From the IMG/VR virus record IMGVR_UViG_3300031951_000003, positions 186,001 to 250,000 of that record: a stretch of 64,000 nt of DNA; one strand, written 5' to 3'. Below the pieces are notes generated by a model that was given only the letters and a program-made list of their open reading frames with translations, had not been told where the DNA came from and did not search any database. The translations under genes and the position numbers were made by a program. This document shows positions 1-64,000 of this stretch, piece by piece (positions within the stretch are counted from its first letter, which is position 1; the number at the start of each line of letters is the position of its first letter).

Positions 1-845
1 TTTCCCATATCACTTGGCTGCCAAGCTCTTATTTTTCCACCTTCCAAAACACCAAAGAAAGGACCATTGGTTGCTCTTTCTCCTTTTGATGTTAATCCCG
101 TTGCCCCATAAAAGAAAGCTTCTCCTGTGTGTGATGAACCAGGATAATAAATTCCAACAACATCTCCCAAATCTAAGTCGCTAAAAGAAGACTGAGATGG
201 AACAGCTTGTGAAATTAAGGACTTAATTCTACCGAATTGACCTGATGAATTAATTTGATTTTCACTTAAGCCTTTCGAATTTTGGTTGATTTGTGAAAAA
301 ATGTCAGCCATTTCATTGAGATTACCTCCTTTGAATATTTTACTAAACCCATCTCCTTTGTTTGGAAATGAATTAGACAATCTGTATGCATGCCACGCAT
401 TACCCTGTCTTACACCCGTCTGACTTGCAACATATTGAGAGCATCCTATTGGACCTTTTTTTGCAACATTTTCCTTTCCTTTACAAACATCGTTCAAAGT
501 ATCTTTAACGGTGGGGTATAATACATATCTACCACAACGTTTGGTCAACCCACTATCACTAGGAACAGTTCCTTCTTGATTTCCCTCAAAATATGGTATT
601 CCTAATTTTTTTGACGTATAAGGACCTAATACCCCCTTACCGTTACCTCCATTTTTTAATTGGAAATCCTTTATTGCAATTTTTGTCAATTTTCCTATAA
701 TCCCATCAACTCCATCCCTATTTGGACCAGATTTCCCTAAGTTGTATCCTAATTCCTTAAGTTTTGTTTGAGCGGCTTTAACGAAATCAGTGTAAGATTC
801 GTATTGTTCGAGAATGACTCTCATTTTATTTCTTAAATTTTTCAT
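1..845 (-). CDS. Peptidoglycan-binding domain protein with putative Cys-amidase/CHAP-like region (3'-truncated at window edge; not in ORF track)
   Basis: Manual translation from ATG 845: MKNLRNKMRVILEQ...VKAAQTKLKELGYNLGKSGPNRDGVDGIIGKLTKIAIKDFQ (PG_binding_1-like), later GCSQYV...GNAWH; open to the window edge; ATAAATA at 852-858. Confidence 0.7.
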   Translation of the reverse strand, partial: MKNLRNKMRVILEQYESYTDFVKAAQTKLKELGYNLGKSGPNRDGVDGIIGKLTKIAIKDFQLKNGGNGKGVLGPYTSKKLGIPYFEGNQEGTVPSDSGLTKRCGRYVLYPTVKDTLNDVCKGKENVAKKGPIGCSQYVASQTGVRQGNAWHAYRLSNSFPNKGDGFSKIFKGGNLNEMADIFSQINQNSKGLSENQINSSGQFGRIKSLISQAVPSQSSFSDLDLGDVVGIYYPGSSHTGEAFFYGATGLTSKGERATNGPFFGVLEGGKIRAWQPSDMG

Positions 846-890
846 ACTTTAATAAATATGTTTTTATTTCTATTCTACCATCAGTTTTAT

Positions 891-1835
891 TTAAAACTTC
901 AAACAACCAAAACTATTCATGTATCTTACTACTTTTTCCAAGTAACCAATACTTGTTTGTTGACCCGAACCTTTGTTTGGAAAATAATTGGCAATTGGTT
1001 TGTTTTGTAAAACCATAATTTTCAGTTCAGGTTTAGATTGTGGAAAGGGTTGATATAACGTTTTGTCACACGGTGCAGCATAATTCGGGTCTTTTGTTTC
1101 ACACCATCTAGTGATTAGACCTGGCATGTTGTGTGCAACTATTGCTAAATCCATTGCGTTGTTACCTGTCCCATCAATTCCCTTGATACCCTTAGTTCTA
1201 ACTGCAATCGGATTAACGGATGGACCTGTTCCATTACCTACTTTTAAGGCTCTTTTGTAATCATCATTGATTCTGTGTAATGTCCCTATTCCTTGTTTCA
1301 AAGAACTGAAAGAATCTGAATAGGAACCAACTTTTTTATCTAAACCATAATCATTCCAAGTTTTTTCGGTAAATTGTGCTGAACCCAAACTCATTTGTTT
1401 CTGAGGTTTACCTGAAATTTTATTCACCAAATTTAACCCACCCACAGCGGATTTTGGGAGAAATCCAAACCCTATCGAATGTAAAAATTCTGCCGCGTCA
1501 TCACTCCATTCACTATAAGTACGGAATAAAGTTTCCCTTCCAATAATTCCGATTGCGGCTTTGGCCATGAAAAGCAGTGTATTAGCATCAACCCCAAGTT
1601 CACTCATCAATTTTTGTTTGTTTTGAACTACGTATTCTGCAAATGGTCTTACGTCCTCGGGAATACACGGGTATTTCTTCTCTAAACTGATATTTTCATT
1701 TTGTTTACTGACTCTTGCGTTTTCACGTGAATTATCTAGCCCAAATGAAGTTATTCCTGGTCCTGTTTGTTCTTTAAGAATTCGTAAGATAATATTCTCT
1801 AAATCCGTCTCAGTTAATTTGATACTTTTTTTCAT
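891..1835 (-). CDS. Leader-B protein (MKKSIKLTETDL...LKEQ), possibly lysozyme-like fold
   Basis: Start reassigned to ATG 1835 below TATTTAT (1842-1848); payload unassigned. Confidence 0.6.
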   Translation of the reverse strand: MKKSIKLTETDLENIILRILKEQTGPGITSFGLDNSRENARVSKQNENISLEKKYPCIPEDVRPFAEYVVQNKQKLMSELGVDANTLLFMAKAAIGIIGRETLFRTYSEWSDDAAEFLHSIGFGFLPKSAVGGLNLVNKISGKPQKQMSLGSAQFTEKTWNDYGLDKKVGSYSDSFSSLKQGIGTLHRINDDYKRALKVGNGTGPSVNPIAVRTKGIKGIDGTGNNAMDLAIVAHNMPGLITRWCETKDPNYAAPCDKTLYQPFPQSKPELKIMVLQNKPIANYFPNKGSGQQTSIGYLEKVVRYMNSFGCLKF

Positions 1836-1967
1836 TATGAAATAAATATCCACCAAAAATGACTTTTAGTGATGAGGGAAATAATTATTATTCTTTCAGA
1901 ATAATAATAAGAATTAATAAAAATAAAAAAAAAAGAAAAAAAACTAGTAATACTAGTTCTAGGGATT

Positions 1968-2249
1968 TTAGCAAACCGCCACACAAGAATCGAAACCTAA
2001 AATATCCTCTATAATTTTTGTTACTTCATTACAAGGGTCGTCCAAGAAACCAATGTGAGAGTCGGGTTCATCTCTCCGATTGTCTTTGATGGTTAGAAAA
2101 ACAGCATGAGAATCGGGAATCCATTTATTTGATTTGTCATCATATTTTTGGGTGGGGACGATTTGTATTTCTTTGATTAAAATATCCCCTCCGAAGGAGG
2201 TGTTCAACGAAGACTCAACAAGTCGTTTTATTTTTCCAATCTTGTCCAT
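1968..2249 (-). CDS. Hypothetical protein
   Basis: ORF track, co-oriented and overlapping the upstream gene. Confidence 0.55.
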   Translation of the reverse strand: MDKIGKIKRLVESSLNTSFGGDILIKEIQIVPTQKYDDKSNKWIPDSHAVFLTIKDNRRDEPDSHIGFLDDPCNEVTKIIEDILGFDSCVAVC

Positions 2250-2614
2250 GTCATGTCAGAATTTAAAACCACAGAATAAAGATGTTTTTTATTCCATTCG
2301 TTTGGACCAATAAGTGACAAAGTCTTGGACCCATCAGGATTCTCATATAAGTGATATATCTCCCCAATAATCGGTTCAAATCTATAGTTTGACTCGTAGA
2401 CCTCTTGTTGGATAATCATCGAATTTTGGAGGTCCTGTGCTTCTTTAATGAGCTCTTCATATCGTCTCTTAACCACTCGGTCGACCTTATTGAGACCGTG
2501 TTTTTTAAAGGATGTTAAGTCTTGGGGTTCAATCTTTGGGGCACCTACATGGGTTGGGTAGGGAATTACCATTGGTTGTAGATTAACCTTATCGATATGA
2601 GATTGAGTTGACAT
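2228..2614 (-). CDS. DUF2452-like protein
   Basis: YPTHVGAPKIEP...FEPIIGEIYHLY...LSLIGPNEW resembles the Bacteroidota DUF2452 family (recalled, not searched). Confidence 0.6.
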   Translation of the reverse strand: MSTQSHIDKVNLQPMVIPYPTHVGAPKIEPQDLTSFKKHGLNKVDRVVKRRYEELIKEAQDLQNSMIIQQEVYESNYRFEPIIGEIYHLYENPDGSKTLSLIGPNEWNKKHLYSVVLNSDMTWTRLEK

Positions 2615-2668
2615 AAAAAAAAAGTCCCTTTATGGGACAATTTTATAAAATATATTTTGTAAAAACAA

Positions 2669-3166
2669 TTACTGACCTTTAATCATTCCGATTCCGTGTT
2701 TTAAAAATTCTTTCGCTCTTGGTGAGAGATGTTGCATTGCATATACTTTTTCAATATCCTTAACTAATTCTTCACCGTGTTCGTTCTCCTTGTAGAGTTC
2801 TATGATTTTGTCCATGGCCTTACAACACTCTTTCTTTGTTTCATCAAAATAATTGTAGGGTTTGAATCCTTTAAGATGAGTCATTATTTGGTGTGCTAAA
2901 TGTTCTCCACCATCCGTAACCTTCGGATGAAGTCTCAAGGTTTTGAGCAATTCTAACTTATCAACTAATCCCCTAACACCGTTCTTTCTTAATCTTACTC
3001 CCTCAATATAATCATCATCTTCATCATCGCCCATAATTTCTTCTAACGATTTAGTGTTACCAGCGTGACAAAACTTTCTATCATCTTTTTTCTCGTCTTC
3101 AGAAATATTATAAAATTTCCTGATTTCTTCTTTTTCAGATTCGGTTAAATAAAATCTTTTACTCAT
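2669..3166 (-). CDS. Leader-E protein (MSKRFYLTESEKEEIRKFY)
   Basis: Leader motif; ATAAATA at 3171-3177. Confidence 0.6.
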   Translation of the reverse strand: MSKRFYLTESEKEEIRKFYNISEDEKKDDRKFCHAGNTKSLEEIMGDDEDDDYIEGVRLRKNGVRGLVDKLELLKTLRLHPKVTDGGEHLAHQIMTHLKGFKPYNYFDETKKECCKAMDKIIELYKENEHGEELVKDIEKVYAMQHLSPRAKEFLKHGIGMIKGQ

Positions 3167-3200
3167 GTCTATAAATATAAGTTTCTTTCAAAATCTCCGA

Positions 3201-3908
3201 CTAATCAATCACACCGTGTAAAAATTGTATTTTCTCATCATTAGATAAAGTATCCTTCGTAAATGAAAATGGGTCGTAATCGAATTTGTAAAAATATGGT
3301 TTGTAAAAGTGGTAAACTAACTTCGCACTTTTTGTATCATACAAATCATTGAAGATAAAATACCTTTTATTTAAAAAAGGGTTGTCATTTAACAATTCTT
3401 GCATTTTTTGTCTATCAATTTCATTTTTTGACTTGATGAATGGTAGTTTGAGCAAATCTTGATATAAATTTTCAGCTCTTAGAGTGTAATCAACCGTTTC
3501 TTCATTGTTGAATTTCCACTTATTAAAGAACAGCTGGTCACTTCCATATTTTGGGGTCATGAAAACGTAAAATCCATGGTTCAGGAGAGACTTCTGAATC
3601 CAATTATTGAAATTTTTCCTTACGTTAGTTTTTTTCTTGGTTAGCGCTTCTGAATTATACGAGTTAACAAAGAATGAAAAGAACATATCATAGGGATTTC
3701 TACAACTTATGATTTTTTTTAAATTTTGAAATTTTTCAGGAATGAAATTTGAAAATGAATGCTCATAATACTTAAAATCCAAGTATTCCTCTTTGTCTTT
3801 TTGAGAATATCTGAAAAAATTGTAGTCTTCGAAAATTTTTTTGGTGATTCTAGTTGCACATCTTTCGTGTGCTAACCATACAACCTGATGCTCGGGTGAA
3901 ATATTCAT
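3201..3908 (-). CDS. Sulfotransferase family 2-like protein (degenerate 5'-PSB loop)
   Basis: HERCATR, CRNPYDMFFSFF, DYTLRAENLYQD; paralogue of 8486, 40384 and 41004. Confidence 0.6.
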   Translation of the reverse strand: MNISPEHQVVWLAHERCATRITKKIFEDYNFFRYSQKDKEEYLDFKYYEHSFSNFIPEKFQNLKKIISCRNPYDMFFSFFVNSYNSEALTKKKTNVRKNFNNWIQKSLLNHGFYVFMTPKYGSDQLFFNKWKFNNEETVDYTLRAENLYQDLLKLPFIKSKNEIDRQKMQELLNDNPFLNKRYFIFNDLYDTKSAKLVYHFYKPYFYKFDYDPFSFTKDTLSNDEKIQFLHGVID

Positions 3909-4180
3909 TATTTTATGAAATTATTCAAATTATTCAAAGTATAAACAGAATCATAAGGGTCGTAACAATAATCCCATAAGGATTTGTTTTTGATGAAAGG
4001 GTGTGGTTGACCCTTTGACCATTTTTTTCCTAATTCATAATCATTTCTACACCAAGTTAGTTTTCTATTTGGTGTTTCTACAAAAAATGAACGAATTTTT
4101 TGAATTAATCTGAAAAAAGACATGTAAAACGAATTATCTATATAAGTTTTTTGTATTATTAAATATTTTTTTTGCCTCAA
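3908..4180 (-). CDS. Hypothetical protein
   Basis: ORF track, tight packing with neighbours. Confidence 0.45.
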   Translation of the reverse strand: MRQKKYLIIQKTYIDNSFYMSFFRLIQKIRSFFVETPNRKLTWCRNDYELGKKWSKGQPHPFIKNKSLWDYCYDPYDSVYTLNNLNNFIK

Positions 4181-4325
4181 CCTCCAATAATCTTATTTTT
4201 TGTTCGTCTGAAGGGGAAACCTCAAAGTTTTGAGCTTTGATTTGTCTAATCTGTTCTTGAATTCTTTCATATTGAAACAAATATTGGTTATAAAGTTGAG
4301 CTTTTTGGTCGTTACTTAAATTCAT
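4134..4325 (-). CDS. Small coiled-coil hypothetical protein
   Basis: ORF track; helical Q/E/K-rich composition. Confidence 0.55.
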   Translation of the reverse strand: MNLSNDQKAQLYNQYLFQYERIQEQIRQIKAQNFEVSPSDEQKIRLLEVEAKKIFNNTKNLYR

Positions 4326-4369
4326 AGTTCATTTTTTTTTAAAGGTAGTTTTTTTTCACTCTAAGTAAA

Positions 4370-4657
4370 TTAACTACTGGTTTTTGTTTCATCGTATACC
4401 TGGTTGACCTTATCCAATATTTTGAAAAAATTGTTTTTTGTTGAAGACTTGGTCTTTTTTCCACCTTTGAACAAGGAATTGAGTTCTTTGAGTTTATCTA
4501 TTGAATCCTCAATTGAATCTTCAACACTCGAGTTACCGTTGTCAGTATTGTAATTTACTGGTTGAACATATATGTCTAAATCCATAGCAGCACTGTTGGA
4601 ACCAGTCTCAAATAAACGGTTGTATTGTTCTTTGGTGATGAGTATTTTTTTCATCAA
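4370..4657 (-). CDS. Leader-A-like protein (MKKILITKEQYNRLFE)
   Basis: Leader motif. Confidence 0.6.
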   Translation of the reverse strand: MMKKILITKEQYNRLFETGSNSAAMDLDIYVQPVNYNTDNGNSSVEDSIEDSIDKLKELNSLFKGGKKTKSSTKNNFFKILDKVNQVYDETKTSS

Positions 4658-4659
4658 TA

Positions 4660-5025
4660 TTAGATGACTCTCAATATTGTGTTAATTACAGTATCTGAAT
4701 TTAATTCAGACCAATCAAGAAGTTTTTCTTCTCCGTCCGATGAGACAACGATATGATTAGCATAATCAATATCCCCATATAGTTCAACTCCTGTAACATT
4801 TGCTAAATTCAAATAAACACCGTCATTAGCTCTGAAGATTACTTTGAAGTCTCCTACAAGGTTTGAGCATTCAACATCTGAAAAAACGTTGAATGATTTG
4901 TCTGTTGACACATTCAGAATTTCGAGAGTGATGTCTTCAGTTTCACCTGAAGGATTATGGATGAAGTCCTCACCAACTTGCTTGATGAATTTATCTGATT
5001 CGTTTCTTGAAAAAATTGTTGCCAT
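4660..5025 (-). CDS. Hypothetical protein
   Basis: ATAAATA at 5043-5049 upstream. Confidence 0.55.
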   Translation of the reverse strand: MATIFSRNESDKFIKQVGEDFIHNPSGETEDITLEILNVSTDKSFNVFSDVECSNLVGDFKVIFRANDGVYLNLANVTGVELYGDIDYANHIVVSSDGEEKLLDWSELNSDTVINTILRVI

Positions 5026-5049
5026 TTTAAAATGTTTTCTTTATAAATA

Positions 5050-5262
5050 TCATTGTTTTACTTTGGAGTTATTATCCTTGGACTTAGAGTCCATCCATTC
5101 GAACCAAAAAGCCATAAAAACTATGAAATTTAATCCAAATGACATGAATATTTCTATCAAATCATCATATACGTTCATAGTCAAATGAACATGACCTACC
5201 ATCCAAAAAGGAATGGATAGTTTGGATGCAACATATTTTATGAAAAATCTCAGAAAAGCCAT
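5050..5262 (-). CDS. Small membrane protein
   Basis: Two hydrophobic segments. Confidence 0.5.
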   Translation of the reverse strand: MAFLRFFIKYVASKLSIPFWMVGHVHLTMNVYDDLIEIFMSFGLNFIVFMAFWFEWMDSKSKDNNSKVKQ

Positions 5263-5298
5263 TAATAATAACTATTGTATTTATTATATAGAATAATC

Positions 5299-6369
5299 AT
5301 GCAAAGAACAGAAATAAAGAAGGTTTTAAGGGAAGCACTCGGGGTTCCTCACAACATTGTTGAGGTGAGTAAAAATGCCTACCAAAGAATCTTGAATTGG
5401 GTTAAGAGATTAGATTCAAAAGATTTTGAATATGGTCAAGGTGTCTCAATGAATTTCAGAGTTGATTATCAAATTGCAGACTTCAGGTTTACAACACTAA
5501 AAGTGAAACTCGGGGTTGATGAGCACCCAAAAATCAAAACACCCGAAATAATGTCTATGGCAATCCGTAGTCAATCAAGAAAAACCGAGGATATGAGACT
5601 TGAACCAATCAAGAATAAAACCGTGGATTTAGTAATCGTGATGTTGGTTCCGACTGATTTCAATTACGAAGAATTACCAGTATATTTTGAAAAAAATAAA
5701 AACGAGATTATTGAAAATCTTTCACACGAGTTCAAACATGCCTACGACCACTTCAAAAAACTTTATGACAACCCCATTCAGAGGGCAGAATATCAATCAT
5801 CTATAAATTTAGGTTTCAATTTTGAACCCTTAGATATTTTTGTTCATGATATATATTTTTCCTCCGCAAATGAAAATTTGGTCAGACCTAGTGAAATATC
5901 TGCAGCAATACAAACAGGTCAAATTTCGCAGAAAGACTTCTTAGAGTTTTTGAGAAGTAATGATACCTACAAGAATTTGAAAAGAATTAAAGACTTTAAT
6001 ATTCAGGACTTTGAAAATAGAATACTGAAAGATGAGAAAGGTCTGAACAAATTACTAAGGAAAGTTGGTGAAAAACCCAAGTTGATGACACCTGAGGAAA
6101 AGTTAGAAAGTATATACAAACTTCTTTATTCTGTAATTTCCCAAAAGAAAATAATAAGTTTTGCAGAAATGATTAAGACTAATTTTTTAGAGGAACTTTT
6201 GGGTTTTCAAGATGAAAAAAAGAAAGTTTTTGATAAGTTTGTATCGAGAGTTTCGAGATTCGAAAATCCCAAAGACTTTGTAAAGTATTATGAGAAATTC
6301 TTCAATTATATTGGAGACAAAATGATTCGTAAAATATCCAAACTTTACGCCATCACTCAGAAAAAATAA
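5299..6369 (+). CDS. Leader-F protein with HEXXH zinc-metallopeptidase motif
   Basis: MQRTEIKKVLREAL leader; SHEFKHAYD; sense TATTTAT at about 5278-5284, start moved to 5299. Confidence 0.6.
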   Translation: MQRTEIKKVLREALGVPHNIVEVSKNAYQRILNWVKRLDSKDFEYGQGVSMNFRVDYQIADFRFTTLKVKLGVDEHPKIKTPEIMSMAIRSQSRKTEDMRLEPIKNKTVDLVIVMLVPTDFNYEELPVYFEKNKNEIIENLSHEFKHAYDHFKKLYDNPIQRAEYQSSINLGFNFEPLDIFVHDIYFSSANENLVRPSEISAAIQTGQISQKDFLEFLRSNDTYKNLKRIKDFNIQDFENRILKDEKGLNKLLRKVGEKPKLMTPEEKLESIYKLLYSVISQKKIISFAEMIKTNFLEELLGFQDEKKKVFDKFVSRVSRFENPKDFVKYYEKFFNYIGDKMIRKISKLYAITQKK

Positions 6370-6814
6370 AATTTTCGACAACGACAAATTTATTATTTTT
6401 CTGAAGGTTTAAGAACCTTTTTACGACATCATAACTGAAACCGAATCTATTACCCAAATTCCAAGTTCCCTTTTTTTTCTCGTTGGATTCGAGAATAATT
6501 TCAACAATATAAGAAAGGTTTGAGGTTCTTCTCATTGAACTGTGAATTCTGATACCGAATTTTATTTCAAACCATTCCTTCAATATTTTCGATAGAATTT
6601 TCATGTCGATAGAAAAAAGGTTAGAATATAACGTAAAAAATTTTTGATTGAATTCTAAAGAACCCGCCGAGGTAACATTGAAAAACCAATCCTGATTATC
6701 GGGGTCAACAATCCATAAATTCATTCCATTCGGAACTACTACTTTATTACCTAAGTCTTGTTCAAGTTTTTTGAGAATTATTCTCTTAAGTTTAACGTTG
6801 ACATCCGACATCAA
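6353..6814 (-). CDS. Hypothetical protein of the W-F paralogue family
   Basis: ILKEWFEIKFGIRI matches the motif in 12591, 12923, 25337, 54405 and 54715. Confidence 0.5.
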   Translation of the reverse strand: MMSDVNVKLKRIILKKLEQDLGNKVVVPNGMNLWIVDPDNQDWFFNVTSAGSLEFNQKFFTLYSNLFSIDMKILSKILKEWFEIKFGIRIHSSMRRTSNLSYIVEIILESNEKKKGTWNLGNRFGFSYDVVKRFLNLQKNNKFVVVENFIFSE

Positions 6815-6839
6815 ATTAAATGTAATAAATTTTTGTAGA

Positions 6840-7556
6840 TTAAGTCAAATCAGTTGAAATCTTTTTACTCAATGTTGCATAAATCGGGGATGCAATATTT
6901 TTTACTTGATTTGCAATCTGCCCAACTAACGCCTCATATTTACCACCTGTAGCGTATCTAAGACCCCTCTTGTTTACAAAATTTTTAATCAAATCAGCAC
7001 CTGAGGTTGTATCTGTCAAATAACTTCTTGCAATCAAATCAAAATATGCTTGAATTCCTGATTGAACTGTGTTATGAAAAATGTTTTTACCGCTATTAAC
7101 GTTCCCTACATTGAATGGATTTTTTGTTCGGATTGGTCTTGAGGATGGATTTTTATCGAACCCTCCTTCTGCCGCTAATTGAGAAAGTGCCAATTCCACG
7201 GGAACGTATCTTCCGTATTTGGTTTGAGCATTTTTTGCTCCGTCGGCTAACATTGAACCTGTTATTCCCAAAAGGTTGTGTTTCCTTGTTGAAATAAATT
7301 TATCTGCAATACTTTTATAAGTTTCATATTCTGCAGGATTATTTAAATTCATCACAGGGAATTCACCTGTAGGCACGTTCAAATTTGTTTTGGTGTCTAT
7401 ATTTGATGAAGGGGAAGATGACGTATCAGTTTGATTTGGTTTTGTTGTCGAGAGAAACGTATCTAAAATCCCTTTACTGTCTTTTGAACCTATCAATGAT
7501 TTAAGAATCAAGTCTGTAAGGTCTTGCTCCGATATTAAAAATTTCTTTTTTCCCAT
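6840..7556 (-). CDS. Leader-A protein with glucosaminidase/lysozyme-like (GH73-like) domain
   Basis: LALSQLAAEGGF...NPFNVGN...SGIQAYFDLI...YAT; leader KKFLISEQDL. Confidence 0.6.
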   Translation of the reverse strand: MGKKKFLISEQDLTDLILKSLIGSKDSKGILDTFLSTTKPNQTDTSSSPSSNIDTKTNLNVPTGEFPVMNLNNPAEYETYKSIADKFISTRKHNLLGITGSMLADGAKNAQTKYGRYVPVELALSQLAAEGGFDKNPSSRPIRTKNPFNVGNVNSGKNIFHNTVQSGIQAYFDLIARSYLTDTTSGADLIKNFVNKRGLRYATGGKYEALVGQIANQVKNIASPIYATLSKKISTDLT

Positions 7557-7571
7557 GTTTATAAATATAAT

Positions 7572-7594
7572 AAAAAACCCTCTTTTCAGAGGGT
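7572..7594 (-). terminator. Intrinsic terminator
   Basis: ACCCTCT-tttc-AGAGGGT stem with A6 on the + strand (U-tract on the minus transcript). Confidence 0.75.
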
Positions 7595-7599
7595 AATTT

Positions 7600-8010
7600 T
7601 TAATCGATTACTTCAGTTAGAAAATATCTTAGATTATATCCCTCTGAGACATTTATAATTGAAATGACAGCGGTTTTCGTTTCCTTGTGGACTAAAACAT
7701 CTACCTTAACCATTTGGTCTTCTCTCAAATCTTTTGCAGTGTATCTGTATCCCGAAAGACTTTTAGTATTCATCTCTTCCTTGGTGTTTTCATATACTTT
7801 GAAAATCGAAGGTTTTTTTGCTTGAAAAGAAATAAATTGGGGTTCCACAACAACTGTTATACTTACATCTGAATTTTTGGAATATAAGACCCATTCCTTA
7901 TTTGTATTATCATATGTATACATCTCGGTGAGAGTTGCTTTGTAATAGGTTTGTGCAGTCAAAATGAAGGTAGACAAAACCAAAATTAGTGTTATGAAAA
8001 ATTTTCTCAT
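7600..8010 (-). CDS. Secreted protein with signal peptide
   Basis: MRKFFITLILVLSTFILTAQ, Bacteroidota-style Sec signal ending A-Q. Confidence 0.65.
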   Translation of the reverse strand: MRKFFITLILVLSTFILTAQTYYKATLTEMYTYDNTNKEWVLYSKNSDVSITVVVEPQFISFQAKKPSIFKVYENTKEEMNTKSLSGYRYTAKDLREDQMVKVDVLVHKETKTAVISIINVSEGYNLRYFLTEVID

Positions 8011-8012
8011 TA

Positions 8013-8444
8013 TTAGATTATTGAAATTGAATTTATTTTGTCTCCTGGTTGGATTTGGTCGACAATATCGAGTCCCTCAACAACTTTTCCGAAACAAGTG
8101 TGGTTTCTATCAAGATGTTGGGTATTTTGTCTATTATGACATATGAAGAATTGAGAACCTCCTGTGTTTCTACCTGCATGTGCCATAGATAAAACACCTT
8201 TGTCATGAAATTGATTTGGAGCCGAGACTTCACAGTGGATTGAATATCCAGGTCCACCAGTTCCATCCCCTTTCGGACATCCTCCTTGGATAACAAATCC
8301 TGGAATAACTCTATGAAAATTTAGACCATCATAAAACTTCTTTTCGATTAAATCTATAAAGTTTTTTACGGTAATTGGTGTTGCGTCATCATACAATCTG
8401 GCAACCATGTCCCCTTTTTGGGTTGAAATTTTTACTTTTGTCAT
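8013..8444 (-). CDS. ppiA: Cyclophilin-type peptidyl-prolyl cis-trans isomerase
   Basis: FYDGLNFHRVIPGFVIQGG, LSMAHAGRNTGGSQFFI, LDRNHTCFGKV. Confidence 0.95.
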   Translation of the reverse strand: MTKVKISTQKGDMVARLYDDATPITVKNFIDLIEKKFYDGLNFHRVIPGFVIQGGCPKGDGTGGPGYSIHCEVSAPNQFHDKGVLSMAHAGRNTGGSQFFICHNRQNTQHLDRNHTCFGKVVEGLDIVDQIQPGDKINSISII

Positions 8445-8485
8445 AATATATAAAATTTAAAAAATTGTTTGGAGATTGACAAGTT

Positions 8486-9118
8486 TTACTTCAAAATAGG
8501 TTTATAATCTAACTCATCAAAGTATTTTTGAAACCTCTGATAAACATCACTAACCATATCCGTTGTAAAAAAATCTTCAATGTTATAATTTTCAATTTTG
8601 GTTGGATTTTTCTTTTTTCTACAAAGCTCTTCTAAAAATCCTGATTTAGCAAATTTACTTTCGGATATAAACGAAATCTTCATGTAGTCGGAAAACAAGT
8701 GTTCGAGCCTTATAAAGTAATCAGGTTTTCTCTCTGTAAAATCCATTCCCGAAAACCATAAACTTTCTGTATCGTCGATGTTCGTGATATAAAATTTATA
8801 AAACTCACTTTTTGTAATCAATTTTTCTCTTTGTCTATAGGTGTAAAGAAAAGATGAAAAAATTCGATTTAAGGGATTACGAGCAGTACAAATCAATTTA
8901 TAATTCTGATGATTTTCAAAAAGATTTAAATTGTGGTGATGAACAGGAAATTCTGAATAATCGTGATTTATTTTCCTATCGTAATTTGATAAATAAGATA
9001 CAAAATTCAAACAGGAAAAAATTACATTTGCATGGACTGAGCCTGTTTTTGCTGGAGACCAAAAGAAATATCCATGTTCTTCAGAAATGTTAATCCAATA
9101 TTTTTTATCGTTTAGCAA
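8486..9118 (-). CDS. Sulfotransferase family 2-like protein
   Basis: SPAKTGS (5'-PSB), TARNPLNRIFSSF (3'-PB), DYFIRLEHL. Confidence 0.7.
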   Translation of the reverse strand: MLNDKKYWINISEEHGYFFWSPAKTGSVHANVIFSCLNFVSYLSNYDRKINHDYSEFPVHHHNLNLFENHQNYKLICTARNPLNRIFSSFLYTYRQREKLITKSEFYKFYITNIDDTESLWFSGMDFTERKPDYFIRLEHLFSDYMKISFISESKFAKSGFLEELCRKKKNPTKIENYNIEDFFTTDMVSDVYQRFQKYFDELDYKPILK

Positions 9119-9123
9119 TTGAT

Positions 9124-9468
9124 TTACTTTGGGAAAATATAGGCTCTTTTTTTCAAAATTGAAATATCTGGTTTATTAAATTCATGATTACTTTCCCATT
9201 CGAGAATGAACAATTGATTCATAAAAAAATCAAATTTCACTTTATCAATTGATAGATATTGCAATGCATTGAATAAATCTTCACTCACACAATTATTGAA
9301 TTCTCTTATTAAAACTGTGGACATTTTGTTTGAAAGGAATATGTCTTTACGAGTGGAGAGCAATTGAATTTTTCCCAAGACATTACCGTCTGTGGATAGA
9401 GAGATAATTGTAGGTCCTATTGTAATTGGACCAATTGAAAAAAACTTTTCAAAATTTTGTCCTATCAT
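9124..9468 (-). CDS. Hypothetical protein
   Basis: ORF track. Confidence 0.45.
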   Translation of the reverse strand: MIGQNFEKFFSIGPITIGPTIISLSTDGNVLGKIQLLSTRKDIFLSNKMSTVLIREFNNCVSEDLFNALQYLSIDKVKFDFFMNQLFILEWESNHEFNKPDISILKKRAYIFPK

Positions 9469-9490
9469 ACAATAAAAATAAAAAATAAAT

Positions 9491-10486
9491 TTATTTTTTC
9501 AAATGATTAAATTCGTATTCTATAAGGGAAGATTGAGGTAACTCCTTATTATATGTATACCTTGGACCTATGAAAGACCTTAACTGACCATTCAATTTTG
9601 TTTTTACGACTTTCTCCACATCTTGAATTGTTACATCTCCCATTTCCCCTTTAAGATAATTTTTTGTGGTCTTCTGACCTTTTCCACCAACCAAATCCAA
9701 TACATCGTATATGTCAACAATTACTTTTAACTTATCGGATGAATCATCAATTGAATTGATTTTGAATTTTGCGATAAAAGGGGTATTTTGCATTTCTTCA
9801 TCCCACGCCCACGAATATTGTTTGGCTGAGGACATTCTTTTATTCTGAAATTCTGATTCCTTAGATTTGAGTGATTTTTTTTTGTTTCGAATAATATCAT
9901 CATGGGTCCCATCTCTTTGCAACGTTTTCATTTCTTCTTTTGTAAGTAAAAAAACTTTTCCATCCAAATTTTCATTCCATGCAACTGGATTCGAATTACT
10001 CATTTGTCTACCTGTTGAAGACGAATAATGTTCAGCAACCTCATACCATCTATCATTTTTGTAAATATAAATCGGATACCACCCATATGATTTTACAATA
10101 TAATAAGGAGTTCTGTTGTCATCGAAAGACCAAAAACCCTCAAGATTCGTACCTTTGAAGGGGAGTTGGGCTATGGTATATGAATTGGCTTTTGTGTTTG
10201 AAGTCCACTTTCCTTTCATTTTTCTTGGGTCAACAAAATTTTCTTTCGTAAGATTTTTATAATCGCCGTCTTTTCTGTAATTAAGAAGATAAAGTTCGAG
10301 GAGGTATAATTCATGTCCTTCCGGTAGACCCATGTATTGAGAAACATTTTTGATTACATCCAAAAGTTTAGCACGTGTCTTGTGTTTTTTCTTTTCCTCG
10401 TTGAGAAACTTAAATAATTTTATAACTTTTGGTTCGAGAACTTTATCAAATTGTTCAAAAAGTCTATTTGAAATTTTATACTTCAT
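9491..10486 (-). CDS. Leader-A-like protein (MKYKISNRLFEQ)
   Basis: Leader; ATAAATA at 10492-10498. Confidence 0.6.
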   Translation of the reverse strand: MKYKISNRLFEQFDKVLEPKVIKLFKFLNEEKKKHKTRAKLLDVIKNVSQYMGLPEGHELYLLELYLLNYRKDGDYKNLTKENFVDPRKMKGKWTSNTKANSYTIAQLPFKGTNLEGFWSFDDNRTPYYIVKSYGWYPIYIYKNDRWYEVAEHYSSSTGRQMSNSNPVAWNENLDGKVFLLTKEEMKTLQRDGTHDDIIRNKKKSLKSKESEFQNKRMSSAKQYSWAWDEEMQNTPFIAKFKINSIDDSSDKLKVIVDIYDVLDLVGGKGQKTTKNYLKGEMGDVTIQDVEKVVKTKLNGQLRSFIGPRYTYNKELPQSSLIEYEFNHLKK

Positions 10487-10550
10487 AGAATATAAATACC
10501 ATAATCCCCCACAAATAAATTATGGTTAAATAACCGAAAGGGGTTTAAGA

Positions 10551-11003
10551 TTAATTCGGAAACTTACAGTTGAATGTTTCACCAACCTTAATTGCCAATT
10601 CTTTAGAATATAGCTTAGTTTTTTCGTAATCGAAGGAAGAATCTTTTTTTAAAATTCTATTACAATCGGTATAAACTTTGAAAGAACCCAAATCAAGTTC
10701 AATGAGTTTGTTTGTAGTTTGAACGGCACTTCTTACCGGATAATTACCTGCGAATTTTTTTTCATCTGTATCATAAAAAAATTTAATATTAACAGGTTCT
10801 AATTTAGGTTGTGACGGTGAGGATGTGGTGGATTGAGTTGCCGTAGTTGCAGATGAACCACCCAACTTTATTTGTTGACCATATTCATATCTTGGGCTAG
10901 TTGTGGATTGTGTTGTTGATTTGATTTGGTCACCATATGTTGTGGTTGTTCCTTGTTCGGAAATCAATTTTTTATATTGTGCCTCAGTAATTATGTATTT
11001 CAT
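10551..11003 (-). CDS. Leader-A protein with Thr/Ser-rich linker
   Basis: MKYIITEAQYKKLISEQ. Confidence 0.65.
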   Translation of the reverse strand: MKYIITEAQYKKLISEQGTTTTYGDQIKSTTQSTTSPRYEYGQQIKLGGSSATTATQSTTSSPSQPKLEPVNIKFFYDTDEKKFAGNYPVRSAVQTTNKLIELDLGSFKVYTDCNRILKKDSSFDYEKTKLYSKELAIKVGETFNCKFPN

Positions 11004-11007
11004 ATTT

Positions 11008-11874
11008 TTAGTATTCTACTCTAATTTTTTTATAACCTGAATCATTCAACAACTTGGTGACTTGTTGTTTGAAATCACTTTTACTGGCATTCCAAGGTGC
11101 TGTTGATTTGAACACAATTTTCAAACTACTCATAGTTTCTTTAGGTTCAAACTTCATCGAGTGAACATATTTACCGTAAGGAAGTGAACGAATTTTTGTT
11201 TTAATTTCTTTATTCAGAACGGTTTTGACCCAAGAATCCAAGTTTTTGTATTCTGTTCCCAATCTATCAATATCTAAATGACCATGGTTTGGATTTCCGA
11301 ATTCCACACCCAAAAAACTCTCGGCAAATTTTGTAAACTCTCTCTCGAGGTTGCTAGGATAAACACTTCGAGTCTCTTCACTTTTAACCATTTCAGGAAA
11401 ATCTAAGACCACTTTGAAGTTAACTTTATAAGGAGAATTTTCTATTAATTCGATGTTTGCCCATGGAGGTAGATTCAATTCATCAATGAAATACTTGATG
11501 GGTCTTTTGAATCTTTCGGTAAATTTTTCATATTTTCTTTTCGATGGTAATTTGTATAAACCCTTTTTTACGATTGATTGAACAATACGAGGTATACTCC
11601 ATCTACTTATTTCAAAATTGTCATTGGAAAACATGGGGTCATCACCAATTAGTTCTTGGATAAATTTCTTTCCATATTTTTCTAATAGATATGATATTGG
11701 TGCATCTTTTTCTGAGTCAGGAAGATTTGTGTTTACCCAATTTCTGAACATTATGAAAAGAGCATCATAATAATCTAAATCGTCCACATAATTGAAATCG
11801 ACGGTATTGTTTTCTTCCATAATTGAATGAATCAAAGATACAAGTTCTGACTCAGATAACCTTAACTTCTTCAT
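11008..11874 (-). CDS. Leader-B protein
   Basis: MKKLRLSESELVSLIHSIMEE; ATAAATA at 11880-11886. Confidence 0.6.
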   Translation of the reverse strand: MKKLRLSESELVSLIHSIMEENNTVDFNYVDDLDYYDALFIMFRNWVNTNLPDSEKDAPISYLLEKYGKKFIQELIGDDPMFSNDNFEISRWSIPRIVQSIVKKGLYKLPSKRKYEKFTERFKRPIKYFIDELNLPPWANIELIENSPYKVNFKVVLDFPEMVKSEETRSVYPSNLEREFTKFAESFLGVEFGNPNHGHLDIDRLGTEYKNLDSWVKTVLNKEIKTKIRSLPYGKYVHSMKFEPKETMSSLKIVFKSTAPWNASKSDFKQQVTKLLNDSGYKKIRVEY

Positions 11875-11887
11875 ATTAAATAAATAC

Positions 11888-12178
11888 TCATAAAATCATC
11901 CATCTTATAGACCTCGTGAATAATTCAGGAAACCCGAAAGAGGAAATAACCTGTCTTATGTTGTCTTCATGTTTATTTAAAAGTGAATCCATGTCCCCAT
12001 CATATTGTTTTTTTACTTTACCTGGAACTCCTAACATAATTGTAACCATACTTGGTCTACCACCCATGGTTAAATGGTCAACTATAAAATCAAAATCTAT
12101 AATTTCACCATCTGTGATAGTTTGAATCATTTTTGCGATTTTTTCTCTTTGTTTCAATATGTCATCGAAAGTATTCAC
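11888..12178 (-). CDS. Hypothetical protein
   Basis: ORF track, coupled to neighbours. Confidence 0.5.
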   Translation of the reverse strand: MNTFDDILKQREKIAKMIQTITDGEIIDFDFIVDHLTMGGRPSMVTIMLGVPGKVKKQYDGDMDSLLNKHEDNIRQVISSFGFPELFTRSIRWMIL

Positions 12179-12579
12179 TAAATTTCTTTGGCTTTTGCAT
12201 TTAAGGTTCCACCGGCATCAAAACTACTAAATTTCAATCCGGCATATTTCATCAACTCGGTCATTTTTGCCCTTAGTTCGTGGAAATAAAGTTCACCGTA
12301 TGCTTTCTTTGTCATTTCTGCACTTATGTTTCCGCCATCCCATCCTAAATCAATTAATGGTTGGTTATCAATCGTCAGAGAACAATCATAGTCTATAAAA
12401 TTTTCAACCATGGAATATGGTCCTATACTCCTAACTTGTTTAACTTCAACTACCTTATGAGTTTCAAATTCAAGAACATATGGATATGACGTGGGCATCA
12501 GTGAATCCCATATCTTTTTCAATGGCTTTGTATAGTCTGCAACTATTTCTTCCTGTTTATATTCACTATTCCAACCCAT
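12178..12579 (-). CDS. Hypothetical protein
   Basis: ORF track. Confidence 0.5.
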   Translation of the reverse strand: MGWNSEYKQEEIVADYTKPLKKIWDSLMPTSYPYVLEFETHKVVEVKQVRSIGPYSMVENFIDYDCSLTIDNQPLIDLGWDGGNISAEMTKKAYGELYFHELRAKMTELMKYAGLKFSSFDAGGTLNAKAKEI

Positions 12580-12590
12580 TTTGTTTTTTT

Positions 12591-12923
12591 TTAAAAAGTA
12601 ACGCTTTCTGCATCTTGTTTAAATTCATCATTAAACCAATCGATAATGAATGTCATTCCCTCACTTCCGAAATAATCCTCCAACGTTATAAATAAATCTT
12701 GGTCCAATACCAATTCTTTTTTCCAAACATAATAACGGGCAAAAGTTTCAGGTTGACCATTGTGATATGATTTTTTGTCCTTGTTATAATATCTGATGTA
12801 TGTATCATCCCCATCACTATAGGTGGCAACCTTAGCATTTTCGTCACTAAAATTTGGTCTAACTAAATTAATCATAGTTTTAATTAGTCTTACCAATCTA
12901 TCTTTTGATATTGTATAATCCAT
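12591..12923 (-). CDS. Leader-A, W-F family protein
   Basis: MDYTISKDRL; C-terminal IIDWFNDEF. Confidence 0.6.
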   Translation of the reverse strand: MDYTISKDRLVRLIKTMINLVRPNFSDENAKVATYSDGDDTYIRYYNKDKKSYHNGQPETFARYYVWKKELVLDQDLFITLEDYFGSEGMTFIIDWFNDEFKQDAESVTF

Positions 12924-13297
12924 TAAAAATCAATTTTTTTTACAGGTAATTCGAATCTTTCTTTGAACCATATCTTGAATGGTGCTCTCCAAGTATCTCC
13001 GAAATATCCATCTAGTATCCTTTCATATTGGGTTTCAAGTGAAACTGTTGGACATATGTCACGTGCATTACTTCCTTGTGTGAAATACTCACAGAAATAA
13101 TATCTAAAACATATGTCATCACCCGCATCAAAATCACCTCGATAATATTCTATTAAAGTATCAGATTCAAATTCTTCACCCGTCTCATCATCATATTCAT
13201 ACGGATGATGCCAATTGATGTCCTCGAGTGGAAACAATTCATCTAAGTAATTGATGATTGTTTGTTTGAGTCTTGATTCAGAAATAGTGTATTTCAT
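12923..13297 (-). CDS. Leader-A, W-F family protein
   Basis: MKYTISESRL; C-terminal FKIWFKERF; ATAAATA at 13303-13309. Confidence 0.65.
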   Translation of the reverse strand: MKYTISESRLKQTIINYLDELFPLEDINWHHPYEYDDETGEEFESDTLIEYYRGDFDAGDDICFRYYFCEYFTQGSNARDICPTVSLETQYERILDGYFGDTWRAPFKIWFKERFELPVKKIDF

Positions 13298-13325
13298 AAT
13301 TTATAAATATCCATTAAAAAAAACT

Positions 13326-13350
13326 AAAATCCCCACCTTGTGAGTGGGGA
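13326..13350 (-). terminator. Intrinsic terminator (duplicated at 13764)
   Basis: TCCCCAC-cttgtga-GTGGGGA with A-tract. Confidence 0.75.
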
Positions 13351-13372
13351 CCTAATTTATCTTAATTAATCA

Positions 13373-13729
13373 TTAATTATATTGACCTCTTTCATCCCAC
13401 ATATTCAAACACTCATAACCTTGTTCCTCAAAATTGTTTTCAGTGTCTATTAAGTTCACATTCTTTAATTCATCAAATGAACATAAATCAATACCATCAA
13501 AATCAGCGAAATCACAATCCCTCAGGGATAAGTATGTCAAAGTGCTTGGTAAGTTTGTTAATATTTTTCTAACTTGTTTTGAACTTGCACCCACCATCAA
13601 AACAAGCCCATTTTTTTTATCGAACTGATAATGTGGCTCATCTAATCTATACTCATCTTGTTCTTTAATTACCTTTTTTACTAATCTTATCATGTCAGAT
13701 TCTGTTAATCTTACTATTTTCTTCGACAT
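13373..13729 (-). CDS. Leader-B protein with short LRR-like segment
   Basis: MSKKIVRLTESDMIRLVKKVIKEQ; LPSTLTYLSLRDC. Confidence 0.6.
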   Translation of the reverse strand: MSKKIVRLTESDMIRLVKKVIKEQDEYRLDEPHYQFDKKNGLVLMVGASSKQVRKILTNLPSTLTYLSLRDCDFADFDGIDLCSFDELKNVNLIDTENNFEEQGYECLNMWDERGQYN

Positions 13730-13763
13730 ATTATTATTTTGATAATAAATATCTCAAATAAAT

Positions 13764-13790
13764 AAAAATCCCCACCTTGTGAGTGGGGAT
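13764..13790 (-). terminator. Intrinsic terminator, identical core to 13326
   Basis: aaaaatccccaccttgtgagtggggat. Confidence 0.75.
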
Positions 13791-13798
13791 TAGTTAGT

Positions 13799-14050
13799 TT
13801 ACTCTTCAGTAACGTCAGGTTTGCCCTTGTTAATCCATTTGTCGATTGAACCGATTCCGAAAGAACCGAGAACCAACCATAAAAATGCATTGAAGATGAA
13901 TTCATTGATAACAAGGTCTTTTCCTAAAGAACCAGTTACGATGTCTGCAATCGCAAACCCTGTCATCATTACAAAAGCTAAAAATCCAACGACACTTTTT
14001 TCATTGATTGAGTTGTTGTCGTTAAACAACTGTGAGAAAAATTTTTTCAT
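13799..14050 (-). CDS. Two-TM membrane protein (holin-like topology)
   Basis: Two hydrophobic helices and a charged C-terminus. Confidence 0.5.
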   Translation of the reverse strand: MKKFFSQLFNDNNSINEKSVVGFLAFVMMTGFAIADIVTGSLGKDLVINEFIFNAFLWLVLGSFGIGSIDKWINKGKPDVTEE

Positions 14051-14160
14051 ATTTTGGTAATTTACTTACCAATAAATATTTTTGTATTGACGAAGGACAA
14101 TCATTTAAATAAAAAATCCCCTCAAGATTTATGAAGGGATTACAATTACAATTTCTTATT

Positions 14161-14478
14161 CTAAAAATATTTTTTTGCTTCAGTTCTTGCCAAATTGTCA
14201 AAATAGTTATCAACATCTTTATTATTACCCAAATAAGCTAATATACCATTTTTTATAGGCACAACCTCATTTCCCTCATCGTAAGTAATTTTACCATTTT
14301 TAATAGTATAACAGTGATATTGTAAATAATTGGTCTTACCCTTTAATTTAACTTCAACTTTCATACAAACCACTTGATTGCCTTGCCTGTTCATATATCG
14401 TCTTTCCAGTTCAATATTGACAGTTGCACCAATTCGATTTAAAAATTTAATTATTGATATGACAAAATCTCTATCCAT
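14161..14478 (-). CDS. Hypothetical protein
   Basis: ATAAATA just upstream. Confidence 0.5.
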   Translation of the reverse strand: MDRDFVISIIKFLNRIGATVNIELERRYMNRQGNQVVCMKVEVKLKGKTNYLQYHCYTIKNGKITYDEGNEVVPIKNGILAYLGNNKDVDNYFDNLARTEAKKYF

Positions 14479-14491
14479 GAAAAAATAAATA

Positions 14492-14842
14492 TTAATTGTA
14501 GTCCTCTTCTGGACAGGTCATACGATAAATTTCGAATAGATATTCACCAAACCAATCTTTAACAACATCAGTAACATAACTATAAACATCATCATAATCA
14601 TCCCCTAAGGAATCGACAAAATCTTCATCTTTGGTCAGGAAATCATCTATCGCTATTCTAATTACATTATCTGCATAATCGAACTCATCTCCGAAATCAT
14701 CACACAATGTTGGAAAATCTAATTCTGCATTACGAATGAAGGGTTCGATATTATCTTTAGATAATCGTCTCCTTAATCTTATTTGATAGTCTTCGATTAA
14801 AAAATTGTATTGGGTTTCGGATATGATAAATTTTTTGGACAT
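14492..14842 (-). CDS. Leader-A acidic protein
   Basis: MSKKFIISETQY; D/E-rich payload. Confidence 0.6.
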   Translation of the reverse strand: MSKKFIISETQYNFLIEDYQIRLRRRLSKDNIEPFIRNAELDFPTLCDDFGDEFDYADNVIRIAIDDFLTKDEDFVDSLGDDYDDVYSYVTDVVKDWFGEYLFEIYRMTCPEEDYN

Positions 14843-14859
14843 TAATTATAAATATTCAA

Positions 14860-15681
14860 CTAAAAATTAATACCCGCTCCGAACTGTCCGTATTTTACCA
14901 CGGGGTCATAATCTAATTTCAGAGTGAAGTTTTTAAAATCCTTCATACCACCAAATTTGAATGTGACAAAGTTGTCTTTCGATTTGGGAAAAGTTATTTC
15001 CCCAACATCATCTTTTCCTCTATAGAGTATTCTTTCATTTGCAAGTCCAACCATAGCATGAACTCCAAATCTATTAATCCTCTTTCCTGCTCCGATATAA
15101 AAACTATTTTGTTTGACTAAATCTGAGATGAGAGGGAAATCTACTAAATTAATGGTCCCATACGGAAAATATGTTGAACGGTCTCTTCGATATGTTGTGT
15201 TGAAATCAAAAACGAAATAACCTTTATTACCTATTGTAAAAAACGCACCCATCTGATTATTTGTGGTATGGTGAAGACCAAAACTCATGATTGGTTTTTT
15301 TCCTCTAATTGTGTCACGCCTTCCGTCGTTGTAGTAATAAATTCTTGCTGGTTGTCTATAACCCCAATCATTAAAATACCACATAGGTGAAAAACTATTC
15401 CACCCAAATGTCGGTGCTCCCCACATATTCCATCTATTCCATCCCCATCCATCAAACCATGGGTCACGAACCACAACAGGCTGGTTAGACCTTGGTTTAT
15501 TGAATTCAGTTGGAGTAGAGTTTCTCCAATTACTTGTTGTATTCGATGATGTTGTCGAAGTTCTCGAAGTTGACTGTGTACTTGATTGTGATGGCGGAGA
15601 TGTTCTCCAAGATGATGTTTGAGAGAATACGAACAATGGCATCAATAATACCATTTCAAAAATCAGAATAAGCTTTCTCAT
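14860..15681 (-). CDS. Secreted protein, probable outer-membrane beta-barrel with low-complexity N-terminus
   Basis: Signal ending VFSQ; Ser/Thr- and Trp/Gly-rich linker; amphipathic strands; C-terminal GAGINF. Confidence 0.6.
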   Translation of the reverse strand: MRKLILIFEMVLLMPLFVFSQTSSWRTSPPSQSSTQSTSRTSTTSSNTTSNWRNSTPTEFNKPRSNQPVVVRDPWFDGWGWNRWNMWGAPTFGWNSFSPMWYFNDWGYRQPARIYYYNDGRRDTIRGKKPIMSFGLHHTTNNQMGAFFTIGNKGYFVFDFNTTYRRDRSTYFPYGTINLVDFPLISDLVKQNSFYIGAGKRINRFGVHAMVGLANERILYRGKDDVGEITFPKSKDNFVTFKFGGMKDFKNFTLKLDYDPVVKYGQFGAGINF

Positions 15682-15731
15682 AGTAAATTGATTTTATATC
15701 TATAAATATAATATAAAAAAATCAATTTTGA

Positions 15732-16196
15732 TTAATTACATGAATTCATAAAATCTTTAGCCTGTGAAATCAAAGATTTTACTTTGACAGAATAAGTGCC
15801 AGCCTTACATTGTGGTTTAGGACAATAAACTCTATCTAATAATTTATAATAATCTTCCTCACCACCTATACTTTCAATTTTTCTAAAATCCTGCCATAAC
15901 TTGTAATCTTCAACAGATTGTTTCCAATTGTCATATCTTGCGTGACCCCTATATTCACCAGTAGCCGTCTTCGGTCTAATTTTGGCGTATTTCATACCAA
16001 AACAATTATTATTGGCTTTGAATATTTCACTTTCGAAATGACCTGTTTCTAATATTGCTTGGGCAATTGCTATTTCAGGAAACCTGATTCCTGAATTCTT
16101 CACATAACATGCAAATTCTGATGGAGAAAAGTTCTCCACTTCTGAATCAACACCCATGATTTCTTTAATTCTTGTTATGTCCTCGTAAAGATTCAT
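15732..16196 (-). CDS. Leader-C protein with GH73/FlgJ-type glucosaminidase domain
   Basis: MNLYEDITRIKEIMG; IAIAQAILETGHF...NNCFGMK...YDNWKQSVEDY. Confidence 0.75.
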   Translation of the reverse strand: MNLYEDITRIKEIMGVDSEVENFSPSEFACYVKNSGIRFPEIAIAQAILETGHFESEIFKANNNCFGMKYAKIRPKTATGEYRGHARYDNWKQSVEDYKLWQDFRKIESIGGEEDYYKLLDRVYCPKPQCKAGTYSVKVKSLISQAKDFMNSCN

Positions 16197-16207
16197 AAAA
16201 ATAAATA

Positions 16208-16534
16208 TTAGTCTAAACTACTGTTGATAACATTCCCGTCAGTTCCCACTACAACGAATCCGACCCTGTAATTTCGTGGGATATCAAAATAAGGAAGATA
16301 CTTCATCGTATGATAATCAACCAAATAATGGGGGTCTAATTCCCTCTGGTACATATTATCTTTTGTCATCTCTGAATCATTTACATAAATCCTTAATATC
16401 AATCTATTGATATCCCCAATCTCATAAACTTCAATATGGTCAATCATTGGATAGATACTCATAATGACAGATGAGTTCAATAACTTTGTTATTGGTTTGT
16501 TAATGTATTTTTCCAAAAATTGTTTATCCACCAT
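16208..16534 (-). CDS. Hypothetical protein
   Basis: ATAAATA upstream; IYPMIDHIEV resembles 31446. Confidence 0.55.
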   Translation of the reverse strand: MVDKQFLEKYINKPITKLLNSSVIMSIYPMIDHIEVYEIGDINRLILRIYVNDSEMTKDNMYQRELDPHYLVDYHTMKYLPYFDIPRNYRVGFVVVGTDGNVINSSLD

Positions 16535-16557
16535 ATAGAATAAATAGAAATAAAAAT

Positions 16558-16585
16558 AAAAAACCCCTCCTTGTGAGAGGGGTTT
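16558..16585 (-). terminator. Intrinsic terminator
   Basis: aaacccctccttgtgagaggggttt. Confidence 0.7.
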
Positions 16586-16588
16586 GTG

Positions 16589-16996
16589 TTAAAATCTTTT
16601 TTTTGTTCGAAGTTTTATTGGACCATCTTTTTGATATCTGTTCCAATAATCTCTTCCTGGTTTAGAAACATCCGAACCAATCCTGTCTTCTTGTCCGAAA
16701 CTCCATTTATTTCTCGGTACATCCCTTTGGGTAATGTTCTTATACATTTCAAAGTCATCTGGTCCAAACTCAATTTCTTCATCATAATCAAATTCTTCAG
16801 GGTCAACAGGTCTATCGTCTTCATCAAACCAACTGTCTCTGTGACCTAAAATACCCCTGTTTTCAGGTTTCATTTTCATGAAGTGTCTTTTAGGCATTTC
16901 AGTTCCCATATCCAACGAATCAAGTTCATGTTCTTTTAAAACTCTTTTAACCAATCTTATCAAATCAGATTCGGTCAATCTTACTATTTTTGACAT
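16589..16996 (-). CDS. Leader-B protein
   Basis: Start moved to 16996: MSKIVRLTESDLIRLVKRVLKE. Confidence 0.65.
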   Translation of the reverse strand: MSKIVRLTESDLIRLVKRVLKEHELDSLDMGTEMPKRHFMKMKPENRGILGHRDSWFDEDDRPVDPEEFDYDEEIEFGPDDFEMYKNITQRDVPRNKWSFGQEDRIGSDVSKPGRDYWNRYQKDGPIKLRTKKRF

Positions 16997-17078
16997 ATAA
17001 ATTATTTTATTATAAATACTATTTGAAATAAAAAAAAATCCCCTCACTTAGGAGGGGGGTTCTTAAAATTATGTTTGA

Positions 17079-17474
17079 CTACTTCCAACTATCCAAATTT
17101 AATGTCCTAATTTGAGAAATTATTTGGTCATTTATTTTGTTGTAAGAATTGAAATGATAAATTGAGTTATCAATTAAATTCATGAGAGCTTGTTTTCTTG
17201 GTTGTGGCATGTTCAGACCAGATACCTTATTTTTAAGGGATGCCAACTCAGTCATAACTTTGACATTCGGCTCATCTAATTTTTTTAATTTCTTAATCAG
17301 TCTATCGAGTCTTGACAAGTTCTGAAAATAATCCATTCCATATCCTCTTTTAACACCCTTAACACCTCTATAAAAATCACCCAATGCGTCGAACGGACCT
17401 TCGTTTGTTTCTTGTTCTTGTAAAACTTTCTTTACAATTCTATTTAAATCTGATTCAGTTAGTTTTTTTGCCAT
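17079..17474 (-). CDS. Leader-B helical protein
   Basis: MAKKLTESDLNRIVKKVLQEQ. Confidence 0.65.
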   Translation of the reverse strand: MAKKLTESDLNRIVKKVLQEQETNEGPFDALGDFYRGVKGVKRGYGMDYFQNLSRLDRLIKKLKKLDEPNVKVMTELASLKNKVSGLNMPQPRKQALMNLIDNSIYHFNSYNKINDQIISQIRTLNLDSWK

Positions 17475-17487
17475 GTAGATAAATATA

Positions 17488-17787
17488 TCAGACTTTTGAC
17501 TTTGTCATGTCATCGACAAACTCGGGAAATTTTTTTCTAATACATTCATCCAATTGTTTAGCTTCCTCTTTGAAAGATTTACTTGAGGGAAGAAATCGTG
17601 AAATGAAATTAACGATAAGTCTAATGAAACCTCTATTTTTCTTCCCGTCCATATTGGTCAAAGATGCCATCTTTTTTAGATTCAAATCTCTGATGCAATC
17701 GTTTATAACATCTTCCATGTTATGGTATTTCTGCATCATATCTACTGAAGGTGTGGTGATGAGACTATTGGATTCTTTATTTTTCAT
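17488..17787 (-). CDS. Hypothetical protein
   Basis: ORF track. Confidence 0.5.
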   Translation of the reverse strand: MKNKESNSLITTPSVDMMQKYHNMEDVINDCIRDLNLKKMASLTNMDGKKNRGFIRLIVNFISRFLPSSKSFKEEAKQLDECIRKKFPEFVDDMTKSKV

Positions 17788-17792
17788 ACGTT

Positions 17793-18383
17793 TTAAATTA
17801 CTTCATAATCAATGTTACCGTAATTGTCATAGTCATCATTTTCATCATGAGTTGAACCATCGAGGTCTTCTTGAACTTTTCTATATGCTTCACAAGATGA
17901 CCTAGCCATCACAGTATGAGTCCAAGTTTGAACACATGTTCTTGAAGCTTGAATTGTATATTCTTCTTCTTCGTTATCCTCCCAACCTTCTTCATCCTCA
18001 CAGTCGTCAGTGATAATTTCTTTTGTTTCCTCAGGAACTCTTTTGAAGTTATCAATTGCCTCTGTTAGTTTGTTTCTAAATTCAATGAGTTCTTTTAGAG
18101 AATAAAACTTGAATGAATAACTTGAAGCTTTGGAACCGTCCATTCCAATTTCAATATATTCTTTTGAACCTTCCTCTGCCCCATCGTAGTGATAGACAGT
18201 AAGGTTTGCCCCATTGTCATATTCAAGTGTTCCATTATCCACGAATAGATAGTTTAGGTCCCACTCATCAGGATTGGATTCAACCATTTCTTTATACTCG
18301 GTCTCGAGTTCTCTAATTTGATTCAGAGCTTTTGAGAATTTTTTCTCAAAGGAGGTTTTCCATTTTTTTGAATATTCTGCCAT
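17793..18383 (-). CDS. Acidic hypothetical protein
   Basis: D/E-rich, no leader. Confidence 0.55.
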   Translation of the reverse strand: MAEYSKKWKTSFEKKFSKALNQIRELETEYKEMVESNPDEWDLNYLFVDNGTLEYDNGANLTVYHYDGAEEGSKEYIEIGMDGSKASSYSFKFYSLKELIEFRNKLTEAIDNFKRVPEETKEIITDDCEDEEGWEDNEEEEYTIQASRTCVQTWTHTVMARSSCEAYRKVQEDLDGSTHDENDDYDNYGNIDYEVI

Positions 18384-18385
18384 AA

Positions 18386-18700
18386 TTAAAAAATTAAATC
18401 GTTTGATTTTAGTTCATCCCACTCTTCATTATCAAGAATCTCTACCTCGTCTTCTTGATTATCGGATTCATATCTTAAAATATTTTTCTTCTCACATAAT
18501 TCTCTATAATCTTGACCATAATAAGTATTAACGAACCATTCACGGATTACTTCATCCCAGTCTCCACCACCGTGACCTTCTAAAATATCATCGATTGTTT
18601 CGAAACCATAATCTTTGTAAAATTCCAAAAGTTGTTCTTCGGTTGGCTCTACAGCAAATGATGTATTAACATGGACTAACGCTTTGGGTATTGTGCTCAT
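18386..18700 (-). CDS. Acidic hypothetical protein
   Basis: Preceded by a sigma-A-like variant TTTG-N19-TATTATTG. Confidence 0.55.
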   Translation of the reverse strand: MSTIPKALVHVNTSFAVEPTEEQLLEFYKDYGFETIDDILEGHGGGDWDEVIREWFVNTYYGQDYRELCEKKNILRYESDNQEDEVEILDNEEWDELKSNDLIF

Positions 18701-18746
18701 AGTGTTTTTATTTTCAATAATATTATAAAATTTAGAATTTTCAAAT

Positions 18747-19103
18747 CTACTCGTAAGATTTTACGGATGGAAGGCTAGAATATTCACAATAAAGCTCTTC
18801 TCGTTTCTTTATGAGCTCTTTTTTTACCTCATCAGGAAAATACACTCCATCAGATTCCATGTCCGCAATAGTCCTATAAACGGTTTCATACACGTCTAAT
18901 TTTTTATCGGCCTGTTCTTTCGTTAACGGAGGGGAGTCAAAAAGTTTACCCATAAACTTTGTTAGGTTTGCTCTTGGTCCTGACTCTTGTGATGGGGTTA
19001 TCCCCATTTCTGCTCTATTAAGTTCTTTGATTGTAAGACCAATGAAAATTGCAAATAAAGTAGTTACAATAGTCGAAAGAATTACAATGTCTAAGTTTTC
19101 CAT
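18747..19103 (-). CDS. Single-TM membrane protein
   Basis: N-terminal hydrophobic helix. Confidence 0.55.
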   Translation of the reverse strand: MENLDIVILSTIVTTLFAIFIGLTIKELNRAEMGITPSQESGPRANLTKFMGKLFDSPPLTKEQADKKLDVYETVYRTIADMESDGVYFPDEVKKELIKKREELYCEYSSLPSVKSYE

Positions 19104-19104
19104 T

Positions 19105-19278
19105 TTATTTTCTTTTTGAATTGATGAAATTTAATAATCCCAACATAGTTGGAGGCCATAGTCCGATGAAAATTGCTTTAAGTTGGTCTCCGTTAGTGAG
19201 ATAGATATACTCAGAGACAAAAATACACACAACACACAGAATTAGGATTCCGAGTTCAGAGACTGAAAATTTATTCAT
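19105..19278 (-). CDS. Small two-TM protein (57 aa, below track cutoff)
   Basis: Manual translation MNKFSVSELGILILCVVCIFVSEY...LWPPTMLGLLNFINSKRK. Confidence 0.55.
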   Translation of the reverse strand: MNKFSVSELGILILCVVCIFVSEYIYLTNGDQLKAIFIGLWPPTMLGLLNFINSKRK

Positions 19279-19385
19279 TATTTATAGTTTTTAATTGAAT
19301 TGTTAACATCTTCGATTGTTATGATGACCAAGTAGGTAACAATCAAGATTACAAAAAGTTTTGTAAGTCCTATACCAATCATATA

Positions 19386-19559
19386 TTATTTTTTTTCTTG
19401 TAAAGCCTCAACTAAAACCCAACCGAAAAACATAATTCCGATGGGAAGATTCAAAGATACACCAAAAGAAACAGATAATCCAATCCCGATGATTATTTTT
19501 ATGAATCGAAGACCATCACTGATAATCCGTTTTGCCCAAAAGTTATAAAAGTTATTCAT
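19386..19559 (-). CDS. Small membrane protein (57 aa, below track cutoff)
   Basis: Manual translation MNNFYNFWAKRII...IMFFGWVLVEALQEKK. Confidence 0.5.
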   Translation of the reverse strand: MNNFYNFWAKRIISDGLRFIKIIIGIGLSVSFGVSLNLPIGIMFFGWVLVEALQEKK

Positions 19560-19651
19560 ATATTTTCTTTTAATTATAAAAAATATATTTTAGAATAACA
19601 AATAAAAAACCCCTCACAATGGAAGGGTTCAATTTTTTTTTTATTGAATAC

Positions 19652-20680
19652 TTAAACGTTATAAGTTGTATTTTGATTGTTCGGCGGATTGTTTTTTGCG
19701 TATGCATTAAATCTATTTAAAACATTTTGAATAGTTTGACCTGAATTCATAATACTCATCATTATCCAGAACGCGTTTACATCACCTGTATTAACTATTT
19801 TTACGAAGTCTTCCACCGTGATATCTTGACCAGGTTTTACCCCTATTATGTTTCTTATCCCATATAATCTTGATAAGATTTCAGTATCTTCATAGATATA
19901 TTCTTTTTTATTATTTCTCAACAATCGTAGGTAACTGTTTATTAGGTCGACAGGTTTTTTTATCCCCTGCGCTCTTAAATCATACGCGTATTTATACCAT
20001 TTATCTTTCTCGGCTTTAGTTAATTCTGACTTACGGGCTTCAGTTTCTGAACCGAAAAGGGACCCCAAACTTGTCCATATAGATTCTTTTTTGTTTCTAT
20101 CAATTTTCAAATCAACATCTATTTTTTGTTTAGGGTGGAATGGTTTCACATTATAAAGAATGTGTTGAATTTCATGAATTAAAATTCCGAGAGGGTCTTC
20201 GGTGTTGTTTGCACAATTAATATAAATAATCCCTTCAAAAGGGCTATAACCCATCACTGTATTTGGTCTAACGTGGGCAATTGAATCACTTCTCGGGTCT
20301 GAATAATATTGAAATCGCAAATCAGACAAAGCCTCGTTATAATCTTTGAATATCTCAGAGGCTTCGTTTGTAGAAATTTTCCAATTTTTTGCAAATTTAT
20401 TTAAAGTGACAGGACTTCTCAACCAATCTTTCCACCAATTTACCGCCTGACTTAATGTTGTTGTATTGTAACTCTTCATACAGTTGTCTCTTTCTTTTGC
20501 AAAATCCGCACGTCCTGCAATATTATTGTTTACATAAGTAGAACTTGCTGGTAAACGGGGTTGACCAAATTTCAAAGGTGGTATAGATGGGGTTGGTTTT
20601 TTTTGTTCGTCCAAATTATTGGATATTGCACCACCCATGAGTTCTTTAACTCGTGATATATTTTCATTCAAATTCATCAA
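19652..20680 (-). CDS. Leader-C protein with HEXXH metallopeptidase motif
   Basis: MNLNENISRVKELMG; ILIHEIQHILY; later EILSRL. Confidence 0.65.
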   Translation of the reverse strand: MMNLNENISRVKELMGGAISNNLDEQKKPTPSIPPLKFGQPRLPASSTYVNNNIAGRADFAKERDNCMKSYNTTTLSQAVNWWKDWLRSPVTLNKFAKNWKISTNEASEIFKDYNEALSDLRFQYYSDPRSDSIAHVRPNTVMGYSPFEGIIYINCANNTEDPLGILIHEIQHILYNVKPFHPKQKIDVDLKIDRNKKESIWTSLGSLFGSETEARKSELTKAEKDKWYKYAYDLRAQGIKKPVDLINSYLRLLRNNKKEYIYEDTEILSRLYGIRNIIGVKPGQDITVEDFVKIVNTGDVNAFWIMMSIMNSGQTIQNVLNRFNAYAKNNPPNNQNTTYNV

Positions 20681-20720
20681 TTATAAATATTACAACAATA
20701 AATTATGGCGGAATGAGATG

Positions 20721-21713
20721 TTATATCAAACGTTCGAATGAATTTTTTACCCTTTGTTTAAAAGAAGGGTTTTCCATATCAGGTGGAATTTGAAGTTCAC
20801 CGGAACCTATCGTAATTATACTTTTACCATCAGAGGGTAACCAAATACTTTTTTGGTGGGGCTTTATAAATTTTTCAATTTCAAAAATATCAGGTTCCTT
20901 GAAATTAATACAACCCTTACTCATTTTCCTTCTTTTACAACTCTGAGGGGAAAGGTCCGCGGTTGTTAAAGCATCTATTCTTGGTCTTTTTTTCGTTCCA
21001 TGAAATGCAGTTACAGTTTCGTTACCATCAAAGGTTTCAAATGACATGTATTTCTCTCCATAAGTTGCAATGTCTGATTGTCTCGCAATCTCATCTTCCA
21101 AAGTATCTTTGATTCCTGCAGTTCTTCTGAATATTCCAGCAGGGGTACTTTGTTCAGGCCATCTATCCTCTGTAGGAGCAAAACATTGCTCCATTCTCTT
21201 AACAAACCCTTCCATCCCTTCTTTTTTCAAATTTGCAACACTGTCCTTAAATTTATTCCAAACCTGTTTATAAAAATCTTGAACAACAAACTTGTCGCTT
21301 TGGTCCTCTTTACCTGTTAAAACCAAAAATGTTCTAACAAGTTCATATCCAGGATTGAATAGATAAATTCTGGCTTGAGAATCATCCAATATGGTAAATT
21401 TCTCATTTCCCATTATTTTATTTTTTCTGAGATAATCAACTTGGTCTTGAACTTGTTTGGATGCACTTGGTATTTTGTTAGTGAATAGTCGTTCAACCTT
21501 AGACTTTTCGGCAAACGCTTTACTAACAACAGACGGGTCTATCTTTTGGGGATACTTTCCGTCTTTTATTCGAGGGAAAACCCTCGAGGCTTCTACTGAA
21601 CCCATAGGTGATGACACGGGTCCACCTTGATTGAACAAACCTTCTTTTGTATAAAAAGGGGAAGTTTGTTCCAATAAAAAATTGTATTGTGATTCTGTGA
21701 TTAGATATTTCAT
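20721..21713 (-). CDS. Leader-A protein with L,D-transpeptidase (YkuD)-like domain
   Basis: MKYLITESQY; TPAGIF; AFHGT...MSKGCINF (H...C dyad). Confidence 0.6.
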   Translation of the reverse strand: MKYLITESQYNFLLEQTSPFYTKEGLFNQGGPVSSPMGSVEASRVFPRIKDGKYPQKIDPSVVSKAFAEKSKVERLFTNKIPSASKQVQDQVDYLRKNKIMGNEKFTILDDSQARIYLFNPGYELVRTFLVLTGKEDQSDKFVVQDFYKQVWNKFKDSVANLKKEGMEGFVKRMEQCFAPTEDRWPEQSTPAGIFRRTAGIKDTLEDEIARQSDIATYGEKYMSFETFDGNETVTAFHGTKKRPRIDALTTADLSPQSCKRRKMSKGCINFKEPDIFEIEKFIKPHQKSIWLPSDGKSIITIGSGELQIPPDMENPSFKQRVKNSFERLI

Positions 21714-21753
21714 CAACAATAAATATCACGACCCCATTGTCTGAGATTTAATT

Positions 21754-22368
21754 TTAAACTTTTGATATTGTTTGATTAAATTGGTCTGAATTAATTTGTT
21801 GAGAAATATAATTAGAAAGAAGTTGCTTGTATTTTTGTTCACCGAATTTTTGAATGTATCTATCTTTGTATTTGGTTATTGATGGTTCCACGGATTTTAA
21901 TAAACCTTCGATAGTTTTTAGTTCTGCTTGGATGACATTTTTATTTGTTGCAACCTTTTTCACCACTTGGACCTCAACTGGAGTTAATCTTGTTTTGGAA
22001 AGTAATTTTTCTGCCAACGCAACCGACCCTCTAACACCAACCTGATTTAGTTCAGGTATGAGACCCAAAAGTTTACCCGATAAAGGGATTAAAGAAAATA
22101 GAGTAATAATGGTTGCAGCTTTCTTATTTCCTTCTTGGAAATGTCTTGCAGCATCTCCAAGCCCAACCATAGATGATATAAATGGTCCAATAACAGGAAT
22201 TAGAACAGAAACAATACCCAAAAAAACATTCATGTCATGACTCGTCAAAGCTTTGTCCCAACCTTTTACAACGCTTTTTTGTTGACCTTGGGGAACATAA
22301 TTTCCCCAACCCGTCATGCTCTGTTCTGAAATTAATTTTAATTGTCTTTCAGTTATGATGTACTTCAT
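21754..22368 (-). CDS. Leader-A protein with hydrophobic helical hairpins (pre-toxin-like)
   Basis: MKYIITERQLKLISEQ; LIPVIGPFISSMVGLGDAA...EGNKKAA...LFSLIP. Confidence 0.6.
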   Translation of the reverse strand: MKYIITERQLKLISEQSMTGWGNYVPQGQQKSVVKGWDKALTSHDMNVFLGIVSVLIPVIGPFISSMVGLGDAARHFQEGNKKAATIITLFSLIPLSGKLLGLIPELNQVGVRGSVALAEKLLSKTRLTPVEVQVVKKVATNKNVIQAELKTIEGLLKSVEPSITKYKDRYIQKFGEQKYKQLLSNYISQQINSDQFNQTISKV

Positions 22369-22405
22369 AACAAATAAATATCACGACCCAATTATATGAG
22401 ATGGT

Positions 22406-22951
22406 CTATTTAAGGACATACACCCAAGCGTTTTGCTTGTAATTACCGAATTTTTTGAGTGCTGCGGTTGTTCTGTGCCAACCTTCCAATAAGTCATACT
22501 TTCCGTCCTTTGTTTCAACCACGATAATTGGTTCAGAAGACAAACCACCCTTTTCCAAATTAGATTGTTGAAAATCGTGTCTTTCGGTGTCTTTGGTAAT
22601 GTCAGTTCTTCTGAAACCTTCAATCTTTTTTCTCAAATCTTTCTGAACAAACTCTGTGAATGATTCCAACGACAAATCCAATATTTTATTTTCCCAATGA
22701 CCTTTACCGTGCCCTTCAACAAAACTAACGAGATAACTTCTCACAAGGTCTTTATATTCTTCAGGACTTTCATCTTTTATGTCTTTTGTGTTTCTATACA
22801 ACCAATCTCTTAAAACATATTCAGGCCAATCAATTCCCGTAATTTCTTTACTCTTATTTCTAAGATAATTCATATAACCTTCACGAGTTTCAACAATAAT
22901 CCCCATCAATTCTTTTACTCGTGATATATTTTCGTTCAAGTTCATCATCAA
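22406..22951 (-). CDS. Leader-C protein with ParB/Srx-like domain
   Basis: EPIIVVETKDGKYDLLEGWHRTTAA. Confidence 0.65.
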   Translation of the reverse strand: MMMNLNENISRVKELMGIIVETREGYMNYLRNKSKEITGIDWPEYVLRDWLYRNTKDIKDESPEEYKDLVRSYLVSFVEGHGKGHWENKILDLSLESFTEFVQKDLRKKIEGFRRTDITKDTERHDFQQSNLEKGGLSSEPIIVVETKDGKYDLLEGWHRTTAALKKFGNYKQNAWVYVLK

Positions 22952-22985
22952 TAAATATCACGACCCACTTGTCTGAGATGGTCAA

Positions 22986-23552
22986 CTAATTGAAAAGTCT
23001 TTGGATATTATCAACGTATGGAGAATTATTTGGCTCATTGACCCAAACATACGCTTTTAATGGCTTGTTTTTCATTTTTGCCAAGAAAACTCTATGAGCG
23101 CCGTCAACAACTTCATAACCCTTATCATTTTTTCTTAACGTTATTGGTGGGAGTTTACCAAAATTGACTTTCCTCGGGTCTGACGGGTTTTCTCTGAAAT
23201 ATTTATCTGATTTACCTGAAACATAGTCATCAAATTTTTGTTGTCTATCAATAACAAATTCATCTTCTAAATTAATTTCATTTGGGTCAACAAGTATCGG
23301 TCCCGTTAAAACCCAATCTTTGATTTCGTAAATTGTTCTTCTCCATTCTGCAAACGGTAACCCCATTTCATCATTATATTGATAGTCGATTATTTCCTTT
23401 TGTTCAGGAAACATTTTCAAAAGCAAATTATAAATCTCCTCAGATTTTTCTCGGGTAACAATTTTATTGACAAAGTCCCAATCAAATTCTTCAGATACCA
23501 AACCCATCAATTCTTTTACTCGTGATATATTCTCGTTCAGATTCATCAACAA
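22986..23552 (-). CDS. Leader-C protein with ParB/Srx-like domain
   Basis: PPITLRKNDKGYEVVDGAHRVFLA. Confidence 0.7.
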   Translation of the reverse strand: MLMNLNENISRVKELMGLVSEEFDWDFVNKIVTREKSEEIYNLLLKMFPEQKEIIDYQYNDEMGLPFAEWRRTIYEIKDWVLTGPILVDPNEINLEDEFVIDRQQKFDDYVSGKSDKYFRENPSDPRKVNFGKLPPITLRKNDKGYEVVDGAHRVFLAKMKNKPLKAYVWVNEPNNSPYVDNIQRLFN

Positions 23553-23573
23553 TAAATATCACGACCAATTTGT

Positions 23574-24470
23574 TTAAGATGGTGTCTGAACAATGTCTTT
23601 GAACTTGTCCAAATACACAGTTCTTTCAGAATCAACATTTATTAGTTGTGTGTTAGGTGATAAATAATTATCCTTCACTTTAATATAATACTGACCGTCA
23701 TCTACTATACCGAGTTTTGAAATAAACTCATCAATAAACTTTTTGTTCGAGGTCGACTTCGACAACAAACCTTCCAACCCTTTCTTGGTCAAAATTGTGG
23801 AAGGGTCTCCTGTCTTTTCTGATGGTCTTTCTTTCGTGGCTTCATACTTTCCCAAATATTGTTCCAAAACCATTTCAATATCTCGGCTGTCGTATTTAAA
23901 GTTGGGGTCTGTTTTTGCTATTTCATTTCTCTTAGAAACATTTTCCACCAATAGATAAATTGGGGTATGTAATAGAATTTCTTTGAAGGTTACATTCGGT
24001 AAATATTTTTGCAATTGGTTGTCGACAGTATCCACAAATATCTTTTTCCAAGGCCCTGTTTTGATTTCTTGAGCGACATACCATAATCTTGCGTCAGTTC
24101 CCTTAAGATATTCCTTTTCGAATGGATTTTCAGGAACAGTATCACCATTTTCACGATAAATACCCGAAACAATTCCAGCATCTTCTCTTTCTTTTGCCCA
24201 CTGTCTTATATTTGGATGGTCCAATTTAAGTCTTCTTTCCTCACCTTCTCTCCCTTCTTCACCCGTCCCACTAAAATCATCAGAAGCAATCACAACCCAT
24301 TGATTTGGGTCCTTGGATTCATAATAAGGAACAGCATTCATTTGTTTCAACAAATAAGATTTACCCGCAGAAGAAGTTCCATCCAATAAGACTACCGATT
24401 TATCATCAGCTTGTTCAACCAGCAATCCCATCACTTCCTTAATTCTTTTTATATTTTCGTGTAAATTCAT
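23574..24470 (-). CDS. Leader-C protein with P-loop kinase domain (chloramphenicol phosphotransferase-like)
   Basis: VVLLDGTSSAGKS Walker A; IFVDTV. Confidence 0.65.
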   Translation of the reverse strand: MNLHENIKRIKEVMGLLVEQADDKSVVLLDGTSSAGKSYLLKQMNAVPYYESKDPNQWVVIASDDFSGTGEEGREGEERRLKLDHPNIRQWAKEREDAGIVSGIYRENGDTVPENPFEKEYLKGTDARLWYVAQEIKTGPWKKIFVDTVDNQLQKYLPNVTFKEILLHTPIYLLVENVSKRNEIAKTDPNFKYDSRDIEMVLEQYLGKYEATKERPSEKTGDPSTILTKKGLEGLLSKSTSNKKFIDEFISKLGIVDDGQYYIKVKDNYLSPNTQLINVDSERTVYLDKFKDIVQTPS

Positions 24471-24538
24471 AACAATAAATATACCGACCCATTTGTTTAG
24501 ATGGTGATAATGAGGTGGTCACAATGAAGGGACAAGGA

Positions 24539-24610
24539 CCGAACCGACGAAGTCGGTCGGGGACCGTCGGCCGAAAAAACGGGGGAAAATACCGACGGAG
24601 TCGGTTTCCG
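24539..24610 (+). other. GC-rich tandem hairpins with C-GNA-G triloops
   Basis: ACCGAC-GAA-GTCGGT at 24543-24557 and ACCGAC-GGA-GTCGGT at 24591-24605, both extendable through bulges. Confidence 0.75.
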
Positions 24611-24646
24611 TTTGCGAATATCTGGTTAAAATAAGAAAAAAAGATA

Positions 24647-24943
24647 CTACATCTTAAATGCATCATGACAAAGGAGCTCATCCTCAAAATAAATGTCCAA
24701 GCTGCAAACACCACCCCCACCAAAGTACTGAGAAAGTTCGGTCATTCTTGTCATAAGTCTTCTCATAAGATGATGACAAGAAATCATTCCTGTTTGCTTG
24801 TCAGCAGGTTTCAAATAAACTTTAACAGTTATTATACCCAATGCCCAATTTTTACCGACCCAAATGTTTTCAATTTCGGGGAATTCATCAATTAAGATGG
24901 AATCAAATAATTTCTGATATGAAGATGGGGGAACTTTCATCAA
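24647..24943 (-). CDS. Hypothetical protein
   Basis: ATAAATA upstream; DEFPEIENIWV. Confidence 0.55.
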   Translation of the reverse strand: MMKVPPSSYQKLFDSILIDEFPEIENIWVGKNWALGIITVKVYLKPADKQTGMISCHHLMRRLMTRMTELSQYFGGGGVCSLDIYFEDELLCHDAFKM

Positions 24944-24967
24944 TAATAAATACTACACGCACATGTC

Positions 24968-25195
24968 TTATATTTCGTGAACATCACGATTACTCATATT
25001 TTGCAAATCTCTAAATAATTTGTCATACTGCTCCCTCCCCAACCTAACATACATGGCTTTCATAACATCAGACATTTTTCCAAGCTTTATAACTTCCTGT
25101 TCATACTTGTCCATAAATCCCTCGGGGAGACTATATGATTTATTAATCTTCGGTTCCATGTATTTTATTTTTTCCTCCCAATAACTCTCTTTCAA
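24968..25195 (-). CDS. Hypothetical protein
   Basis: ORF track. Confidence 0.45.
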   Translation of the reverse strand: MKESYWEEKIKYMEPKINKSYSLPEGFMDKYEQEVIKLGKMSDVMKAMYVRLGREQYDKLFRDLQNMSNRDVHEI

Positions 25196-25340
25196 GTTTT
25201 AAATTTTGTTCCTTCACCAATTTATCAATTATTCCTTGAACACCTTGTTTTGAGACCTTAGTAGATTTCATTACTCTTTTCATAAGCTCAATATCAATTT
25301 CGTTGGATATTTTCCTCGTCAATAATTCCTCTATTGTCAT
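25143..25340 (-). CDS. Hypothetical protein
   Basis: ORF track. Confidence 0.45.
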   Translation of the reverse strand: MTIEELLTRKISNEIDIELMKRVMKSTKVSKQGVQGIIDKLVKEQNLKLERELLGGKNKIHGTED

Positions 25341-25675
25341 TTTATAATTAATTTTAATAAGTCAGATAAAACCTTTATATTATTCCTTTCTCCAAACCAA
25401 TCTCTAACATATTTCCATGACTCCGTGTTTTCAACAGGAAAATATCCTTCGATTTTTTTACATAAAGAATCAGACCTATAAACTTTAACTTGGTCACTTT
25501 TGACTTGAAACCATAATATCAAAACACCACTATCCGACTTTATCTCATAGGTGTCGGTCCACGTCCTAAGTGGACTATACATAATCTCACAAGTAGTCCC
25601 TCCCCCAACATAATCATCCAAAAATTTATAAATCTTTTCTTTCATATCTCGAATGTATCTGATTATTTGACCCAA
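25337..25675 (-). CDS. W-F family protein without leader
   Basis: IYKFLDDY...YVRDWFGERNNIK. Confidence 0.5.
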   Translation of the reverse strand: MGQIIRYIRDMKEKIYKFLDDYVGGGTTCEIMYSPLRTWTDTYEIKSDSGVLILWFQVKSDQVKVYRSDSLCKKIEGYFPVENTESWKYVRDWFGERNNIKVLSDLLKLIIK

Positions 25676-26103
25676 GTTCGAGCCTATTTGAAATTGATTC
25701 CATTATTTGTGTATATTCAAATTGAAGTTCCTCCTCGTGGTCCTCATAATACTCCTCACCCTTGGCGGAATATCTTCCACCAATAATTTTAAGAGCATAA
25801 GCATGGGGGAATCTACCCTTGTTGTGAATTGTTAATTGCATTTACCCTATGAATATGTTTATTCCCTCCCATTTTACCCCTTTCAATGTCTCGTCTCATG
25901 TTTTTCAAAGTGGTATAATATTTTCCGTTGATGGATTTATTATACCTTGCCTCAAGAACCTCGACCTTCGAATACTCCTCGTATCTTGTCTTCGCATCTC
26001 TCATTACTTTTCAATTTTCATTTTCCATATAATATAAACAATTCCCCCAACAACCACAAGACATGCAATCCCAATCAACATATAAAATATTTCACTATCC
26101 ATA

Positions 26104-26301
26104 TCATTCTATTTTATGAATTTTTTTATCTCCCCCTAAATTCAGTGCCCTACATTCAATGAGGTCCAACCTTTTTTTATATTCCTTCCAAAGAAGTTCA
26201 TTGAAGTCTTTTCTGAAATCATAACTTTCTTGTTTGAGACCTAACTCCTCCAATCTCTGAAGCTCATAAAGATAAGGAAAGATATTTCTTGGAAATTTCA
26301 T
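26104..26301 (-). CDS. Hypothetical protein
   Basis: ORF track. Confidence 0.4.
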   Translation of the reverse strand: MKFPRNIFPYLYELQRLEELGLKQESYDFRKDFNELLWKEYKKRLDLIECRALNLGGDKKIHKIE

Positions 26302-26573
26302 TTATCATCTTTTTTATCAAACAAATACTCATGAAGTATTGTCCCCCCAAATATGAGAATAGCAACCCCAAAGAAAATTATCAATGAATAATCCATATAC
26401 TATTTTTTTGCAAACATAGACCTTTTACAAAAAATTTCCAAAAATTTTTTTTTGACTATAAAGGGGTAAATAAAAAAAGAGGGGTCTTGTCTATGGAACG
26501 TAGTGGAATACTTGTTTTAGAAACATATTTCCAATTTTACAAAATAGAAGGTTTCCATTTTACATATTATAAA

Positions 26574-26599
26574 GGAATTGGAAATATAATTCCAATTCC
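26574..26599. promoter_or_regulatory. Perfect inverted repeat (10-bp arms), possible operator
   Basis: GGAATTGGAA-atataa-TTCCAATTCC in non-coding DNA. Confidence 0.5.
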
Positions 26600-26656
26600 C
26601 ACAAATAAAAAACCCCTCTGTATGAAGTAGGGGTTTAATAAGTATAATTGTTTTTA

Positions 26657-27307
26657 CTATGCCAACATTGTTTGAACATCTTTGATTTGTGTATTGAAGT
26701 CATCAATATAAGGTTTCAACTCTTTTGATTTATTTGATAAAGCTGCGAGTTTGCTTGAGACAATAGCGAGAGCATCTGCGGCTTTTGATTTGAATATTTT
26801 TACAAGAGCAATCATGAAGGAATATTTCCAAGGTTCTTTTGCTAAGTTGAAACCTGCAGATTTTATTATACCCATGTTTTTCATAATCACACGAAGTTCA
26901 AACGGTGTCTTTTTTAATAAAGATTTTACTTCCACTCTCGCAGCAATGTTTGAGGCATTACCTCCAACAGGAATTAGTGACGAAGCAAATGTAACAACCG
27001 CCAATAAAGACATTTCAATTTTTTCTTCAGTTGTCTTTGCAAAGAAATACCTAACAACATATGTGAGAGCATGTGTAACATCAATACCAATTGATATTAG
27101 ATTACCAATTCCTGGTACAGCATCAACCAAACCTGAAACAATATCAGCATAATCATCAGCATCCAAATTTGGACCCAACTTACCCAATTTATTCTGAGCT
27201 GCGACTTGATTATCAACCTTCTTTAATTCACGTCTTTCGTAATCTGTTGAATAACCTTGTTCCATCATGATGGTCTTCAATTGAGATTCTGTGATAATGT
27301 ATTTCAT
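26657..27307 (-). CDS. Leader-A protein with hydrophobic helical hairpins
   Basis: MKYIITESQLKTIMMEQ; DAVPGIGNLISIGID...FASSLIPVGG; related to 21754. Confidence 0.65.
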   Translation of the reverse strand: MKYIITESQLKTIMMEQGYSTDYERRELKKVDNQVAAQNKLGKLGPNLDADDYADIVSGLVDAVPGIGNLISIGIDVTHALTYVVRYFFAKTTEEKIEMSLLAVVTFASSLIPVGGNASNIAARVEVKSLLKKTPFELRVIMKNMGIIKSAGFNLAKEPWKYSFMIALVKIFKSKAADALAIVSSKLAALSNKSKELKPYIDDFNTQIKDVQTMLA

Positions 27308-27384
27308 ATTACAATAAATACTTTGGGAAATAAAAAACCCCCTTCGTGAATGAAGAGGGTCTTGTTATAGAAATTATTTTTTTT

Positions 27385-27858
27385 TTAAATCCCAATACAA
27401 CTTAACAATGCTTTTACATCTTTCGCTGGGTCAGAACCTAAACCACCTTGGTCTTCAGGTAATCCTGTTAAAAAGATTACAATTAGTGAAGATAATGCCA
27501 ACACACCTCCAGCAACCAATCCAACAGGGTTTGCAATTAACATAGCAACGATTCCAAGAGCATAAGCTCCAGCACTTGTAGTTAAAAACATTAAACTTGT
27601 GAGTTGTTTTGATGTGATACATTTTTTGATTTTTTCCTGTATTTTAGGGTCAGGTTTTGCACCACTTTCAAATTTTTGTATTGCCGCATCAATCATTGAT
27701 TGTGCTTCAGCTGATTCGGTCAAATATGGTTTTACATCACCTTGTTTAGTTTCAACCAATTGTTTGAACTTCTCGTTGTAAACTCTCATTCCACCTTTAT
27801 GTTGTTCACGGATGGCGTTTTTTTCTTCTTCAGAAATATTGTTTAAAATGTGTTTCAT
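27385..27858 (-). CDS. Leader-E protein with C-terminal TM hairpin
   Basis: MKHILNNISEEEKNAIREQH; two long hydrophobic helices. Confidence 0.65.
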   Translation of the reverse strand: MKHILNNISEEEKNAIREQHKGGMRVYNEKFKQLVETKQGDVKPYLTESAEAQSMIDAAIQKFESGAKPDPKIQEKIKKCITSKQLTSLMFLTTSAGAYALGIVAMLIANPVGLVAGGVLALSSLIVIFLTGLPEDQGGLGSDPAKDVKALLSCIGI

Positions 27859-27942
27859 AATTTTAATTTTATTATAAATATATTCGGAAATAAAAAACCC
27901 CCTTCGTAATTGAAGAGGGTCTTGTTATTTTGAAATGTTTTA

Positions 27943-28449
27943 TTAGAGCGGACCATATTTTCTCATTCTTCTTGATGCTTGTCTACATTCCTTACTCGTT
28001 CTTGTGTTGCCACCAATCAATTTGATTAGTTTAACAACCAACATTAAAATGATAATACCTGCAAACACCTGAATGAAAACAACAGGGATTGCCATTGCAC
28101 CAATTGTTACAATCTCTCCCACTTGTTCACTTTGAGTTTTTCTTTTGAAAATTGATTTAACCTTTTTGATTAACTCCTTAACATCTTTGGCTGAAGTCAG
28201 ACCATCGATTTGTTCTTTGATTTTCTGAAGCATTGTCTTTTGTTTCTCATCCGCAGTTGGAGGAGTTTCAAGTGGACAATCGTTCAACGCAAATTCAATA
28301 TCTTCAGTCGATACGGGTTCTTCCCCAACTGTTGATAGTTCATTATTAATCACGTCAAGAACTTGAGATTCATCTTCTTTCAATAATCTCTTTTCCAATC
28401 TGATGTTGGCTTCTTGTATGTGTCTGATTTTACTATAACTTCTATTCAT
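27943..28449 (-). CDS. Leader-D protein with C-terminal TM helix
   Basis: MNRSYSKIRHIQEANIRLEKRLLKE. Confidence 0.65.
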   Translation of the reverse strand: MNRSYSKIRHIQEANIRLEKRLLKEDESQVLDVINNELSTVGEEPVSTEDIEFALNDCPLETPPTADEKQKTMLQKIKEQIDGLTSAKDVKELIKKVKSIFKRKTQSEQVGEIVTIGAMAIPVVFIQVFAGIIILMLVVKLIKLIGGNTRTSKECRQASRRMRKYGPL

Positions 28450-28550
28450 AATTTGATTTTATAATAAATACAAAATTTTCCCAAAAATTTTTAAATGAAA
28501 AAACCCCCTTCGAAATTGAAGAGGGTCTTGTTCTATAATTCACAATGATG

Positions 28551-28850
28551 TTATTCATCAAACATTGATTCCAATTCTTTAACAACCTCCTTTGCATAAT
28601 CAATAATCTCATCGGCTTGTTCATCAGTCAAATCGTCGTCTTGATAAGCCTCATGCATTATTTTATAAATTTCATTAATACATCTTTCAACCTCATCCAA
28701 ATCCTCCTCCTCATCCATTGCGTGATTTGCAACCATATCAATTACTTTAAAATAATCTTCAGTAGGGTCATCCTCTCTTCTTTGTTCCTTTACTATCTTA
28801 TTAACCAATCTTGTTAAGTCAGATTCTGTGAGTTTTACTATCTTTTTCAT
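28551..28850 (-). CDS. Leader-B protein with highly acidic payload
   Basis: Start moved to 28850: MKKIVKLTESDLTRLVNKIVKEQ; DEEEDLDEVE, DDDLTDEQADE. Confidence 0.65.
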   Translation of the reverse strand: MKKIVKLTESDLTRLVNKIVKEQRREDDPTEDYFKVIDMVANHAMDEEEDLDEVERCINEIYKIMHEAYQDDDLTDEQADEIIDYAKEVVKELESMFDE

Positions 28851-28940
28851 ATGAAATAAATATCCCAAAAATTTTAAAATGAAAAAACCCCCTTCGTAAT
28901 TGAAGAGGGTTTTGTTCTATAAATTAAGATTATTAGTATC

Positions 28941-29381
28941 TTACAAACTTTGTATCAATTTGAATACTTGACCCCTATTCATATTTTCAGTTTTAATTAA
29001 TTTGGGTTTCTCGTCCCCAACCCTTGTATAATATTCAACTTTGTATGGTCCATTAATGTCTTTTAGTCCACTAAAATATATTTTTTTGAATTCATAATTA
29101 GGGTGATTATTTTTACTCAATTGTATAAAATCCCCTTCATCATCCGAAAAATTTTCAACTTTGTTGTTTCCTTTTGCCATACTAATAAGGTTCTCGGTAT
29201 AGATATTTAGTTTCTGTTTTTTTACATTATTATATCCCTTTTCTCTAAGTATATTTTTAATTTTATTTAAAAAACCACCATATATATCATTTTCACCATC
29301 AGTCTTTGTATTTTGTTCTTTAATAACTTTATTAACCAAACGAATCAAATCGTTTTCTGTTAATCTTATAATCTTTGACAT
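28941..29381 (-). CDS. Leader-B protein, paralogue of 30815
   Basis: MSKIIRLTENDL; shared GPY/FxVEY(Y/F)...KxIKTE C-terminal motif. Confidence 0.65.
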   Translation of the reverse strand: MSKIIRLTENDLIRLVNKVIKEQNTKTDGENDIYGGFLNKIKNILREKGYNNVKKQKLNIYTENLISMAKGNNKVENFSDDEGDFIQLSKNNHPNYEFKKIYFSGLKDINGPYKVEYYTRVGDEKPKLIKTENMNRGQVFKLIQSL

Positions 29382-29491
29382 AGAATTTATTTTCCAATAA
29401 ATATACCAAAAAAGGAGAATTTTTTCCCAAAAATTTTAAAATAAAAAACCCCCTTCTTTTCAGAAGAGGGTCTTGTTTTAAAAAAATATAA

Positions 29492-30007
29492 TTAAATTAA
29501 AGAGAGCTTAATTTTTACACCATTACCCGCGTCAATAGTTGCACTTTTTCCTTGATTACCAGCCAAAGATTGTAATCCCGCATTTAGTTTGTCTTGAGGT
29601 ACTCTAAATTTCATCCATCCATCGGAGGTCAGAGCGTCGGTAGGAATTAATTCTTTCATGATTTTTTTCATAGCATTACCTGATGGTTGAGCTTCTCCCA
29701 GTAATGTTCCTTGTCTGTCTCTTCTAACATTTCTCAAAATTACATTAAAAGGCACGTTAGGTAAAAATGAACCTGGGTCATACACCCCTTTTACACTGTA
29801 TTTGTAAGTTGTGTTTGGAATGTTCTGTCCTTTGTTGTCTCTTTGTGAAAGATAAATTGTACCAGTTCCGTCGCTTGAAGCATTAACCAAAGCTGGAGTT
29901 GCAAGAACAGTTAACAAAGGAACTTGAGCCATAGGTGCTTGTTCTTTTATAACTCTCTTAACCAAATTCAACAAGTCGGATTCAGTTAATTTTATAATTT
30001 TCGACAT
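29492..30007 (-). CDS. Leader-B beta-rich protein
   Basis: MSKIIKLTESDLLNLVKRVIKEQ. Confidence 0.65.
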   Translation of the reverse strand: MSKIIKLTESDLLNLVKRVIKEQAPMAQVPLLTVLATPALVNASSDGTGTIYLSQRDNKGQNIPNTTYKYSVKGVYDPGSFLPNVPFNVILRNVRRDRQGTLLGEAQPSGNAMKKIMKELIPTDALTSDGWMKFRVPQDKLNAGLQSLAGNQGKSATIDAGNGVKIKLSLI

Positions 30008-30110
30008 ATAACTTATTTTACTATAAATAGACCCAAAAAGGACAATTTTTTCCCAAAAAATTTTTTTAAGAAAAAACCCCCTTCGTAATTGAAGAGGGTC
30101 TTATTTCAGA

Positions 30111-30407
30111 TTAACTTTGACCGAATCGTCTGTAGTATCTTATTTCATAATATCTTTTATCCTTACAATCTATTCTTGTTCTAGAACCATACTCATATGA
30201 GGGAATACAAAAACCTGATTTAATATTTTTTATTAGTTCTTCAGTTGATTTAACCGCATTAGGGTCTGATTTTATTGTTTGAGGAGTTGATTGTTCAGAA
30301 AGATTGTGCATACCAAATCTACTTTCAGGTTGTTCCTTCAATAATCTTTTTTCCAACATTAAATTTGATTCCTGAATATGTCTTATTTTACTGAAACTTC
30401 TATTCAT
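30111..30407 (-). CDS. Leader-D protein
   Basis: Start moved to 30407: MNRSFSKIRHIQESNLMLEKRLLKEQ. Confidence 0.65.
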   Translation of the reverse strand: MNRSFSKIRHIQESNLMLEKRLLKEQPESRFGMHNLSEQSTPQTIKSDPNAVKSTEELIKNIKSGFCIPSYEYGSRTRIDCKDKRYYEIRYYRRFGQS

Positions 30408-30462
30408 AAAATATGTTTCCAATAAATACTCCCAAAAATTTTTTTCTCAGTTGAAGGATAAA

Positions 30463-30714
30463 TTAAATCAAATGGTCGTGTTTTAGAAAAAGAATATAAC
30501 CTTCAATATCTCTCAATACTTGGTTTACATTCCTACCCGACAAATGATAAAACCCATGTTTACTTTTTTTGATTGTTATAAGTTCCCCATTTGAAAAATA
30601 TATTCTTTTCGGTGACCTTCTAACAACCGAGACCTTATTACTCCCATTCATATAATGGTCCCCAACATTACAATCCAAAATAAACTGATGTGATTTTATC
30701 CATAAATTTTCCAT
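30463..30714 (-). CDS. Hypothetical protein under a host-type promoter
   Basis: No leader; sigma-A promoter at 30719-30750. Confidence 0.55.
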   Translation of the reverse strand: MENLWIKSHQFILDCNVGDHYMNGSNKVSVVRRSPKRIYFSNGELITIKKSKHGFYHLSGRNVNQVLRDIEGYILFLKHDHLI

Positions 30715-30718
30715 AACA

Positions 30719-30750
30719 CAAAAATAAGAAATGTTCTTTTTTTTCCCAAA
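30719..30750 (-). promoter_or_regulatory. Bacteroidota sigma-A promoter
   Basis: Minus strand TTTG-N20-TATTTTTG. Confidence 0.7.
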
Positions 30751-30814
30751 AATTTCAAATTAAAAAACCCCCTTCGTTTCGGAAGAGGGTCATGTTTATA
30801 GTTAAATTTCTTTA

Positions 30815-31198
30815 TTACCCAAAGTTTTGGAGAAGTTGCCCAATTTTATATCCATCCAATTTTTCTGTTTTGATTTTTTTTCCACCTTTAAAATATTCTA
30901 CAACGAAAGGTCCGAACATACTATAGTTATTCAAATAAATTATTGTAGATTCTGGACTTGTCCCCGTGTCACTTAAAATCAATTTTTTTTGACCTCCTTC
31001 ATCATAAAAATCAACCGTGTAAGGTCTCTTGTACATTGATAAAAGTGAATAATTGCTTTTAATAAGTTTGAATCCTTTCTTTAAAAAATCTTTTTTTACC
31101 ATTTGTAAAAAAGATTCTAAAGTCTCTGATTGTTCTTGAATTACTCTTTTCGCCAAACGAACCAAATCTTGTTCTGTAAGTTTTATAACTTTTGACAT
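30815..31198 (-). CDS. Leader-B protein
   Basis: Start moved to 31198: MSKVIKLTEQDLVRLAKRVIQEQ. Confidence 0.65.
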   Translation of the reverse strand: MSKVIKLTEQDLVRLAKRVIQEQSETLESFLQMVKKDFLKKGFKLIKSNYSLLSMYKRPYTVDFYDEGGQKKLILSDTGTSPESTIIYLNNYSMFGPFVVEYFKGGKKIKTEKLDGYKIGQLLQNFG

Positions 31199-31308
31199 AT
31201 AAATAATTTTATTATAAATATACCGAAAAAGGACAATTTTTCCCAAAAATTTTTTTTGCGTTATTCAAGGTATTATCCCCCCCAAAACTGACATTTTGAC
31301 CTACATAA

Positions 31309-31369
31309 GGGGGGATACGGGGGGAGGGGGGCCCCCATAGGGGGGTATGCCCCCATGCCGAAGGGGGGT
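31309..31369 (+). other. G-tract cluster, potential G-quadruplex/hairpin
   Basis: Five G6 runs at about 31309, 31319, 31326, 31340 and 31363, interleaved with C5 runs. Confidence 0.6.
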
Positions 31370-31371
31370 GT

Positions 31372-31430
31372 TGTGGATAAATAGTTATTCCCACCCCCTA
31401 TACATTTATCAACAGATAGGATGTGGAAAA
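31372..31430. promoter_or_regulatory. DnaA-box-like cluster 1
   Basis: TGTGGATAA (perfect, 31372-31380), TTATCAACA (31406-31414), TGTGGAAAA (31422-31430). Confidence 0.55.
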
Positions 31431-31445
31431 GTTAATTTGGTTTTG

Positions 31446-31940
31446 TCAGAATGTCCGATTTCGTTCAGTGAATACTGCGTCAGATGGTATCTCTTTTATC
31501 TCGGGGATAATCCATGACCCCACCACGAAGCTTCTACCTTTACGTATCTTAAGGTCTTCGGGGATTGCGTTAGATGTGGATACAGATTTCATTGTCTTCT
31601 CCACGTCGGCTTGTATATCTTGTGTCTGTTCTCTATCCACATTAAACATTGTGGCGAGGTATGAGGTTTCATAAGTGTTTGGGAGGTGATGACCAAGTCT
31701 TTTATCCAAATAATATCTTAGGTATGATACCATTGGCCACCCCGTTTGTTTTTGTAGGATGAAGGGGTCCACGAACACGTCGAGGAAGATGAGGTTATAT
31801 TGGTTTATCTCCTCATCACTTGGGACCCTGATATCTATAATCCATGGGTATTCCCTTTTAAGAATCCTTTTGATTAACTTATACTCATAGGAGCTTTCCA
31901 CTTCATCTTTGGTTACATAGTTATGTTGTTCGACAGGCAT
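31446..31940 (-). CDS. Hypothetical protein
   Basis: ILKREYPWIIDIRV; ATAAATA upstream. Confidence 0.55.
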   Translation of the reverse strand: MPVEQHNYVTKDEVESSYEYKLIKRILKREYPWIIDIRVPSDEEINQYNLIFLDVFVDPFILQKQTGWPMVSYLRYYLDKRLGHHLPNTYETSYLATMFNVDREQTQDIQADVEKTMKSVSTSNAIPEDLKIRKGRSFVVGSWIIPEIKEIPSDAVFTERNRTF

Positions 31941-32097
31941 TAAAAAAAATAAATTTGGTTATATCATAAATACTTCGGACCTTTGTTATGTCTGAAGCGG
32001 GAGTGTATGGACGGGCTGGGGAATAACCCTTGGAGCTGAATCAGAGGTAGCTTGCTTATACCCCATGGATAAGATTTCTTTTGGTGGAATGAAATAA

Positions 32098-32514
32098 TTG
32101 TCGTATCTTTGCCTTATGTTATATCTTAAAACCCCGACCATCACGATGACCACCCCATATATTAGGGACGTGGTTGGTGAGACCATTATGTGGTGTGAGA
32201 AGAACATGGGAAAAAAAAGGAAGAGGACCAAACTTAAGTTTAGGGTTCTGACTCAGACCCATGGGGAAAATTGTTATGGGATGTATGACCCCAAAAAGAA
32301 TACCATCATCGTCCACAGAAATATGTGTCAGTCGGTGAGAGATGTGGTGAAGGTTGTCATTCATGAGTATACCCATTTTCTTCAGGACCTTCGTGGATAT
32401 TCGAAGGTATTAAGGGAAGTTGGATATAGAAGACACCCACAAGAAGTTGAGGCGAGGGGGAATGAAAAATTGTTTTCGAAATGTTGGACCGATATAAAAA
32501 ATAACTTATGTTAA
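32098..32514 (+). CDS. HEXXH zinc metallopeptidase-like protein
   Basis: VVIHEYTHFLQ...HPQEVEA. Confidence 0.7.
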   Translation: MSYLCLMLYLKTPTITMTTPYIRDVVGETIMWCEKNMGKKRKRTKLKFRVLTQTHGENCYGMYDPKKNTIIVHRNMCQSVRDVVKVVIHEYTHFLQDLRGYSKVLREVGYRRHPQEVEARGNEKLFSKCWTDIKNNLC

Positions 32515-32719
32515 GAATTATTTATTTTCTTATTCTTGGGTTTCTGTTTGTTTGGGGTTGGAATCATATCCCGAACTTTATGGCTTACCTTTTCGTGGGA
32601 GCCCTTGTTGCATTTTTCATCAAACAAACAAAAGATTAAATGAGACGATTTTTAAAAGCCCTTCTTGTTGGCTACATTATCCTTGGTGTGTGGGATATTC
32701 TCTTTGGAAAAAAGAAACC

Positions 32720-33001
32720 TTAGAGCCCCGCCCCTCTTATTAACTCCCTACACTTCTCTATTATCTGAGTTGGGGTAATGGACTCGTCTTTCGTATAGAG
32801 TCCCTCCACTTTTGCATCCACGCATGCCCATGCGTTTAGTCCGATAGGTTTTCTTACAAACCCCGTCTTTGCCTTCTCGAAATATAAAATCCCTAAGTGT
32901 TCCCTCAGGTCCCCGAGCTTGAAACTTACCTCCACCGATATTCGGTCAGGGGTAATCAGTGTGATATCAAATGACAGTTTGTCCATGGTCCCATTAAACA
33001 T
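32720..33001 (-). CDS. Hypothetical protein
   Basis: ORF track. Confidence 0.5.
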   Translation of the reverse strand: MFNGTMDKLSFDITLITPDRISVEVSFKLGDLREHLGILYFEKAKTGFVRKPIGLNAWACVDAKVEGLYTKDESITPTQIIEKCRELIRGAGL

Positions 33002-33028
33002 AGTTTAGGAACATATAAAAATAAAGAA

Positions 33029-33210
33029 TGTGGAAAACTTCTTTTGGTCCTGACGCTATGTCAGTGTGGAAAACTTTTCTTTCGTTGGGGGTAAATGTGG
33101 ATAACTTTTTTTGATTTTGTCATAATGTCAGGGGAGCGTTGCATAGGGGATAATCCCCTCGACCCATTTTCCCCCACTTTTCCCCACCACTCATTCCCAC
33201 ATTTTCCCAC
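33029..33210. promoter_or_regulatory. DnaA-box-like cluster 2 with pyrimidine-rich TTCCC(C)AC repeats
   Basis: TGTGGAAAA at 33029 and 33065, TGTGGATAA (perfect) at 33096-33104, AGGGGA-taa-TCCCCT at 33145-33159. Confidence 0.55.
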
Positions 33211-33513
33211 CACTTATGGTCATGTAGATAGTGTAAAGACCACTTTTTCCCCTCTCACGGTATCAGGAAGACCAGTTTTTTAATATGTATGTTTCTTAGC
33301 AAAAAAAGGAAGATTAAGTATGAGACGGGGGGAGTGAACGTAGTGAACCTTTAATGTGTATTAATTAACCTTCAACGAGAGGGACATTTTGTCTCCCTGT
33401 AGCGATGGACAAGTAGTATATGGTGGTAAAATGTGGAGGTAAAAAGTTATAGATATGATTATAGTTTATCACGATAGTGTTGTATATTGTAATCATGTTT
33501 ATAACTTATCATA

Positions 33514-33589
33514 TATCGTTTCGTTATACGATATGTCATTATATCGTGTGAATATACGATTGTCTATAATATCGTTTCATTAGACGATT
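33514..33589. repeat. Three tandem palindromes TATCGT-N8-ACGATW at 28-bp period
   Basis: Copies at 33514-33533, 33542-33561 and 33570-33589. Confidence 0.85.
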
Positions 33590-33690
33590 ATGTAATCACC
33601 ATCTCATCTGTCCCCTCACTGAGTGGGGGGAACTTATGGGTGGGGGAAAAGTCAAGTTCATATACTGTGTAGTCTTACTTTTTTATGTAA

Positions 33691-33712
33691 AAGTAAAGTT
33701 ATAACTTTACTT
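33691..33712. promoter_or_regulatory. 22-bp perfect palindrome, probable operator
   Basis: AAGTAAAGTTATAACTTTACTT, 21 bp upstream of ATG 33734. Confidence 0.6.
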
Positions 33713-33733
33713 AAATGGGTGATACTTATTACT

Positions 33734-34192
33734 ATGATATACTTTATAGAAAATTTAGAAACCAAACACATTAAAATTGGTTTCACTACAGATATTAAAA
33801 ATAGACTAAGTAACTTACAGACATCTTCACCATATGAGTTAAAAGTGTTAGCGGTTTGTGAAGGAAATGATAAAACCGAAAAAGAATTACATATTAAATT
33901 TAACGATTACCATACCAGAGGAGAGTGGTTTAATCCTAATAAAGAATTGATTGACTATATCAGTCAGTTCCCCCCATATAAGTCAGATAACAAACAACAC
34001 GGTAATTTAGCTAGTCTAAGAAAACAGAAGAAGATGAGTATGGAAGAAGTTGGTAAAAAAATGAAGATAAGTAAACAAGCTGTTTCAGATATCGAAAAGA
34101 GATACGAATATGGTAATATAACAATCAAAAACCTTAGGTCATATCTTGATGCTATTGGTTATGATGTTACTATAGTTTTCTCGCCGAAATAA
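33734..34192 (+). CDS. T5orf172 (GIY-YIG-like) domain fused to XRE-family HTH
   Basis: MIYFIE...IKIGFT...RLSNLQTSSPYEL...EKELH..F.....RGEWF; LASLRKQKKMSMEEVGKKMKISKQAVSDIE. Confidence 0.8.
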   Translation: MIYFIENLETKHIKIGFTTDIKNRLSNLQTSSPYELKVLAVCEGNDKTEKELHIKFNDYHTRGEWFNPNKELIDYISQFPPYKSDNKQHGNLASLRKQKKMSMEEVGKKMKISKQAVSDIEKRYEYGNITIKNLRSYLDAIGYDVTIVFSPK

Positions 34193-34285
34193 GATTATAC
34201 AACAAGTGAGTGAATGAAGGACACTCCCGAACCTTTAGGTGAGGGATGTATTGTGTCCGTAGTGAATGAACTTGTTGTATAATCT
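34192..34285. repeat. Structured element copy 1 (nested hairpin)
   Basis: 16-bp perfect outer stem AGATTATACAACAAGT/ACTTGTTGTATAATCT; inner GGACAC/GTGTCC, TCCC/GGGA and ACC-ttta-GGT. Confidence 0.8.
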
Positions 34286-35036
34286 AAACTTGATAAACTT
34301 CATATGAGATAGGGATAGATAGTGATTGTTTGATGTTATCAATCATGCCCGTTCTTTGTTTAACATTTCCCCATGTAATGAAGAAAAGACCATTTTCTAA
34401 CTGAATGAAGCTATTTCTGTTCATTTTTTTTGGGTCTGAAGTCATAGACGAAGGGAGTTCATCTTTTGTCTTTTTGAAGTAATTGGGTAACTTGGTAAGT
34501 AAAACTTCAGGTGAGAAATTGGTTGAGAGATACTGACCAAGAAGAACATATCTATCAATAGTTGTATCCGCGACAAATTCAGTATTATCAATAAAGATTT
34601 TGATTGAAGACCTGACTTTTTTGATATTTTCTAAAATCTCAATTTTTTGAGTTTGAGTGGTCCCTGAATCTGAGACAATTGATTCAGTTAAATCAAGTTC
34701 AAGTGTTTCGGGAAAATAATTGGTAAGTTTAGTAATTTTTTTGTGTAATAAATCCTCATCATCACAATCAAACCATTCAGTGGTAATACTTTTTCTATCG
34801 TTATATTCTTTAGTAACTCTATATTCTTCGAAACATGCGTGGAGGGCCTTTTCTAAGGAACTCATGTGATTAGTTTGGAATATACGTATAAACACAACGT
34901 CCACAGGCATGTGTGTAGAATTTAACGCGGTTTCTCGGGATTTATAATCTATGGACCGACCTAACTTATAATAATTCGTTATAAAATTACCAAGATGGTC
35001 AACCATTCTTCCAATGTAACAATAACCTTGACTCAT
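34284..35036 (-). CDS. T5orf172 (GIY-YIG-like) nuclease with C-terminal putative DNA-binding domain
   Basis: GYCYIG...YYKLGRS...RETALNST...LEKALH...TEWF. Confidence 0.75.
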   Translation of the reverse strand: MSQGYCYIGRMVDHLGNFITNYYKLGRSIDYKSRETALNSTHMPVDVVFIRIFQTNHMSSLEKALHACFEEYRVTKEYNDRKSITTEWFDCDDEDLLHKKITKLTNYFPETLELDLTESIVSDSGTTQTQKIEILENIKKVRSSIKIFIDNTEFVADTTIDRYVLLGQYLSTNFSPEVLLTKLPNYFKKTKDELPSSMTSDPKKMNRNSFIQLENGLFFITWGNVKQRTGMIDNIKQSLSIPISYEVYQV

Positions 35037-35175
35037 AAATTATTTTATGAGCTAAAATAAAAAATATTTTTCTTCTTACAAAAAATTATTTTACCCCCTC
35101 ACTTATGCGGGGGGTTTATTAGGTGGGGGGTTATCTTTAATCTTGTATGAATCAACAAGGATTACTTAACAGTTC

Positions 35176-35276
35176 GATTATACAATTAAAGAGTGAAGTG
35201 AATGAGGACACTTCCGAACCGAAGGTGAGGAATGTATTTGTGTCCGATATGAACTGAACGAATTAATTGGATAATC
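35176..35276. repeat. Structured element copy 2
   Basis: GATTATACAATTAA/TTAATTGGATAATC outer stem (1 mismatch); GGACAC/GTGTCC, TTCC/GGAA and ACC-gaa-GGT. Confidence 0.8.
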
Positions 35277-35292
35277 TTTTTTTACTATATTT

Positions 35293-35547
35293 ATGGATAT
35301 GGGAGAAGCACTTCAGAAGATATTAGAACAATTGATTGTAAAGAAGTATAATTCACTTATTGGAGTGGATGTTTCTAACTTTTATATGAATGAGGATTGG
35401 TATAGAATTACTTATTATTTTAATCCACCACTTGAGCATAAAGATGCTATTGAGATTATGGAAGAGACCGCGACTTTATATAAAATGCTTGGTCCGAGTG
35501 GTAAGGGAGACATAATCGTTGATTTTAAAAAAGTTGAGGATAAATGA
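35293..35547 (+). CDS. Hypothetical protein
   Basis: Sense TATTTAT at the start (true ATG possibly 35299). Confidence 0.55.
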   Translation: MDMGEALQKILEQLIVKKYNSLIGVDVSNFYMNEDWYRITYYFNPPLEHKDAIEIMEETATLYKMLGPSGKGDIIVDFKKVEDK

Positions 35548-35861
35548 CCGTCGAACAAGAAGTAAATAGGATTGTTAAATTTGTTAAGGAATTATATTCC
35601 CCCTATGATGTTTATGTTCAGGGCAGTAAAATGGGTAAGTATAGTATCATATTTTACTTCGAGGAAATCGACGACAGGTATATTGTTAATCCGCAGCATA
35701 AGGACCAAAAACAACATAAAGCCAACATGTTTAAACGCGAAATTAGAGACCAAATATATAACTTCTTCGGAATCAAAACCACGGGACTGCAACCAAATGA
35801 TTATTTTTCCCCACACGAAGAACACCCTATAACAATCGTTGTAACCTATGTAAATAAATAA
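35544..35861 (+). CDS. Hypothetical protein resembling the payload of 55357
   Basis: IIFYF...MFKREIRDQIYNFFGI. Confidence 0.55.
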   Translation: MTVEQEVNRIVKFVKELYSPYDVYVQGSKMGKYSIIFYFEEIDDRYIVNPQHKDQKQHKANMFKREIRDQIYNFFGIKTTGLQPNDYFSPHEEHPITIVVTYVNK

Positions 35862-35863
35862 TC

Positions 35864-36247
35864 ATGAGATATATTATAACACAAACACAACTTCATTCTT
35901 TGATATACAGATACTTGAATGAAATGTTCTCTAACAAAGACTTTAGAAAAGAAATTAATCCATATGTAAAAGACGGTAATACATGGAGGATTAATATGTT
36001 TGATAATGATGGTAATGAACTCATGAACTATTTTTGGTTTGGGCCAGGTAATTCTTGGGACGACGACGAAGATACTCCTCCACACAATGGTGTTGGTAGT
36101 CTTCACATCCACCACAGAATTGTTGATGCACTGAAAAAGACATTCTCCATTAGAGAAAGCAAGGTTCTTGATATCGTTGCTGATTGGGTTAGTGAGACTT
36201 TGGGTGGTGATATTGATGAGATTGACATTTACCCCACCAAAAACTAA
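35864..36247 (+). CDS. Leader-A, W-F family-like protein
   Basis: MRYIITQTQLHSLIYRYLNE; IVADWVSETL. Confidence 0.6.
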   Translation: MRYIITQTQLHSLIYRYLNEMFSNKDFRKEINPYVKDGNTWRINMFDNDGNELMNYFWFGPGNSWDDDEDTPPHNGVGSLHIHHRIVDALKKTFSIRESKVLDIVADWVSETLGGDIDEIDIYPTKN

Positions 36248-36582
36248 TATTCTAACTTCTTATTAAAATCTAATACCGTAGAGACTTCTCCTGTCCATCC
36301 ATCGGCAAGATAACCGTTTTTCAAATTCTTGATTGCATATATTGCTTCCGATTCTGTTTTGAATACAATTGCTGTGGTGTGACAATCACCCCATCCACAA
36401 ACCATTTCTTTGATTGTATACCATCTTTCCCAAAAGAATAAAAACTTCTTCTTAACTTGTATGGTATATTGTTCTTTTTGGACATCACACCTTTCATAAT
36501 AAGTGTGTTTTACGGTTCTAAATAATGGAATGTTTTTCATATGTTCAAATCTAATATTGAATATGAAAAAGAAAACCCCCAC
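36244..36582 (-). CDS. Hypothetical protein
   Basis: ORF track; true start probably internal MKNIPLF. Confidence 0.5.
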   Translation of the reverse strand: MGVFFFIFNIRFEHMKNIPLFRTVKHTYYERCDVQKEQYTIQVKKKFLFFWERWYTIKEMVCGWGDCHTTAIVFKTESEAIYAIKNLKNGYLADGWTGEVSTVLDFNKKLEY

Positions 36583-36601
36583 ATTTCTGTGAGGGTTAAT
36601 T

Positions 36602-36976
36602 TTATTGATGTTCGAAAGTAAGAGTTATATCACCCCCATCTTCGAATTCATTCCACGCTAATAGTGTTTCCCCGCCGTTTGATGTTTGGGTCCACGACTT
36701 GCCATTTGCAGTTGCTGTCATTTTAAGTGTTTGAACTCCATCAGCCATCCATCCTCTATCGACATAGACTCCCGCCTCAGGACCAAATGAAAGATTCCCT
36801 TGCATATACCATACGTTTGGTTCCACCCAAAACAATAATGATTTGGTATTATGAACTTCCTGAGATGACCATTGTGTCTCTGAGTTTGCTCCGATGGTTG
36901 TATTACCAAGACCCACACCGTCTATGGTTAAATTATATTCGGTGTTGTTTTGAATTGTTACATTTGCTTGCCACAT
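36602..36976 (-). CDS. Beta-rich hypothetical protein
   Basis: ORF track; flanked by a terminator. Confidence 0.55.
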   Translation of the reverse strand: MWQANVTIQNNTEYNLTIDGVGLGNTTIGANSETQWSSQEVHNTKSLLFWVEPNVWYMQGNLSFGPEAGVYVDRGWMADGVQTLKMTATANGKSWTQTSNGGETLLAWNEFEDGGDITLTFEHQ

Positions 36977-37084
36977 ATTATTTAAAGTTTTTTAGAACCT
37001 CATGGTTCTTGTTTATTCTTTTCATCGTTTTAATCCCTGAGCGTTTGCTTCTCATAGGTCTCGGTTTTTTCTTTTTCTGTGCCA

Positions 37085-37759
37085 TTATTTTTTTATTTTT
37101 ACACAGTTTGGGTATCTTTTCCCAAACATCGTTTTCATACCCTTTTGGGTGTATCCTTTCCAGCATCTCTCTTTCAGTTCTCCTTCTGTTTGTTCCATCT
37201 TTTGACCCGACTTAGGTCTTATGACAATTATTTGTCCGACGTATAAGTTTTGTGGATTGATTGGCGTTTCGTAAAAGTCAAACCAACATCTTCTGAAGTC
37301 AGTTTTACTGACAACCCTCATTTCTTCTAAGTAAGGGTCAAGTATGAATAAGTTATCATCATTATACCCTATAACAACTGAAGAGTGACCTTCAGGTGGG
37401 TCACCACAAAACCAATCAACAATTACAGGGACGTTAGCATCAACCAACTTAATAACTTCATCAATTGTAGAATTATTTTTAAGATAAACATCAAATCCGA
37501 GTGCCTCTGCAGCACATGCCATATCTTCACTTTTACACCCCAATTCATAGGTATGGTCACAAATCTCCGCAATATCTTTTTCACTCATGTTTTTTCCGTA
37601 GTAACCAAATACCATCCTGAGTGATGCGGGTCCACAGGTGCTATCATCTGATTGCAAAAAATGAGGAACCTCCAATAACTTTGTTGGTTGTTGATTAACT
37701 TGTTCAACAATTTCAGTTATAATTTGGACTAATTTTTCTTCAGTTAATCTTATCTTCAT
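37085..37759 (-). CDS. Leader-B protein with C39-like cysteine peptidase and a CWKGY...YPNCVK tail
   Basis: QSDDSTCGPASLRMV; GHSSVVIGY; ILDP. Confidence 0.75.
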   Translation of the reverse strand: MKIRLTEEKLVQIITEIVEQVNQQPTKLLEVPHFLQSDDSTCGPASLRMVFGYYGKNMSEKDIAEICDHTYELGCKSEDMACAAEALGFDVYLKNNSTIDEVIKLVDANVPVIVDWFCGDPPEGHSSVVIGYNDDNLFILDPYLEEMRVVSKTDFRRCWFDFYETPINPQNLYVGQIIVIRPKSGQKMEQTEGELKERCWKGYTQKGMKTMFGKRYPNCVKIKK

Positions 37760-37769
37760 TCCTTTTTAT

Positions 37770-39107
37770 TTATAACATACCATCAATACTCGAACCAATA
37801 GATTGATAAATAGGATGATTCGAATGTGGCTCAATTTTACCTATCGGTGGTTCAATCAAGGTTGCCCCCTGTTGTTTAAATTGTTTATAGTAATTTCTCA
37901 CTTCTTTTTCTGTTATGTTTTTCAATCCACCCCATCCCCAAGAACCTTGAACGACGTAAAAGTTAGCGTTTGGAAACTTTGATTTCAGAACGCTAAACAA
38001 TCTGGGTATATCATCCTTGGTAAATTTACCAAATCCCCCATTAGTCCCAATTACTATAATTACATTGGAAACGTCATTACTCTTGGGATATTGTGAAACT
38101 GCGTCTGTCAACCATGAAACAGTTTTTCCACCTTCCCAAAGACCATCAATTCCACCTGATTTGGTCAACCTCGACGCTTTAGTTGTATTCATATCAACAT
38201 ATGGGACTTGTGAATCCCCAATAATGATATTTTTACCTTGAGAAATAGTATTCTTACCTTTAGTTATCGTCTTTTTGTTATTGGCTAAGTCTATGGCTTG
38301 TTCTAAATCCTTCACACCGAATTTTTGTGCTTGTGGTAAAAACCCTGTCATGACAAAAAGTTTTGGATTAGACATTAGCATTCGGTTCCAACCATTGTAG
38401 TTAGTTGTATAATCCCATATTTTTTTAGTGTCACCCCAACCGTTTTGGTAAAGGTAACCTCCAACATTTCCACCTGTTCTATCGGCACCGTGAGCACAGT
38501 GTATGAGAACATTACCTTGGCTAAGTAATGAATTAACTTTATCTTGGTCTTTAGTAGATGAAAGTTTAAAGAATTTAACCCCTTTTGATTCTGCTAAATT
38601 CTTTTCTGATTGTATTGTTGTCATCGGGTGTGTCGAGTAATGTCTTGAATCACGACCGTCTCCGTTGAATCTGATGATAGTTTTTATTCGGTATTTGTCG
38701 ATAAGCTCTGACAAATAATCTTTACCATTAAGTGTTACAGGTATCTGTGCAGAACGGTAATTATTTTTCCCATCAGGAATCAAGTGAAAATTGAACTCTT
38801 TACTGAGTGTCTCATCTTTTACATCACCAATATATTTCTGCGCAATTTGTTCTCTTCGATTGTTGAAAACCTCTGGTTTCATTCCAGCTTTAAATGCCTC
38901 GTGTGCCGCCTTTGTGAATGGACCATACTTCCCGTCAACACCATCCTTGTTCGGACCAAACTTTCCAATGTAATATTTCTTTGATGTTAAGAAATTTTGT
39001 AAATCCTTAATTTTAGGGTCAACGTCATAGGATATTTCGAAACTTTCGTCTTCGACCGCTTCCCCCATGAGAACTCTGATTCTTCGTATGTTTTCTTGCA
39101 GATTCAT
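37770..39107 (-). CDS. Leader-C multidomain protein: PG-binding + tyrosine/dual-specificity phosphatase + SGNH-like hydrolase
   Basis: Start moved to 39107 MNLQENIRRIRVLMG; DLQNFL...DGVDGKYGPFT; NYRSAQ; LIHCAHGADRTG; IIGDSQ...IGTNG...HP. Confidence 0.7.
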   Translation of the reverse strand: MNLQENIRRIRVLMGEAVEDESFEISYDVDPKIKDLQNFLTSKKYYIGKFGPNKDGVDGKYGPFTKAAHEAFKAGMKPEVFNNRREQIAQKYIGDVKDETLSKEFNFHLIPDGKNNYRSAQIPVTLNGKDYLSELIDKYRIKTIIRFNGDGRDSRHYSTHPMTTIQSEKNLAESKGVKFFKLSSTKDQDKVNSLLSQGNVLIHCAHGADRTGGNVGGYLYQNGWGDTKKIWDYTTNYNGWNRMLMSNPKLFVMTGFLPQAQKFGVKDLEQAIDLANNKKTITKGKNTISQGKNIIIGDSQVPYVDMNTTKASRLTKSGGIDGLWEGGKTVSWLTDAVSQYPKSNDVSNVIIVIGTNGGFGKFTKDDIPRLFSVLKSKFPNANFYVVQGSWGWGGLKNITEKEVRNYYKQFKQQGATLIEPPIGKIEPHSNHPIYQSIGSSIDGML

Positions 39108-39171
39108 CCAAAAATAAATATCTGAGGTCCAAACAATTGTTTTGAATATTTCTTTGTTATATTTATTAATA

Positions 39172-39447
39172 ATGGAAAACAAACATGATAAAATTGTTTC
39201 GGTTCTCGAAAACTTCCTCAATCAATGGGATGTTGAAGGGATATGTGGTTTCTTCATTGATAAGGAACTTGATGAGCACGATAATATTTGGGTATACATT
39301 ATTCTGAACATCGACTTTGTCCAATCAATTCAAACAAAACCTGAATTTGTTGCAAAGAGAATGAGAAACGGTGTCAAAGAATCTATAAAAAATTTTACGG
39401 GAATTGATGTGATGGTCGGTTCTACGGCAAAAAAGTGTGACGAATAA
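39172..39447 (+). CDS. Hypothetical protein
   Basis: Start moved to 39172 below sense TATTTAT. Confidence 0.55.
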   Translation: MENKHDKIVSVLENFLNQWDVEGICGFFIDKELDEHDNIWVYIILNIDFVQSIQTKPEFVAKRMRNGVKESIKNFTGIDVMVGSTAKKCDE

Positions 39448-39455
39448 GTATTGAT

Positions 39456-40205
39456 ATGTTAATTTACGAAAAAAAAGATATAGAAATAAATGAACTTCAC
39501 AGGTCTAGAGGCCATTTCGAAACTCAACCATTAGAGGATTTTTTAAAGATGATGAGTGAGAAATTGAAGTTCAAAGAATTTTCCAAATTAGCAAAAAAAT
39601 ATTACATTGATAAATTGGGTTATCAGCCTACAAAAATCACCGATTACAAACTCCTCGACTTATACAATTACTTCGGATTAAGGCAACAAACCAAGCCAAG
39701 AGAACTTACTCGATACGACTCATTAACGGGTTTCGCTTACTACTTAGCAAAAAAAATATTCAATCTCAAATCAGCAGGATTAGGTTTGAGTTATTTTATC
39801 AATAAAAACGGGAGTGAGAAAGAGTTTTATTTTTTTGACCCAATGTTTCAAATTTTTGTAGGTAAAATTTCGACAGATGAGGCGAATATGAAAGGTAATT
39901 CATTAACTGTTCAAACATCTGCAGCCGAGAGAAAATTAATCGGGATGGGTTATGGTCTTAAAATGTATCTTTCGATACTTGAGAACTGTGATTACCTTAT
40001 GAGTAGTTCGGTGTTGTTCACAGGTTCATTCAGAATATGGTCGAAAGTTTTACCAAAATATTCGAATGTTTGGTATAAGGATAGTTCAAGTGATACTGGT
40101 AAATCCAAAAACGATTTTGTAAAAATAAATCCTGAGGAGGAATTCAAAAAATCAGGTGGAGATATCGATTACTTTGTTGCATCGATTTATCACAAAAAAA
40201 TCTAA
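39456..40205 (+). CDS. Hypothetical protein, possible GNAT-like C-terminus
   Basis: RKLIGMGYGLKMY...SSVLFTGSFRIW resembles the acetyl-CoA binding loop. Confidence 0.4.
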   Translation: MLIYEKKDIEINELHRSRGHFETQPLEDFLKMMSEKLKFKEFSKLAKKYYIDKLGYQPTKITDYKLLDLYNYFGLRQQTKPRELTRYDSLTGFAYYLAKKIFNLKSAGLGLSYFINKNGSEKEFYFFDPMFQIFVGKISTDEANMKGNSLTVQTSAAERKLIGMGYGLKMYLSILENCDYLMSSSVLFTGSFRIWSKVLPKYSNVWYKDSSSDTGKSKNDFVKINPEEEFKKSGGDIDYFVASIYHKKI

Positions 40206-40387
40206 TCTTTTTTCTCCTTATTCGTAATTTTGAAATTACAAACCCGCTTTCCATTGATTGTTGGCATACCAAATTCATCAACACCGATTGTCTTGACCGT
40301 GGTTCTTCTATTTCTAAATCTACCCGTGTAAATTATATCACCAACCTTAATCGGAATAAAAATTCCTGTTTGTTTCTTATCACTCAT
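40202..40387 (-). CDS. Small hypothetical protein
   Basis: ORF track; last gene of the umuD-umuC run. Confidence 0.5.
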   Translation of the reverse strand: MSDKKQTGIFIPIKVGDIIYTGRFRNRRTTVKTIGVDEFGMPTINGKRVCNFKITNKEKKD

Positions 40388-41001
40388 ATTTTTGGTTCAT
40401 AACCCAATTTATCAAAATACCAACGATTTTTTTCGTATAAGTATTCAATCATATCATCTGTATAACATTCTTTTAAATCCAACTCCCTGTGGGACTCATT
40501 TTTGAGTTTTCCACAAAGCTCTTTCAATAAACCTGATTTGGAAAGATTACTATCTGATATGAATGGAATTTTTACGTAATCTTCATATAAACTCTCGGTT
40601 CTGACATAAAAATCAGGAACTCTAGGAACTTCGACAGTCCCTGAAAGAAAATAATCAAATGATGTGCTCCTGATGTAATTCGAAAAAAATTCCTTGAATC
40701 CTTTTGGACTGATTTCCTTAACTTGGTTTTGGAATTTGTAGGCTGAGACCAATCTTGTGAGTGGGTTTCTAGCCGTGCAAATGAGAGAGTAGTTTTCGTG
40801 ACCGTCAAACAAATCCGTGTTGTGGAAATGACCTGGAAAATTGGATTTCCTCTTAACTTCAGACCTATCTGAACTGCACTCCATGAAAGTGAAAGGTAGA
40901 CAACTGAATACTGTTACCGCATGGTGTGAACCTGTTTTGGGTGGTGTCCAAAGAAATGATTTCATTTCCTCAGATATATTTAACAATTTAGTTGTTCTCA
41001 T
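40384..41001 (-). CDS. Sulfotransferase family 2-like protein
   Basis: PPKTGS, TARNPLTRLVSAY, DFYVRTESL. Confidence 0.75.
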   Translation of the reverse strand: MRTTKLLNISEEMKSFLWTPPKTGSHHAVTVFSCLPFTFMECSSDRSEVKRKSNFPGHFHNTDLFDGHENYSLICTARNPLTRLVSAYKFQNQVKEISPKGFKEFFSNYIRSTSFDYFLSGTVEVPRVPDFYVRTESLYEDYVKIPFISDSNLSKSGLLKELCGKLKNESHRELDLKECYTDDMIEYLYEKNRWYFDKLGYEPKI

Positions 41002-41003
41002 TG

Positions 41004-41588
41004 TCAGAATGGATAATCATAGTTTAACATACTACAGTAGTCTTGAGAACAGGAAAAAATAATATCTTTGATTTCCTGAGTGAAATATTTGTCAACGTCA
41101 TTTATGACATCGGTATCATTATCTTTAATAGAACATAAATTTCTAATTTGAACTAATTTATCGAAATCGGAATTTGCTATGAAAGGTATTTTATTGTAAT
41201 CATCATAAAGATTTTCGATTCTGATAAAATAATCCGGAGTCCTTTCCTTAAATGGCCAAATTATACATCTCAATGTTGTTTTAGGAAAGTTCATATAAAA
41301 ATAGTTCTGAAAACTTTCAGGACTCCAAATATTCGGATTTTTGTGATTAAATTTATAAAAAGATAAAATTCTTGAAAATGGATTTCGAGCCGTAGATAAA
41401 AAAATATAATCTTTGTGTCCGCTTGGATAATCGAAGGAATGGTTATTGTTTAACGGGATTACTTTCAAACCATCAGGCGTTTTTTTGTAAGTTGAAAATC
41501 CGTAGTTTTTCAAAACTTTTACACAATGAACCGAACCTGTTCTAGCTTGTAACCAAACAAATGATTTATTAATTTCTGATATGTTCAT
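41004..41588 (-). CDS. Sulfotransferase family 2-like protein
   Basis: [28 protein letters not shown]. Confidence 0.7.
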
Positions 41589-42793
41589 ACGAAAACTTTG
41601 GGTATTTCATCCCAAGATGTGGTATACTTTTGGGACATGAAATCTTGTCTCATCTCCCACTCTTTTTTTTTGTTTATGGGTGCCTGAACTAACTGTATTG
41701 AAGTTGTAAATAAAGTGGGTTGTTCTATATTCTCGGGCATAAGTTCATTAAATATAATTCCACATTTTTTATAATTCTTACTTGAGTTATAAATTTTCTT
41801 TAAGTGTGGATATACCTGGCTCCATATTTCATCCACATCTCTTGTTTGTTTTTGAAATGTAATCTGTTTACTCGAGTAATGTTTTTCACCTTTATGAACA
41901 TTTCCACTTAAAAATATGGTTGCTCGGTTTGGTGATATTTCATTATCAATAAGTTTTTTCACCCCGTTTTTAATATATGTATACATGGCCTCAGATAATT
42001 GATTAAAATCATTTACGTCTTGTCCGAATGACCTTGTTGATGCTATGTTCTTTTTTAACTTTGGTAATGGTTTTACAGGATGACAATACATACCAAGAAG
42101 TTCACACTTTGTTCTAAGTCCATTTACATTCATCATTTTTCTGACAATACTATCAGACATCATAACAAATTGACCAACACTCTCAACTCCTAAGTTTTTT
42201 AATTTTTTATTCCACTGTCTACCAATACCCCAAACCTCATCTACAGATATTGTGTAAAGTGATTCCCTAAAATCATGCAAACTCCAATATGAACAAACAC
42301 CATCGTATGATTGTTGTTGTTTGGCTATATGTGATGTAAGTTTGGCTAATGTCTTATTTGGACCGACACCTATTGAAACAGGAACTCCTGTAAGTCTTTT
42401 AACCTCATTACGAATAAGATGTAATCTATCTAAAAGTTCATCATCGGGTATATTAGAAAAATCCACAAAACACTCATCAATAGAATAGACCTCAACTTCT
42501 TTAGCATACTTCTTTATGGTTGTCATGACTCTGTCTGACATATCTCCATACAAGTTATAGTTTGATGAATAAACACAGAATCTATGTTCTTCCATGAAGT
42601 CTTTTTTCATAAAGAAAGGTTCACCCATTTTGATTCCAAGGGCTTTGGCTTCTTGAGAGCGGGCAATAACACAACCATCGTTGTTAGATAAAACAACTGT
42701 AGGTCTCCCAATGGAGATTGGATTGAAAACTCTTTCACAACTAACGTAAAAATTGTTACAATCTACAATACCGATTTTTTTATTGGACTGCAT
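41585..42793 (-). CDS. umuC: Y-family DNA polymerase V catalytic subunit
   Basis: [42 protein letters not shown]-terminal [16 protein letters not shown]. Confidence 0.93.
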
Positions 42794-43160
42794 TTTTATC
42801 TATTTTAGGTTTTCCGTGTGGTTTTGGTTTTCCATTCTCATCTAAATTAACAAAAACAATTTTGTCAATTTTGATTACAGATTGTTTTGTCATTTTGTTT
42901 CTAACATCACACGCAATTGTAATTGAGGTATTTCCAACATTAATCAGTTCCATACCAAATTCCACTATATCACCTACCACTGCGGTTGAAACAAAATTTA
43001 TTTCACTCATCGCTTTGGTTACAATGTTTCTTTCTCCTAATTGACAGACAGCAAATATTGCAGCCTCTTCGTCAATCCACTTTAAAACTTGTCCTCCAAA
43101 TAATGTTCCCCTAGCATTCAAATCACTCGGTTTAATTAACTTTCTTGTTCTATATTTCAT
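42780..43160 (-). CDS. Hotdog-fold acyl-CoA thioesterase
   Basis: [24 protein letters not shown]. Confidence 0.88.
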
Positions 43161-43726
43161 TTTTTTAAATCTCCTCTTACATCTGATTTTACTTTATCGA
43201 GATAGACCAATCTCTCATTTTGACTCACGAATGGAACACTCCAAAACTGACGTGTCTTTGTTCTGAACCAACCAAAAACAAATGAATAAACCCCCATTAC
43301 TAATCTTAGTTTAACTGAGTTTAGATATAAAGTAAGGACGGGTAATGATGGTGCACCATGAGTCAAATAAGTTCGAACCTTTTTATCCTTCAACAAAGGT
43401 TTTGGATATCCGTATTTTTTTGTGACTGGTATGAACTTGTATGCAAACCCTGGTGTGAATATTTGGTCAAAGAACGCCTCTAACATTGGTGTTGTCCTAA
43501 ACCACCAAACAGGAGATATGAAATATATTCTATCTGTCCATGTAATTAAGTCTTTATATTCCCTAACTTTATCTTTACCAAAATCAAATGTCTTGTTTTC
43601 CGCATAGAGGTCTACAATATAGAAATCTTCTTTATTAGATTCTAAGGTATCTGCAATTGTTTTTTGTATTCCGTTGTAACAAAAACTCTGTTTGTCAGGA
43701 TGTGCAATGATAATTAAATTCTTCAT
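43157..43726 (-). CDS. Flavodoxin-fold NAD(P)H-dependent oxidoreductase
   Basis: IIIAHPDKQSF; SPVWWFRTTPMLEAFFDQIFTPGFAY. Confidence 0.88.
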   Translation of the reverse strand: MKNLIIIAHPDKQSFCYNGIQKTIADTLESNKEDFYIVDLYAENKTFDFGKDKVREYKDLITWTDRIYFISPVWWFRTTPMLEAFFDQIFTPGFAYKFIPVTKKYGYPKPLLKDKKVRTYLTHGAPSLPVLTLYLNSVKLRLVMGVYSFVFGWFRTKTRQFWSVPFVSQNERLVYLDKVKSDVRGDLKK

Positions 43727-43727
43727 C

Positions 43728-44045
43728 TTATAACTTGTTTAAAATCCAAGAGACTCTCCCCCAAACATTCTCTTGTCCTTCGTATTTTCTAATTTTAAAA
43801 TGGTCTTTCTCTGTGAGGACAACTAACTCACCTTCTGTAGGGTCAATAGAACGGTCTATGACGAGGATATTTCCTGTCTTGACTCCAAGTGTGTTTGGAC
43901 CCATATAACGGAAATAAAAGGTCGTATACGTGTTCTGAATGATTAAATCATTGAGGTCTAAACGTTTGTCTACATAAGATTCGGCGGGAGATGCAAATCC
44001 TGTTGTTCTTGACTTAATATTTAACTCTTTCGCAGTTGTATTCAC
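43728..44045 (-). CDS. umuD: UmuD-like S24 protein lacking catalytic residues
   Basis: GFASPAESYVDKRLDLNDLII...LVIDRS; GDSM replaced by GPNT and VKK by IRK; GTG start. Confidence 0.8.
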   Translation of the reverse strand: MNTTAKELNIKSRTTGFASPAESYVDKRLDLNDLIIQNTYTTFYFRYMGPNTLGVKTGNILVIDRSIDPTEGELVVLTEKDHFKIRKYEGQENVWGRVSWILNKL

Positions 44046-44049
44046 GATA

Positions 44050-44080
44050 CAAAAATAGTAAAATATTTTGTATCTTCAAA
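44050..44080 (-). promoter_or_regulatory. Bacteroidota sigma-A promoter of the umuD operon
   Basis: TTTG-N19-TATTTTTG. Confidence 0.7.
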
Positions 44081-44091
44081 TATATTGTCTA

Positions 44092-44709
44092 TTAAAATAT
44101 CTCTCCTATGAGAACTTGTGGTTTGATTCCCATCGCAGCTGCAGTGCAAAGTCTTGTGTTACCAGCAACTAAATGGAATCTGTCACCAAATTTGAGTATT
44201 AGTGGTCTTTTGTAGTCACCACTTTGAAGGGCTTTTTTCAACTCTCGTGGGTCTTGTTTGTTATACTTTTTTGCAAGAGCCATTACTTTTTTCATCTCAC
44301 CTTTTTTGATTTGATTACATTCCGTATTTTCAAGATTGTTCCAAACCTCGTCGGGTATTTTAACTTCGATGGCGTTGTCTAATGCACGATAAACATCTTC
44401 GACAGATATATCGATATTTTCGTCTCTATTCAAATCTTGAACTACTCTTTCTATTTCGTCCATTTCTGACTTCAAGTATCTTTTCCTTCTCTCCATAAAA
44501 TAGTTGACCTCATTTCTTAGGTCATCAAAATCTGAAATGCCAGCATCATAGACGTAATCTTCTAAGTCTTTGAATTTGTTAAATTTCAAATGTTTGAGGA
44601 GCTCAGGATGTTTTTTCACGTCATCAAGAAATTCCTGAACACCTGAAGAATCAGGTGATAACTCATTTATGAGTCTTTTAATTCTTAATATTTGTTCACG
44701 TAAAATCAC
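44092..44709 (-). CDS. Leader-C-like protein with ParB/Srx-like domain
   Basis: MILREQILRIKRLINE; RPLIL...HLVAGNTRLCTA. Confidence 0.6.
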   Translation of the reverse strand: MILREQILRIKRLINELSPDSSGVQEFLDDVKKHPELLKHLKFNKFKDLEDYVYDAGISDFDDLRNEVNYFMERRKRYLKSEMDEIERVVQDLNRDENIDISVEDVYRALDNAIEVKIPDEVWNNLENTECNQIKKGEMKKVMALAKKYNKQDPRELKKALQSGDYKRPLILKFGDRFHLVAGNTRLCTAAAMGIKPQVLIGEIF

Positions 44710-45107
44710 TCTCCGAATATTTTTTTTATATGTTGAGGAAATTGTTTTTGAAACTTTTTCAAAAAGACGGATGATAGAACACTCGCCATATTTTCTTCAG
44801 GACCTCCAATATCTTGTATAGGTTCATCCTCAGGAACACCCATTGACTGATGTTGATATTCGTGAACCCATTCATGGGCTAACGTCCTTAAAATATCAAT
44901 TAAAAGTCTACCTTTACAAAGAACAAAAATCTCACTTTCGGGCATTCTAACACCTGTTGTCATATTTTCATTTCTCTCATTTTCAAAATGAATATGAACG
45001 TCTTTTTTTAATTTCAATTCATCTTGTAATAACTGACAAAAATCCTTAATTACATCAATTGAATCCGATAAATTTGATTTTGATATGTTTTTGAGACAAA
45101 CTTTCAT
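44706..45107 (-). CDS. HEXXH metallopeptidase-like protein
   Basis: RTLAHEWVHEYQH...EENMA; start moved to MKVCLK below TATTTAT. Confidence 0.65.
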   Translation of the reverse strand: MKVCLKNISKSNLSDSIDVIKDFCQLLQDELKLKKDVHIHFENERNENMTTGVRMPESEIFVLCKGRLLIDILRTLAHEWVHEYQHQSMGVPEDEPIQDIGGPEENMASVLSSVFLKKFQKQFPQHIKKIFGE

Positions 45108-45329
45108 GTAAATAAATATCCATGAAAGGGAAAGGTCAGGGAGAAAGTTCAAAAATCAAAAAGTTATATGAATTTTGATTGGATGAGGGTTGGTCTGTTT
45201 TTGAATACTTGAGATTTGAATCTTGATTAAACAAAATCTTCATCGGATATCACATACTATAATTGTTGCTGGTTGACATGAAGCCAACTATCTCTCTGAT
45301 TTTATCACAATCCCACCCGACCTTATAAC

Positions 45330-45758
45330 TTATATCTGAGTTGTTGCGTTGTGAGCATCTAACTCATCCTGTAACATTTCGATTTGGTCCTCGATATTTT
45401 TTATCATATTATCCCTTGAGATAATATTGATGACACTTGTCTTATATTCAGTCTCATCGCTGTATCGGTTTTTACTTTTACCCTCTTCACAACTTAGAGC
45501 GGCTAGTTTTTGAGCCTGAGACTTGAGTTCGGACATCAAAAAAATCTTACCATATATTGGTTGGTTGGCAAGGTGTATTTTTTCTTTTAGACTTACCAAC
45601 TCTGAAGACAATTTGAAATATTCCATAAGCGCATCGTTAACATCATACGGTCTGTTCTGACCATCGGTAACAGTATTGTATGTATACACTTTTTGAAACG
45701 CGTCTCCGATTTTTTTTACAAGTTTGTTCTTGTATTTCAATGCTTGTTTAATATTCAT
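45330..45758 (-). CDS. Coiled-coil protein (DIP1984/DUF6847-like)
   Basis: MNIKQALKYKNKL...IEMLQDELDAHNATT (family recalled, not searched). Confidence 0.55.
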   Translation of the reverse strand: MNIKQALKYKNKLVKKIGDAFQKVYTYNTVTDGQNRPYDVNDALMEYFKLSSELVSLKEKIHLANQPIYGKIFLMSELKSQAQKLAALSCEEGKSKNRYSDETEYKTSVINIISRDNMIKNIEDQIEMLQDELDAHNATTQI

Positions 45759-45799
45759 AAATTTGTATTTAGTTCAGAAGTATAGTGTATAAAGACATC

Positions 45800-46906
45800 T
45801 TAGTCAAGTTGCTTAACCAAATTTAACGCTTGTGCAATTATTTGGTGCATGTCGTAATAAACGTATGTTGCTAATCTACCACCAAAATAATAATTTGGTA
45901 AATCATTCGTCAATTCTTTATACTTTTCGTAAATTAGGGTATTTCTATCGTCTCTTATTGGATAGTAAGGTTCATTCTCACCATTATAATCTGCAGGGAA
46001 TTCATAACTAATAATTGTTCCTTTTTGATTTTGTGGGTCAAACCACTTATGTTCTAATATTCTTGTGTATGGTGTTTCTCGGTCAGTATAGTTAACCACG
46101 GGAACCCCTTGAAAATTATCTTTTTCCAAACGTTTTGTTTCCCATTCCAAACTTCTATATTCTAAATTTCCATAAAGGTAGTCAAAAAATCTATCTATGG
46201 GACCTGTGTAGATTACCTTTTGAGCTAGCGAATCATGATATAACTTCGATTCGAAGTAGTCTACCCCTAATTCAACATCACATTTCTGTAACATCTTTTC
46301 AAATATTTGAGTATAACCTCCAATTGGCATCCCTGTATATTTGTCATTGAAGTAATTACTATCCCAAGTAAACCTTAAAGGTAATCTTTTGATAATTGAC
46401 GGGGGTAGTTCCTGACAGTTTTTGTTCCATTGTTTTTCAGTATATCCCTTGATGAGTTTCTGATAAATTTCATCACCCACCATTGACATTGCCTGTTCTT
46501 CGAGATTGGTTATCTTTCCCTTATATTTAATCTCCTCAATAATTTGTTTCGCTCTTTCAGGTTCGTTGACTTTCCAAAGTTGATTGAATGTCCACATGTT
46601 GAATGGTAATGTAAACATTTCGCCCTTGTAGTTCGCAATTACATTATGTGTGTATTGTCTAAACTCGGCAAATTGATTCACGTAATCCCAAATATGTTTG
46701 TCGTTGGTATGGAAAATATGTGCACCATATTTGTGAACGTGAATACCGTCCACGTTTTCAGTATAACAGTTTCCACCTATTACAGGTCTTTTATCAATTA
46801 CCAAACATTTTTTTCCTTTCTTAGTTAGTTCGTAAGCACAAACGGAACCGAATGGTCCCGCCCCTACTATCAAATAATCATATTTTGGAAAATTCAATAA
46901 AATCAT
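45800..46906 (-). CDS. glf: UDP-galactopyranose mutase
   Basis: YDYLIVGAG, HKYGAHIFHT, YRSL, EPYYP, GRLATYVYYDMHQ. Confidence 0.95.
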   Translation of the reverse strand: MILLNFPKYDYLIVGAGPFGSVCAYELTKKGKKCLVIDKRPVIGGNCYTENVDGIHVHKYGAHIFHTNDKHIWDYVNQFAEFRQYTHNVIANYKGEMFTLPFNMWTFNQLWKVNEPERAKQIIEEIKYKGKITNLEEQAMSMVGDEIYQKLIKGYTEKQWNKNCQELPPSIIKRLPLRFTWDSNYFNDKYTGMPIGGYTQIFEKMLQKCDVELGVDYFESKLYHDSLAQKVIYTGPIDRFFDYLYGNLEYRSLEWETKRLEKDNFQGVPVVNYTDRETPYTRILEHKWFDPQNQKGTIISYEFPADYNGENEPYYPIRDDRNTLIYEKYKELTNDLPNYYFGGRLATYVYYDMHQIIAQALNLVKQLD

Positions 46907-48057
46907 TTGAAATCAAAATTGAAACTTTCAGAATCAATAACATGTTCCTCAGTTTTTCTTGTCAATCTCTCTTTGTATTCAACAAGAAAATTCCCTGTGT
47001 TGGTATAAGCCCTACTTTCAATTAAAAAGGATTTGACAGGGAAAGGGTTTTTTCTTTCAGGTTCCATCATCTTGTCGATTACCTGAATTGCTTCTTGAGT
47101 TTTACCTAATGAATCATAATGGAATGCAAGATAAAGTAAGTTTTCATTTCTATCTTTACTAAACTCGCTCGCTAACTTGAAAACCTCCTCGGCTTTCGCA
47201 TGTTCACCCAAGAAATCATAAGACCATCCCATAACAATCAAACCAAAGTAAGCCATCTCATCTTCATATTTTGGTTTTTTCTCAACACCCCAAACATGTG
47301 TCAATTCCATGAATCTTTCATAATACCACAAAGACCTTCTAGCATATTCTTCTGAGTGTTTTCTTCCGAAAGGTAATTCGCTCGAGTTCCCATAACAATC
47401 AGCATAACTCTTAGCAATATACCAAAGGTGATAGTAATCTTCATGAACCTTGTTTCCTACAACTTTATCAATTTCCAGTTCGAGTGCATCTCTTAAAAAC
47501 TTTCTTGGTGCCGCCCAAGTATCACCATCTTGTGAAACGATGTGTCTGAGCCCATAGGGCATGTTAATTCTTTGAAAATCTTCACCAATTTCAGGAAGAT
47601 GAATTGTTTCGTGTCTTTTGTCGTGTGCAAAAAACCAAGGTAATTTAGCATTCCAAAACCAAGTTCTGAAATAATTTGTATCGCCGGCTTGTGCTGCAAT
47701 ATTGTAACTTTGTATTTGTGTGTTTTCTAAAATTGACCAATCGAAATCTGAATCAACATGAAGGGTCTCATCCGCATCCATCCTCAAAACCCAGTCACAA
47801 CCATGTTCTGATGAAAGACATTTTTGTAGGGTATGGTCTCTATTCCAACCAGGAAAATTCCAATCGATTTTATAAGTGAAACCTGGAATGTTTTTGGTTT
47901 GAAAAAAAACATTAATTTTGGACTCTGTGTCATCGTTTCCATTACATTGGATTACATAGTAATCAATATAAGGTGCCACTGATTCTAACATTCTCATGAT
48001 GGTTTTGGATTCATTTCCAACCATCGAGTTCAATACAATTTTTGCTTTCTTATTCAT
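46903..48057 (-). CDS. GT2-like glycosyltransferase with TPR-like C-terminus
   Basis: NESKTIMRML; WVLRMDADE (DxD); RHETIH; helical repeats. Confidence 0.75.
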   Translation of the reverse strand: MNKKAKIVLNSMVGNESKTIMRMLESVAPYIDYYVIQCNGNDDTESKINVFFQTKNIPGFTYKIDWNFPGWNRDHTLQKCLSSEHGCDWVLRMDADETLHVDSDFDWSILENTQIQSYNIAAQAGDTNYFRTWFWNAKLPWFFAHDKRHETIHLPEIGEDFQRINMPYGLRHIVSQDGDTWAAPRKFLRDALELEIDKVVGNKVHEDYYHLWYIAKSYADCYGNSSELPFGRKHSEEYARRSLWYYERFMELTHVWGVEKKPKYEDEMAYFGLIVMGWSYDFLGEHAKAEEVFKLASEFSKDRNENLLYLAFHYDSLGKTQEAIQVIDKMMEPERKNPFPVKSFLIESRAYTNTGNFLVEYKERLTRKTEEHVIDSESFNFDFK

Positions 48058-49297
48058 AAGTGTAGTTCATTACTCCTTCTTCGTCGAAGTATTTTTTTAT
48101 TGGAACGTGGTTTTGAAATTTGTGGGAGTGTCCTCTCTCTTCATTCCAATACCAATCATCGAAACCAAGCTCTTTGATTCTATCATGAATCCTTTTGTCG
48201 TAGTGGTCTCTGATTAATCTCGCCCTTCTGTTTATATCATAAGCATTGTTATCAACAGTGCTATTACGATTGTTGTATTGTAAGTATAACATTCTTTTCA
48301 CGTGAATAAACCTTGTATGTAAGAATGTTCTGACAATCATTTCAAAGTCATCGGCTACCGGGGTTAGTTTGTTGTGACCACCGAGTTCATGATAGAGCTT
48401 TCTTTCCCACATTCTTATGTGGTCGGGCATTGAGATGTTGAAACGGATTGTCAATGGATTGATATCTGGATACCAATGTGCCAGATACTTTTGTCCATCA
48501 GCATAAACCCACGAGTGTCCTGCATAACCGAAGTCAAAAAAGTTATCAGGTCTAGCATACCAATTACCTGACCAATCATGGTCATAAGACTTCATTTCAC
48601 CATCATCGTATAACTCACATACATCAGTATACAAGAAACCAGCATCAGGGTATTTTTCGATTGCGTCATTACAAACCTCCAAACAATCACTTATGAGTGC
48701 ATCATCGTGGTCCAATTCACAAAGCCAATCTCCATCACACAACATAGCCGCCCTGTTTTTAGCTAACCCTACATTACCCCCTGAAGTGGGATATATTTTG
48801 TGTATCTTTACTCTGTAATCAATGTTCGAAAATTCCTTCAACAAGTTCCAAGTCTCGTCATCTGGCGAATCATCAACAACAACCCATTCCCAATTTGTGA
48901 ATGTTTGATTCTTCAAACTTTCATAAGTTCTCCTTATTCTCTCTCCTGTTTTATATGTTGGTGTAAAAATTGAGAATCTCGGTCTTTGATAGTCAGTATT
49001 TTTGAATACCGTTTGACAAACAACTATGTTTGCTAAAACGTTATCCTGAGGTAAGAATTCGTAATGAACATGTTTTTGTTTTAAGAAATAATGAGGAACT
49101 TCGATTTCATCTATAAAGGACAGGATAACATCAGGTTGATATTTCGTATAATCCCCCGCCACATCATTGGTATAGGGTAATGCATAAATGGTGACTTCAT
49201 CATAAAGTCTTTCCTCGAAGTAAATATCAGATTCTAAAATGAATTTCCCTGTGGAAACCCAACCGTAAACTATCGCACTAGGTTTTTTTGTCTTCAT
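48050..49297 (-). CDS. GT2 glycosyltransferase
   Basis: FSIFTPTYK, WEWVVVDDS, ELDHDD, ADDFEM. Confidence 0.88.
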   Translation of the reverse strand: MKTKKPSAIVYGWVSTGKFILESDIYFEERLYDEVTIYALPYTNDVAGDYTKYQPDVILSFIDEIEVPHYFLKQKHVHYEFLPQDNVLANIVVCQTVFKNTDYQRPRFSIFTPTYKTGERIRRTYESLKNQTFTNWEWVVVDDSPDDETWNLLKEFSNIDYRVKIHKIYPTSGGNVGLAKNRAAMLCDGDWLCELDHDDALISDCLEVCNDAIEKYPDAGFLYTDVCELYDDGEMKSYDHDWSGNWYARPDNFFDFGYAGHSWVYADGQKYLAHWYPDINPLTIRFNISMPDHIRMWERKLYHELGGHNKLTPVADDFEMIVRTFLHTRFIHVKRMLYLQYNNRNSTVDNNAYDINRRARLIRDHYDKRIHDRIKELGFDDWYWNEERGHSHKFQNHVPIKKYFDEEGVMNYTYE

Positions 49298-49598
49298 CTA
49301 AGTGGTGAATTGTTTCTTTGGATGGTCTATTCTTTTTATCTGAAGCTTTTTTCATCATTTTTTCAAACTGTCTTGCTTGGTCTTTGACCATTTCAGAATC
49401 AATTTTGTAAATTCGACCATCCGTTCCATCTAAATTTAATCTTACACCTTCGGTTGTAAAGATGGAAATTGATTCATATCTACATAAATTATCGAAGTCC
49501 CATACCGTTGTGGAATGAAGTCCTTGAACCTCTCCTTTGTTGATTCCACCATATTTTGTGAAGTGAATGAATTTATCACCTTTTTTAAACATCTCCAT
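49278..49598 (-). CDS. Hypothetical protein
   Basis: ORF track. Confidence 0.5.
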   Translation of the reverse strand: MEMFKKGDKFIHFTKYGGINKGEVQGLHSTTVWDFDNLCRYESISIFTTEGVRLNLDGTDGRIYKIDSEMVKDQARQFEKMMKKASDKKNRPSKETIHHLDEDKKT

Positions 49599-49917
49599 CT
49601 GAATCCCAATCTGTTAATACGAATTCTAATCTAACTGCCTCGATATGTCCATACCTATTTACCCAAGCATTTCCCTTGAGTCCACCACTCGAAGAAAAGT
49701 AAGTTGCTTTCGAACATTTCCCTTTTTTTGCCAATTCCATAGCATCTCTCAGCCTACCGACAGCAGATGATTTCAACATTTCGATTGTGGGTGTATTTGA
49801 ATCAAAAGCCCAAGTCCATCGAAGAGTCTTCATAGCGATTTCACATTTACGGAAATCGAAATTGTCGAGAATCTCGGCAATCATTTTGTTTTCTTGCTCA
49901 ATGATTTTGTTACTCAT
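49585..49917 (-). CDS. Hypothetical protein
   Basis: ORF track. Confidence 0.55.
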   Translation of the reverse strand: MSNKIIEQENKMIAEILDNFDFRKCEIAMKTLRWTWAFDSNTPTIEMLKSSAVGRLRDAMELAKKGKCSKATYFSSSGGLKGNAWVNRYGHIEAVRLEFVLTDWDSDGDV

Positions 49918-49954
49918 GAGAAGAATAATAAAAAATAAAATTTATAAAGGAAAA

Positions 49955-50626
49955 TTACGGTTTTATGTATACCTTGGTGCCTGAAGGAATTGAGTTCAAC
50001 ATCCATTGAATTGCATTGTTTGAAACTCTAATACAACCGTTGGAACGAGGAGTTCCTAAGTTTTTCTCTTTGTTTGTTCCGTGGAAATATATGTTCCTTG
50101 AAAATGCGTTTTTGTTACATGGCTCTAACCCATCGAGTTCCAAAATACCTGTGAGAACCTCAGCCACGTGTCTTTGTCCCTTCTCATCCACTCTCATCGA
50201 GTCTTTGTCAGGACCCAAAATTTTACCTGTTGGAGTTTTAGCCACAATCACCTCATATGGTTTTGCCTCAACTTTTCCTTTTACTTGTAACAAACCTGTT
50301 GGTGTTTCCTTATTATCAGGACGATTGTTAAAACCATTCGCACCAGTTGATACAATAACAGTTTTGATTGCGGTTTTACCGTCTTGTGTGTAATACATTC
50401 TTTGTTCAGGTCCCCAAACTATCAGAAGTTTTTCTCCCTGTTTTATCATTCCCTTTTCAACCAATTCAGAATAAAGTTCTTTCCAATCTTCAGCTTCAAT
50501 TATTTCAGGACTACAATCGGTAACCTTTGGTTTCTCTTCTTCATCATCAAACCAAGTGCTCGGTTTATACCAAGCCTTTTGTTCTTGTAACTTCGCCAAC
50601 TGTGATTTGGTTATGATATACTTCAT
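49955..50626 (-). CDS. Leader-A protein with L,D-transpeptidase (YkuD) domain
   Basis: MKYIITKSQL; VSTG...TPTG; IYFHGT...GTPRSNGCIRV. Confidence 0.85.
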   Translation of the reverse strand: MKYIITKSQLAKLQEQKAWYKPSTWFDDEEEKPKVTDCSPEIIEAEDWKELYSELVEKGMIKQGEKLLIVWGPEQRMYYTQDGKTAIKTVIVSTGANGFNNRPDNKETPTGLLQVKGKVEAKPYEVIVAKTPTGKILGPDKDSMRVDEKGQRHVAEVLTGILELDGLEPCNKNAFSRNIYFHGTNKEKNLGTPRSNGCIRVSNNAIQWMLNSIPSGTKVYIKP

Positions 50627-50647
50627 AAAAATAAATACCTTTATTAA

Positions 50648-50676
50648 CAAAAAAACCCCTCACTAAGGAGGGGTTT
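50648..50676 (-). terminator. Intrinsic terminator
   Basis: aaaaaacccctcactaaggaggggttt. Confidence 0.7.
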
Positions 50677-50693
50677 GAATTTTACGTTTCGTT

Positions 50694-51032
50694 TTAGAAA
50701 AGTCTAAGGAGATAACTTATAACTGCAGCTAAGCCAACAAGAGCTGGCATTTCTGTTTTGTTTCCACCCATCAAAGATAAGTGTAAAACAACAGCCGCAC
50801 TCATGAAACAACAAATAATAAAAGCACCGATAACAGATGTCATTGGAACTGAAAGGAGGATTGCTCCAATAAGTTCACCTACGCCTGTAATAACTCTATA
50901 CTTTTCGAGTTTCATGTAAGCAAAATTTCCAACCATTTCTTGGGTTCCAACGATTTTTTCAATTGCTCCTTTACCTAAAAAAAGAGAGGTGACAACTGAA
51001 AGAACCCACCCGATAATTGCGATAATACTCAT
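50694..51032 (-). CDS. DoxX-family membrane protein
   Basis: Four TM helices; GVGELIGAILL; MSAAVVLHL. Confidence 0.75.
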   Translation of the reverse strand: MSIIAIIGWVLSVVTSLFLGKGAIEKIVGTQEMVGNFAYMKLEKYRVITGVGELIGAILLSVPMTSVIGAFIICCFMSAAVVLHLSLMGGNKTEMPALVGLAAVISYLLRLF

Positions 51033-51092
51033 AATGATTAATTTATTATGGGATTATAACCTGAAACCCTGAACAAGTAAAGTATTCCGATA

Positions 51093-51308
51093 TTATGAAT
51101 TCATTTGTGAAAGGAACTCATGGATTATTTCTTGACACTCATCTTCATTACCAGCTTCATCGTCCCACATAATTTCAGATGAGTCCGCAGTCCAATCATC
51201 CCACTCATCCCAAGTGGCAACGATTGTGAATTTTCTTTCATCATCAGTTTCTCCATTAAACCAAACAGTTTTGGAAGTTGTTTTCGGTGAGTCAAAATCT
51301 ATTTTCAT
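51093..51308 (-). CDS. Small acidic protein
   Basis: TATATTTG -7-like element upstream. Confidence 0.55.
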   Translation of the reverse strand: MKIDFDSPKTTSKTVWFNGETDDERKFTIVATWDEWDDWTADSSEIMWDDEAGNEDECQEIIHEFLSQMNS

Positions 51309-51454
51309 ATTATTTATATTTTCACAAATATAGGAAAATTTTGTGACAAAAAAAACCCCTCTAATGAGGGGCTCTTTTACTTTTTACACCATCCGAAACA
51401 TACTTTACCAAAAGTTATTTTCGTGATGAAATTACAGATTTGTTTCATGATTTA

Positions 51455-51775
51455 TTAAACTTTTCTTCTGTGTGGTTTACCATGATGTCTTTGACATTTG
51501 GAACACACAGGTTGTGGTTTATGTTGAGCCATTCTAATTCTTTGAGCCGCTCTCATTTGTTGCATTCTTTTGAATTGTTCTTCAGACATTGTTATAATGA
51601 CTTTACCGTCTTTCTTTTCAATCTGAGGTCTTTCCATTTCCCATCTTTGTCGATGGTCTATAAAGTCTCTAAATTGATTAGGAAGAGGTCTTTGGCCTTG
51701 TGGTCTCATAGGCGGTTGAGCTGCTAGTGTAAGTGTGGCAAATACACCGAGCAGAATTAATGTGATTTTTTTCAT
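51455..51775 (-). CDS. Secreted low-complexity protein
   Basis: Signal peptide ending LAAQ; Q/R/P-rich. Confidence 0.55.
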   Translation of the reverse strand: MKKITLILLGVFATLTLAAQPPMRPQGQRPLPNQFRDFIDHRQRWEMERPQIEKKDGKVIITMSEEQFKRMQQMRAAQRIRMAQHKPQPVCSKCQRHHGKPHRRKV

Positions 51776-53337
51776 GTTATTGCTTTAAATTTTTCTGTAC
51801 TTAAATAAGTATTTTCCCAATAAGGTGGATTAATTTTTTTTGGACTTACTTTTTTCAAAAACTCACCATTGATATCATAAACGTTTACTTTGTCTGATGG
51901 CGTCCCTAATGAGAAATCAGCCTCGAAAATATACATGTTTCCATCTTTCGATTTGACCACGTCAGTCCAAAGACCACTTCGGTAACCCCCTCGAAAACTA
52001 CCTTGGGAGCGAATAGCTCCATTTGGAAAATAATAAGTCCATTTACCTAAGTAAGACTTAGTAGCTCCGATTTTACCCATGGCTTCAACTTTTCCTGTTC
52101 TTCCGAAAAAAATAGTTTTACCATATGGGTAAGAATCCCGTTCGTCTCTCATGTTGGAAACATATCTAATTTTACCTGTACCAGTATAGCCCGTTTGAGT
52201 CATATCTGAATAATTCATATTCTTATAAACTCCGTCCCAATCACCCATCATCCATATACCTATTCGTTTTCCGTTATTATTATATGTGCCTTTTCTGTAA
52301 ATTTTTCCGTTTTTGAAATTCTCTTCATATTCACCTACTAAACCTCCACTTAAAGTGGTTCCCTTTTTCTCAATTTTTCCGTCGGAATAGTATTGAACAA
52401 AAGGCCCTTCTTCTTCACCATTTTTATAAGTCTTAATTCCCGCAAGTTGTCCTCCACCGTAAAAGTATTTCCACACACCCTGCTTTCTACCATTGTCGTC
52501 TTCGAAACCTTTATCTTTAACGGGGATTTCAAATTGGCTTGGAAAATTTTCAGCTTCGATACTATATTTTGGAACCCTATCACCAACAAATTTGAAAAAA
52601 TCTATTTGTTTTATCTTATGCGTTTCATAGTCATTTTTGTCCATAAACTGACCTGACTCATGATGTAATTGATAAGGAGACCTCCTATCATCCAAATTAA
52701 AAAGTAAAAAATAACTTGAACCCTTTGGGTCAGTCAGATAATTTTTGAAGTAACTATATTGACCTATGGTACATATATCAATTTTAGCACCTTTGTCTCT
52801 TCCTTTGCATCTTCCTAGAATGTCTCTATATAACTTCCAAACATCTTTGTTTACACCAAAAACTTCGAATACCTGATACTTGTAGTCGCCATTGTCATAT
52901 ATCCCCAAGTATTTTATTCCACCTGAGGATTCCAACTTCTCGATATCATTTTGTGAAACAAAGTTATCTTTACCCTGTATTTCATCATAGACAATATTTC
53001 CTTCTCTAAGTTTAACAATCTCTTGCAAAAATTTCTTAACATCTTCGGCGGTCCTATACAGGTGAATGTCCTTGTATTCAAACTTTTTCTTATTTTTCTC
53101 GTATAGGTCGAAGTATTCTTTATACTTGTATACATCCTCGGCTTTGATAATACCAGTTCCCACCTTCTTTGTGAGCCAACTCAATAAATAAAATTTGTTA
53201 CCCGTAACTTCAACTATTTTATTGAAGTCATCTTCTGAAATGGGCTTTCCCTCACCTACATATTTGTTTTTGAGATTGAGAACATTTTGGTCAACTTGTT
53301 CTTTTAATACTTTCCAAATGAGGGAGCGTAGTTCCAT
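51772..53337 (-). CDS. Leader-F protein with C-terminal MORN-variant repeats
   Basis: MELRSLIWKVLKEQ; repeated G.W.YY/F..G....G.Y..G. Confidence 0.7.
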   Translation of the reverse strand: MELRSLIWKVLKEQVDQNVLNLKNKYVGEGKPISEDDFNKIVEVTGNKFYLLSWLTKKVGTGIIKAEDVYKYKEYFDLYEKNKKKFEYKDIHLYRTAEDVKKFLQEIVKLREGNIVYDEIQGKDNFVSQNDIEKLESSGGIKYLGIYDNGDYKYQVFEVFGVNKDVWKLYRDILGRCKGRDKGAKIDICTIGQYSYFKNYLTDPKGSSYFLLFNLDDRRSPYQLHHESGQFMDKNDYETHKIKQIDFFKFVGDRVPKYSIEAENFPSQFEIPVKDKGFEDDNGRKQGVWKYFYGGGQLAGIKTYKNGEEEGPFVQYYSDGKIEKKGTTLSGGLVGEYEENFKNGKIYRKGTYNNNGKRIGIWMMGDWDGVYKNMNYSDMTQTGYTGTGKIRYVSNMRDERDSYPYGKTIFFGRTGKVEAMGKIGATKSYLGKWTYYFPNGAIRSQGSFRGGYRSGLWTDVVKSKDGNMYIFEADFSLGTPSDKVNVYDINGEFLKKVSPKKINPPYWENTYLSTEKFKAIT

Positions 53338-53529
53338 GTTTTATAAATACTTTGGACATAAAAAAACCCCCGATTTCTCGGGGGCCTTTACTTATTTCTT
53401 GATTTTAGAAACAAGCTTTAGAATATGTGGTCCCACCACAACTCCGACAACGACACCTAATAAAAAGTGCCAATGCCATAAAAATTCTAATTGTTCCATA
53501 GTTTTTTAAAAGGTTTAATTTTGTTTAGA

Positions 53530-53976
53530 CTATAAATGATAGTTCAGACCCAAACCTACAAGGTTGGAATGCTTACCATCTTTTACAGTTCTTAGAATTG
53601 ATTGTTCTAAGCACCACTTCTTGTTTATCTTGTATCCAATGGTAGGGACATAAGTAAATTGCCCTTTTTGTCCATCGAACAAAGTAACACCCCCGTCAAG
53701 ACCAACATAAAGGTTCTTCTTAAGGTGCTTACGGTATCCAACTAAAACAGGCATTCTTACAAAAGACGCCTTGTCTTGCATGAACTGGAAAGATACATTC
53801 AAATTCTTTTTATGAAAGTTAACTTTCTGACCCCATGCTTTGGAATCCCAACCAACATTTCCTGCTAACGGAGCGTTCACAGTTGCACCAACAGAGATAT
53901 CCCATCCCTTTTTATCTTGTGCAAATGTTACTAGCGAACATACGAGAGCAAAAAATAACAAAAATTGTTTCTTCAT
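53530..53976 (-). CDS. Outer-membrane beta-barrel protein
   Basis: Signal ending TFAQ; alternating strands; C-terminal GLGLNYHL. Confidence 0.7.
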   Translation of the reverse strand: MKKQFLLFFALVCSLVTFAQDKKGWDISVGATVNAPLAGNVGWDSKAWGQKVNFHKKNLNVSFQFMQDKASFVRMPVLVGYRKHLKKNLYVGLDGGVTLFDGQKGQFTYVPTIGYKINKKWCLEQSILRTVKDGKHSNLVGLGLNYHL

Positions 53977-54090
53977 TTTCGTTTTATTTAACGGTTTATA
54001 AATAAAAAACCCATCTTCACCTACAACTAAGTTGAGATGGGATGGGATTTATATTCTCTTATAAATATCTTTGAAAATCCGAAAATCGTC

Positions 54091-54408
54091 TTACATGAAC
54101 CTTTTGACCCTGTAACCCATGTTACCCAAGTAATCCTTGAAAACCTCTTTTGTTCCTGTTTTGGATAGGTTAAACATGATTTTTACGAGTTCGAAAAGTT
54201 GGTCAGTAACGAATAAAATTTGGTCACCTTTCTCATATGCCATCTTGTTTTCCTTACCTTTTCCGAACAAGACTAGGTTGTTAGTTTCCTCAGGAGAATA
54301 GTCCTCAAGGTAACTGTCAAGAAATAAAAAAATCTTGTCATTTATTTTAGATTCTCCAACAATTCCAAGGAACTTGTTTAATCTATTTTCTGTGATGATG
54401 TATTTCAT
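54091..54408 (-). CDS. Leader-A paralogue
   Basis: MKYIITENRLNKFL. Confidence 0.65.
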   Translation of the reverse strand: MKYIITENRLNKFLGIVGESKINDKIFLFLDSYLEDYSPEETNNLVLFGKGKENKMAYEKGDQILFVTDQLFELVKIMFNLSKTGTKEVFKDYLGNMGYRVKRFM

Positions 54409-54713
54409 GGCTCTACGAATTCCACCTTAACATTGAATTTATTTTCGAACCATAGTTTAATTAAGAGTTTCATTTTTTCTTCACTCAAAGCAAACATATC
54501 GGTCATATTTTTTTGGAAGTGGCGGTTAACCCATAATCTTCCATCTGTGTGGTCAAATTCCATAATGTCCTCCCAATCGTCTTCACCATCCCCAATTTGG
54601 TGAGATACTACAATATAAGGATGAAGTCGGTTAACAACCTTCCTTTCAATCAAATTGTTAAGGTAGTCGATAATAAACTGATTCAACCTATTTTCAGAAA
54701 TAATGTATTTCAT
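54405..54713 (-). CDS. Leader-A, W-F family protein
   Basis: Start moved to 54713 MKYIISENRL; LIKLWFENKF. Confidence 0.65.
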   Translation of the reverse strand: MKYIISENRLNQFIIDYLNNLIERKVVNRLHPYIVVSHQIGDGEDDWEDIMEFDHTDGRLWVNRHFQKNMTDMFALSEEKMKLLIKLWFENKFNVKVEFVEP

Positions 54714-54714
54714 A

Positions 54715-55068
54715 TTACTCGTCTTCATTTTGGTCTTCTTCATGCATCCACTCAAAATTATCCATTGTGAGGGATTTATCATATCTCTCATTGAACCAAT
54801 TTATTATGGTTTTGATGGCGTCGAGATTAGGAATTGAAAAAAGTTTAGTTAATTGAGTAACTAATCCATCACTAAGGTAAATCACTTCAAACTCTCTGTG
54901 TGGATGCATACTTGAATATTGAATTCTGTAAAGAATTTTGCTTGTATTATACTGTCCGTCTGCAAGATTAAACTCACCATCACCAATATCCCACTCCCAC
55001 CAATCGATTGAATCAAGATAAGATAATATCAAATTTTTTAACCTATTTTCTGTTATTACGTACTTCAT
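54715..55068 (-). CDS. Leader-A, W-F family protein
   Basis: MKYVITENRL; IINWFNERY. Confidence 0.65.
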   Translation of the reverse strand: MKYVITENRLKNLILSYLDSIDWWEWDIGDGEFNLADGQYNTSKILYRIQYSSMHPHREFEVIYLSDGLVTQLTKLFSIPNLDAIKTIINWFNERYDKSLTMDNFEWMHEEDQNEDE

Positions 55069-55357
55069 GGTTAATATTTCTTATTGTTGCGGTGGCTGAA
55101 TGAACGGGAACTCCAACCATATCCTCAACGAACTGTGCAAGTTGGTGTTTAAAAAAATGAAAATCAGGACCCATAGTTCTTTCGGTAACATAAAATATTG
55201 GATGAAGAATATAATAGGTTCCACCCATCATTGCTTTACCTTCTTCAATCGCAACCTCAGTTTTCATAACAGAGTTGTTTGTGAAAGTCTCAGCAACCTG
55301 TTTGATAATTTCTTTTATCCTATCGTTTTGTTGTTCTGTAATAATATATCTTTTCAT
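55043..55357 (-). CDS. Leader-A protein
   Basis: MKRYIITEQQ. Confidence 0.6.
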   Translation of the reverse strand: MKRYIITEQQNDRIKEIIKQVAETFTNNSVMKTEVAIEEGKAMMGGTYYILHPIFYVTERTMGPDFHFFKHQLAQFVEDMVGVPVHSATATIRNINHEVRNNRK

Positions 55358-55785
55358 CATACTTTTGTCCAGGTCATTTCAAAAACCTCATATTCGAGTG
55401 GTGTTCCATAATAGGCAATATCCAAATTGAAATAAGATTTGAGGTCCTTATATACTTCCCTCTTGGCAAGTAAAGACCAATTCCTATCCTTCTTTTGTTT
55501 GCTGAAGTCAAAGTAAAATTTGATGTTTGGTCTTTGAATGGAGAAACCTTCATTTCCATAATGAGTTCCTTTCTCCCCAATCTCAATCTTCACCAACTCA
55601 TCCCCAAACTTAACTTTAAAAAATTCTATAATCTTTGGAAGTATACGTTCGATACGAACTTTGTAGTCCTTAATAAATTGAATTCTCTCCTCTTTTGAAA
55701 GTTCATGAAACTTCTCCACCCAATCAGGTGTGTCTGATGTCAAAACAATTGCCTCCCTTAATATTTTTTTGATGAGTTCTCTCAT
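55357..55785 (-). CDS. Leader-F protein
   Basis: MRELIKKILREA; ATAAATA at about 55790. Confidence 0.6.
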   Translation of the reverse strand: MRELIKKILREAIVLTSDTPDWVEKFHELSKEERIQFIKDYKVRIERILPKIIEFFKVKFGDELVKIEIGEKGTHYGNEGFSIQRPNIKFYFDFSKQKKDRNWSLLAKREVYKDLKSYFNLDIAYYGTPLEYEVFEMTWTKV

Positions 55786-56037
55786 GATTATAAATACAAA
55801 ACAAAATAAAAAACCCCTCCTGATTGGAGAGGTTTGAAATTAATTGGATGGTTTGTCTGATTCGATTTTATTAACAACGTCTTTGAGGTGTCTTAGTAAA
55901 AGCTCGTGGTCATAATCGTTTTTCTCACCATAAACTTTCAATTGCCCTGAGACGTAGTCTAAAGAAAAAATCGCATCTTTTACTTCTTGTTTTGTCATAG
56001 TTTAAAATTATAAAAAATTATTTCAAATAAACCAAAT

Positions 56038-56065
56038 AAAAAAACCCCTCCTTATTGGAGGGGTT
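56038..56065 (-). terminator. Intrinsic terminator
   Basis: aaaaaacccctccttattggaggggtt; similar copy at 55807-55835. Confidence 0.75.
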
Positions 56066-56069
56066 CTTA

Positions 56070-56819
56070 TTACATTGCTCGAAGGATTGCTTCAGTCTCA
56101 CCATCCCACTTTTTGATTTGGGATTTAGGAACCCAAAAAGTCAATTCACCAATTTCTTCCACCCGACGAAGATAATCTTGACGGAATCTTTCTGCTTCTG
56201 AAGCGTCCTTGATATATTCCACACCCATATGACCCGCACAAATCTTACCGAGACCAGTCAACATAGAGAACTCATCTGTGAGAGTCTTCATGCAACATGT
56301 ACAAACCTTACCACGCTTGATAGTCAACTTACCTGTGAACTGTACCGCCTTTGGTGACACCGCCTTCACACGAGTGATGTCGATAAGGATGGGGTTAAAC
56401 TGAAGACCGTAGGTCTCTTTGAGTTCCATACCCTTTTTACGACCAAGTTTAATGGTCTCACCTTCGGTAGGCCAGTTCATACGAATGGTCTTCTCCTTAT
56501 CTTCTTCCTTCTGAATCTGAGCCACAGCGGCTGAGATTTGCTTTGAGGTAAGTGTACCCCACTTCTGAAATTTGGAGGCGATGTCCTTTACGAAAGGGTT
56601 CTCGCCCTTGTAGTCAACGATACGCTTCACATCCTCAGGAAGCTCTTCCTTGTTGATAACCTTAACTTCAGAGTTAAGAGCCTTCTCGGTGGCTTCGAGT
56701 TGCTTTGGGGTTAAACCTCCCCACTTCTTGAGAGCGTCTTTCATGTTGAGGATGAAACGGTTTTGACCTTGGTAGTTACGAACTTTGTCTTGAACTGAAA
56801 CTTGGGTTGTGGTAGTCAT
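56070..56819 (-). CDS. Early protein with C-terminal DUF6011-like Cys motif
   Basis: CTCCMKTLTDEFSMLTGLGKIC; two LT.KQ repeats; start moved to 56819. Confidence 0.6.
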   Translation of the reverse strand: MTTTTQVSVQDKVRNYQGQNRFILNMKDALKKWGGLTPKQLEATEKALNSEVKVINKEELPEDVKRIVDYKGENPFVKDIASKFQKWGTLTSKQISAAVAQIQKEEDKEKTIRMNWPTEGETIKLGRKKGMELKETYGLQFNPILIDITRVKAVSPKAVQFTGKLTIKRGKVCTCCMKTLTDEFSMLTGLGKICAGHMGVEYIKDASEAERFRQDYLRRVEEIGELTFWVPKSQIKKWDGETEAILRAM

Positions 56820-56840
56820 GGTGGATGTGTTTTGTGAATA

Positions 56841-56871
56841 CAAAGATAATCATTTCACACAATTCACCAAA
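56841..56871 (-). promoter_or_regulatory. Bacteroidota sigma-A promoter
   Basis: TTTG-N19-TATCTTTG. Confidence 0.8.
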
Positions 56872-56872
56872 A

Positions 56873-57859
56873 TTATTTTTTTAAAAAACCAAGTTCATAT
56901 ACTAATGGTCTCATTCTATCTTCCAAGTTCTTATATAACTGACGAAACTCTTTGAACTCTTCTTGGAAATATTCTTTCCACACAAGTTTAAGTTGAGCAT
57001 ACCCTGCATCCCAAGAGTTGAGATGATTTTCATCGTTTGCCATAACTTGACGAAGTTCCATAGACCTTTCAACAAGTTCTGTTGCTTTATCTAATACTGC
57101 TTTTGCATCAGGAGAAAGTTTGTCGTAGATTCTTTCTTCACCAAATAGAATTTTGTGAACATAACGGTCTGAAGATGTCCTTGCGTCGTTGTAAAGTTCA
57201 TCATATCCGTTTTGGTCCGCAAGTTCTTTCATCTTGTCTAAGGACATCCAAAAGAATTCGTTTTTTATATCCCATAATTGGTCTTTGTATTCAACTTGAC
57301 GAAGAGAAGATTGATTTGATTTAGACTCGAATAAAGAATAAACAACAGAATCATACTTGAATTGATTGAACAATTCATGTTGTTCATTTGGAGCGAGATA
57401 TTCGTCCTTTTCGTTTTTCCAATCTGCAGTAATCATTCTTCGAACTGAAAATAATAATAAAGACTCTATAAAATTTTTTTGAGTAACTGAAAATCCATGA
57501 CCAACACTACAGGTGCTTGTAAACAAAGCGACATCTTCCATGCTCTTTCCTACATTGTTGGCGGTAGAAAGTAAATAACCAAAACTATTAGGTAATAGTG
57601 AACCATACCCTTTTTGTTTCACTTTCAGAGATGAAGAAAGTTGAGGAGCATCTTTCGCCCCTTTTATTTGACCTTTCGCATAATCTTTTAGTGACTTGAG
57701 TTGGTCTGTATTATAAACAAATTTGGTTGATTTATTTTCTATTTGAAAATCTTTATTTAATTCAAGTAAATCGTATGTAAACATTTTGTTTTTTTTGTAA
57801 AGATAGGACTTATTTTTTATTTGAGAAAATTGAAAATGAAAGTGCCCAAGAAGACACAT
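56873..57859 (-). CDS. C-terminal part (specificity region) of a split type IIG-like restriction-modification enzyme
   Basis: Frame open across the stop of 57810..59294; first in-frame ATG at 57784; SLFESKSNQSSLR...WDIKNEFFW. Confidence 0.6.
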   Translation of the reverse strand: MCLLGHFHFQFSQIKNKSYLYKKNKMFTYDLLELNKDFQIENKSTKFVYNTDQLKSLKDYAKGQIKGAKDAPQLSSSLKVKQKGYGSLLPNSFGYLLSTANNVGKSMEDVALFTSTCSVGHGFSVTQKNFIESLLLFSVRRMITADWKNEKDEYLAPNEQHELFNQFKYDSVVYSLFESKSNQSSLRQVEYKDQLWDIKNEFFWMSLDKMKELADQNGYDELYNDARTSSDRYVHKILFGEERIYDKLSPDAKAVLDKATELVERSMELRQVMANDENHLNSWDAGYAQLKLVWKEYFQEEFKEFRQLYKNLEDRMRPLVYELGFLKK

Positions 57860-59294
57860 CCGCGAAGTTGGATGAATCCATTATGTAACCTCCTGAAAAT
57901 GAATATTCACCAAAAAAAAGTTTTCTAAATGTTTCGGAAGATGGTCCTGAAATCCATGTTAATGGAGAGAATATTGCAATATTCGTTTTGAACTCTTTTT
58001 GAATTCTATATATGAATTGAAGGTAGAGTTGTTGAGCCGAATTTCCCATTTTTTCTTTAACCATGATTTCATTTATCTTAGTTTTACTTGCACCCGCCCT
58101 ATCATGTCCCTCTTCTTTATAAGATGTTTTTTTCGAACCCGTGGTGTAGGGTGGATTCATCAATACAATAATCTCCTTACCTCCCTCAATCGCATTTCTC
58201 AAACCAATAGGGAGTTTCTCATAATCATCATTCAAGAAGTCATATTGAAACTTAACCGCTTCAGGGTTATATCCCATTTGATTTGCAGTATCAATATCTG
58301 CCTGAATTAAAGTTGAACAATAAAGTTCTTTGAACTTATAATCACGGGTAAGATTCCCCGTCCCCCAAGCAGGGTCCCAAACAATATATTTTTCTTTCCA
58401 ATCTTCACCGAACACTGATGTGATATATTCGTGGGCTTTGTCTACCCAAATTGAAGGTGTGAAGAACTCACCTTGTTTACGACGAACAGTATCTTCAACA
58501 ATGCGGTCAACAACAGCGGCTAACTTATGTTTCTGAGATGGCGTATAAGAAGACGAAAAGTGTCCGAAGAATGATTCGAAGGCTTCACGAGATACTACAG
58601 GAACCTCACCTAACGCCTTTGAAACAACTGTCTTTCTTTTCTTGACAGGGTGAAGATAGTTGTCGTCCTTGTTCACCAAAATTTGAACAAATAGATTCGC
58701 TCTTTCATTGGTAGTGAACTTATTTTTTACAAGAACTTTTTCATCAAAATAACGGAATACCTCTGTAATGTTTTTGTCCGTAACGAGAACTTTTCTTTGA
58801 ACATTATCAGTGAGGTCTTTAACCTTTTGAATACACTCAGGAAAATGATGAGAATCATAGACGAATGGTTTGATTGATTCGTCCTTCATCATGGTTAATA
58901 CTAAATCAGTAATTGAATGAGCAGATGAGGGTGGAACACTCCAATCCAAATCCATTTCTAAATACTTAATGATATCATTGACATGTAATGTTAAGCACTC
59001 GTTTCTATCCCCGATGAAAATTGTAGATGGAGGAACAATTCCTTTATCGTAGAAACGCTTTACATAGAAAACAGATTGAGCAAGAACTTTTACAAGTTCA
59101 GATTTGTTTGACAAATTCAAATCATCTTTGAACTCCATAAGAGTTCTGACCTTGTGAGATTTGGAAACTCCGAATCCATCGCATCCAAAAGGAGATGTGA
59201 TTTCCATATCCTTGAATTTCTTTTTGAATTCGTGTCGGTAGGAATTTTCAACATCTTTTTCATTGAGGGCTATTGCCAAACTTTTGGACATCAT
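57810..59294 (-). CDS. N-terminal part of a type IIG-like enzyme: PD-(D/E)xK nuclease + N6-adenine methyltransferase
   Basis: CDGF...LMEFK...LAQSVFY; GEFFTP; VWDPAWGTGNL; NPPY. Confidence 0.82.
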   Translation of the reverse strand: MMSKSLAIALNEKDVENSYRHEFKKKFKDMEITSPFGCDGFGVSKSHKVRTLMEFKDDLNLSNKSELVKVLAQSVFYVKRFYDKGIVPPSTIFIGDRNECLTLHVNDIIKYLEMDLDWSVPPSSAHSITDLVLTMMKDESIKPFVYDSHHFPECIQKVKDLTDNVQRKVLVTDKNITEVFRYFDEKVLVKNKFTTNERANLFVQILVNKDDNYLHPVKKRKTVVSKALGEVPVVSREAFESFFGHFSSSYTPSQKHKLAAVVDRIVEDTVRRKQGEFFTPSIWVDKAHEYITSVFGEDWKEKYIVWDPAWGTGNLTRDYKFKELYCSTLIQADIDTANQMGYNPEAVKFQYDFLNDDYEKLPIGLRNAIEGGKEIIVLMNPPYTTGSKKTSYKEEGHDRAGASKTKINEIMVKEKMGNSAQQLYLQFIYRIQKEFKTNIAIFSPLTWISGPSSETFRKLFFGEYSFSGGYIMDSSNFADVSSWALSFSIFSNKK

Positions 59295-59311
59295 ATCTAT
59301 AAATATTTGTG

Positions 59312-59343
59312 CAAATATAAGACACAAACCCTATTATGCCAAA
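59312..59343 (-). promoter_or_regulatory. Bacteroidota sigma-A promoter (followed by a TATTTAT motif)
   Basis: TTTG-N20-TATATTTG, then TATTTATAGATATG. Confidence 0.7.
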
Positions 59344-60599
59344 AGTTTTTTTCCTGCTCTTTCTCTATGAAACTTTATTGCAAACCTGTGAACCTCTTCT
59401 TGAATAACTCCGAGAACGGACCAATCCATTGGATGTTGTTTACCATCAGTTGTATGAACGGTCTGTGACCTGTGTTTTTGGTCTTTCGAAATTGATATCA
59501 AATCAATCCTGTTGGTAAGTCCAAGAGACTCAAATACCTTCTTTGCAACGTTTAATTGACCAATTCCCCCATCAATTAGAACAAGGTCAGGTAGTTGACC
59601 CTTTTCATCCAAGAGTCTCTTAAAACGTCTGTAAACCACTTCCTCGAATGACAGACAATCATTACCATTGTTTGACTCCTCACGAATGATATACTTACGG
59701 TATTCACTCTTGAGAGGTTTGTTATTCACATATCTTACAGAGGCCGCAACATTTGAGTCACCCTGATTGTGTGAGTTGTCAAACGCCTCGATAATCAAAG
59801 GAAGATTTTTAAGACCCAAAACCTTTTTTATACCAAAGGCAATCTTGTTATATTTCCTTACACGGATGGGTTCGAGTTTCTCTTCAAGTTTTTTGATTTG
59901 ATTAACCCTGTTGAGGTAGTTGTCCGCCTTTTCGAACTCCAAGTTCTTGGCAAACTCATGCATTTTTCCTGTGAGAAACACCTTTAACATCTTATAATCA
60001 AGTTCGAATATCTTTCGAACAATTAATTGATACTTCAGATATTCAAGGTTCGATTCCAAGGCAATGCAGGGTGCGTTACAACGACCAATATGATACTCAA
60101 GACATGGTTTGAATTTACCTGCCCCGATGTTTTCTTGATTCAAAGTATAGGAACAAGTTCTAAGTGGAAGGATGTCGTTGATAAGTTCCATAACTTCATA
60201 CGCCCTTTGACCTGAGGTGAAGTTGATTCCACAGGTGTCCTCACCTTTCCCATGAGTTATTTGAAGTTTGGAGTATGGTCCACCAGTCAAAGACAAATGC
60301 CAAGTTCTTGACTTATCATCTTTACCTTTGATGTTGAACTTGGGTTTGTAAATTTTGATGAGTTCTTCCTCCATGATGAGAGCCTCAGCCTCAGATGAAG
60401 CAATCTGATACTCAACGTCACGTATTTGTTCAACAAGGGTCCTTGTCTTCTTGTCATCGTGTTTCTTATTGAAATAAGACGCAACACGTTTGGGAAGGAA
60501 CTTGGACATCCCCACATATATTACCTGGTCTTTGCCATCTTTGTAGATGTAACAACCAGGGTATTTGGGAGCTGATTTTATTTTTTCTTTGATGTCCAT
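59334..60599 (-). CDS. uvrC: UvrC-like excinuclease lacking the C-terminal HhH domain
   Basis: PGCYIYKD...IYVG; CLEYHIGRCNAPC; IEAFDNSH; PDLVLIDGG; EVHRFAI; start moved to MDIKEK. Confidence 0.88.
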   Translation of the reverse strand: MDIKEKIKSAPKYPGCYIYKDGKDQVIYVGMSKFLPKRVASYFNKKHDDKKTRTLVEQIRDVEYQIASSEAEALIMEEELIKIYKPKFNIKGKDDKSRTWHLSLTGGPYSKLQITHGKGEDTCGINFTSGQRAYEVMELINDILPLRTCSYTLNQENIGAGKFKPCLEYHIGRCNAPCIALESNLEYLKYQLIVRKIFELDYKMLKVFLTGKMHEFAKNLEFEKADNYLNRVNQIKKLEEKLEPIRVRKYNKIAFGIKKVLGLKNLPLIIEAFDNSHNQGDSNVAASVRYVNNKPLKSEYRKYIIREESNNGNDCLSFEEVVYRRFKRLLDEKGQLPDLVLIDGGIGQLNVAKKVFESLGLTNRIDLISISKDQKHRSQTVHTTDGKQHPMDWSVLGVIQEEVHRFAIKFHRERAGKKLLA

Positions 60600-60808
60600 T
60601 CTTTTCTGTGTTTGTAAAACCAATAGGAGTGAATGATGATAACGCACGAATTTACAACAATTGTCGGACCTGCCGAAATTCCGAATCCATAAACTAACCA
60701 AAAAATTGCGCCAACCGTGTTGACCGCTCTAAGACGGAAAACGTCCTCAATTAGGAATGAACCTAAAATGAGGACGCTCCCGATATATCCATATATTTCC
60801 CACATCAT
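60578..60808 (-). CDS. Small inner-membrane protein (YgjV-like)
   Basis: Three TM segments; RLRAVNTVGAIFWLVYG. Confidence 0.6.
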   Translation of the reverse strand: MMWEIYGYIGSVLILGSFLIEDVFRLRAVNTVGAIFWLVYGFGISAGPTIVVNSCVIIIHSYWFYKHRKEWTSKKK

Positions 60809-61260
60809 TTCGCGAATGCTTTATCTGCCCAAGTCTTTGCTCCAACCAATGTCCACAAGTTCATATCACACATGTCAGGGAAACAAGTTCTCATGGTTCC
60901 AACGGTGATTACCTTTAAGAAACCAAGGTCGATTGAATACCACTTACCACCTTTTGTAGTGTAAACGTTCATCCACTGACCGTATTCGTTCTTAACTTGA
61001 ATGTTGACCAAAGAATTCTTGCCATATCCACGGATTACATCAACAGTTCCTTTGGTGTCGTGGATGTTGATAAACCCAGCTTTGCATTTGCCTGCGATGC
61101 GGAATTCATATTCTTTGTTGATATCTTTCAGGTGGTTTGAAACTGAAACGTCGAGAGATTTACCTTTAACGAAAGTTCTGAATGAACCGTAAAAAACGTC
61201 AGAAGAATAGGCGTTGTTGGTGTTGATGTTTACTGCGGGAAGGGTAGTGGTTTGTGTCAT
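60805..61260 (-). CDS. Hypothetical early protein
   Basis: Start moved to 61260; sigma-A promoter upstream. Confidence 0.6.
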   Translation of the reverse strand: MTQTTTLPAVNINTNNAYSSDVFYGSFRTFVKGKSLDVSVSNHLKDINKEYEFRIAGKCKAGFINIHDTKGTVDVIRGYGKNSLVNIQVKNEYGQWMNVYTTKGGKWYSIDLGFLKVITVGTMRTCFPDMCDMNLWTLVGAKTWADKAFAK

Positions 61261-61279
61261 ATTGTTGTGTTTTGTTACA

Positions 61280-61311
61280 CAAAGATAGGGAACCACAATT
61301 TACCAGCCAAA
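61280..61311 (-). promoter_or_regulatory. Bacteroidota sigma-A promoter
   Basis: TTTG-N20-TATCTTTG. Confidence 0.8.
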
Positions 61312-61317
61312 TATATT

Positions 61318-61740
61318 TTAAACTTTATCACAAATGTGTGGTTGGAAACAAGCTTGTCCCCCACCTTCCACATATCCAATTCTTTCATTTATATTTGTTG
61401 AACGAAGGTATGGTGATTCTTGTCCACAGATTACACATCTGTCTTTCTCATCCATCTTTGGGTCTCCTTGGAGAACACATCCCAAATGGTCATATCCTAC
61501 AAGATAATCATATTCAACTTCAGAAGTATCTTTACCACAGATTGAACAAGTCCAAGGTCGAATGATTTTCTTTACACTTCCATCAGGAGCAATTTCCATC
61601 ATGAAATGTTCATCATCTTGAGGAGGACCCTCAAGGTTTCTTCTTTCTTGCCAGTATTTGTTTCTTGCAAGACCACCAAGTTCGAAGTCGTTAGGTGTGT
61701 TTAGGATTTCTTCTGCTGTTAGTGTTACAGTGATTCCCAT
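61318..61740 (-). CDS. Hypothetical protein with two CxxC motifs
   Basis: CSICG, CVICG. Confidence 0.55.
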   Translation of the reverse strand: MGITVTLTAEEILNTPNDFELGGLARNKYWQERRNLEGPPQDDEHFMMEIAPDGSVKKIIRPWTCSICGKDTSEVEYDYLVGYDHLGCVLQGDPKMDEKDRCVICGQESPYLRSTNINERIGYVEGGGQACFQPHICDKV

Positions 61741-61800
61741 ATGATTTGTTTTTTAAAAACTAAAGGAAAATATTCAAAAGACAAATCTATTTATATTAAT

Positions 61801-62214
61801 ATGGAAAAATTTTCTAAAGAATGGAAATATAGATACAAAGAAACGCTTACGGAAAAGTTCAAGTATCTTTTCCTAAGTGAAATGCACAAACACTTTGAGT
61901 TGATAAACCTCCAAGTGACAGACATTTCATATAATGGTGATGTAATGGAGGGAATGGATGTTGATGTCGAAATTGATTATCAGGGCGCTTGTGACGGAGA
62001 CGCACACAGTGTTGGACATATGTTATCAATAATCTCAAACCAAGTGCATGAATTTTTTTTCAAACACCAAATCGACCCAGTAACCTTTAAGTTTAAAGGA
62101 GGTGATGTTGATGGTTTAATTATTAATGACCCTATGATATTAGAATTCCATTACAAATTAGATGAACTACATAAAGTTCTTTTATACATAACGATGAACT
62201 ATGACCAACAGTAA
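61801..62214 (+). CDS. Hypothetical protein
   Basis: Start moved to 61801 below sense TATTTAT. Confidence 0.55.
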   Translation: MEKFSKEWKYRYKETLTEKFKYLFLSEMHKHFELINLQVTDISYNGDVMEGMDVDVEIDYQGACDGDAHSVGHMLSIISNQVHEFFFKHQIDPVTFKFKGGDVDGLIINDPMILEFHYKLDELHKVLLYITMNYDQQ

Positions 62215-63058
62215 GATTTATAGATTAGCCAAAAGGATGTTTAGTGACTTTACTAAACCACCTCAGACTCCAAATGATGTTTACAACACATTGACGGGAG
62301 AAAAAAACTATTGGGATTACTTTAAGTATATGGGTCCTGACAACTTCATTAAATTATGTATTGCCACTTGGGGTGTTTCACAAAACATACCCCAAGAACA
62401 AATAGAAGAATGGTATGATAAAGTCTTTTTTGCAACAGTCTTTTCAACGGAAGACGAAACCTACTACGATGAATGTGGTATGTGTGATGGAGGAGGACAT
62501 GTACGATGTGATAACTGTAATGGAATAGGTGATTTGGAATGTGATGAGTGTGAGGGTGACCTTGAAGTCACTTGTCATTTTTGTGATGGTGATGGTAAAA
62601 TAGATGGAGATGACGGACCTGAGGACTGTGATGAGTGCGAAGGTAAAGGACAAAGGGAGTGTGACGAATGTAATGGAACAGGTAAGGTTACATGTCACAT
62701 ATGTGGTGGTGATGGGGATGTATATTGTGATGATTGTAATGGTGATGGAAATCTCGAAACCGATGAAAAACTATTTGACATTCAATTTATAGTTTGTTGG
62801 AATAGAAACCTTTACGACTTATTCGAAATCAAAGAGGAAGAATTTGAAGAAGTTATACCAACAGATAGATTCTATAATAGTAAATCTATAATTATACTCG
62901 GAGAAGTGACACAAGAACACGCTGAACTTTCTGATGAAGTAACCCCAGACCAAATATATTGTTTGGGACTTTATAATCAACTTCCAAATGTTAGATTTGA
63001 ACCGAGAAAACCTAAATTCTTCACAACACCAAGTTGGGACATAAGCCATCTCCAATAA
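62201..63058 (+). CDS. Protein with eight DnaJ-type CxxCxGxG zinc-finger repeats, no J-domain
   Basis: CGMC, CDNC, CDEC, CHFC, CDEC, CDEC, CHIC, CDDC. Confidence 0.75.
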   Translation: MTNSKIYRLAKRMFSDFTKPPQTPNDVYNTLTGEKNYWDYFKYMGPDNFIKLCIATWGVSQNIPQEQIEEWYDKVFFATVFSTEDETYYDECGMCDGGGHVRCDNCNGIGDLECDECEGDLEVTCHFCDGDGKIDGDDGPEDCDECEGKGQRECDECNGTGKVTCHICGGDGDVYCDDCNGDGNLETDEKLFDIQFIVCWNRNLYDLFEIKEEEFEEVIPTDRFYNSKSIIILGEVTQEHAELSDEVTPDQIYCLGLYNQLPNVRFEPRKPKFFTTPSWDISHLQ

Positions 63059-63068
63059 TTTATATAGA

Positions 63069-63548
63069 ATGGATGTAAAATATTTTTTAAAGGTATTAGA
63101 AAAAGAGGGTTATCCAAATCCTGACATTCAATCTATTGCCAAGATGGTTGGATACAACTTAGATTATTTTCTCCTTGGTATAAGAGACAGAGTTGGTGAG
63201 GAAGGTGTAATCGATTTTTGTGAAAAAGCAATAAATAAATTGCAAGGTGAAGATGGAGTCAGGGTTGACTTGGGTGGAGACGAATATTGTTACATAAAAA
63301 TATTTCCACAATACTACGACGAGAGGGAATCGGAAAATGATGTGATTGCTAAAAGTAGTTGGGGCGATTCAAACATATTGAGTTCAGACCCAGAAACAGG
63401 TGATGAGAGCTACTTTACAATTCAAGTAGTAATCGACAATACAGACATGGGTGGTTGGAGTGACTTGGACGAGTTATTGGACCACATCAAAGAACAAGCC
63501 TACAACATAGTATTCCAAAACTGTGGTTTCGGTGTTTGGTGGGAATAA
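63069..63548 (+). CDS. Acidic hypothetical protein
   Basis: ORF track. Confidence 0.55.
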   Translation: MDVKYFLKVLEKEGYPNPDIQSIAKMVGYNLDYFLLGIRDRVGEEGVIDFCEKAINKLQGEDGVRVDLGGDEYCYIKIFPQYYDERESENDVIAKSSWGDSNILSSDPETGDESYFTIQVVIDNTDMGGWSDLDELLDHIKEQAYNIVFQNCGFGVWWE

Positions 63549-63575
63549 AAAAAAAAGGGGAGACCGAAGTCTCCC
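63547..63575 (-). terminator. Terminator with UUCG loop between convergent genes
   Basis: Minus strand GGGAGAC-TTCG-GTCTCCC followed by a T10 tract. Confidence 0.8.
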
Positions 63576-63617
63576 AATAGGGGCTGAACGGTTTTGCCAG
63601 CCACTCCACCACCAAGT

Positions 63618-63917
63618 TTAACGAACTTGGAAACCTTTTGGAAATAATGTGTTGGCTAAAGAGGTAAGAGCCTCAGAACTTAAATATCCAACAACATCAT
63701 CGTTAGCTTCAGGTAAGTAATATTTTGTCACGAAATCACCAGTCTCACTGTCCATAATTGCAATTTCGAAATCATCTTTGAAATCACCATACAACCCTTG
63801 AGCACCCCCAACAATTGAGAGTCCAATTTTTCCATCAGTCATATATGTCTGACGTGCACCCTCAACCATATTTCTATGGGGTTTGGAGTGTTCTATAATA
63901 TTTTCAATCGTTATCAT
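63618..63917 (-). CDS. Hypothetical protein
   Basis: LSIVGG...LYG...FEIA...DVVGYL. Confidence 0.55.
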   Translation of the reverse strand: MITIENIIEHSKPHRNMVEGARQTYMTDGKIGLSIVGGAQGLYGDFKDDFEIAIMDSETGDFVTKYYLPEANDDVVGYLSSEALTSLANTLFPKGFQVR

Positions 63918-64000
63918 AATCCTTTGAGTAATTGTCTTAATTTGATTTCTAAAAGTTCTAATGTGTTCTTATCCTTTGCGGTTTTATTTGGTTTTTTCCT

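What the first reader, a model, noticed from the sequence alone, without database searches (positions are those of the whole stretch)
1..50626. Arsenal of leader-tagged cell-wall enzymes outside any lysis cassette
Seen: leader-tagged PG-binding/putative amidase (1..845), two GH73-like glucosaminidases (6840, 15732), two YkuD-like L,D-transpeptidases (20721, 49955), a C39 peptidase (37085) and a PG-binding fusion (37770). None has a signal peptide. Inference: delivered from the virion to open or re-crosslink the host peptidoglycan during entry. Phage L,D-transpeptidases could instead stiffen the wall against superinfection or premature lysis.
Basis: partly seen in the sequence, partly recalled or inferred. 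Interest (0 to 1): 0.6.

Follow-up and report, generated by a model that had tools for sequence, protein, structure and literature searches.

The report
Leader-tagged cell-wall enzymes of a jumbo phage
A 321-kb uncultured phage puts the same short N-terminal tag on eight cell-wall enzymes and about two dozen other proteins, and the tag looks like the signal that T4-type phages use to load proteins into the head for injection, though no experiment has tested this.

Summary
All seven genes are at the stated coordinates. Four pass Pfam: PG_binding_1, GH73, YkuD and C39. The other calls held up with further evidence. ORF 6840 is GH73-like. ORF 20721 has a YkuD fold. The "amidase" is an NlpC/P60 fold. 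ORF 37770 is a fusion of a PG-binding-like domain, a phosphatase and an SGNH-like domain. None has a signal peptide, and a leaderless endolysin lies outside the window.

The leader is real and much more general than the finding says. At least 31 of 116 window ORFs carry it, in interchangeable types. Types B and C occur on more than 200 proteins in IMG/VR, are almost always N-terminal, and sit on dozens of unrelated cargoes. Type B is essentially absent from cellular genomes. Types B and C end in hydrophobic-x-Glu, the cleavage motif of the T4 prohead protease. This genome and all six near-complete leader-bearing genomes tested encode that protease.

Best reading (about 0.55): the leaders are capsid-targeting propeptides, and the cell-wall enzymes are a subset of a head-packaged, ejected effector set. 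This is inference only. There is no virion proteome and no cultured relative. I class it as a new variant of a known kind.

The parts
3..845 (-). Leader-like N-terminus + PG_binding_1 + NlpC/P60-fold cysteine peptidase. The ORF continues past the window start and is 349 aa in full.
   Evidence: Pfam PG_binding_1, E 1.5e-9. AF2 model pLDDT 91.6. The 13 best structural matches are all NlpC/P60, Z 8.1-9.8. Conserved Cys/His/His.
891..1835 (-). Type B leader + possible SLT-like lytic transglycosylase. This is a motif-level lead only and was not in the finding.
   Evidence: Leader HMM i-E 2e-5. The GxAQF..TW and A.VAHN motifs align to the SLT part of P0240. The Pfam SLT model finds nothing in the genome.
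6840..7556 (-). Type B-like leader + Ser/Thr-rich linker + GH73-like glucosaminidase. The family is widely conserved.
   Evidence: More than 520 homologs, some with PF01832. Invariant Glu and GH73-like motifs. 107 of 120 homologs carry a leader-like N-terminus.
15732..16196 (-). Type C leader + GH73 glucosaminidase.
   Evidence: Pfam Glucosaminidase, E 7.7e-14. Endolysin PHROGs.
19652..20677 (-). Type C leader + protein with an HExxH motif (possible metallopeptidase).
   Evidence: Sequence motif HEIQH. No family hit.
20721..21713 (-). Type A leader + divergent YkuD-fold domain with insertions.
   Evidence: Orthologs carry type A, B or C leaders on the same cargo.
21754..22368 (-). Type A leader + membrane protein with a hydrophobic segment. 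A paralog lies at 26657-27307.
   Evidence: Hydropathy 2.19 over 19 residues.
22406..23546 (-). Two type C leader genes (22406-22945 and 22986-23546) with weak ParB-like matches.
   Evidence: PHROG ParB-like, E 1.2e-5 and 1.9e-4.
23574..24470 (-). Type C leader + P-loop NTPase/kinase-like protein.
   Evidence: Walker A motif. PHROG ATPase, E 1.8e-4. Weak CPT hit.
27308..31254 (-). Array of single-gene cassettes, each with a terminator hairpin, a promoter-like TTTTTGGGA...TATTTAT, a leader (types B and D) and a small variable cargo.
   Evidence: Direct-repeat families D1-D3 and D6, 4-7 copies, spacing 384-691 nt. Upstream alignment.
37085..37759 (-). Type B-like leader + C39-like cysteine peptidase + short C-terminal Cys-rich module.
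   Evidence: Pfam Peptidase_C39_2 E 1.2e-18 and C39 E 4.6e-14. The C-terminal module matches phrog_9737/727/4359.
37770..39107 (-). Type C leader + PG_binding_1-like + PTP/DSP-type phosphatase + SGNH-like hydrolase.
   Evidence: The start at 39107 follows from the leader and the TATTTAT motif 13 nt upstream.
49955..50626 (-). Type A leader + YkuD L,D-transpeptidase-family domain with its His and Cys motif intact.
   Evidence: Pfam YkuD, E 1.1e-20. Genome-wide search E 9.8e-22.

Best explanation
The window lies in a 321-kb jumbo myovirus with direct terminal repeats and a T4-type head module. The host is probably a member of the Bacteroidota. About a quarter of the window's genes start with one of a few interchangeable 15-23-residue leaders. 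The main forms are type B (M-K-K-I-I-KLTESDL-x-R-I-V-K-R-V-I-x-E), a shorter type A, and type C (MNLQENI-x-RIKE-V-MG-h-h-x-E).

I propose that these leaders are capsid-targeting propeptides. They would dock the protein to the prohead core. The phage's gp21-like S77 protease would then cut them off after the hydrophobic-x-Glu at the end of the leader. The cargo would stay in the head and leave it with the DNA at infection.

The eight peptidoglycan-directed cargoes would then be one functional subset of a broad ejected effector set. They comprise two GH73-like enzymes, two YkuD-fold proteins, an NlpC/P60 peptidase, a C39-like peptidase, the PG-binding/phosphatase/SGNH fusion, and perhaps an SLT-like enzyme. 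A separate leaderless endolysin would carry out lysis.

Shown: the domains, the leaders, their distribution, the conserved motif at the leader end, and the co-occurrence with the protease. Inferred: targeting, cleavage, packaging, ejection, and any action on the wall during entry.
For: 1. Head machinery. The genome has Peptidase_S77 (E 1.5e-22), a Gp23 major capsid protein, a portal and a large terminase. The gene order is portal, core, protease, scaffold-like, capsid protein, as in T4, and a leader-tagged gene follows directly. The capsid protein has I-N-E|A just before its conserved mature N-terminus.

2. Cleavage motif. 90 of 94 type B leaders and 64 of 69 type C leaders have [LIVM]-x-E at one fixed place, exactly where conservation stops. 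The background rate is 1.7-1.9% per position, and my search patterns did not constrain these positions. T4 gp21 cuts after L/I-x-E. A 10-residue N-terminal capsid-targeting sequence is enough to load foreign proteins into T4 heads (PMC9026906; PMC5694885).

3. Portability.
- Type B sits on 58 cargo clusters and type C on 30.
- Orthologs of the YkuD-like protein carry type A, B or C leaders.
- 119 of 125 type B pattern matches are N-terminal.
- Synonymous codons vary while the residues stay the same, so selection acts on the peptide.

4. Virus-only. In 596 Gb of prokaryote genomes there are only about 6 N-terminal hits, all on MAG contigs.

5. Co-occurrence with the protease. S77 is present in 16 of 20 large leader contigs, including 6 of 6 that are at least 90% complete, and in 9 of 24 small fragments. 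No complete small genome lacks it.

6. Cargo resembles known head-packaged effectors. It includes lysozyme-type enzymes, peptidases, ParB-like proteins, kinase-like proteins, and an ART-PolyVal-like protein on a type C leader in a relative (PMC5512222).

7. The same TATTTAT promoter-like motif precedes the tagged genes and bona fide virion genes: the protease, the head-tail adaptor and a baseplate wedge subunit.

8. Lysis is covered elsewhere. A leaderless PG_binding_1 + GH19 endolysin lies at genome 173618-174457.
Against: - There is no virion proteome, no cleavage data and no cultured relative. tblastn of three of these families against 50,697 phage records found nothing useful.
- [LIVM]-x-E is a short motif that any amphipathic helix rich in Ile, Leu and Glu could show.
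- The leader has no demonstrated sequence similarity to T4 capsid-targeting sequences.
- In T4, internal proteins enter the cytoplasm, where peptidoglycan enzymes and PG-binding or LysM modules would have no substrate. A route to the periplasm has to be assumed.
- Several tagged proteins have membrane-spanning segments, which is unusual for head cargo.
- Many type A N-termini belong to small paralogous proteins. There the motif may simply be the first helix of the fold, and the hydrophobic-x-Glu end is not conserved (24 of 94).
- Flavobacterium phage immuto has the same type of head and protease but no type B leader.
- The timing implied by the promoter motif is not established.
Confidence: 0.55

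Rival explanations
1. The leader is a phage-specific routing or docking helix that is unrelated to the capsid. For example, it could take folded proteins to the inner membrane or through a phage-made pore into the periplasm late in infection. The phage would then remodel or stiffen the wall from within, or add to lysis.
For: - Among cargoes with any known domain, wall-binding modules recur: PG_binding_1 and LysM in 3 each of 94 type B proteins, and PG_binding_1 and GH73 on type C.
- Several tagged proteins are membrane proteins.
- Peptidoglycan enzymes need the periplasm.
Against: - The leader is charged and has no hydrophobic core.
- The phage uses ordinary signal peptides on other proteins in the same window.
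- Cargoes of cytoplasmic type share the tag: ParB-like, P-loop, ART-like and acetyltransferase-like.
- This reading does not explain the conserved hydrophobic-x-Glu boundary or the link with the S77 protease.
Confidence: 0.15
2. The shared N-terminus is a by-product of a mobile expression cassette of terminator, promoter and first codons. The cassette spreads by recombination and serves transcription or translation start. The peptide itself has no targeting role.
For: - There are repeated cassettes of terminator, promoter-like element and leader, in 4-7 copies spaced 384-691 nt apart.
- The TATTTAT motif is conserved 11-13 or 20-23 nt before the ATG.
- Near-identical cargoes carry different leader types in related phages.
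Against: - Across 98 distinct DNA versions the amino acids are fixed while synonymous codons vary freely. Leu uses 6 codons, Thr 4, Ser 4 and Arg 4.
- Conservation extends 20 or more codons and stops at a defined residue.
Confidence: 0.1
3. The cell-wall enzymes are simply extra endolysins or lysis accessories that wait in the cytoplasm for a holin. The leader is irrelevant to their function.
For: - Endolysins normally lack signal peptides.
- The PHROG matches of the GH73, PG-binding and C39 proteins are to families labelled endolysin.
Against: - A canonical leaderless endolysin exists elsewhere in the genome.
- YkuD-fold, phosphatase and SGNH domains are not usual lysis enzymes.
- The genes are scattered over 50 kb as separate transcription units among non-lytic tagged genes.
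- The tag is strongly conserved.
Confidence: 0.1
4. The leaders are bacteriocin-style leader peptides that the leader-tagged C39 peptidase at 37085 removes.
For: - A C39-family peptidase sits inside the array.
- Type C leaders have an invariant Met-Gly.
- The L-T/S-x-x-D/E-L part of type B loosely recalls double-glycine leaders. That comparison is from memory.
Against: - There is no Gly-Gly, Gly-Ala or Gly-Ser at the boundary.
- No ABC-transporter fusion or neighbour was seen in the ORF list.
- The peptidase carries the leader itself.
Confidence: 0.05

Closest known systems
T4 internal proteins (IPI-III, Alt) with capsid-targeting sequences cut by prohead protease gp21
   Same: - A short N-terminal tag is shared by unrelated cargo.
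- The tag ends in hydrophobic-x-Glu.
- A gp21-family (S77) protease and a T4-like head gene order are present.
- Cargo includes host-directed enzymes.
(PMC9026906.)
   Different: - The tag is 15-23 residues with near-invariant positions, in several interchangeable types.
- It tags about 30 or more genes per genome rather than 4-5.
- Many cargoes are peptidoglycan-directed.
- No sequence similarity to the T4 tag was shown.
- Packaging is untested.
Ejection (inner-body) proteins of phiKZ, 201phi2-1 and SPN3US, with propeptides cut after Glu
   Same: These are jumbo phages with many head-packaged proteins. Paralog families share N-terminal propeptides and have several cleavage sites per propeptide (PMC5694885).
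   Different: Those phages use the diverged S80 protease with a (S/A/G)-x-E site. Here the protease is S77 and the P3 residue is Leu, Ile, Val or Met.
Polyvalent proteins of phages and conjugative elements (Iyer et al. 2017, PMC5512222)
   Same: The domain repertoire overlaps: lysozyme-type enzymes, peptidoglycan peptidases, zincin-like HExxH, ParB-like, kinase-like and ART domains. These are proposed to be packaged and delivered at invasion.
   Different: In polyvalent proteins the domains are strung into one giant polypeptide. Here each domain is a separate small gene with its own promoter, terminator and tag.
Virion-associated peptidoglycan hydrolases (T7 gp16, T4 gp5, phiKZ gp181)
   Same: They are peptidoglycan-degrading domains carried by the particle to open the wall at entry. 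The membership statements are from my own knowledge; the PDB hits to phage tail and baseplate NlpC/CHAP domains are.
   Different: Those are domains of structural tail or core proteins. Here they are small free-standing tagged proteins, and they include YkuD-fold and phosphatase/SGNH modules.
Type VI secretion wall-targeting effectors (Tlde1 YkuD-fold; Tae/Tse NlpC/P60-like amidases)
   Same: The same folds serve as delivered effectors that act on the target cell's peptidoglycan. Tlde1a, Tae3 and Tse1 appear among the structural matches.
   Different: The delivery machine is different, and there is no homology in the targeting part.
Double-glycine leader peptides and C39 peptidase-containing ABC transporters
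   Same: There is an N-terminal helical leader and a C39-family peptidase gene.
   Different: There is no Gly-Gly site, no transporter, and the peptidase itself is tagged.

Membership tests
T4-type capsid-targeting propeptide system | Genome encodes a gp21-family (Peptidase_S77) prohead protease in a T4-like head module | tested here: met
   PF03420 E 1.5e-22. Gp23, portal and terminase. Gene order.
T4-type capsid-targeting propeptide system | Tag is strictly N-terminal and shared by otherwise unrelated proteins | tested here: met
   119 of 125 matches are N-terminal. 58 and 30 cargo clusters. 27 genuine N-terminal matches against 6 internal in 102,007 residues.
T4-type capsid-targeting propeptide system | Tag ends in the protease site L/I-x-E | tested here: met
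   90 of 94 (type B) and 64 of 69 (type C) at a fixed position, against a background of 1.7-1.9%. Not met for most type A small proteins (24 of 94).
T4-type capsid-targeting propeptide system | Proteins are present in virions with the tag removed and are ejected at infection | not testable with these tools
   No cultured relative.
T4-type capsid-targeting propeptide system | Tag binds the prohead core or protease | tested here: inconclusive
   Complex prediction of the protease with a 45-residue leader piece gave no answer. This is no evidence either way.
GH73 glucosaminidase (PF01832) | Profile match and catalytic Glu | tested here: met
   15732: E 7.7e-14. 6840: no hit on the protein itself, but homologs carry PF01832 and the Glu is invariant, so it is GH73-like rather than a proven member.
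YkuD L,D-transpeptidase family (PF03734) | Profile match, His and Cys catalytic motif, YkuD fold | tested here: met
   49955: E 1.1e-20. 20721: only 16.6 bits, below the cut-off, with the motif present. The 20 best fold matches are all YkuD-fold, but the model has pLDDT 54, so I treat it as a probable divergent member.
NlpC/P60 peptidoglycan endopeptidases | Papain-like fold with conserved Cys and His | tested here: met
   Model pLDDT 91.6. Z 9.8, rmsd 2.7 A over 98 residues to NlpC1, and the 13 best matches are all NlpC/P60. Cys, His and His are conserved in 41 sequences. No Pfam or PDB sequence hit.
Peptidase C39 (bacteriocin-processing) | C39 domain, plus a double-glycine substrate and an ABC-transporter context | tested here: not met
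   The domain is present. There is no Gly-Gly in the leaders, and no transporter fusion or neighbour was seen. I file it as a C39-like peptidase of unknown substrate.
Sec or lipoprotein signal peptide | N-terminal hydrophobic core of about 10-15 residues | tested here: not met
   Hydropathy is 1.27 or less, against 2.5-3.0 in four control proteins of the window. This was a crude test; no dedicated predictor was available.
Canonical endolysin of a lysis cassette | Leaderless muralytic enzyme, usually next to holin or spanin genes | tested here: not met
   The tagged genes are dispersed single-gene units. The leaderless PG_binding_1 + GH19 candidate lies at genome 173618-174457. I did not search for holins.

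The most novel reading that the evidence does not exclude
The leaders are not capsid tags. They would be a new, virus-only, Sec-independent routing signal that takes folded enzymes from the cytoplasm of the infected cell to its wall. The phage would then re-crosslink or trim the host peptidoglycan from within during the latent period, for example to resist superinfection or early lysis.
Probability: 0.1. Interest if true: 0.85.

Novelty: new variant of a known kind. Interest (0 to 1): 0.62.

Why it matters
If the leaders are capsid-targeting tags, they give a sequence-readable label for the whole injected-protein repertoire of an uncultured, widespread clade of jumbo phages. That would be dozens of effectors per genome and hundreds of cargo families, most of unknown function. 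It would extend the T4 targeting principle to a far larger and more modular scale.

It would also show that YkuD-fold, NlpC/P60, GH73 and phosphatase/SGNH modules are delivered by virions. That would raise the question of how head cargo reaches the periplasm.

The tag could serve as a portable packaging signal for engineering. It could also be used as a search key to mine metagenomes for phage effectors.

Tried and rejected
- Near-identity DNA search of 22 kb of the window against 50,697 phage records found no match.
- tblastn of the YkuD protein found only distant Acinetobacter phage hits. tblastn of a 27-residue leader, of an NlpC/P60-like homolog and of the GH73-like protein found no match.
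- Flavobacterium phage immuto is the nearest isolate by capsid protein. It has no type B leader; the five pattern hits with one mismatch were all internal or out of context.
- Sequence searches against the PDB gave nothing useful for 20721, 6840, 37770 and 891, nor for the profiles A3 and A5. Profile A2 hit mainly the PG-binding inserts of homologs.
- NCBIfam added nothing.
- hhalign of the YkuD-like profile against the YkuD protein aligned only the catalytic motif, with probability 5.7%.
- The first AF2 model, of 20721, was poor (pLDDT 54).
- Foldseek against the PDB gave no significant match for the NlpC/P60-like model. The wider structural search did.
- The Pfam SLT model found nothing in the genome, so the SLT call for 891 stays a lead.
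- Complex prediction of the prohead protease with a leader piece gave no answer. It is no evidence for or against binding.
I did not try another route, so read laying was not used and there is no expression evidence.
- Paper searches for the leader motif and for capsid targeting in huge phages found no description of this tag.
- I rejected amphipathicity as an argument. The helical moment was only marginally above shuffles for types B and C, and not at all for type A.

Full report
**Where the window lies**

The window is bases 186001-250000 of a 321,139-bp virus record with direct terminal repeats. G+C is 31-37%. One hundred of 116 non-overlapping ORFs lie on the minus strand, and there are no tRNA genes.

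Outside the window the genome has a T4-type head module:
- a Gp23-family major capsid protein;
- a Peptidase_S77 (gp21-family) prohead protease;
- a portal and a large terminase;
- a tail sheath, a baseplate wedge subunit and a head-tail adaptor.

By capsid protein the nearest records are Flavobacterium phage immuto, a Microcystis phage and three uncultured huge phages, at about 43-46% identity over part of the protein. Signal peptides in the window end in the A-Q or S-Q pattern that I recall as usual in Bacteroidota. A published group of freshwater jumbo phages up to 331 kb, predicted to infect Bacteroidota, has a similar head region (PMC9723584). I did not test whether this genome belongs to that group.

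**Check of the seven genes**

Pfam confirms four above its cut-offs: PG_binding_1 (3..845), GH73 (15732), YkuD (49955) and C39/C39_2 (37085). The other calls needed more work.

- ORF 6840 has no hit on the protein itself. It belongs to a family of more than 520 proteins at 50-63% identity, some of which carry PF01832. The Glu in AEGGF is invariant, and there are GH73-like NPFNVGN and RYA motifs.
- ORF 20721 has 11 homologs beyond its own near-identical database copy, five of them fused to PG_binding_1. The motifs FTILDD...TGK, TPxGIF, FHGT and SKGCINF are conserved. The YkuD profile matches it over positions 8-140 at 16.6 bits, below the cut-off. All ten best Atlas look-alikes that carry a family are L,D-transpeptidase clusters, at a score of 0.89, which the tool rates as a lead only. 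Its AF2 model is poor (pLDDT 54). Even so, the 20 best of 48,161 PDB chains are all YkuD-fold proteins, Z 7.2 to 3.8, and unrelated folds start at 3.7.
- The first ORF is 349 aa in full. Behind PG_binding_1 it has a domain that modelled at pLDDT 91.6. Its 13 best structural matches are all NlpC/P60 endopeptidases, Z 8.1-9.8, 89-98 residues aligned, rmsd 2.2-3.3 A. CHAP endolysins follow. Cys, His and His are conserved in 41 sequences. The "putative amidase" is therefore better described as an NlpC/P60-type cysteine peptidase.
- ORF 37770 most likely starts at the ATG at 39107. Its PG_binding_1 signal is sub-threshold. It also has a protein-phosphatase signature (HCxxGxxRT; weak DSPc and Y_phosphatase3 hits) and a GDS-type SGNH-like block. 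Homologs are labelled as tyrosine/serine phosphatases and occur fused to PG_binding_1, GH24 lysozyme, SLT and GDSL domains.
- An eighth candidate, 891..1835, has a type B leader and three SLT-like motifs in the right order, but the Pfam SLT model does not find it.

None of these proteins has an N-terminal hydrophobic core, whereas four other proteins in the window have clear signal peptides. A leaderless PG_binding_1 + GH19 protein at genome 173618-174457 is the obvious endolysin.

**The leader is the main finding**

Strict patterns find it on 31 of 116 window ORFs: 23 of type A or B, 6 of type C and 2 of type D. Looser variants bring the number to about 37. Genome-wide, one pattern hit 27 genuine N-termini, against 6 internal matches in 102,007 residues.

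Degenerate DNA patterns for types B, C and A each found 84 to more than 119 stretches in IMG/VR.
- For type B, 119 of 125 matches lie within ten codons of a start codon.
- The 94 distinct complete type B proteins fall into 58 cargo clusters.
- The 69 type C proteins fall into 30 clusters.
- Across 98 distinct DNA versions of type B the residues are fixed while synonymous codons vary, so selection acts on the peptide.
- Orthologs of the YkuD-like protein carry type A, type C (at 90% identity to the window's protein) or type B. The types are therefore interchangeable, and type A aligns as type B with a five-residue deletion.

Homologs of the NlpC/P60-like and GH73-like proteins in a library of 1.84 billion proteins show still more variants of the same kind of N-terminus. 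The counts are 44 of 150 and 107 of 120, against one internal match in 66,104 residues.

In 596 Gb of prokaryote genomes the type B pattern gave 21 stretches. About six are N-terminal leaders, all on MAG contigs. The rest are chance matches or an unrelated internal motif. The tag is therefore a viral device, not a host secretion signal.

One caution applies. Many type A matches are small paralogous proteins, in which the motif may be the first helix of the fold.

**What the leader most likely does**

In types B and C, conservation stops at a hydrophobic-x-Glu. 90 of 94 type B leaders have it at one position. 64 of 69 type C leaders have it at one of two adjacent positions. The background rate is 1.7-1.9% per position, and my search patterns did not constrain these positions. 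A second L/I-x-E lies near the start of all three types.

T4 gp21 cuts after L/I-x-E. T4 internal proteins and Alt carry short N-terminal capsid-targeting sequences that are removed by gp21. Ten residues are enough to load foreign proteins into T4 heads (PMC9026906; PMC5694885).

This genome encodes a gp21-family protease. Its capsid protein has I-N-E|A just before the conserved mature N-terminus. A leader-tagged gene directly follows the capsid gene.

Of 44 leader-bearing IMG/VR records tested, 25 contain S77, including all six that are at least 90% complete. The 19 without it are 6-71% complete by CheckV, and none is a complete small genome.

Where the cargo is recognisable, it matches what is known or proposed for head-packaged effectors: lysozyme-type enzymes, peptidoglycan peptidases, an HExxH protein, ParB-like proteins and kinase-like proteins. 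In relatives it includes an ART-PolyVal-like protein (25.1 bits, below the cut-off) and an acetyltransferase-like protein (PMC5512222).

The tagged genes are single-gene units, each with its own terminator hairpin and promoter-like element. The TATTTAT element also precedes the protease, head-tail adaptor and baseplate genes. That suggests, but does not prove, co-expression with virion genes.

**What speaks against this reading**

- Nothing shows packaging or cleavage. No cultured phage has these families, so no proteome can be consulted.
- The motif is short.
- T4 internal proteins go to the cytoplasm, where wall enzymes and PG-binding or LysM modules would be idle. A periplasmic release step must be assumed.
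- Some tagged proteins are membrane proteins.
- Phage immuto has the same head type without the type B tag, so the tag is specific to a lineage.

The rival readings are a non-capsid routing helix, an expression cassette, spare endolysins, and C39-processed leaders. Each explains less of the evidence, and they are scored in their own section.

**Novelty and verdict**

The principle is known from T4 and from phiKZ-like phages: an N-terminal targeting propeptide removed by the prohead protease. Several things appear to be new.
- The tag is long, nearly invariant, and comes in several interchangeable types.
- It marks about thirty or more genes per genome and dozens to hundreds of cargo families across an uncultured jumbo-phage clade.
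- The genes have a modular cassette layout.
- Free-standing peptidoglycan-directed cargoes are prominent, including YkuD-fold proteins.

I found no description of the tag in the paper library. A blank there is weak evidence.

I rate it a new variant of a known kind, with interest about 0.6.

I did not look for another way, so no read-level evidence is included.

Noticed in passing
window 41585-44045: A UmuC/DinB-like Y-family polymerase (IMS, IMS_C; 41585-42793) lies two genes from a short UmuD-like Peptidase_S24 ORF (43728-44045). This looks like a phage-borne translesion-synthesis pair.
   Followed up: partly
window 33623-35036: Two T5orf172/MUG113 genes lie on opposite strands, one of them with an HTH_3 domain. 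They sit at the only strand switch and GC-skew flip of the window, which suggests a mobile or regulatory island.
   Followed up: partly
window 8013-8444: A cyclophilin-type peptidyl-prolyl isomerase encoded by the phage (Pfam E 1e-43).
   Followed up: partly
window 45800-49297: UDP-galactopyranose mutase (E 6.8e-76) is followed by two large ORFs that look like glycosyltransferases, judged by eye only. The phage may modify a surface glycan.
   Followed up: partly
window 3201-3908, 8486-9118, 40384-41001, 41004-41588: Four paralogous ORFs look sulfotransferase-like. Only 40384 has a weak Sulfotransfer_1 hit (E 6.6e-5).
   Followed up: no
window 7600-8010, 14860-15681, 51455-51775, 53530-53976: Four phage proteins have classic signal peptides ending in A-Q or S-Q, so the phage does use the host Sec route for some proteins.
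   Followed up: partly
L002:272-742 (genome 100272-100742): This type B leader protein has a C-terminal 40-residue Cys-rich module (phrog_27331). The module also occurs as a small ORF between the scaffold and capsid genes of Pelagibacter and Prochlorococcus podophages. A similar short Cys-rich tail ends the C39 protein.
   Followed up: partly
L139:11415-11939 and L169:2479-2976: In related IMG/VR contigs, type C leaders sit on an ART-PolyVal-like protein (E 3.3e-5, below the cut-off) and on an acetyltransferase-like protein. This recalls T4 Alt.
   Followed up: partly
genome 107417-108133 and window 3-845: The prohead protease and the PG-binding/NlpC-P60 protein both begin with M-K-N-L-R and reach an I-L-E within 14 residues. 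This may be a shared targeting piece or chance.
   Followed up: no
window 27385-27858 and homologs P0262, P0264, P0265, P0292: A further N-terminal type with an E-E-K-N-x-I-L/R core occurs on a window membrane protein and on many NlpC/P60-like homologs.
   Followed up: no
L333, L335, L351 (rumen MAG contigs): A variant of the type B leader occurs several times on short contigs binned with Paludibacteraceae and Bacteroidaceae MAGs from yak rumen. These are probably mis-binned phage fragments, which would extend the tag to gut phages.
   Followed up: no
window 62201-63058: An ORF with many CxxCxG repeats resembling a DnaJ-type zinc-finger array. I saw this in the translation only.
   Followed up: no

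Follow-up and report, generated by a model that had tools for sequence, protein, structure and literature searches.

Recurring N-terminal leader peptides on unrelated proteins of a T4-like jumbo phage, read as putative capsid-targeting propeptides

In an uncultured T4-like jumbo phage (IMG/VR contig 3300031951_000003, 321,139 bp), 40 genes open with a recurring leader peptide of 9–25 residues, and the payloads that follow are unrelated. These leaders are under selection as peptides and are found only in viral sequence, and we read them, with a probability of roughly 55%, as a greatly expanded, multi-family set of T4-type capsid-targeting propeptides that would be cleaved after the leader Glu. 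Tagged proteins would be made late, alongside head proteins; the basic amphipathic N-terminal strand and helix would bind the assembling prohead core, for which an acidic scaffold-like protein would be the likeliest partner; the cargo would be enclosed as the Gp23 shell closes; and the gp21-family S77 prohead protease would cut after the near-invariant leader Glu (hydrophobic-hydrophobic-x-E, usually then Q), freeing within the head a cargo that could exit alongside the DNA when the next cell is infected. Core binding, packaging, cleavage and ejection are all steps that we infer. Since the leader is short and autonomous and has a fixed junction, recombination could also move it onto any gene and, if so, this mobility would explain a very large and fast-changing cargo repertoire. 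In the literature, we found no description of a leader system this large, with some ten thousand cargo families in metagenomes.

A local array of leader genes

The window, a stretch of 64,000 nucleotides at about 186,001–250,000 of the contig, was subjected to curated reading over positions 1–55785, and the 40 leader genes obtained (Table 1), 38 of which lie on the minus strand, agree with the roughly 40 claimed by the initial annotation. Strict HMM and regex criteria retain 30 leader genes in the window, compared with only 3 in a further ~130 kb that were read from this genome, so that the leader genes form a local array. The six families proposed at the outset do recur, namely A (MKYIITE.Q; 11 strong and 5 weaker genes), B (M[SK]KI[IV][RK]LTESDL.RLVK[RK]VIKEQ; 8 strong and 2 weaker), C (MNL.ENI.R[IV]KE[LIV]MG; 6 genes), D (MNRS.SKIRHIQE.N..LEKRLLKE; 2), E (2) and F (4). 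The totals of 16 and 10 given for A and B stand if the weaker members are counted, the seven given for C become six, and the families are not independent, since B, F and D have in common a C-terminal core (hydrophobic-hydrophobic-[KR]-[KR]-hydrophobic-hydrophobic-[KR]-E-[QE]), while A, B and E have in common a strand and a T/S-E-x-[DEQ] helix start. Leader E was also confirmed beyond the window (proteins P0003–P0007), and internal copies of the leader motif are present in tandem fusion proteins. As regards the payloads, GH73 (E 8e-14), YkuD (1e-20) and C39 (1e-18) domains, TM hairpins and acidic proteins were recovered as first described, as was a PG_binding_1 domain, whereas the phosphatase comes down to a weak DSPc match with a CX5R motif, the HEXXH protein to its motif, and the ParB-like and ATPase assignments to weak PHROG matches. 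Most payloads have no recognisable function, and the word 'effector' is applied to them putatively.

Table 1. Leader genes and example promoter-like boxes in the window (box, TATTTAT box upstream; TM, transmembrane)
Position	Strand	Leader	Length (aa)	Payload and context	Match
10551..11003	-	A (MKYIITEAQ)	150		HMM A
12923..13297	-	A (MKYTISESR)	124	box 5 nt upstream of ATG	
20721..21713	-	A (MKYLITESQ)	330	no Pfam/PHROG match; box	
21754..22368	-	A	204	two predicted TM segments; box	
26657..27307	-	A	216	one TM segment; box	
49955..50626	-	A	223	YkuD L,D-transpeptidase; box	Pfam E 9.8e-21
54091..54408	-	A	105	last in four-gene run	
54405..54713	-	A (MKYIISENR)	102		
54715..55068	-	A (MKYVITENR)	117		
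55043..55360	-	A (MMKRYIITEQQ)	105		
35864..36247	+	A (MRYIITQTQ)	127		
14492..14842	-	A-like (MSKKFIISETQYNFL)	116	box	
4370..4654	-	A-like (MKKILITKEQYNRL)	94		
12591..12923	-	A-like (MDYTISKDRL)	110		
9491..10486	-	A-like (MKYKISNRL)	331	box	
6840..7556	-	A/B-like (MGKKKFLISEQDL)	238	box	
891..1835	-	B	314	box	
13373..13729	-	B	118	box	
16589..16996	-	B	135	box	
17079..17474	-	B, short form (MAKKLTESDL)	131	box	
28551..28850	-	B	99	32% acidic; box	
28941..29381	-	B	146	box	
29492..30007	-	B	171	beta-rich, no PDB fold match; box	
30815..31198	-	B	127	box	
11008..11874	-	B-like (MKKLRLSESELVSLIHSIMEE)	288	box	
37085..37759	-	B-like (MKIRLTEEKLVQIITEIVEQ)	224	C39-like cysteine peptidase	Pfam Peptidase_C39_2 E 1.2e-18
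15732..16196	-	C	154	GH73 glucosaminidase; box	Pfam E 7.7e-14
19652..20677	-	C	341	HEIQH motif; box	
22406..22948	-	C	180	box	
22986..23546	-	C	186	weak ParB-like match; box	PHROG E 1.9e-4
23574..24470	-	C	298	P-loop GTSSAGKS; box	
37770..39107	-	C	445	CX5R (CAHGADRT), weak DSPc match; box	
27943..28449	-	D	168	TM region; box	
30111..30407	-	D	98	box	
2669..3166	-	E (MSKRFYLTESEKEEIRKFY)	165	box	
27385..27858	-	E-like (..ISEEEKNAIREQ)	157	TM region; box	
1..845	-	F (MKNLRNKMRVILEQ)	349 in full	PG_binding_1; gene cut by window edge; box	
5299..6369	+	F (MQRTEIKKVLREA)	356	box	
51772..53337	-	F (MELRSLIWKVLKEQ)	521	MORN repeats; box	
55357..55785	-	F (MRELIKKILREA)	142	first of 55785-54091 run; box	
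30023..30029	-			example box, promoter-like, 15 nt upstream of ATG of 29492-30007	
50631..50637	-			example box, 4 nt upstream of ATG (near-leaderless mRNA); hairpin and T-run terminator precede	

A promoter-like TATTTAT box, which occurs 53 times on the minus and 10 times on the plus strand, lies upstream of 31 of 39 leader genes versus 12 of 83 other genes (Fisher p 3e-12). The box is also located upstream of the portal, protease and scaffold genes of the same genome and of tail-fibre genes and, in a cultured relative, Flavobacterium phage immuto, upstream of the terminase, portal, sheath, tube and hub genes. These gene associations suggest that the box probably marks late genes, and the leader genes, which share it with head and tail genes, are thus probably late.

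Conservation, boundary and exchange of the leaders

Pairwise identity between leaders is 0.63–0.84 for amino acids versus 0.52–0.64 at the third codon position, and identical leader residues use the same codon only 48–65% of the time, about what codon usage predicts. Synonymous sites are therefore randomised while the peptide is kept, and the conserved entity is the peptide and not the DNA. Note that the box stands so close to the ATG (4–6 nt, or about 15 nt) as to leave room for only a very short 5′ untranslated region, which would suit a conservation acting on RNA, for translation start on near-leaderless mRNAs; however, third codon positions and codon choice at random expectation largely refute this explanation, the conservation spans up to 25 codons, and we consider it highly improbable.

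As the initial annotation had it, similarity usually stops right after E or EQ. Among 181 unique B leaders, the terminal Glu carries 3.9 bits (94% E) and the next residue 1.6 bits (Q 47%), with less than 1 bit beyond, where an acidic, variable stretch begins and the payloads diverge completely. The claimed richness in [I/L]-x-E is likewise found, leader proteins averaging 2.08 [ILVM]-x-E within their first 28 residues versus 0.54 in other N-termini (p 1e-13), in a test that is partly circular because the families hold the motif by definition.

The leaders also behave as swappable modules, since homologous payloads bear different leaders in related phages, in line with the portable tags first proposed. 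As an example, orthologues of the payload of 29492..30007 bear a leader of type B, D or E, joined to the payload at EQ|APMA, and homologues of the YkuD payload of 49955..50626 bear A, B, E, F or other leaders (at least five kinds, never a Sec signal). Similarly, the MORN payload of 51772..53337, which carries leader F, has a homologue with leader C in L107, L110 and L114, and the swaps altogether include A/B, B/D, C/F and leader/none. Furthermore, the leader-B profile matches 9,888 protein clusters (50% identity) in public data, almost all from residue 1, and it has no true match among 185,579 cellular genomes. One may ask whether such leaders have any targeting function, or are remnants of paralogue families or a recombination scar riding with a promoter cassette, as the tandem leader genes with near-identical promoter regions at 20721–24470 and the paralogy of some payload families would allow. 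We give this little credence, because the peptide is kept over randomised synonymous sites, payload divergence is complete right after the leader, and the same 23 residues are kept on ~10^4 unrelated clusters, in phages whose compared stretches show no detectable similarity at the DNA level.

In AF2 models of two proteins, the leader sits outside the payload fold and is thus predicted not to be an obligatory part of it. Both leaders are modelled as helices of low confidence. In 49955..50626, the leader helix 7–19 (pLDDT ~51) is followed by a linker at 20–34 (<50) and a domain above 90; in 29492..30007, the helix 9–22 (~54) precedes a linker (<50) and a domain at ~80. The leaders lack a hydrophobic core, with a top 10-residue hydropathy of 1.53 versus more than 2.6 in six true signal or TM N-termini of the window. 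This bears on the peptidoglycan-acting payloads (GH73, YkuD and PG_binding_1), which have no export signals: they fit virion delivery, and they would also fit a non-Sec export, timed to lysis and directed into the periplasm or cell wall, e.g., by a holin or a phage-specific translocon. The latter appears improbable, given the hydropathy, the ordinary Bacteroidota-type signal peptides that this phage has where export is wanted, and the minority share of cell-wall enzymes among the payloads.

Head genes and the destination of tagged proteins

The same contig encodes a T4-type head module at 103,260–124,564, about 78 kb from the window, with Terminase_6N, Portal_T4 (Gp20; E 3.5e-76), the Gp23 capsid protein (E 4e-71), an acidic scaffold-like protein of 525 aa and a gp21-family prohead protease (Peptidase_S77, E 1e-21, 77.8 bits versus a cut-off of 27) that matches the solved T4 gp21 (PDB 5JBL, E 3.7e-13); the initial annotation had named the lack of a prohead protease among the findings that would refute its reading. 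A B-type or F-type leader is almost always present on members of YMFFSNLEQ, a conserved gene family of head modules with 113 orthologues, and the MCP gene adjoins 16 of 120 leader-B loci. The capsid-targeting reading draws its support from this T4-type module with its S77 protease, from the sharp leader end at Glu with the acidic stretch behind it, from the leader swaps, the YMFFSNLEQ family and the loci adjoining the MCP gene, and from the box in common with head and tail genes, the low-confidence modelled helices on disordered linkers and the viral-only distribution. Several observations nevertheless speak against it: leader B, with 23 aa, is far more constrained in sequence than the T4 targeting sequence; a single destination does not explain several leader families; the cargo, of ~7,900 residues, includes TM proteins and enzymes of 445–521 aa; the Gln kept after Glu in nearly half of the B leaders implies constraints beyond the P1 Glu; leader copies occur in tandem and internally; and the MCP N-terminus (LKHLKVIKED) resembles the leader core without reaching statistical significance.

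Some of these points would suit leaders that act as docking or co-assembly helices and are never removed by proteolysis, binding each other or a partner other than the prohead core. Such a partner may lie in the tail or baseplate or in an assembly at the membrane, or it may be a coiled coil that oligomerises. An amphipathic strand and helix on a linker, the tandem, internal and apparently C-terminal copies, a conserved head-module protein of ~230 aa with a B/F-like helix at its C-terminal end, and leader families that could correspond to as many partners all agree with docking. However, an invariant terminal Glu coinciding exactly with the conservation boundary fits a cleavage site better, the motif is ~150-fold enriched at N-termini, and a T4-type protease and core are present, so that we hold docking to be rather unlikely.

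The genome also encodes a ClpP (CLP_protease, L342:12546-13223) and a double-AAA protein of Clp type with 671 aa (L349:7944-9959), whose AAA+ family adjoins leader-B genes in other contigs as well (9-member cluster; phrog_4871, E 1.6e-232). Clp unfoldases can recognise substrates by N-terminal motifs, and this pair could read the leaders as tags for a timed degradation or unfolding of co-regulated late proteins, which counts against capsid targeting. Such a role has, in our opinion, a small chance of being right: forty single-gene units with strong promoters seem wasteful for doomed proteins, and both the terminal Glu and the link to head genes would be left unexplained.

Comparison with known systems

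The nearest likeness to the proposed capsid-targeting leaders is found in T4, where internal proteins carry N-terminal targeting propeptides of 10–19 residues that gp21 removes from otherwise unrelated cargo, gp21-type proteases cutting after Glu (PMC9026906, PMC3012670, PMC5694885), and varied proteins with CTS-like sequences have already been reported in T-even relatives (PMC9026906, PMC3012670). Common to the leaders and the T4 CTS (IPI, IPII, IPIII and Alt) are the short N-terminal peptide ending in hydrophobic-x-Glu, the unrelated, fast-evolving cargo, the homologous head module (gp20, gp21/S77, gp23) and the expression with head genes, which the common box suggests here. The likeness is one of architecture, without an established sequence relation, and the function of the leaders here is putative. 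Where T4 has a handful of cases, a single array of 56 kb here comprises ~40 genes, and one leader by itself accounts for ~10^4 cargo clusters; at least six families are used interchangeably, and the leaders are longer (up to 23–25 aa) and much more strongly conserved.

The giant phages phiKZ, 201phi2-1 and SPN3US package many proteins in the head (SPN3US has ~50 head proteins, a subset of them processed), and they too have a gp21-related protease that cuts after Glu and paralogues with conserved N-termini (PMC5694885). The propeptides of their inner-body and ejection proteins, however, mostly exceed 100 residues and have a motif with a small residue, (S/A/G)-x-E, whereas the leaders here have 15–25 residues with hydrophobic residues before Glu, and the head module is T4-like and not phiKZ-like.

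The encapsulation peptides of bacterial microcompartments and the cargo-loading peptides of encapsulins are also portable, short amphipathic terminal helices on a flexible linker that load cargo into a protein shell, which in encapsulins has the HK97 fold, like capsids. They stay on the cargo, without proteolytic removal, and are part of cellular organelles; the 192 kb that were read contain no recognised microcompartment or encapsulin shell gene. The MuF domain, itself a head protein, is folded and spans a few hundred residues, in contrast to the short peptide here, and none of the scanned leader proteins showed such a domain. MuF polymorphic toxins of temperate phages nonetheless resemble the leader proteins in having a conserved N-terminal module, thought to be capsid-targeting, on variable C-terminal effectors (PMC11699363). 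Finally, unlike the leaders, which are absent from the cellular genomes searched, the MIX, FIX and RIX markers of polymorphic T6SS effectors are larger domains serving cellular secretion; they represent a conserved N-terminal marker on diverse domains that can be used as a search handle (PMC11699363).

Sequence character of the leader families

Reading the N-termini of all ORFs bore out the six leader families (A to F) at the positions where the initial annotation had placed them, and its total of about 40 genes stood as well (40 genes, 38 of them on the minus strand), although family C comprised six members by our count and not the seven that were claimed. Sixteen leaders of the window are A or A-like and ten are B or B-like; family C accounts for 6, D and E for 2 each and F for 4, with lengths ranging from 9 to 25 aa across the six families. 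In leader A, conservation covers MKYIITESQ and then gives way to an amphipathic pattern; behind leader C, a hydrophobic-hydrophobic-x-E sequence is frequent; and leader F resembles the second half of B, with a C-terminal core common to B, F and D. The claim that similarity stops right after E or EQ was recovered for leader B, since 181 unique B leaders displayed a sharp drop after the terminal Glu: conservation there is 94% (3.9 bits) and falls to 1.6 bits at the residue that follows and to less than 1 bit at all later positions (in this logo, positions 0-10 are set by the search pattern, and those before and after are free). The dozen residues downstream are enriched in acidic residues, and hydrophobic residues occupy P3/P4 relative to the terminal Glu as a position-specific motif. 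Sites of the gp21 type are cut after a Glu that has a hydrophobic residue at P3, and the leader end would be a candidate for one.

Third codon positions in the leaders were 52-64% identical as against 63-84% for the amino acids, and codon sharing at identical residues was close to the rate predicted by codon usage. Since synonymous sites in the leaders are randomised, a DNA-level repeat or a translation signal was rejected, and an RNA-level explanation of leader conservation is, on these codon comparisons, essentially excluded. That leaders conserved as peptides in this way have no function is considered very unlikely.

Signal peptides of the Sec, Tat or lipoprotein type, defined by a hydrophobic core of at least ~10 residues after a basic N-region, were rejected because the leaders have no such core: the maximum 10-residue hydropathy in any leader was 1.53, versus more than 2.6 in the six true signal or transmembrane N-termini of the window. 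Double-glycine leaders end in GG, GA or GS and have a C39 peptidase/ABC exporter as partner. No GG was found at the leader ends, and the C39-like protein of the window carries a leader of its own and lacks an ABC transporter part, so that neither C39-cut leaders nor a C39 exporter partner was retained.

Payload modularity and distribution of leader B

The proposal that the leaders are portable and sit on unrelated payloads was upheld in the fetched loci, in which 252 unique leader proteins fell into 180 payload clusters (149 of them singletons) and leaders were swapped on homologous payloads (A/B, B/D, C/F and leader/none). As an example, orthologues of the protein encoded at 29492-30007 carry a leader of B, D or E type on other contigs, and one of them is 83% identical overall yet has an E-type leader, with the switch located exactly between EQ and APMA. 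Leaders seen on the YkuD payload are A, B, E, F and others, and no copy of it had a Sec signal; that the leaders would instead form a non-Sec export signal, with the hydropathy reported above, is considered very unlikely. In both proteins modelled with AlphaFold2, the leader is predicted as a low-confidence helix (residues 9-22 in the 29492-30007 protein and 7-19 in the YkuD protein, pLDDT about 50-54), followed by a linker with pLDDT below 50 and then by a confident domain, which in the case of 29492-30007 had no match in the PDB. Leaders as an obligatory part of each payload fold, which the initial annotation had named as contrary to its reading, were thus seen in neither of the models (2/2 with the leader apart from the domain). 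A helix of this kind may serve for docking or co-assembly without any cleavage; beside the conserved terminal Glu of leader B and the prohead protease gene described below, we regard this explanation as rather unlikely.

Five consecutive leader genes of the window share near-identical 35-nt upstream regions (CCATCT.A.ACAA.TGGGTCGTGATATTTATTG), which suggests either a recent cassette duplication or an operator beside the TATTTAT box.

A degenerate DNA pattern built on the core of leader B matched at least 120 IMG/VR stretches; among the matches listed, almost all have a Met six residues upstream of LTESDL, only three loci come from the phage of the window itself, and another five have short stretches in common with it, at 76-84% identity. 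A cellular origin or a prophage was rejected, as 185,579 bacterial and archaeal genomes (GTDB) gave only 10 matches, all of them unrelated internal sites in high-GC genes. Scanning beyond the genome with a profile of 50 B leaders extended the family to thousands of clusters: 9,888 representatives of 50%-identity clusters among 1.84 billion at E <= 0.001, a count that takes in gene fragments, with 852 of them at E <= 1e-10; almost all of the 9,888 match from their first residue. Double or triple copies are present in some of these proteins, which resemble fusions between adjacent tagged genes, and the apparent C-terminal cases of leader B proved to be fusions, genes truncated by a contig end, or a conserved head-module protein whose final helix is similar. 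In addition, leaders A, C and D co-occur on the same foreign contigs; leader counts outside the window hinge on strict profiles.

Head module, TATTTAT box and genome context

The expected co-occurrence of the leaders with a gp21-type prohead protease was found, with an S77 gene on the same contig as the leader array. The head module of this genome lies ~78 kb from the window on the same 321-kb contig and was reached by a stepwise walk of about 80 kb, synteny with relatives having failed to locate it. Its Pfam matches include S77 (E 1e-21), Portal_T4 (E 3.5e-76) and Gp23 (E 4e-71), and the S77 protease matches the solved structure of T4 gp21 (PDB 5JBL, E 3.7e-13). Among the leader-B matches listed, 16 of the 120 loci carry a Gp23-family protein of 600-640 aa, with a scaffold-like protein and a Peptidase_S77 gene beside it. 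This capsid family, which comprises at least 570 IMG/VR loci and no fewer than 8,000 clusters at 90% identity and occurs on contigs as long as 464 kb, is a member of the T4 superfamily: its protein shares 41% identity with the capsid protein of the cultured Flavobacterium phage vB_FspM_immuto (immuto below), and the protease shares ~39% with a cyanophage gp21. A conserved head-module gene, the YMFFSNLEQ family, nearly always has a B-type or F-type leader. As a side observation, the first 30 residues of the Gp23-type major capsid protein (MCP) are invariant in six aligned proteins that are ~76-78% identical overall, and they hold LKVIKED, which is akin to the end of leader B with no statistical significance; since the HMM of the 10-residue leader core does not reach the MCP, this likeness is treated as an anecdote.

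Coordinates of the features (L-handles are fetched loci; L340/L341 are from immuto, the others from the phage of the window)
Feature	Location	Strand	Content
Head module	contig 103,260-124,564		Terminase_6N, Portal_T4, S77 protease, 525-aa scaffold-like protein, Gp23
S77 protease gene	L353:16432-17145
Scaffold-like protein gene	L353:17806-19380		525 aa
MCP N-terminus	L353:19419-19500 and all MCP loci
Consecutive leader genes	window 20721-24470		leaders A, A, C, C, C
C39-like protein	window 37085-37759
Strand-switch region	window 31200-33700		G/C runs at 31270-31400; ATATCGT repeats at 33440-33600; odd small ORFs only
T5orf172-like gene	window 33734-34192	+
T5orf172-like gene	window 34284-35036	-
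NISE-motif paralogues	window 3201-3908, 8486-9118, 40384-41001, 41004-41588
DNA-damage set	window 41585-42793, 43728-44045, 59334-60599; L339:1336-1875
Sigma-70-like protein	L339:2948-3745		Sigma70_r2 + r4
ClpP-family protease	L342:12546-13223
Clp-type ATPase	L349:7944-9959		671 aa, double AAA
Outer-membrane genes	L139:1-1498; L348:4528-7803		T9SS C-terminal sorting domain; SusC-like TonB-dependent barrel (CarboxypepD_reg + OMP_b-brl_4)
Immuto leader-like genes (L340/L341)	NC_055915.1: 102294, 102880, 113188, 123355; 103806, 117631, 118632

The minus strand of the window has 53 copies of a TATTTAT box and the plus strand 10. The box precedes the ATG in 31 of 39 leader genes but in only 12 of the 83 others (Fisher p 3e-12), at a distance of 4-6 or ~15 nt in the leader genes and often with a hairpin plus T-run terminator upstream. 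In the same phage, the box is also located before the tail-fibre genes, a PA5oct-like structural gene and the portal, S77 protease and scaffold-like genes; it precedes head genes in two related ~295-kb contigs, and the terminase, portal, sheath, tube, hub and tail-spike genes in immuto. Because leader genes and head or tail structural genes have it in common, we infer from this gene association that the box would be a late promoter, and the phage's sigma-70-like protein (encoded ~40 kb past the end of the window) is a candidate for the factor that reads it. Behind the same late-type box, immuto displays a small version of the leader pattern, and could thus serve as a laboratory model in which the tag hypothesis is testable at the bench. 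The leader-like N-termini of immuto form two small families (MKKSQL..IIKE.. and MEN.FDLKKFLVENKLT..), whose genes sit between the tail-spike and terminase genes.

The window has ~33% GC, no tRNA genes and most of its genes on the minus strand; no RNA family was found in it. Window 8775-18269 is 100% identical to IMG/VR locus L066 (contig 3300031951_000003, positions 194,775-204,269), which places the window at about 186,001-250,000 of this 321,139-bp contig. Several lake metagenomes yield this uncultured phage as contigs of 313,585-321,283 bp, and GenBank phages gave no DNA-level match to the window (megablast), nor any to those leader proteins that were run in tblastn. A Bacteroidota host is probable, given the gene with a T9SS sorting domain, the SusC-like barrel, the encoded signal peptides ending in AQ/SQ and immuto as the closest cultured capsid relative; the T9SS-domain and SusC-like genes are host-type outer-membrane proteins borne by the phage.

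The phage also carries a protein quality-control or degradation set, composed of a ClpP-family protease, a Clp-type ATPase and, near their genes, an HSP20 gene, and on other contigs the double-AAA Clp-type ATPase family again adjoins leader-B genes. The leaders may mark proteins for the ClpP and Clp-ATPase that the phage encodes, an explanation to which we give little credence. A further set looks like jumbo-phage DNA-damage tolerance and repair: putative UmuC-like and UmuD/LexA-like genes (assigned from N-terminal sequences only), accompanied by a UvrC-like GIY-YIG plus RNase H gene and a T4 denV-like Pyr_excise gene. Four paralogues have the N-terminal motif NISE..F.W.P.(K/R)TGS.H in common and looked, by eye, sulfotransferase-like. 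The strand-switch region, which two T5orf172-like genes adjoin, contains repeated words (TGTGGAAAA[CG]TT / TGTGGATAA) and matches nothing in Rfam; it may represent an origin, a further class of promoter or a mobile insert.

Leader function and comparison with known systems

Altogether, the features that sequence can test all fit a greatly enlarged version of the T4 capsid-targeting-propeptide system, a reading to which we would assign a probability of roughly 0.55. More tentatively, and with clear doubt on our side, tags A-F and others may form an addressing code, setting different partners, copy numbers, or the order of capsid loading or ejection in a globally abundant clade of freshwater jumbo phages; they would then mark ~10^4 families of virion-delivered proteins (anti-defence, cell-wall and host-takeover factors), which could be recognised in metagenomes by their first 20 residues. 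If the targeting reading itself is true, a 20-residue tag would flag dozens of cargo genes per genome and thousands of cargo families in public data, and thus provide a sequence handle for proteins delivered with phage DNA, which are otherwise hard to predict and include anti-restriction proteins such as T4 IPI*. It would also offer a natural set of portable tags with which foreign proteins could be packaged in large capsids, and an example of a combinatorial protein library built by recombination at a fixed junction.

Among the known systems, MuF polymorphic toxins were rejected, since a Pfam scan of 30 leader proteins placed no domain, MuF or other, in the region of the leader. The leader helix on its linker in the AlphaFold2 models resembles the targeting peptides of microcompartments and encapsulins; no BMC or encapsulin shell family was found among the Pfam labels of the ~192 of 321 kb read (~60% of the genome). 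The inner-body propeptides of phiKZ-like phages are often longer than 100 aa, with (S/A/G)-x-E sites, whereas the leaders studied here are 15-25 aa long and hydrophobic before the Glu, and the head module is of the T4 type (Gp23/Gp20/S77) and not of the phiKZ type.

In T4, internal proteins have N-terminal targeting sequences of 10-19 residues by which otherwise unrelated cargo is loaded into the prohead core and which gp21 removes by a cut after Glu, and reviewers suggest that T4-like phages thereby package varied proteins (PMC9026906, PMC3012670, PMC5694885). Similarly, a short N-terminal peptide is common to unrelated proteins here (40 genes in six families), in a genome that also has the gp21-family S77 protease, a gp20 portal and a gp23 shell. 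The likeness to the T4 targeting sequence quoted in the initial annotation is kept as a possible lead. The principle of a targeting tag is already known from T4. A published description of the leader motifs was sought and none was found in the literature consulted; nor was one found of so many tagged genes in one genome, of several leader families serving interchangeably, of a near-invariant 23-residue tag over ~10^4 cargo clusters, or of its confinement to a single clade that is abundant and uncultured. Should the tags prove to be capsid-targeting propeptides, the clade would show how far the T4 internal-protein principle stretches.

What the first reader, a model, noticed from the sequence alone, without database searches (positions are those of the whole stretch)
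852..61800. Two-tier promoter code: sense TATTTAT before cargo genes versus Bacteroidota sigma-A promoters before leaderless genes
Seen: TATTTAT lies about 4-25 nt upstream of the ATG on the coding strand of both minus-strand genes (852, 1842, 3171, 7561, 10492, 11880, 13303 and the cassette arrays) and plus-strand genes (5299, 39172, 61801), so it follows gene orientation. It is the reverse complement of the core of the T4 late promoter TATAAATA. Five exact TTTG-N19/20-TAnnTTTG promoters (30719, 44050, 56841, 59312, 61280) precede genes without leaders, and no SD motifs are evident. Established: TTTG/TAnnTTTG is the Bacteroidota sigma-A consensus. Inference: TATTTAT is a phage-specific late promoter giving near-leaderless mRNAs, read by a phage sigma factor or RNAP encoded outside this window.
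Basis: partly seen in the sequence, partly recalled or inferred. Interest (0 to 1): 0.6.

Follow-up and report, generated by a model that had tools for sequence, protein, structure and literature searches.

The report
Phage-specific TATTTAT promoter, leaderless genes
A 321-kb freshwater jumbo phage, probably of Bacteroidota, places the conserved seven-base signal TATTTAT at fixed distances before about 100 genes; it is most likely a phage-specific promoter whose messages start at or just before the start codon, and it sits beside a smaller set of ordinary host-type promoters.

Summary
The window lies in a complete 321-kb jumbo myophage. TATTTAT is the top 7-mer upstream of genes: 102 of 395 ORFs, against 11 ± 3 in shuffles and 22 antisense.

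Its distance to the ATG is bimodal: 4-6 nt (leaderless geometry) or 12-17 nt (short A-rich leader). It lacks the -33 TTTG. It is avoided inside coding DNA on both strands. It is absent before tightly packed genes. It is kept in orthologues of a relative with about 50% protein identity while the flanks diverge.

Host-type TTTG-N18-20-TAnnTTTG promoters also exist, about 28 in the genome. They show the same two spacings and drive the tRNA clusters, the tmRNA and the operon holding the phage's only sigma factor. That sigma is a shortened paralogue of Bacteroidota sigma-A. No phage RNA polymerase was found.

TATTTAT also precedes portal, tail-fibre, sheath and PolB units, not only cargo genes. Three of the five listed sigma-A promoters have leaders.

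There is no RNA evidence. The start sites and the factor that reads the motif are inferred.

The parts
852..858 (-). TATTTAT, N6 before ATG 845 (endolysin-like domain protein, ORF 3-845)
1842..1848 (-). TATTTAT, N6 before ATG 1835
3171..3177 (-). TATTTAT, N4 before ATG 3166
5043..5049 (-). TATTTAT, N17, A-rich leader, before ATG 5025
5278..5284 (+). TATTTAT, N14 before ATG 5299
7561..7567 (-). TATTTAT, N4 before ATG 7556; terminator-like hairpin just upstream
10492..10498 (-). TATTTAT, N5 before ATG 10486
11880..11886 (-). TATTTAT, N5 before ATG 11874, inside a 13-nt intergenic gap
13303..17485 (-). Array of 10 small-ORF units, each with its own TATTTAT. Motif starts: 13303, 13745, 14072, 14485, 14848, 15702, 16201, 16540, 17012, 17479. 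Spacers: N4-6 in six units, N15 in two, N20-21 in two. Several units have an intrinsic terminator upstream: 13353, 13791, 14141, 16585, 17057.
20683..24952 (-). Array of 7 units, 6 of them paralogues, each with (G)GTCGTGA-TATTTAT then N2-5 then ATG. Motif starts: 20683, 21719, 22374, 22951, 23552, 24475, 24946.
27314..31972 (-). Cassette array with a conserved terminator (AAGACCCTCTTC..GAAGGGGGTTTTTT), then TTTTTGGGAAAA, then TATTTAT, then a small ORF. Motif starts: 27314, 27874, 28464, 28856, 29397, 30023, 30422, 31214, 31966. Spacers: N5-6 or N14-15, and N25 at 31966.
30719..30750 (-). Host-type TTTG-N20-TATTTTTG, N4 before ATG 30714, sitting in the same cassette scaffold
32080..32111 (+).
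39114..39166 (.). Divergent pair: TATTTAT 39114-39120 (-), N6 before ATG 39107; TATTTAT 39160-39166 (+), N5 before ATG 39172
44050..44080 (-). Host-type TTTG-N19-TATTTTTG, N4 before GTG 44045; the start codon is uncertain and the next ATG is at 43904
45112..45118 (-). TATTTAT, N4 before ATG 45107
50631..50637 (-). TATTTAT, N4 before ATG 50626; terminator upstream
51325..51332 (-). Host-type -7 element TATATTTG, N16 before ATG 51308
53343..53349 (-). TATTTAT, N5 before ATG 53337 (MORN-repeat protein); terminator upstream
53998..54004 (-). TATTTAT, N21 before ATG 53976
55790..55796 (-). TATTTAT, N4 before ATG 55785; terminator upstream
56841..56871 (-). Host-type TTTG-N19-TATCTTTG, 21 nt before ATG 56819 (leadered)
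59299..59343 (-). Tandem promoters: host-type TTTG-N20-TATATTTG (59312-59343), then TATTTAT (59299-59305), N4 before ATG 59294
61280..61311 (-). Host-type TTTG-N20-TATCTTTG, 19 nt before ATG 61260 (leadered)
61788..61794 (+). TATTTAT, N6 before ATG 61801; the likely true start of the ORF listed from 61741

Best explanation
R-TATTTAT-W is the core -10/-7-class element of a promoter class specific to this family of freshwater jumbo phages, which probably infect Bacteroidota, perhaps Cytophagales.

The element works without a -33 element. It is placed so that transcription begins in one of two ways. With N4-6 between motif and ATG, transcription begins on or within 1-2 nt of the A of the ATG, giving leaderless mRNA; this is about half of the units. 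With N12-17, it begins about 8-12 nt upstream, in an A-rich stretch that matches the Bacteroidetes-type adenine motif at -14 to -11.

It is the phage's main promoter, with at least 100 units covering structural, replication and accessory genes.

A second, smaller tier uses the host consensus TTTG-N18-20-TAnnTTTG. That tier drives the tRNA clusters, the tmRNA, about 25 mostly small genes and the operon holding the phage's only sigma factor.

The likeliest reader of TATTTAT is host core RNA polymerase carrying that phage sigma. The sigma is a shortened paralogue of Bacteroidota sigma-A. It keeps the helix that reads T-12/A-11, which both motifs share. It differs in region 1.2-2.1 and region 3, the parts that face the downstream half of the element, where the motifs differ (TTTG against TATW).

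Shown: the motif, its geometry, its conservation and avoidance, the absence of -33, and the nature of the sigma and of its own promoter.

Inferred: that the motif is a promoter, where transcription starts, the timing, and which factor reads it.

My sub-odds: the motif is a core promoter element about 0.8; the phage sigma is its reader about 0.5.
For: Enrichment and strand: 102 of 395 sense against 22 antisense and 11.4 ± 3.3 in shuffles.

Fixed bimodal spacing. Without any gene calls, 65 of the 195 TATTTAT copies in the genome have ATG at offset 4-6, and none has GTG there.

Same geometry as the known host element. TAnnTTTG-to-ATG spacers peak at 4-6 and 15-19 nt. In F. johnsoniae the -7 element ends at G-5, 4-5 nt from the start site (PMC6847099).

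Not a general ribosome signal. Only 1 of 165 genes with an intergenic gap of 10 nt or less has it, against 100 of 230 of the rest.

Terminators are enriched (32 against 11.2 ± 3.7) and lie 10-45 nt upstream of the motif, leaving no other conserved element between terminator and ATG.

The motif is avoided in coding DNA on both strands: 33 against 67.6 ± 7.7 sense, and 31 against 51.8 ± 5.5 antisense. TAHHTTTG is not avoided.

The -33 TTTG is present in 26 of 49 host-type sites but only 3 of 191 TATTTAT sites.

Conservation. A 304-kb relative (sigma 66% identical) has the same top 7-mer and the same spacings. Among 161 orthologue pairs (median 50% identity), 34 of 44 keep TATTTAT (Fisher p = 2e-18), none swaps to the host type, the flanks are unalignable, and N4-6 and N12-17 interchange. 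Three more complete relatives have 11-19 copies of RTATTTAT-N5-ATG against 0-2 in controls.

Cytophagales genomes hold 5-19 copies per 1.5-4.4 Mb.

There is one sigma gene. It is 46-48% identical to the 287-289-aa Aquirufa/Cytophagales sigma. FISYAVWWIRQSILQ is identical, region 3 is about 20 aa shorter, and region 1.2-2.1 is diverged with a 6-aa insert.

The sigma operon is preceded by TAnnTTTG in 47 of 52 distinct relatives.

No RNA polymerase family was detected.
Against: There are no RNA data of any kind. No listed run that holds the phage is RNA, so no transcription start site has been seen.

The phage sigma's regions 2.3-2.4 are identical to host sigma-A, and its 4.2 recognition helix is nearly so (TKERVRQIKEK against TRERVRQIKEK). 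It could therefore simply read host-type promoters.

TATTTAT promoters lack the -33 element that an intact region 4 would be expected to use.

None of the three tRNA clusters with a visible promoter, nor the tmRNA, uses TATTTAT. The motif is thus seen only before protein genes, which a translation signal would also predict.

Gene starts came from a crude first-ATG ORF caller. About 100 candidate unit starts carry neither motif.

Giant ORFs of 1,673-2,562 aa have no detectable homologues and could hide an unconventional polymerase.
Confidence: 0.6

Rival explanations
1. TATTTAT is a promoter, but it is read by the host sigma-A holoenzyme after remodelling by unidentified phage proteins that disable -33 recognition or change -7 preference. 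This would resemble Thermus phage P23-45 gp39 or T4 AsiA/MotA. The phage sigma would then only reinforce or replace sigma-A at host-type promoters.
For: The phage sigma's DNA-reading helices are almost the same as host sigma-A's. TATTTAT keeps T-12/A-11 and T-8, T-6 of the host element. [quoted passage not shown] Two substitutions interconvert the two elements within one cassette scaffold.
Against: T-7 and G-5 are nearly invariant in host promoters (PMC6847099), and both are changed in TATTTAT. No candidate remodelling factor was recognised; the two proteins upstream of the sigma, including its 172-aa operon partner, have no family match. The sigma is conserved at 63-100% identity in all 80 related loci found with it as query, which suggests an essential, specific role.
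Confidence: 0.2
2. TATTTAT acts in the mRNA (UAUUUAU) as a translation-initiation or stability signal for a non-SD ribosome or a phage factor. It is not a promoter.
For: The N4-6 spacing resembles SD-to-AUG distances. The motif is seen only before protein genes, never before tRNA or tmRNA genes. Bacteroidota lack SD sequences (PMC6847099).
Against: It is absent from 164 of 165 operon-internal genes, which instead carry the A-rich -14 to -11 motif. A second mode at 12-17 nt and further sites at 20-35 nt exist, for example portal N29 and sheath N35. It is avoided on the antisense strand of genes too. Terminators immediately upstream leave no other promoter candidate. The geometry is the same as that of the established host -7 promoter element.
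Confidence: 0.08
3. TATTTAT is read by an unrecognised phage-encoded RNA polymerase, for example one hidden in a giant ORF as in crAss-like phages.
For: ORFs of 2,562, 1,684 and 1,673 aa have no PHROG match, and the 2,562-aa ORF also has no match in phage records. Short AT-rich promoters without a -35 element are typical of phage polymerases.
Against: There are no hits to PF00562, PF00623 or PF00940 (the PF00940 control rang nowhere, so that result is weak). The motif shares TA..T.T register and start-site geometry with the sigma-A -7 element. The similar 'moraphage' lineage was also reported to lack RNA polymerase genes (PMC12619734).
Confidence: 0.07
4. TATTTAT is mainly an operator for a phage regulator, or a recombination hot-spot of mobile promoter-terminator cassettes, and the true core promoter is degenerate AT-rich sequence.
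For: Terminator + TATTTAT composites flank small variable ORFs in arrays, as PeSLs do in T4-type phages (PMC2839356, PMC4122927).
Against: The motif also precedes conserved core genes outside the arrays, and it is the only conserved element there. Exact distance to the ATG is not needed for recombination.
Confidence: 0.05

Closest known systems
Bacteroidota sigma-A (sigma-ABfr) promoters: -33 TTTG / -7 TAnnTTTG
   Same: The host-type tier matches the consensus fully, including the 18-20 nt spacer. TATTTAT shares T-12, A-11, T-8 and T-6 and the same distance to the presumed start point.
   Different: TATTTAT has A where the nearly invariant T-7 sits and W where G-5 sits, and it has no -33 element. 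It is rare in candidate host-lineage genomes.
T4 late promoters (TATAAATA at -10, no -35; read by gp55/gp33 with the sliding clamp) - from established knowledge
   Same: A single short AT-rich -10-class element, no upstream element, used for structural genes, and specific to the phage.
   Different: The sense-strand sequence differs: TATTTAT(W) matches only as the reverse complement. No gp55-like protein was recognised. Here the candidate reader is a full sigma-A-like factor with regions 1.2, 2 and 4. The motif also precedes replication and accessory genes.
Thermus phage P23-45 middle and late promoters (extended -10 class, host sigma-A with gp39/gp76)
   Same: A -35-independent phage promoter class used by host core polymerase, while host-type -10/-35 promoters form another tier (PMC7403470).
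   Different: TGn precedes only 15 of 101 TATTTAT sites. This phage encodes its own sigma. No gp39-like protein was identified.
PeSL composite promoter-terminator cassettes of T4-type phages
   Same: Stem-loop terminator plus promoter units flank small, variable, often paralogous ORFs in arrays (PMC2839356, PMC4122927).
   Different: PeSLs carry host sigma-70 early promoters. Here the promoter is the phage-specific TATTTAT. A role in shuffling was not tested.
Leaderless transcriptomes (Deinococcus, mycobacteria, archaea)
   Same: The -10-class element sits so that +1 falls on the start codon, and ATG is used exclusively at that position.
   Different: Here it is in a phage of an SD-less phylum whose model member has 87% of leaders longer than 10 nt (PMC6847099). 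No 5' ends have been mapped.
'Moraphages', freshwater jumbo phages of Bacteroidota (PMC12619734)
   Same: About 300 kb, mainly freshwater, predicted Bacteroidota hosts, a sigma factor among the core genes, no RNA polymerase genes.
   Different: Membership was not tested because their genomes are not on hand. That paper contains no promoter analysis.

Membership tests
Bacteroidota sigma-A promoter (applied to TATTTAT sites) | -7 element with nearly invariant T-12, A-11, T-8, T-7, T-6, G-5 | tested here: not met
   TATTTATW gives T, A, T, A, T, W at those positions, so T-7 and G-5 are changed in all sites (definition from PMC6847099).
Bacteroidota sigma-A promoter (applied to TATTTAT sites) | -33 TTTG about 18-20 nt upstream | tested here: not met
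   3 of 191 TATTTAT sites against 26 of 49 host-type sites.
Bacteroidota sigma-A promoter (applied to the TTTG/TAnnTTTG sites) | Both elements with the correct spacer, no G at -10/-9, placed before genes | tested here: met
   9 in the window against 1.7 expected. There are 49 full sites in the genome, and about 28 genes have a -7 element at a promoter-like distance. The nn dinucleotide contains G in 1 of 28. These sites precede tRNA clusters and the tmRNA 6-20 nt from the mature 5' end.
Bacteroidota sigma-A promoter (either class) | Transcription start 4-5 nt downstream of the element | not testable with these tools
   No RNA run holds the phage.
T4-type late promoter | TATAAATA on the non-template (sense) strand at -10 | tested here: not met
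   The sense strand reads TATTTAT(A/T). ATAAATA in sense orientation is found upstream of only 22 genes, not far above the shuffle mean.
T4-type late promoter | gp55-type minimal sigma plus gp33 and clamp dependence | not tested
   Only a profile built from sigma-70 regions 2 and 4 was searched, and it found no second sigma. No gp55 model was available to me by accession.
Extended -10 promoter | TGn immediately upstream of the -10 element | tested here: not met
   15 of 101 sites.
Leaderless mRNA | 5'-terminal AUG | tested here: inconclusive
   The geometry fits: N4-6, only ATG and no GTG at that offset. No 5' ends are available.
Sigma-70 family, group 1/2, Bacteroidota sigma-A type (the phage sigma) | Regions 1.2, 2 and 4 present, no region 1.1, and the Bacteroidota-type region 2.3-2.4 sequence | tested here: met
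   Pfam r1_2, r2 and r4. 46-48% identity to Cytophagales 287-289-aa sigmas, with FISYAVWWIRQSILQ identical. Region 3 is about 20 aa shorter, so this is a variant.
PeSL-like mobile regulatory cassette | Conserved terminator stem-loop plus promoter flanking variable small ORFs | tested here: met
   Alignment A1 of nine units and terminator enrichment.
PeSL-like mobile regulatory cassette | Mediates recombination or gene shuffling between genomes | not tested
   Cassette content was not compared between close relatives.
Moraphages (PMC12619734) | Phylogenetic placement by TerL/MCP and the shared core orthologue set | not tested
   Only descriptive traits agree.

The most novel reading that the evidence does not exclude
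A sigma-A gene captured from the host lineage has been retuned in the parts that face the downstream half of the -7 element, changing the preference from TTTG to TATW and losing the need for -33. This gives a whole family of freshwater jumbo phages a private promoter code. That code launches roughly half of their transcription units as truly leaderless mRNAs in a phylum that has no Shine-Dalgarno mechanism and rarely uses leaderless genes.
Probability: 0.4. Interest if true: 0.7.

Novelty: new variant of a known kind. Interest (0 to 1): 0.55.

Why it matters
Transcription in phages of Bacteroidota is barely charted, and these uncultured freshwater jumbo phages are known only from metagenomes.

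A simple, exact 7-mer with fixed geometry has three uses:
- It gives correct gene starts and transcription units for hundreds of related contigs. Standard gene callers may pick wrong starts, as at 61741 against 61801.
- It offers a natural orthogonal promoter/sigma pair for Bacteroidota genetics.
- It is a clean test of how sigma regions 1.2, 2.1 and 3 set specificity at the downstream half of the -7 element, because phage and host sigmas share the -12/-11-reading helix.

If the N4-6 class is truly leaderless, the phage shows that ribosomes of an SD-less phylum can be fed mostly leaderless messages.

Tried and rejected
- Megablast of 25-kb window pieces against phage and plasmid records found no match (one search was a length slip).
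- tblastn of the 2,562-aa ORF against phages found no match.
- PHROG scans of six giant ORFs found nothing for the three largest and only unknown-function or weak matches for the rest.
- RNA polymerase families PF00562, PF00623 and PF00940 gave no hit. For PF00940 the control rang nowhere, so that result is weak.
- A profile search for a second sigma-like protein in all six frames gave only noise, best E = 0.017. That ORF has no Pfam or PHROG family.
- The sequencing-run search found 20 DNA holders in 15 studies, from lake-water, freshwater and 'fungus'-labelled metagenomes, and no RNA run.
- A search for a third motif, or one-mismatch variants, before the 102 unit starts that carry neither signal gave nothing clear. 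Many of those starts are artefacts of my crude ORF caller: collagen-like repeats at 1-5 kb and the tRNA region.
- Canonical TTGACA/TATAAT matches are not enriched, 101 against 89.9 ± 11.
- An exact TAnnTTTG-N3-6-ATG before the sigma operon was found in only a few relatives. A wider 200-nt window showed the element in 47 of 52.
- The proteins next to the sigma have no family match.
- Rfam found nothing in the window.
- The P23-45 primary paper is not held.
- The idea that the TTTTTGGGAAAA of the cassette scaffold serves as a -33 for TATTTAT was rejected, because its distance to the motif varies from 11 to 24 nt.
- The glf-based host hint is only suggestive. The best hits are freshwater Cytophagales and other Bacteroidota at 57-61%, but Acholeplasma and Clostridium score about the same.

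Full report
**Context.** The window is bases 186,001-250,000 of a 321,139-bp IMG/VR virus record. The record has direct terminal repeats and a CheckV completeness of 100%. GC content is 35%. The genome encodes a tail sheath, collagen-like tail fibres, a portal protein, a family-B DNA polymerase and an SbcC-like nuclease, so it is a jumbo myophage. It also carries 24 tRNA genes and a tmRNA gene outside the window. It has no close relative among deposited phage or plasmid records. IMG/VR, however, holds at least 80 related contigs whose sigma protein is 63-100% identical, several of them 304-326 kb long. Near-identical DNA occurs in runs labelled lake-water, freshwater and 'fungus' metagenomes, from 15 studies.

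A Bacteroidota host is indicated by several lines. The promoter consensus fits (below). SD-like 4-mers are depleted upstream of genes, 5.8% against a 9.3% background. Adenines are enriched at -14 to -11 before operon-internal genes, which is described as characteristic of the Bacteroidetes (PMC6847099). The genome encodes an SprB-repeat protein and a protein that pairs a CarboxypepD_reg domain with an outer-membrane beta-barrel. The best cellular matches of its UDP-galactopyranose mutase and its sigma are freshwater Cytophagales such as Aquirufa. The recently named 'moraphages' look alike: freshwater, up to 307 kb, Bacteroidota hosts, a sigma in the core set and no RNA polymerase. I could not test membership, and that paper does not analyse promoters (PMC12619734).

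**The observation.** TATTTAT occurs 63 times in the window against 31.0 ± 5.3 in shuffles. In total, 43 of the 63 copies lie within 30 nt upstream of a same-strand ORF start.

Across the genome it is the commonest 7-mer in the 40 nt upstream of ORFs. It is found before 102 of 395 ORFs, against 22 in antisense and 11.4 ± 3.3 in dinucleotide shuffles. In intergenic DNA the count is 128 against 23.8 ± 4.7. The extended consensus is R-TATTTAT-W.

It is 4-6 nt in 51 genes and 12-17 nt in 32 genes, with a tail of 20-35 nt that includes the portal, sheath and tail-fibre genes. The result does not depend on my gene calls: of all 195 copies anywhere in the genome, 65 are followed by ATG at offset 4-6, and none by GTG. 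In the N12-17 class the motif is followed by an A-run. Adenine reaches 88% at -11 relative to the ATG.

**Promoter or translation signal.** Five results point to DNA-level, unit-start function.

- The motif is present before only 1 of 165 genes that follow their neighbour by 10 nt or less, but before 100 of the 230 others.
- Intrinsic terminators are enriched, 32 against 11.2 ± 3.7. They end 10-45 nt upstream of many TATTTAT copies. In the 26.6-31.5-kb array the order is terminator, TTTTTGGGAAAA, TATTTAT, small ORF, with nothing else conserved.
- TATTTAT is selected against inside coding sequence on both strands, relative to synonymous-codon shuffles: sense 33 against 67.6 ± 7.7 and antisense 31 against 51.8 ± 5.5. 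The host -7 word is not avoided, 97 against 102.
- The established host -7 element shows the same two spacings to the ATG in this genome, 4-6 and 15-19 nt. In F. johnsoniae that element ends at G-5, 4-5 nt from the start site (PMC6847099). A start on the A of the ATG is therefore the direct prediction for N4-5.
- In orthologues the two spacings interchange freely: 9 A-A, 12 B-B, 6 A-B and 2 B-A. They are thus two ways of mounting one signal, not two ribosome geometries.

One observation cuts the other way. No tRNA cluster and no tmRNA uses TATTTAT.

**Conservation.** A complete 304-kb relative, with a sigma 66% identical and 31% GC, has TATTTAT as its top upstream 7-mer (92 of 384 ORFs) and the same bimodal spacing. 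Of 161 reciprocal-best orthologue pairs (median identity 50%), 34 of the 44 that carry TATTTAT here also carry it there (Fisher p = 2e-18). None changes to the host type, and none of the 12 host-type units changes to TATTTAT. Sequences flanking the motif are unalignable. Three further complete relatives have 11-19 copies of RTATTTAT-N5-ATG against 0-2 for the reversed control. Even the most distant relatives (sigma 63% identical) show 5 sense against 0-1 antisense copies in 20 kb. Five Cytophagales genomes of 1.5-4.4 Mb have only 5-19 copies each, a density at least ten-fold lower.

**The second tier.** Full TTTG-N18-21-TAnnTTTG matches number 49 in the genome. About 28 genes have a -7 element at a promoter-like distance, 18 of them at 0-7 nt (mostly 4-6) and 10 at N15-19. 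The -33 TTTG is present in 26 of 49 such sites in the two genomes, against 3 of 191 TATTTAT sites.

These are real promoters, because they precede RNA genes. tRNA-Glu, tRNA-Leu and tRNA-Pro, each the first gene of its cluster, lie 6-8 nt downstream of the element, and the tmRNA lies 20 nt downstream. Other host-type units include ClpP, a GH25 lysozyme and a DUF932 protein.

The two-gene operon that ends with the sigma gene is also host-type. In this phage the signal is TATATTTG, then N4, then ATG. In the 66%-identity relative it is a full TTTG-N19-TATATTTG. Among 52 distinct relatives, 47 have a TAnnTTTG in the corresponding 200 nt, where chance would give about 13% (my estimate), and only 1 has TATTTAT.

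Sites 56841, 59312 and 61280 have 17-21 nt before the ATG. Site 59312 is followed by a TATTTAT, so those two form a tandem.

The leaderless host-type arrangement TAHHTTTG-N4-ATG also exceeds its control in Cytophagales genomes, 26-65 against 11-24. The host lineage evidently can use such messages, though rarely.

**Who reads TATTTAT.** Only one sigma gene is detectable, and no multisubunit or T7-type RNA polymerase. The sigma is 265 aa and has regions 1.2, 2 and 4. It is closest to the 287-289-aa primary-type sigma of Aquirufa and other Cytophagales, at 46-48% identity, against 39% or less for sigmas in deposited phage records.

In the alignment, the segment that reads -12/-11 (FISYAVWWIRQSILQ) is identical in phage and host. 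The region 4.2 helix differs by one residue (K for R). Region 3 is about 20 residues shorter. Region 1.2-2.1 is diverged and carries a 6-residue insert. All of these features are conserved across six phage sigmas.

From established structural knowledge of sigma-70 holoenzymes, regions 2.3-2.4 read the upstream part of the -10 element, while regions 1.2 and 2.1 face its downstream part and the discriminator. The two motifs share TA at the upstream end and differ at the downstream end (TTTG against TATW). That is where the two sigmas differ. This is a rationale, not a test.

The same data equally allow the phage sigma to read host-type promoters while another factor handles TATTTAT, which is why I give the sigma assignment only about even odds.

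**Comparison with known systems.** Functionally this resembles T4 late promoters (one short AT-rich element, no upstream element) and the -35-independent middle and late promoters of Thermus phage P23-45 (PMC7403470). It is a member of neither class. The sense-strand sequence is not TATAAATA, and TGn precedes only 15 of 101 sites. It also fails two defining features of the host sigma-A promoter. The terminator-plus-promoter units around small paralogous ORFs resemble the PeSLs of T4-type phages (PMC2839356, PMC4122927). One unit of the 26.6-31.5-kb array carries TATTTTTG (host type) where its neighbours carry TATTTAT, so two substitutions move a gene between tiers.

I found no description of this motif in the paper library.

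**Verdict.** The pattern is real, conserved and under selection. It is most likely the main promoter of a family of uncultured jumbo phages, built to give leaderless or very short-leadered messages. A host-type tier covers the stable RNAs and the sigma operon. The start sites, the timing and the identity of the reading factor remain untested.

Noticed in passing
genome 125,442-125,835; 134,989-140,972; 161,395-161,483 (outside the window; L008, L009, L010): The phage carries a tmRNA and 24 tRNA genes. The tmRNA and the first gene of three of the tRNA clusters sit 6-20 nt downstream of host-type TAnnTTTG elements, never TATTTAT.
   Followed up: yes
window 61741-61803: The + strand ORF listed from ATG 61741 abuts the divergent gene that starts at 61740. 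TATTTAT at 61788, then N6, then the in-frame ATG at 61801, suggests that 61801 is the real start. Standard callers may mis-start genes in this phage family.
   Followed up: partly
window 30715-30750 compared with 29382-29445 and 30008-30070 (alignment A1): Within one repeated terminator/TTTTTGGGAAAA scaffold, one unit has the host-type TATTTTTG followed by N4 and ATG, while its neighbours have TATTTAT. The two promoter types are two substitutions apart.
   Followed up: partly
window 19652-24470: Six tandem paralogues (180-341 aa) with no family match for the one that was scanned. Each has a conserved (G)GTCGTGA-TATTTAT upstream box and similar N-termini (MN.NENI...).
   Followed up: no
window 41585-49297 and 59334-60701: A block of cell-like genes: a UmuC/Y-family polymerase, UDP-galactopyranose mutase, a GT2 glycosyltransferase and a UvrC-like GIY-YIG plus RNase H-domain protein. 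Most lack their own TATTTAT and are tightly packed.
   Followed up: partly
genome 1-5,400 and the last ~200 bases (L002, L019): The ends of the record overlap and consist of GTTCCAGAAG-type collagen-like repeats. My ORF caller produces spurious ORFs on both strands there.
   Followed up: no
genome 126,060-129,335 (L008:6060-9335): A 1,091-aa protein that pairs a CarboxypepD_reg domain with an outer-membrane beta-barrel, unusual cargo for a phage. TATTTAT lies 21 nt upstream.
   Followed up: no
Cytophagales genomes G005-G009: TAHHTTTG-N4-ATG (the leaderless geometry) occurs 26-65 times per genome, against 11-24 for the reversed control. This suggests a small native leaderless gene set in these Bacteroidota.
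   Followed up: partly
genome 33,354-41,042; 17,107-22,161; 41,355-46,376: ORFs of 2,562, 1,684 and 1,673 aa have no PHROG match, and the 2,562-aa ORF also has no match in deposited phage records. Two of the three have TATTTAT at N13-14.
   Followed up: partly
window 14053-14084 (+), 49001-49032 (+), 26411-26442 (-): Three further exact TTTG-N20-TAnnTTTG matches. Two are antisense inside minus-strand genes, and one lies 109 nt upstream of a 65-aa ORF. They may be chance (1.7 expected) or antisense or small-RNA promoters.
   Followed up: no
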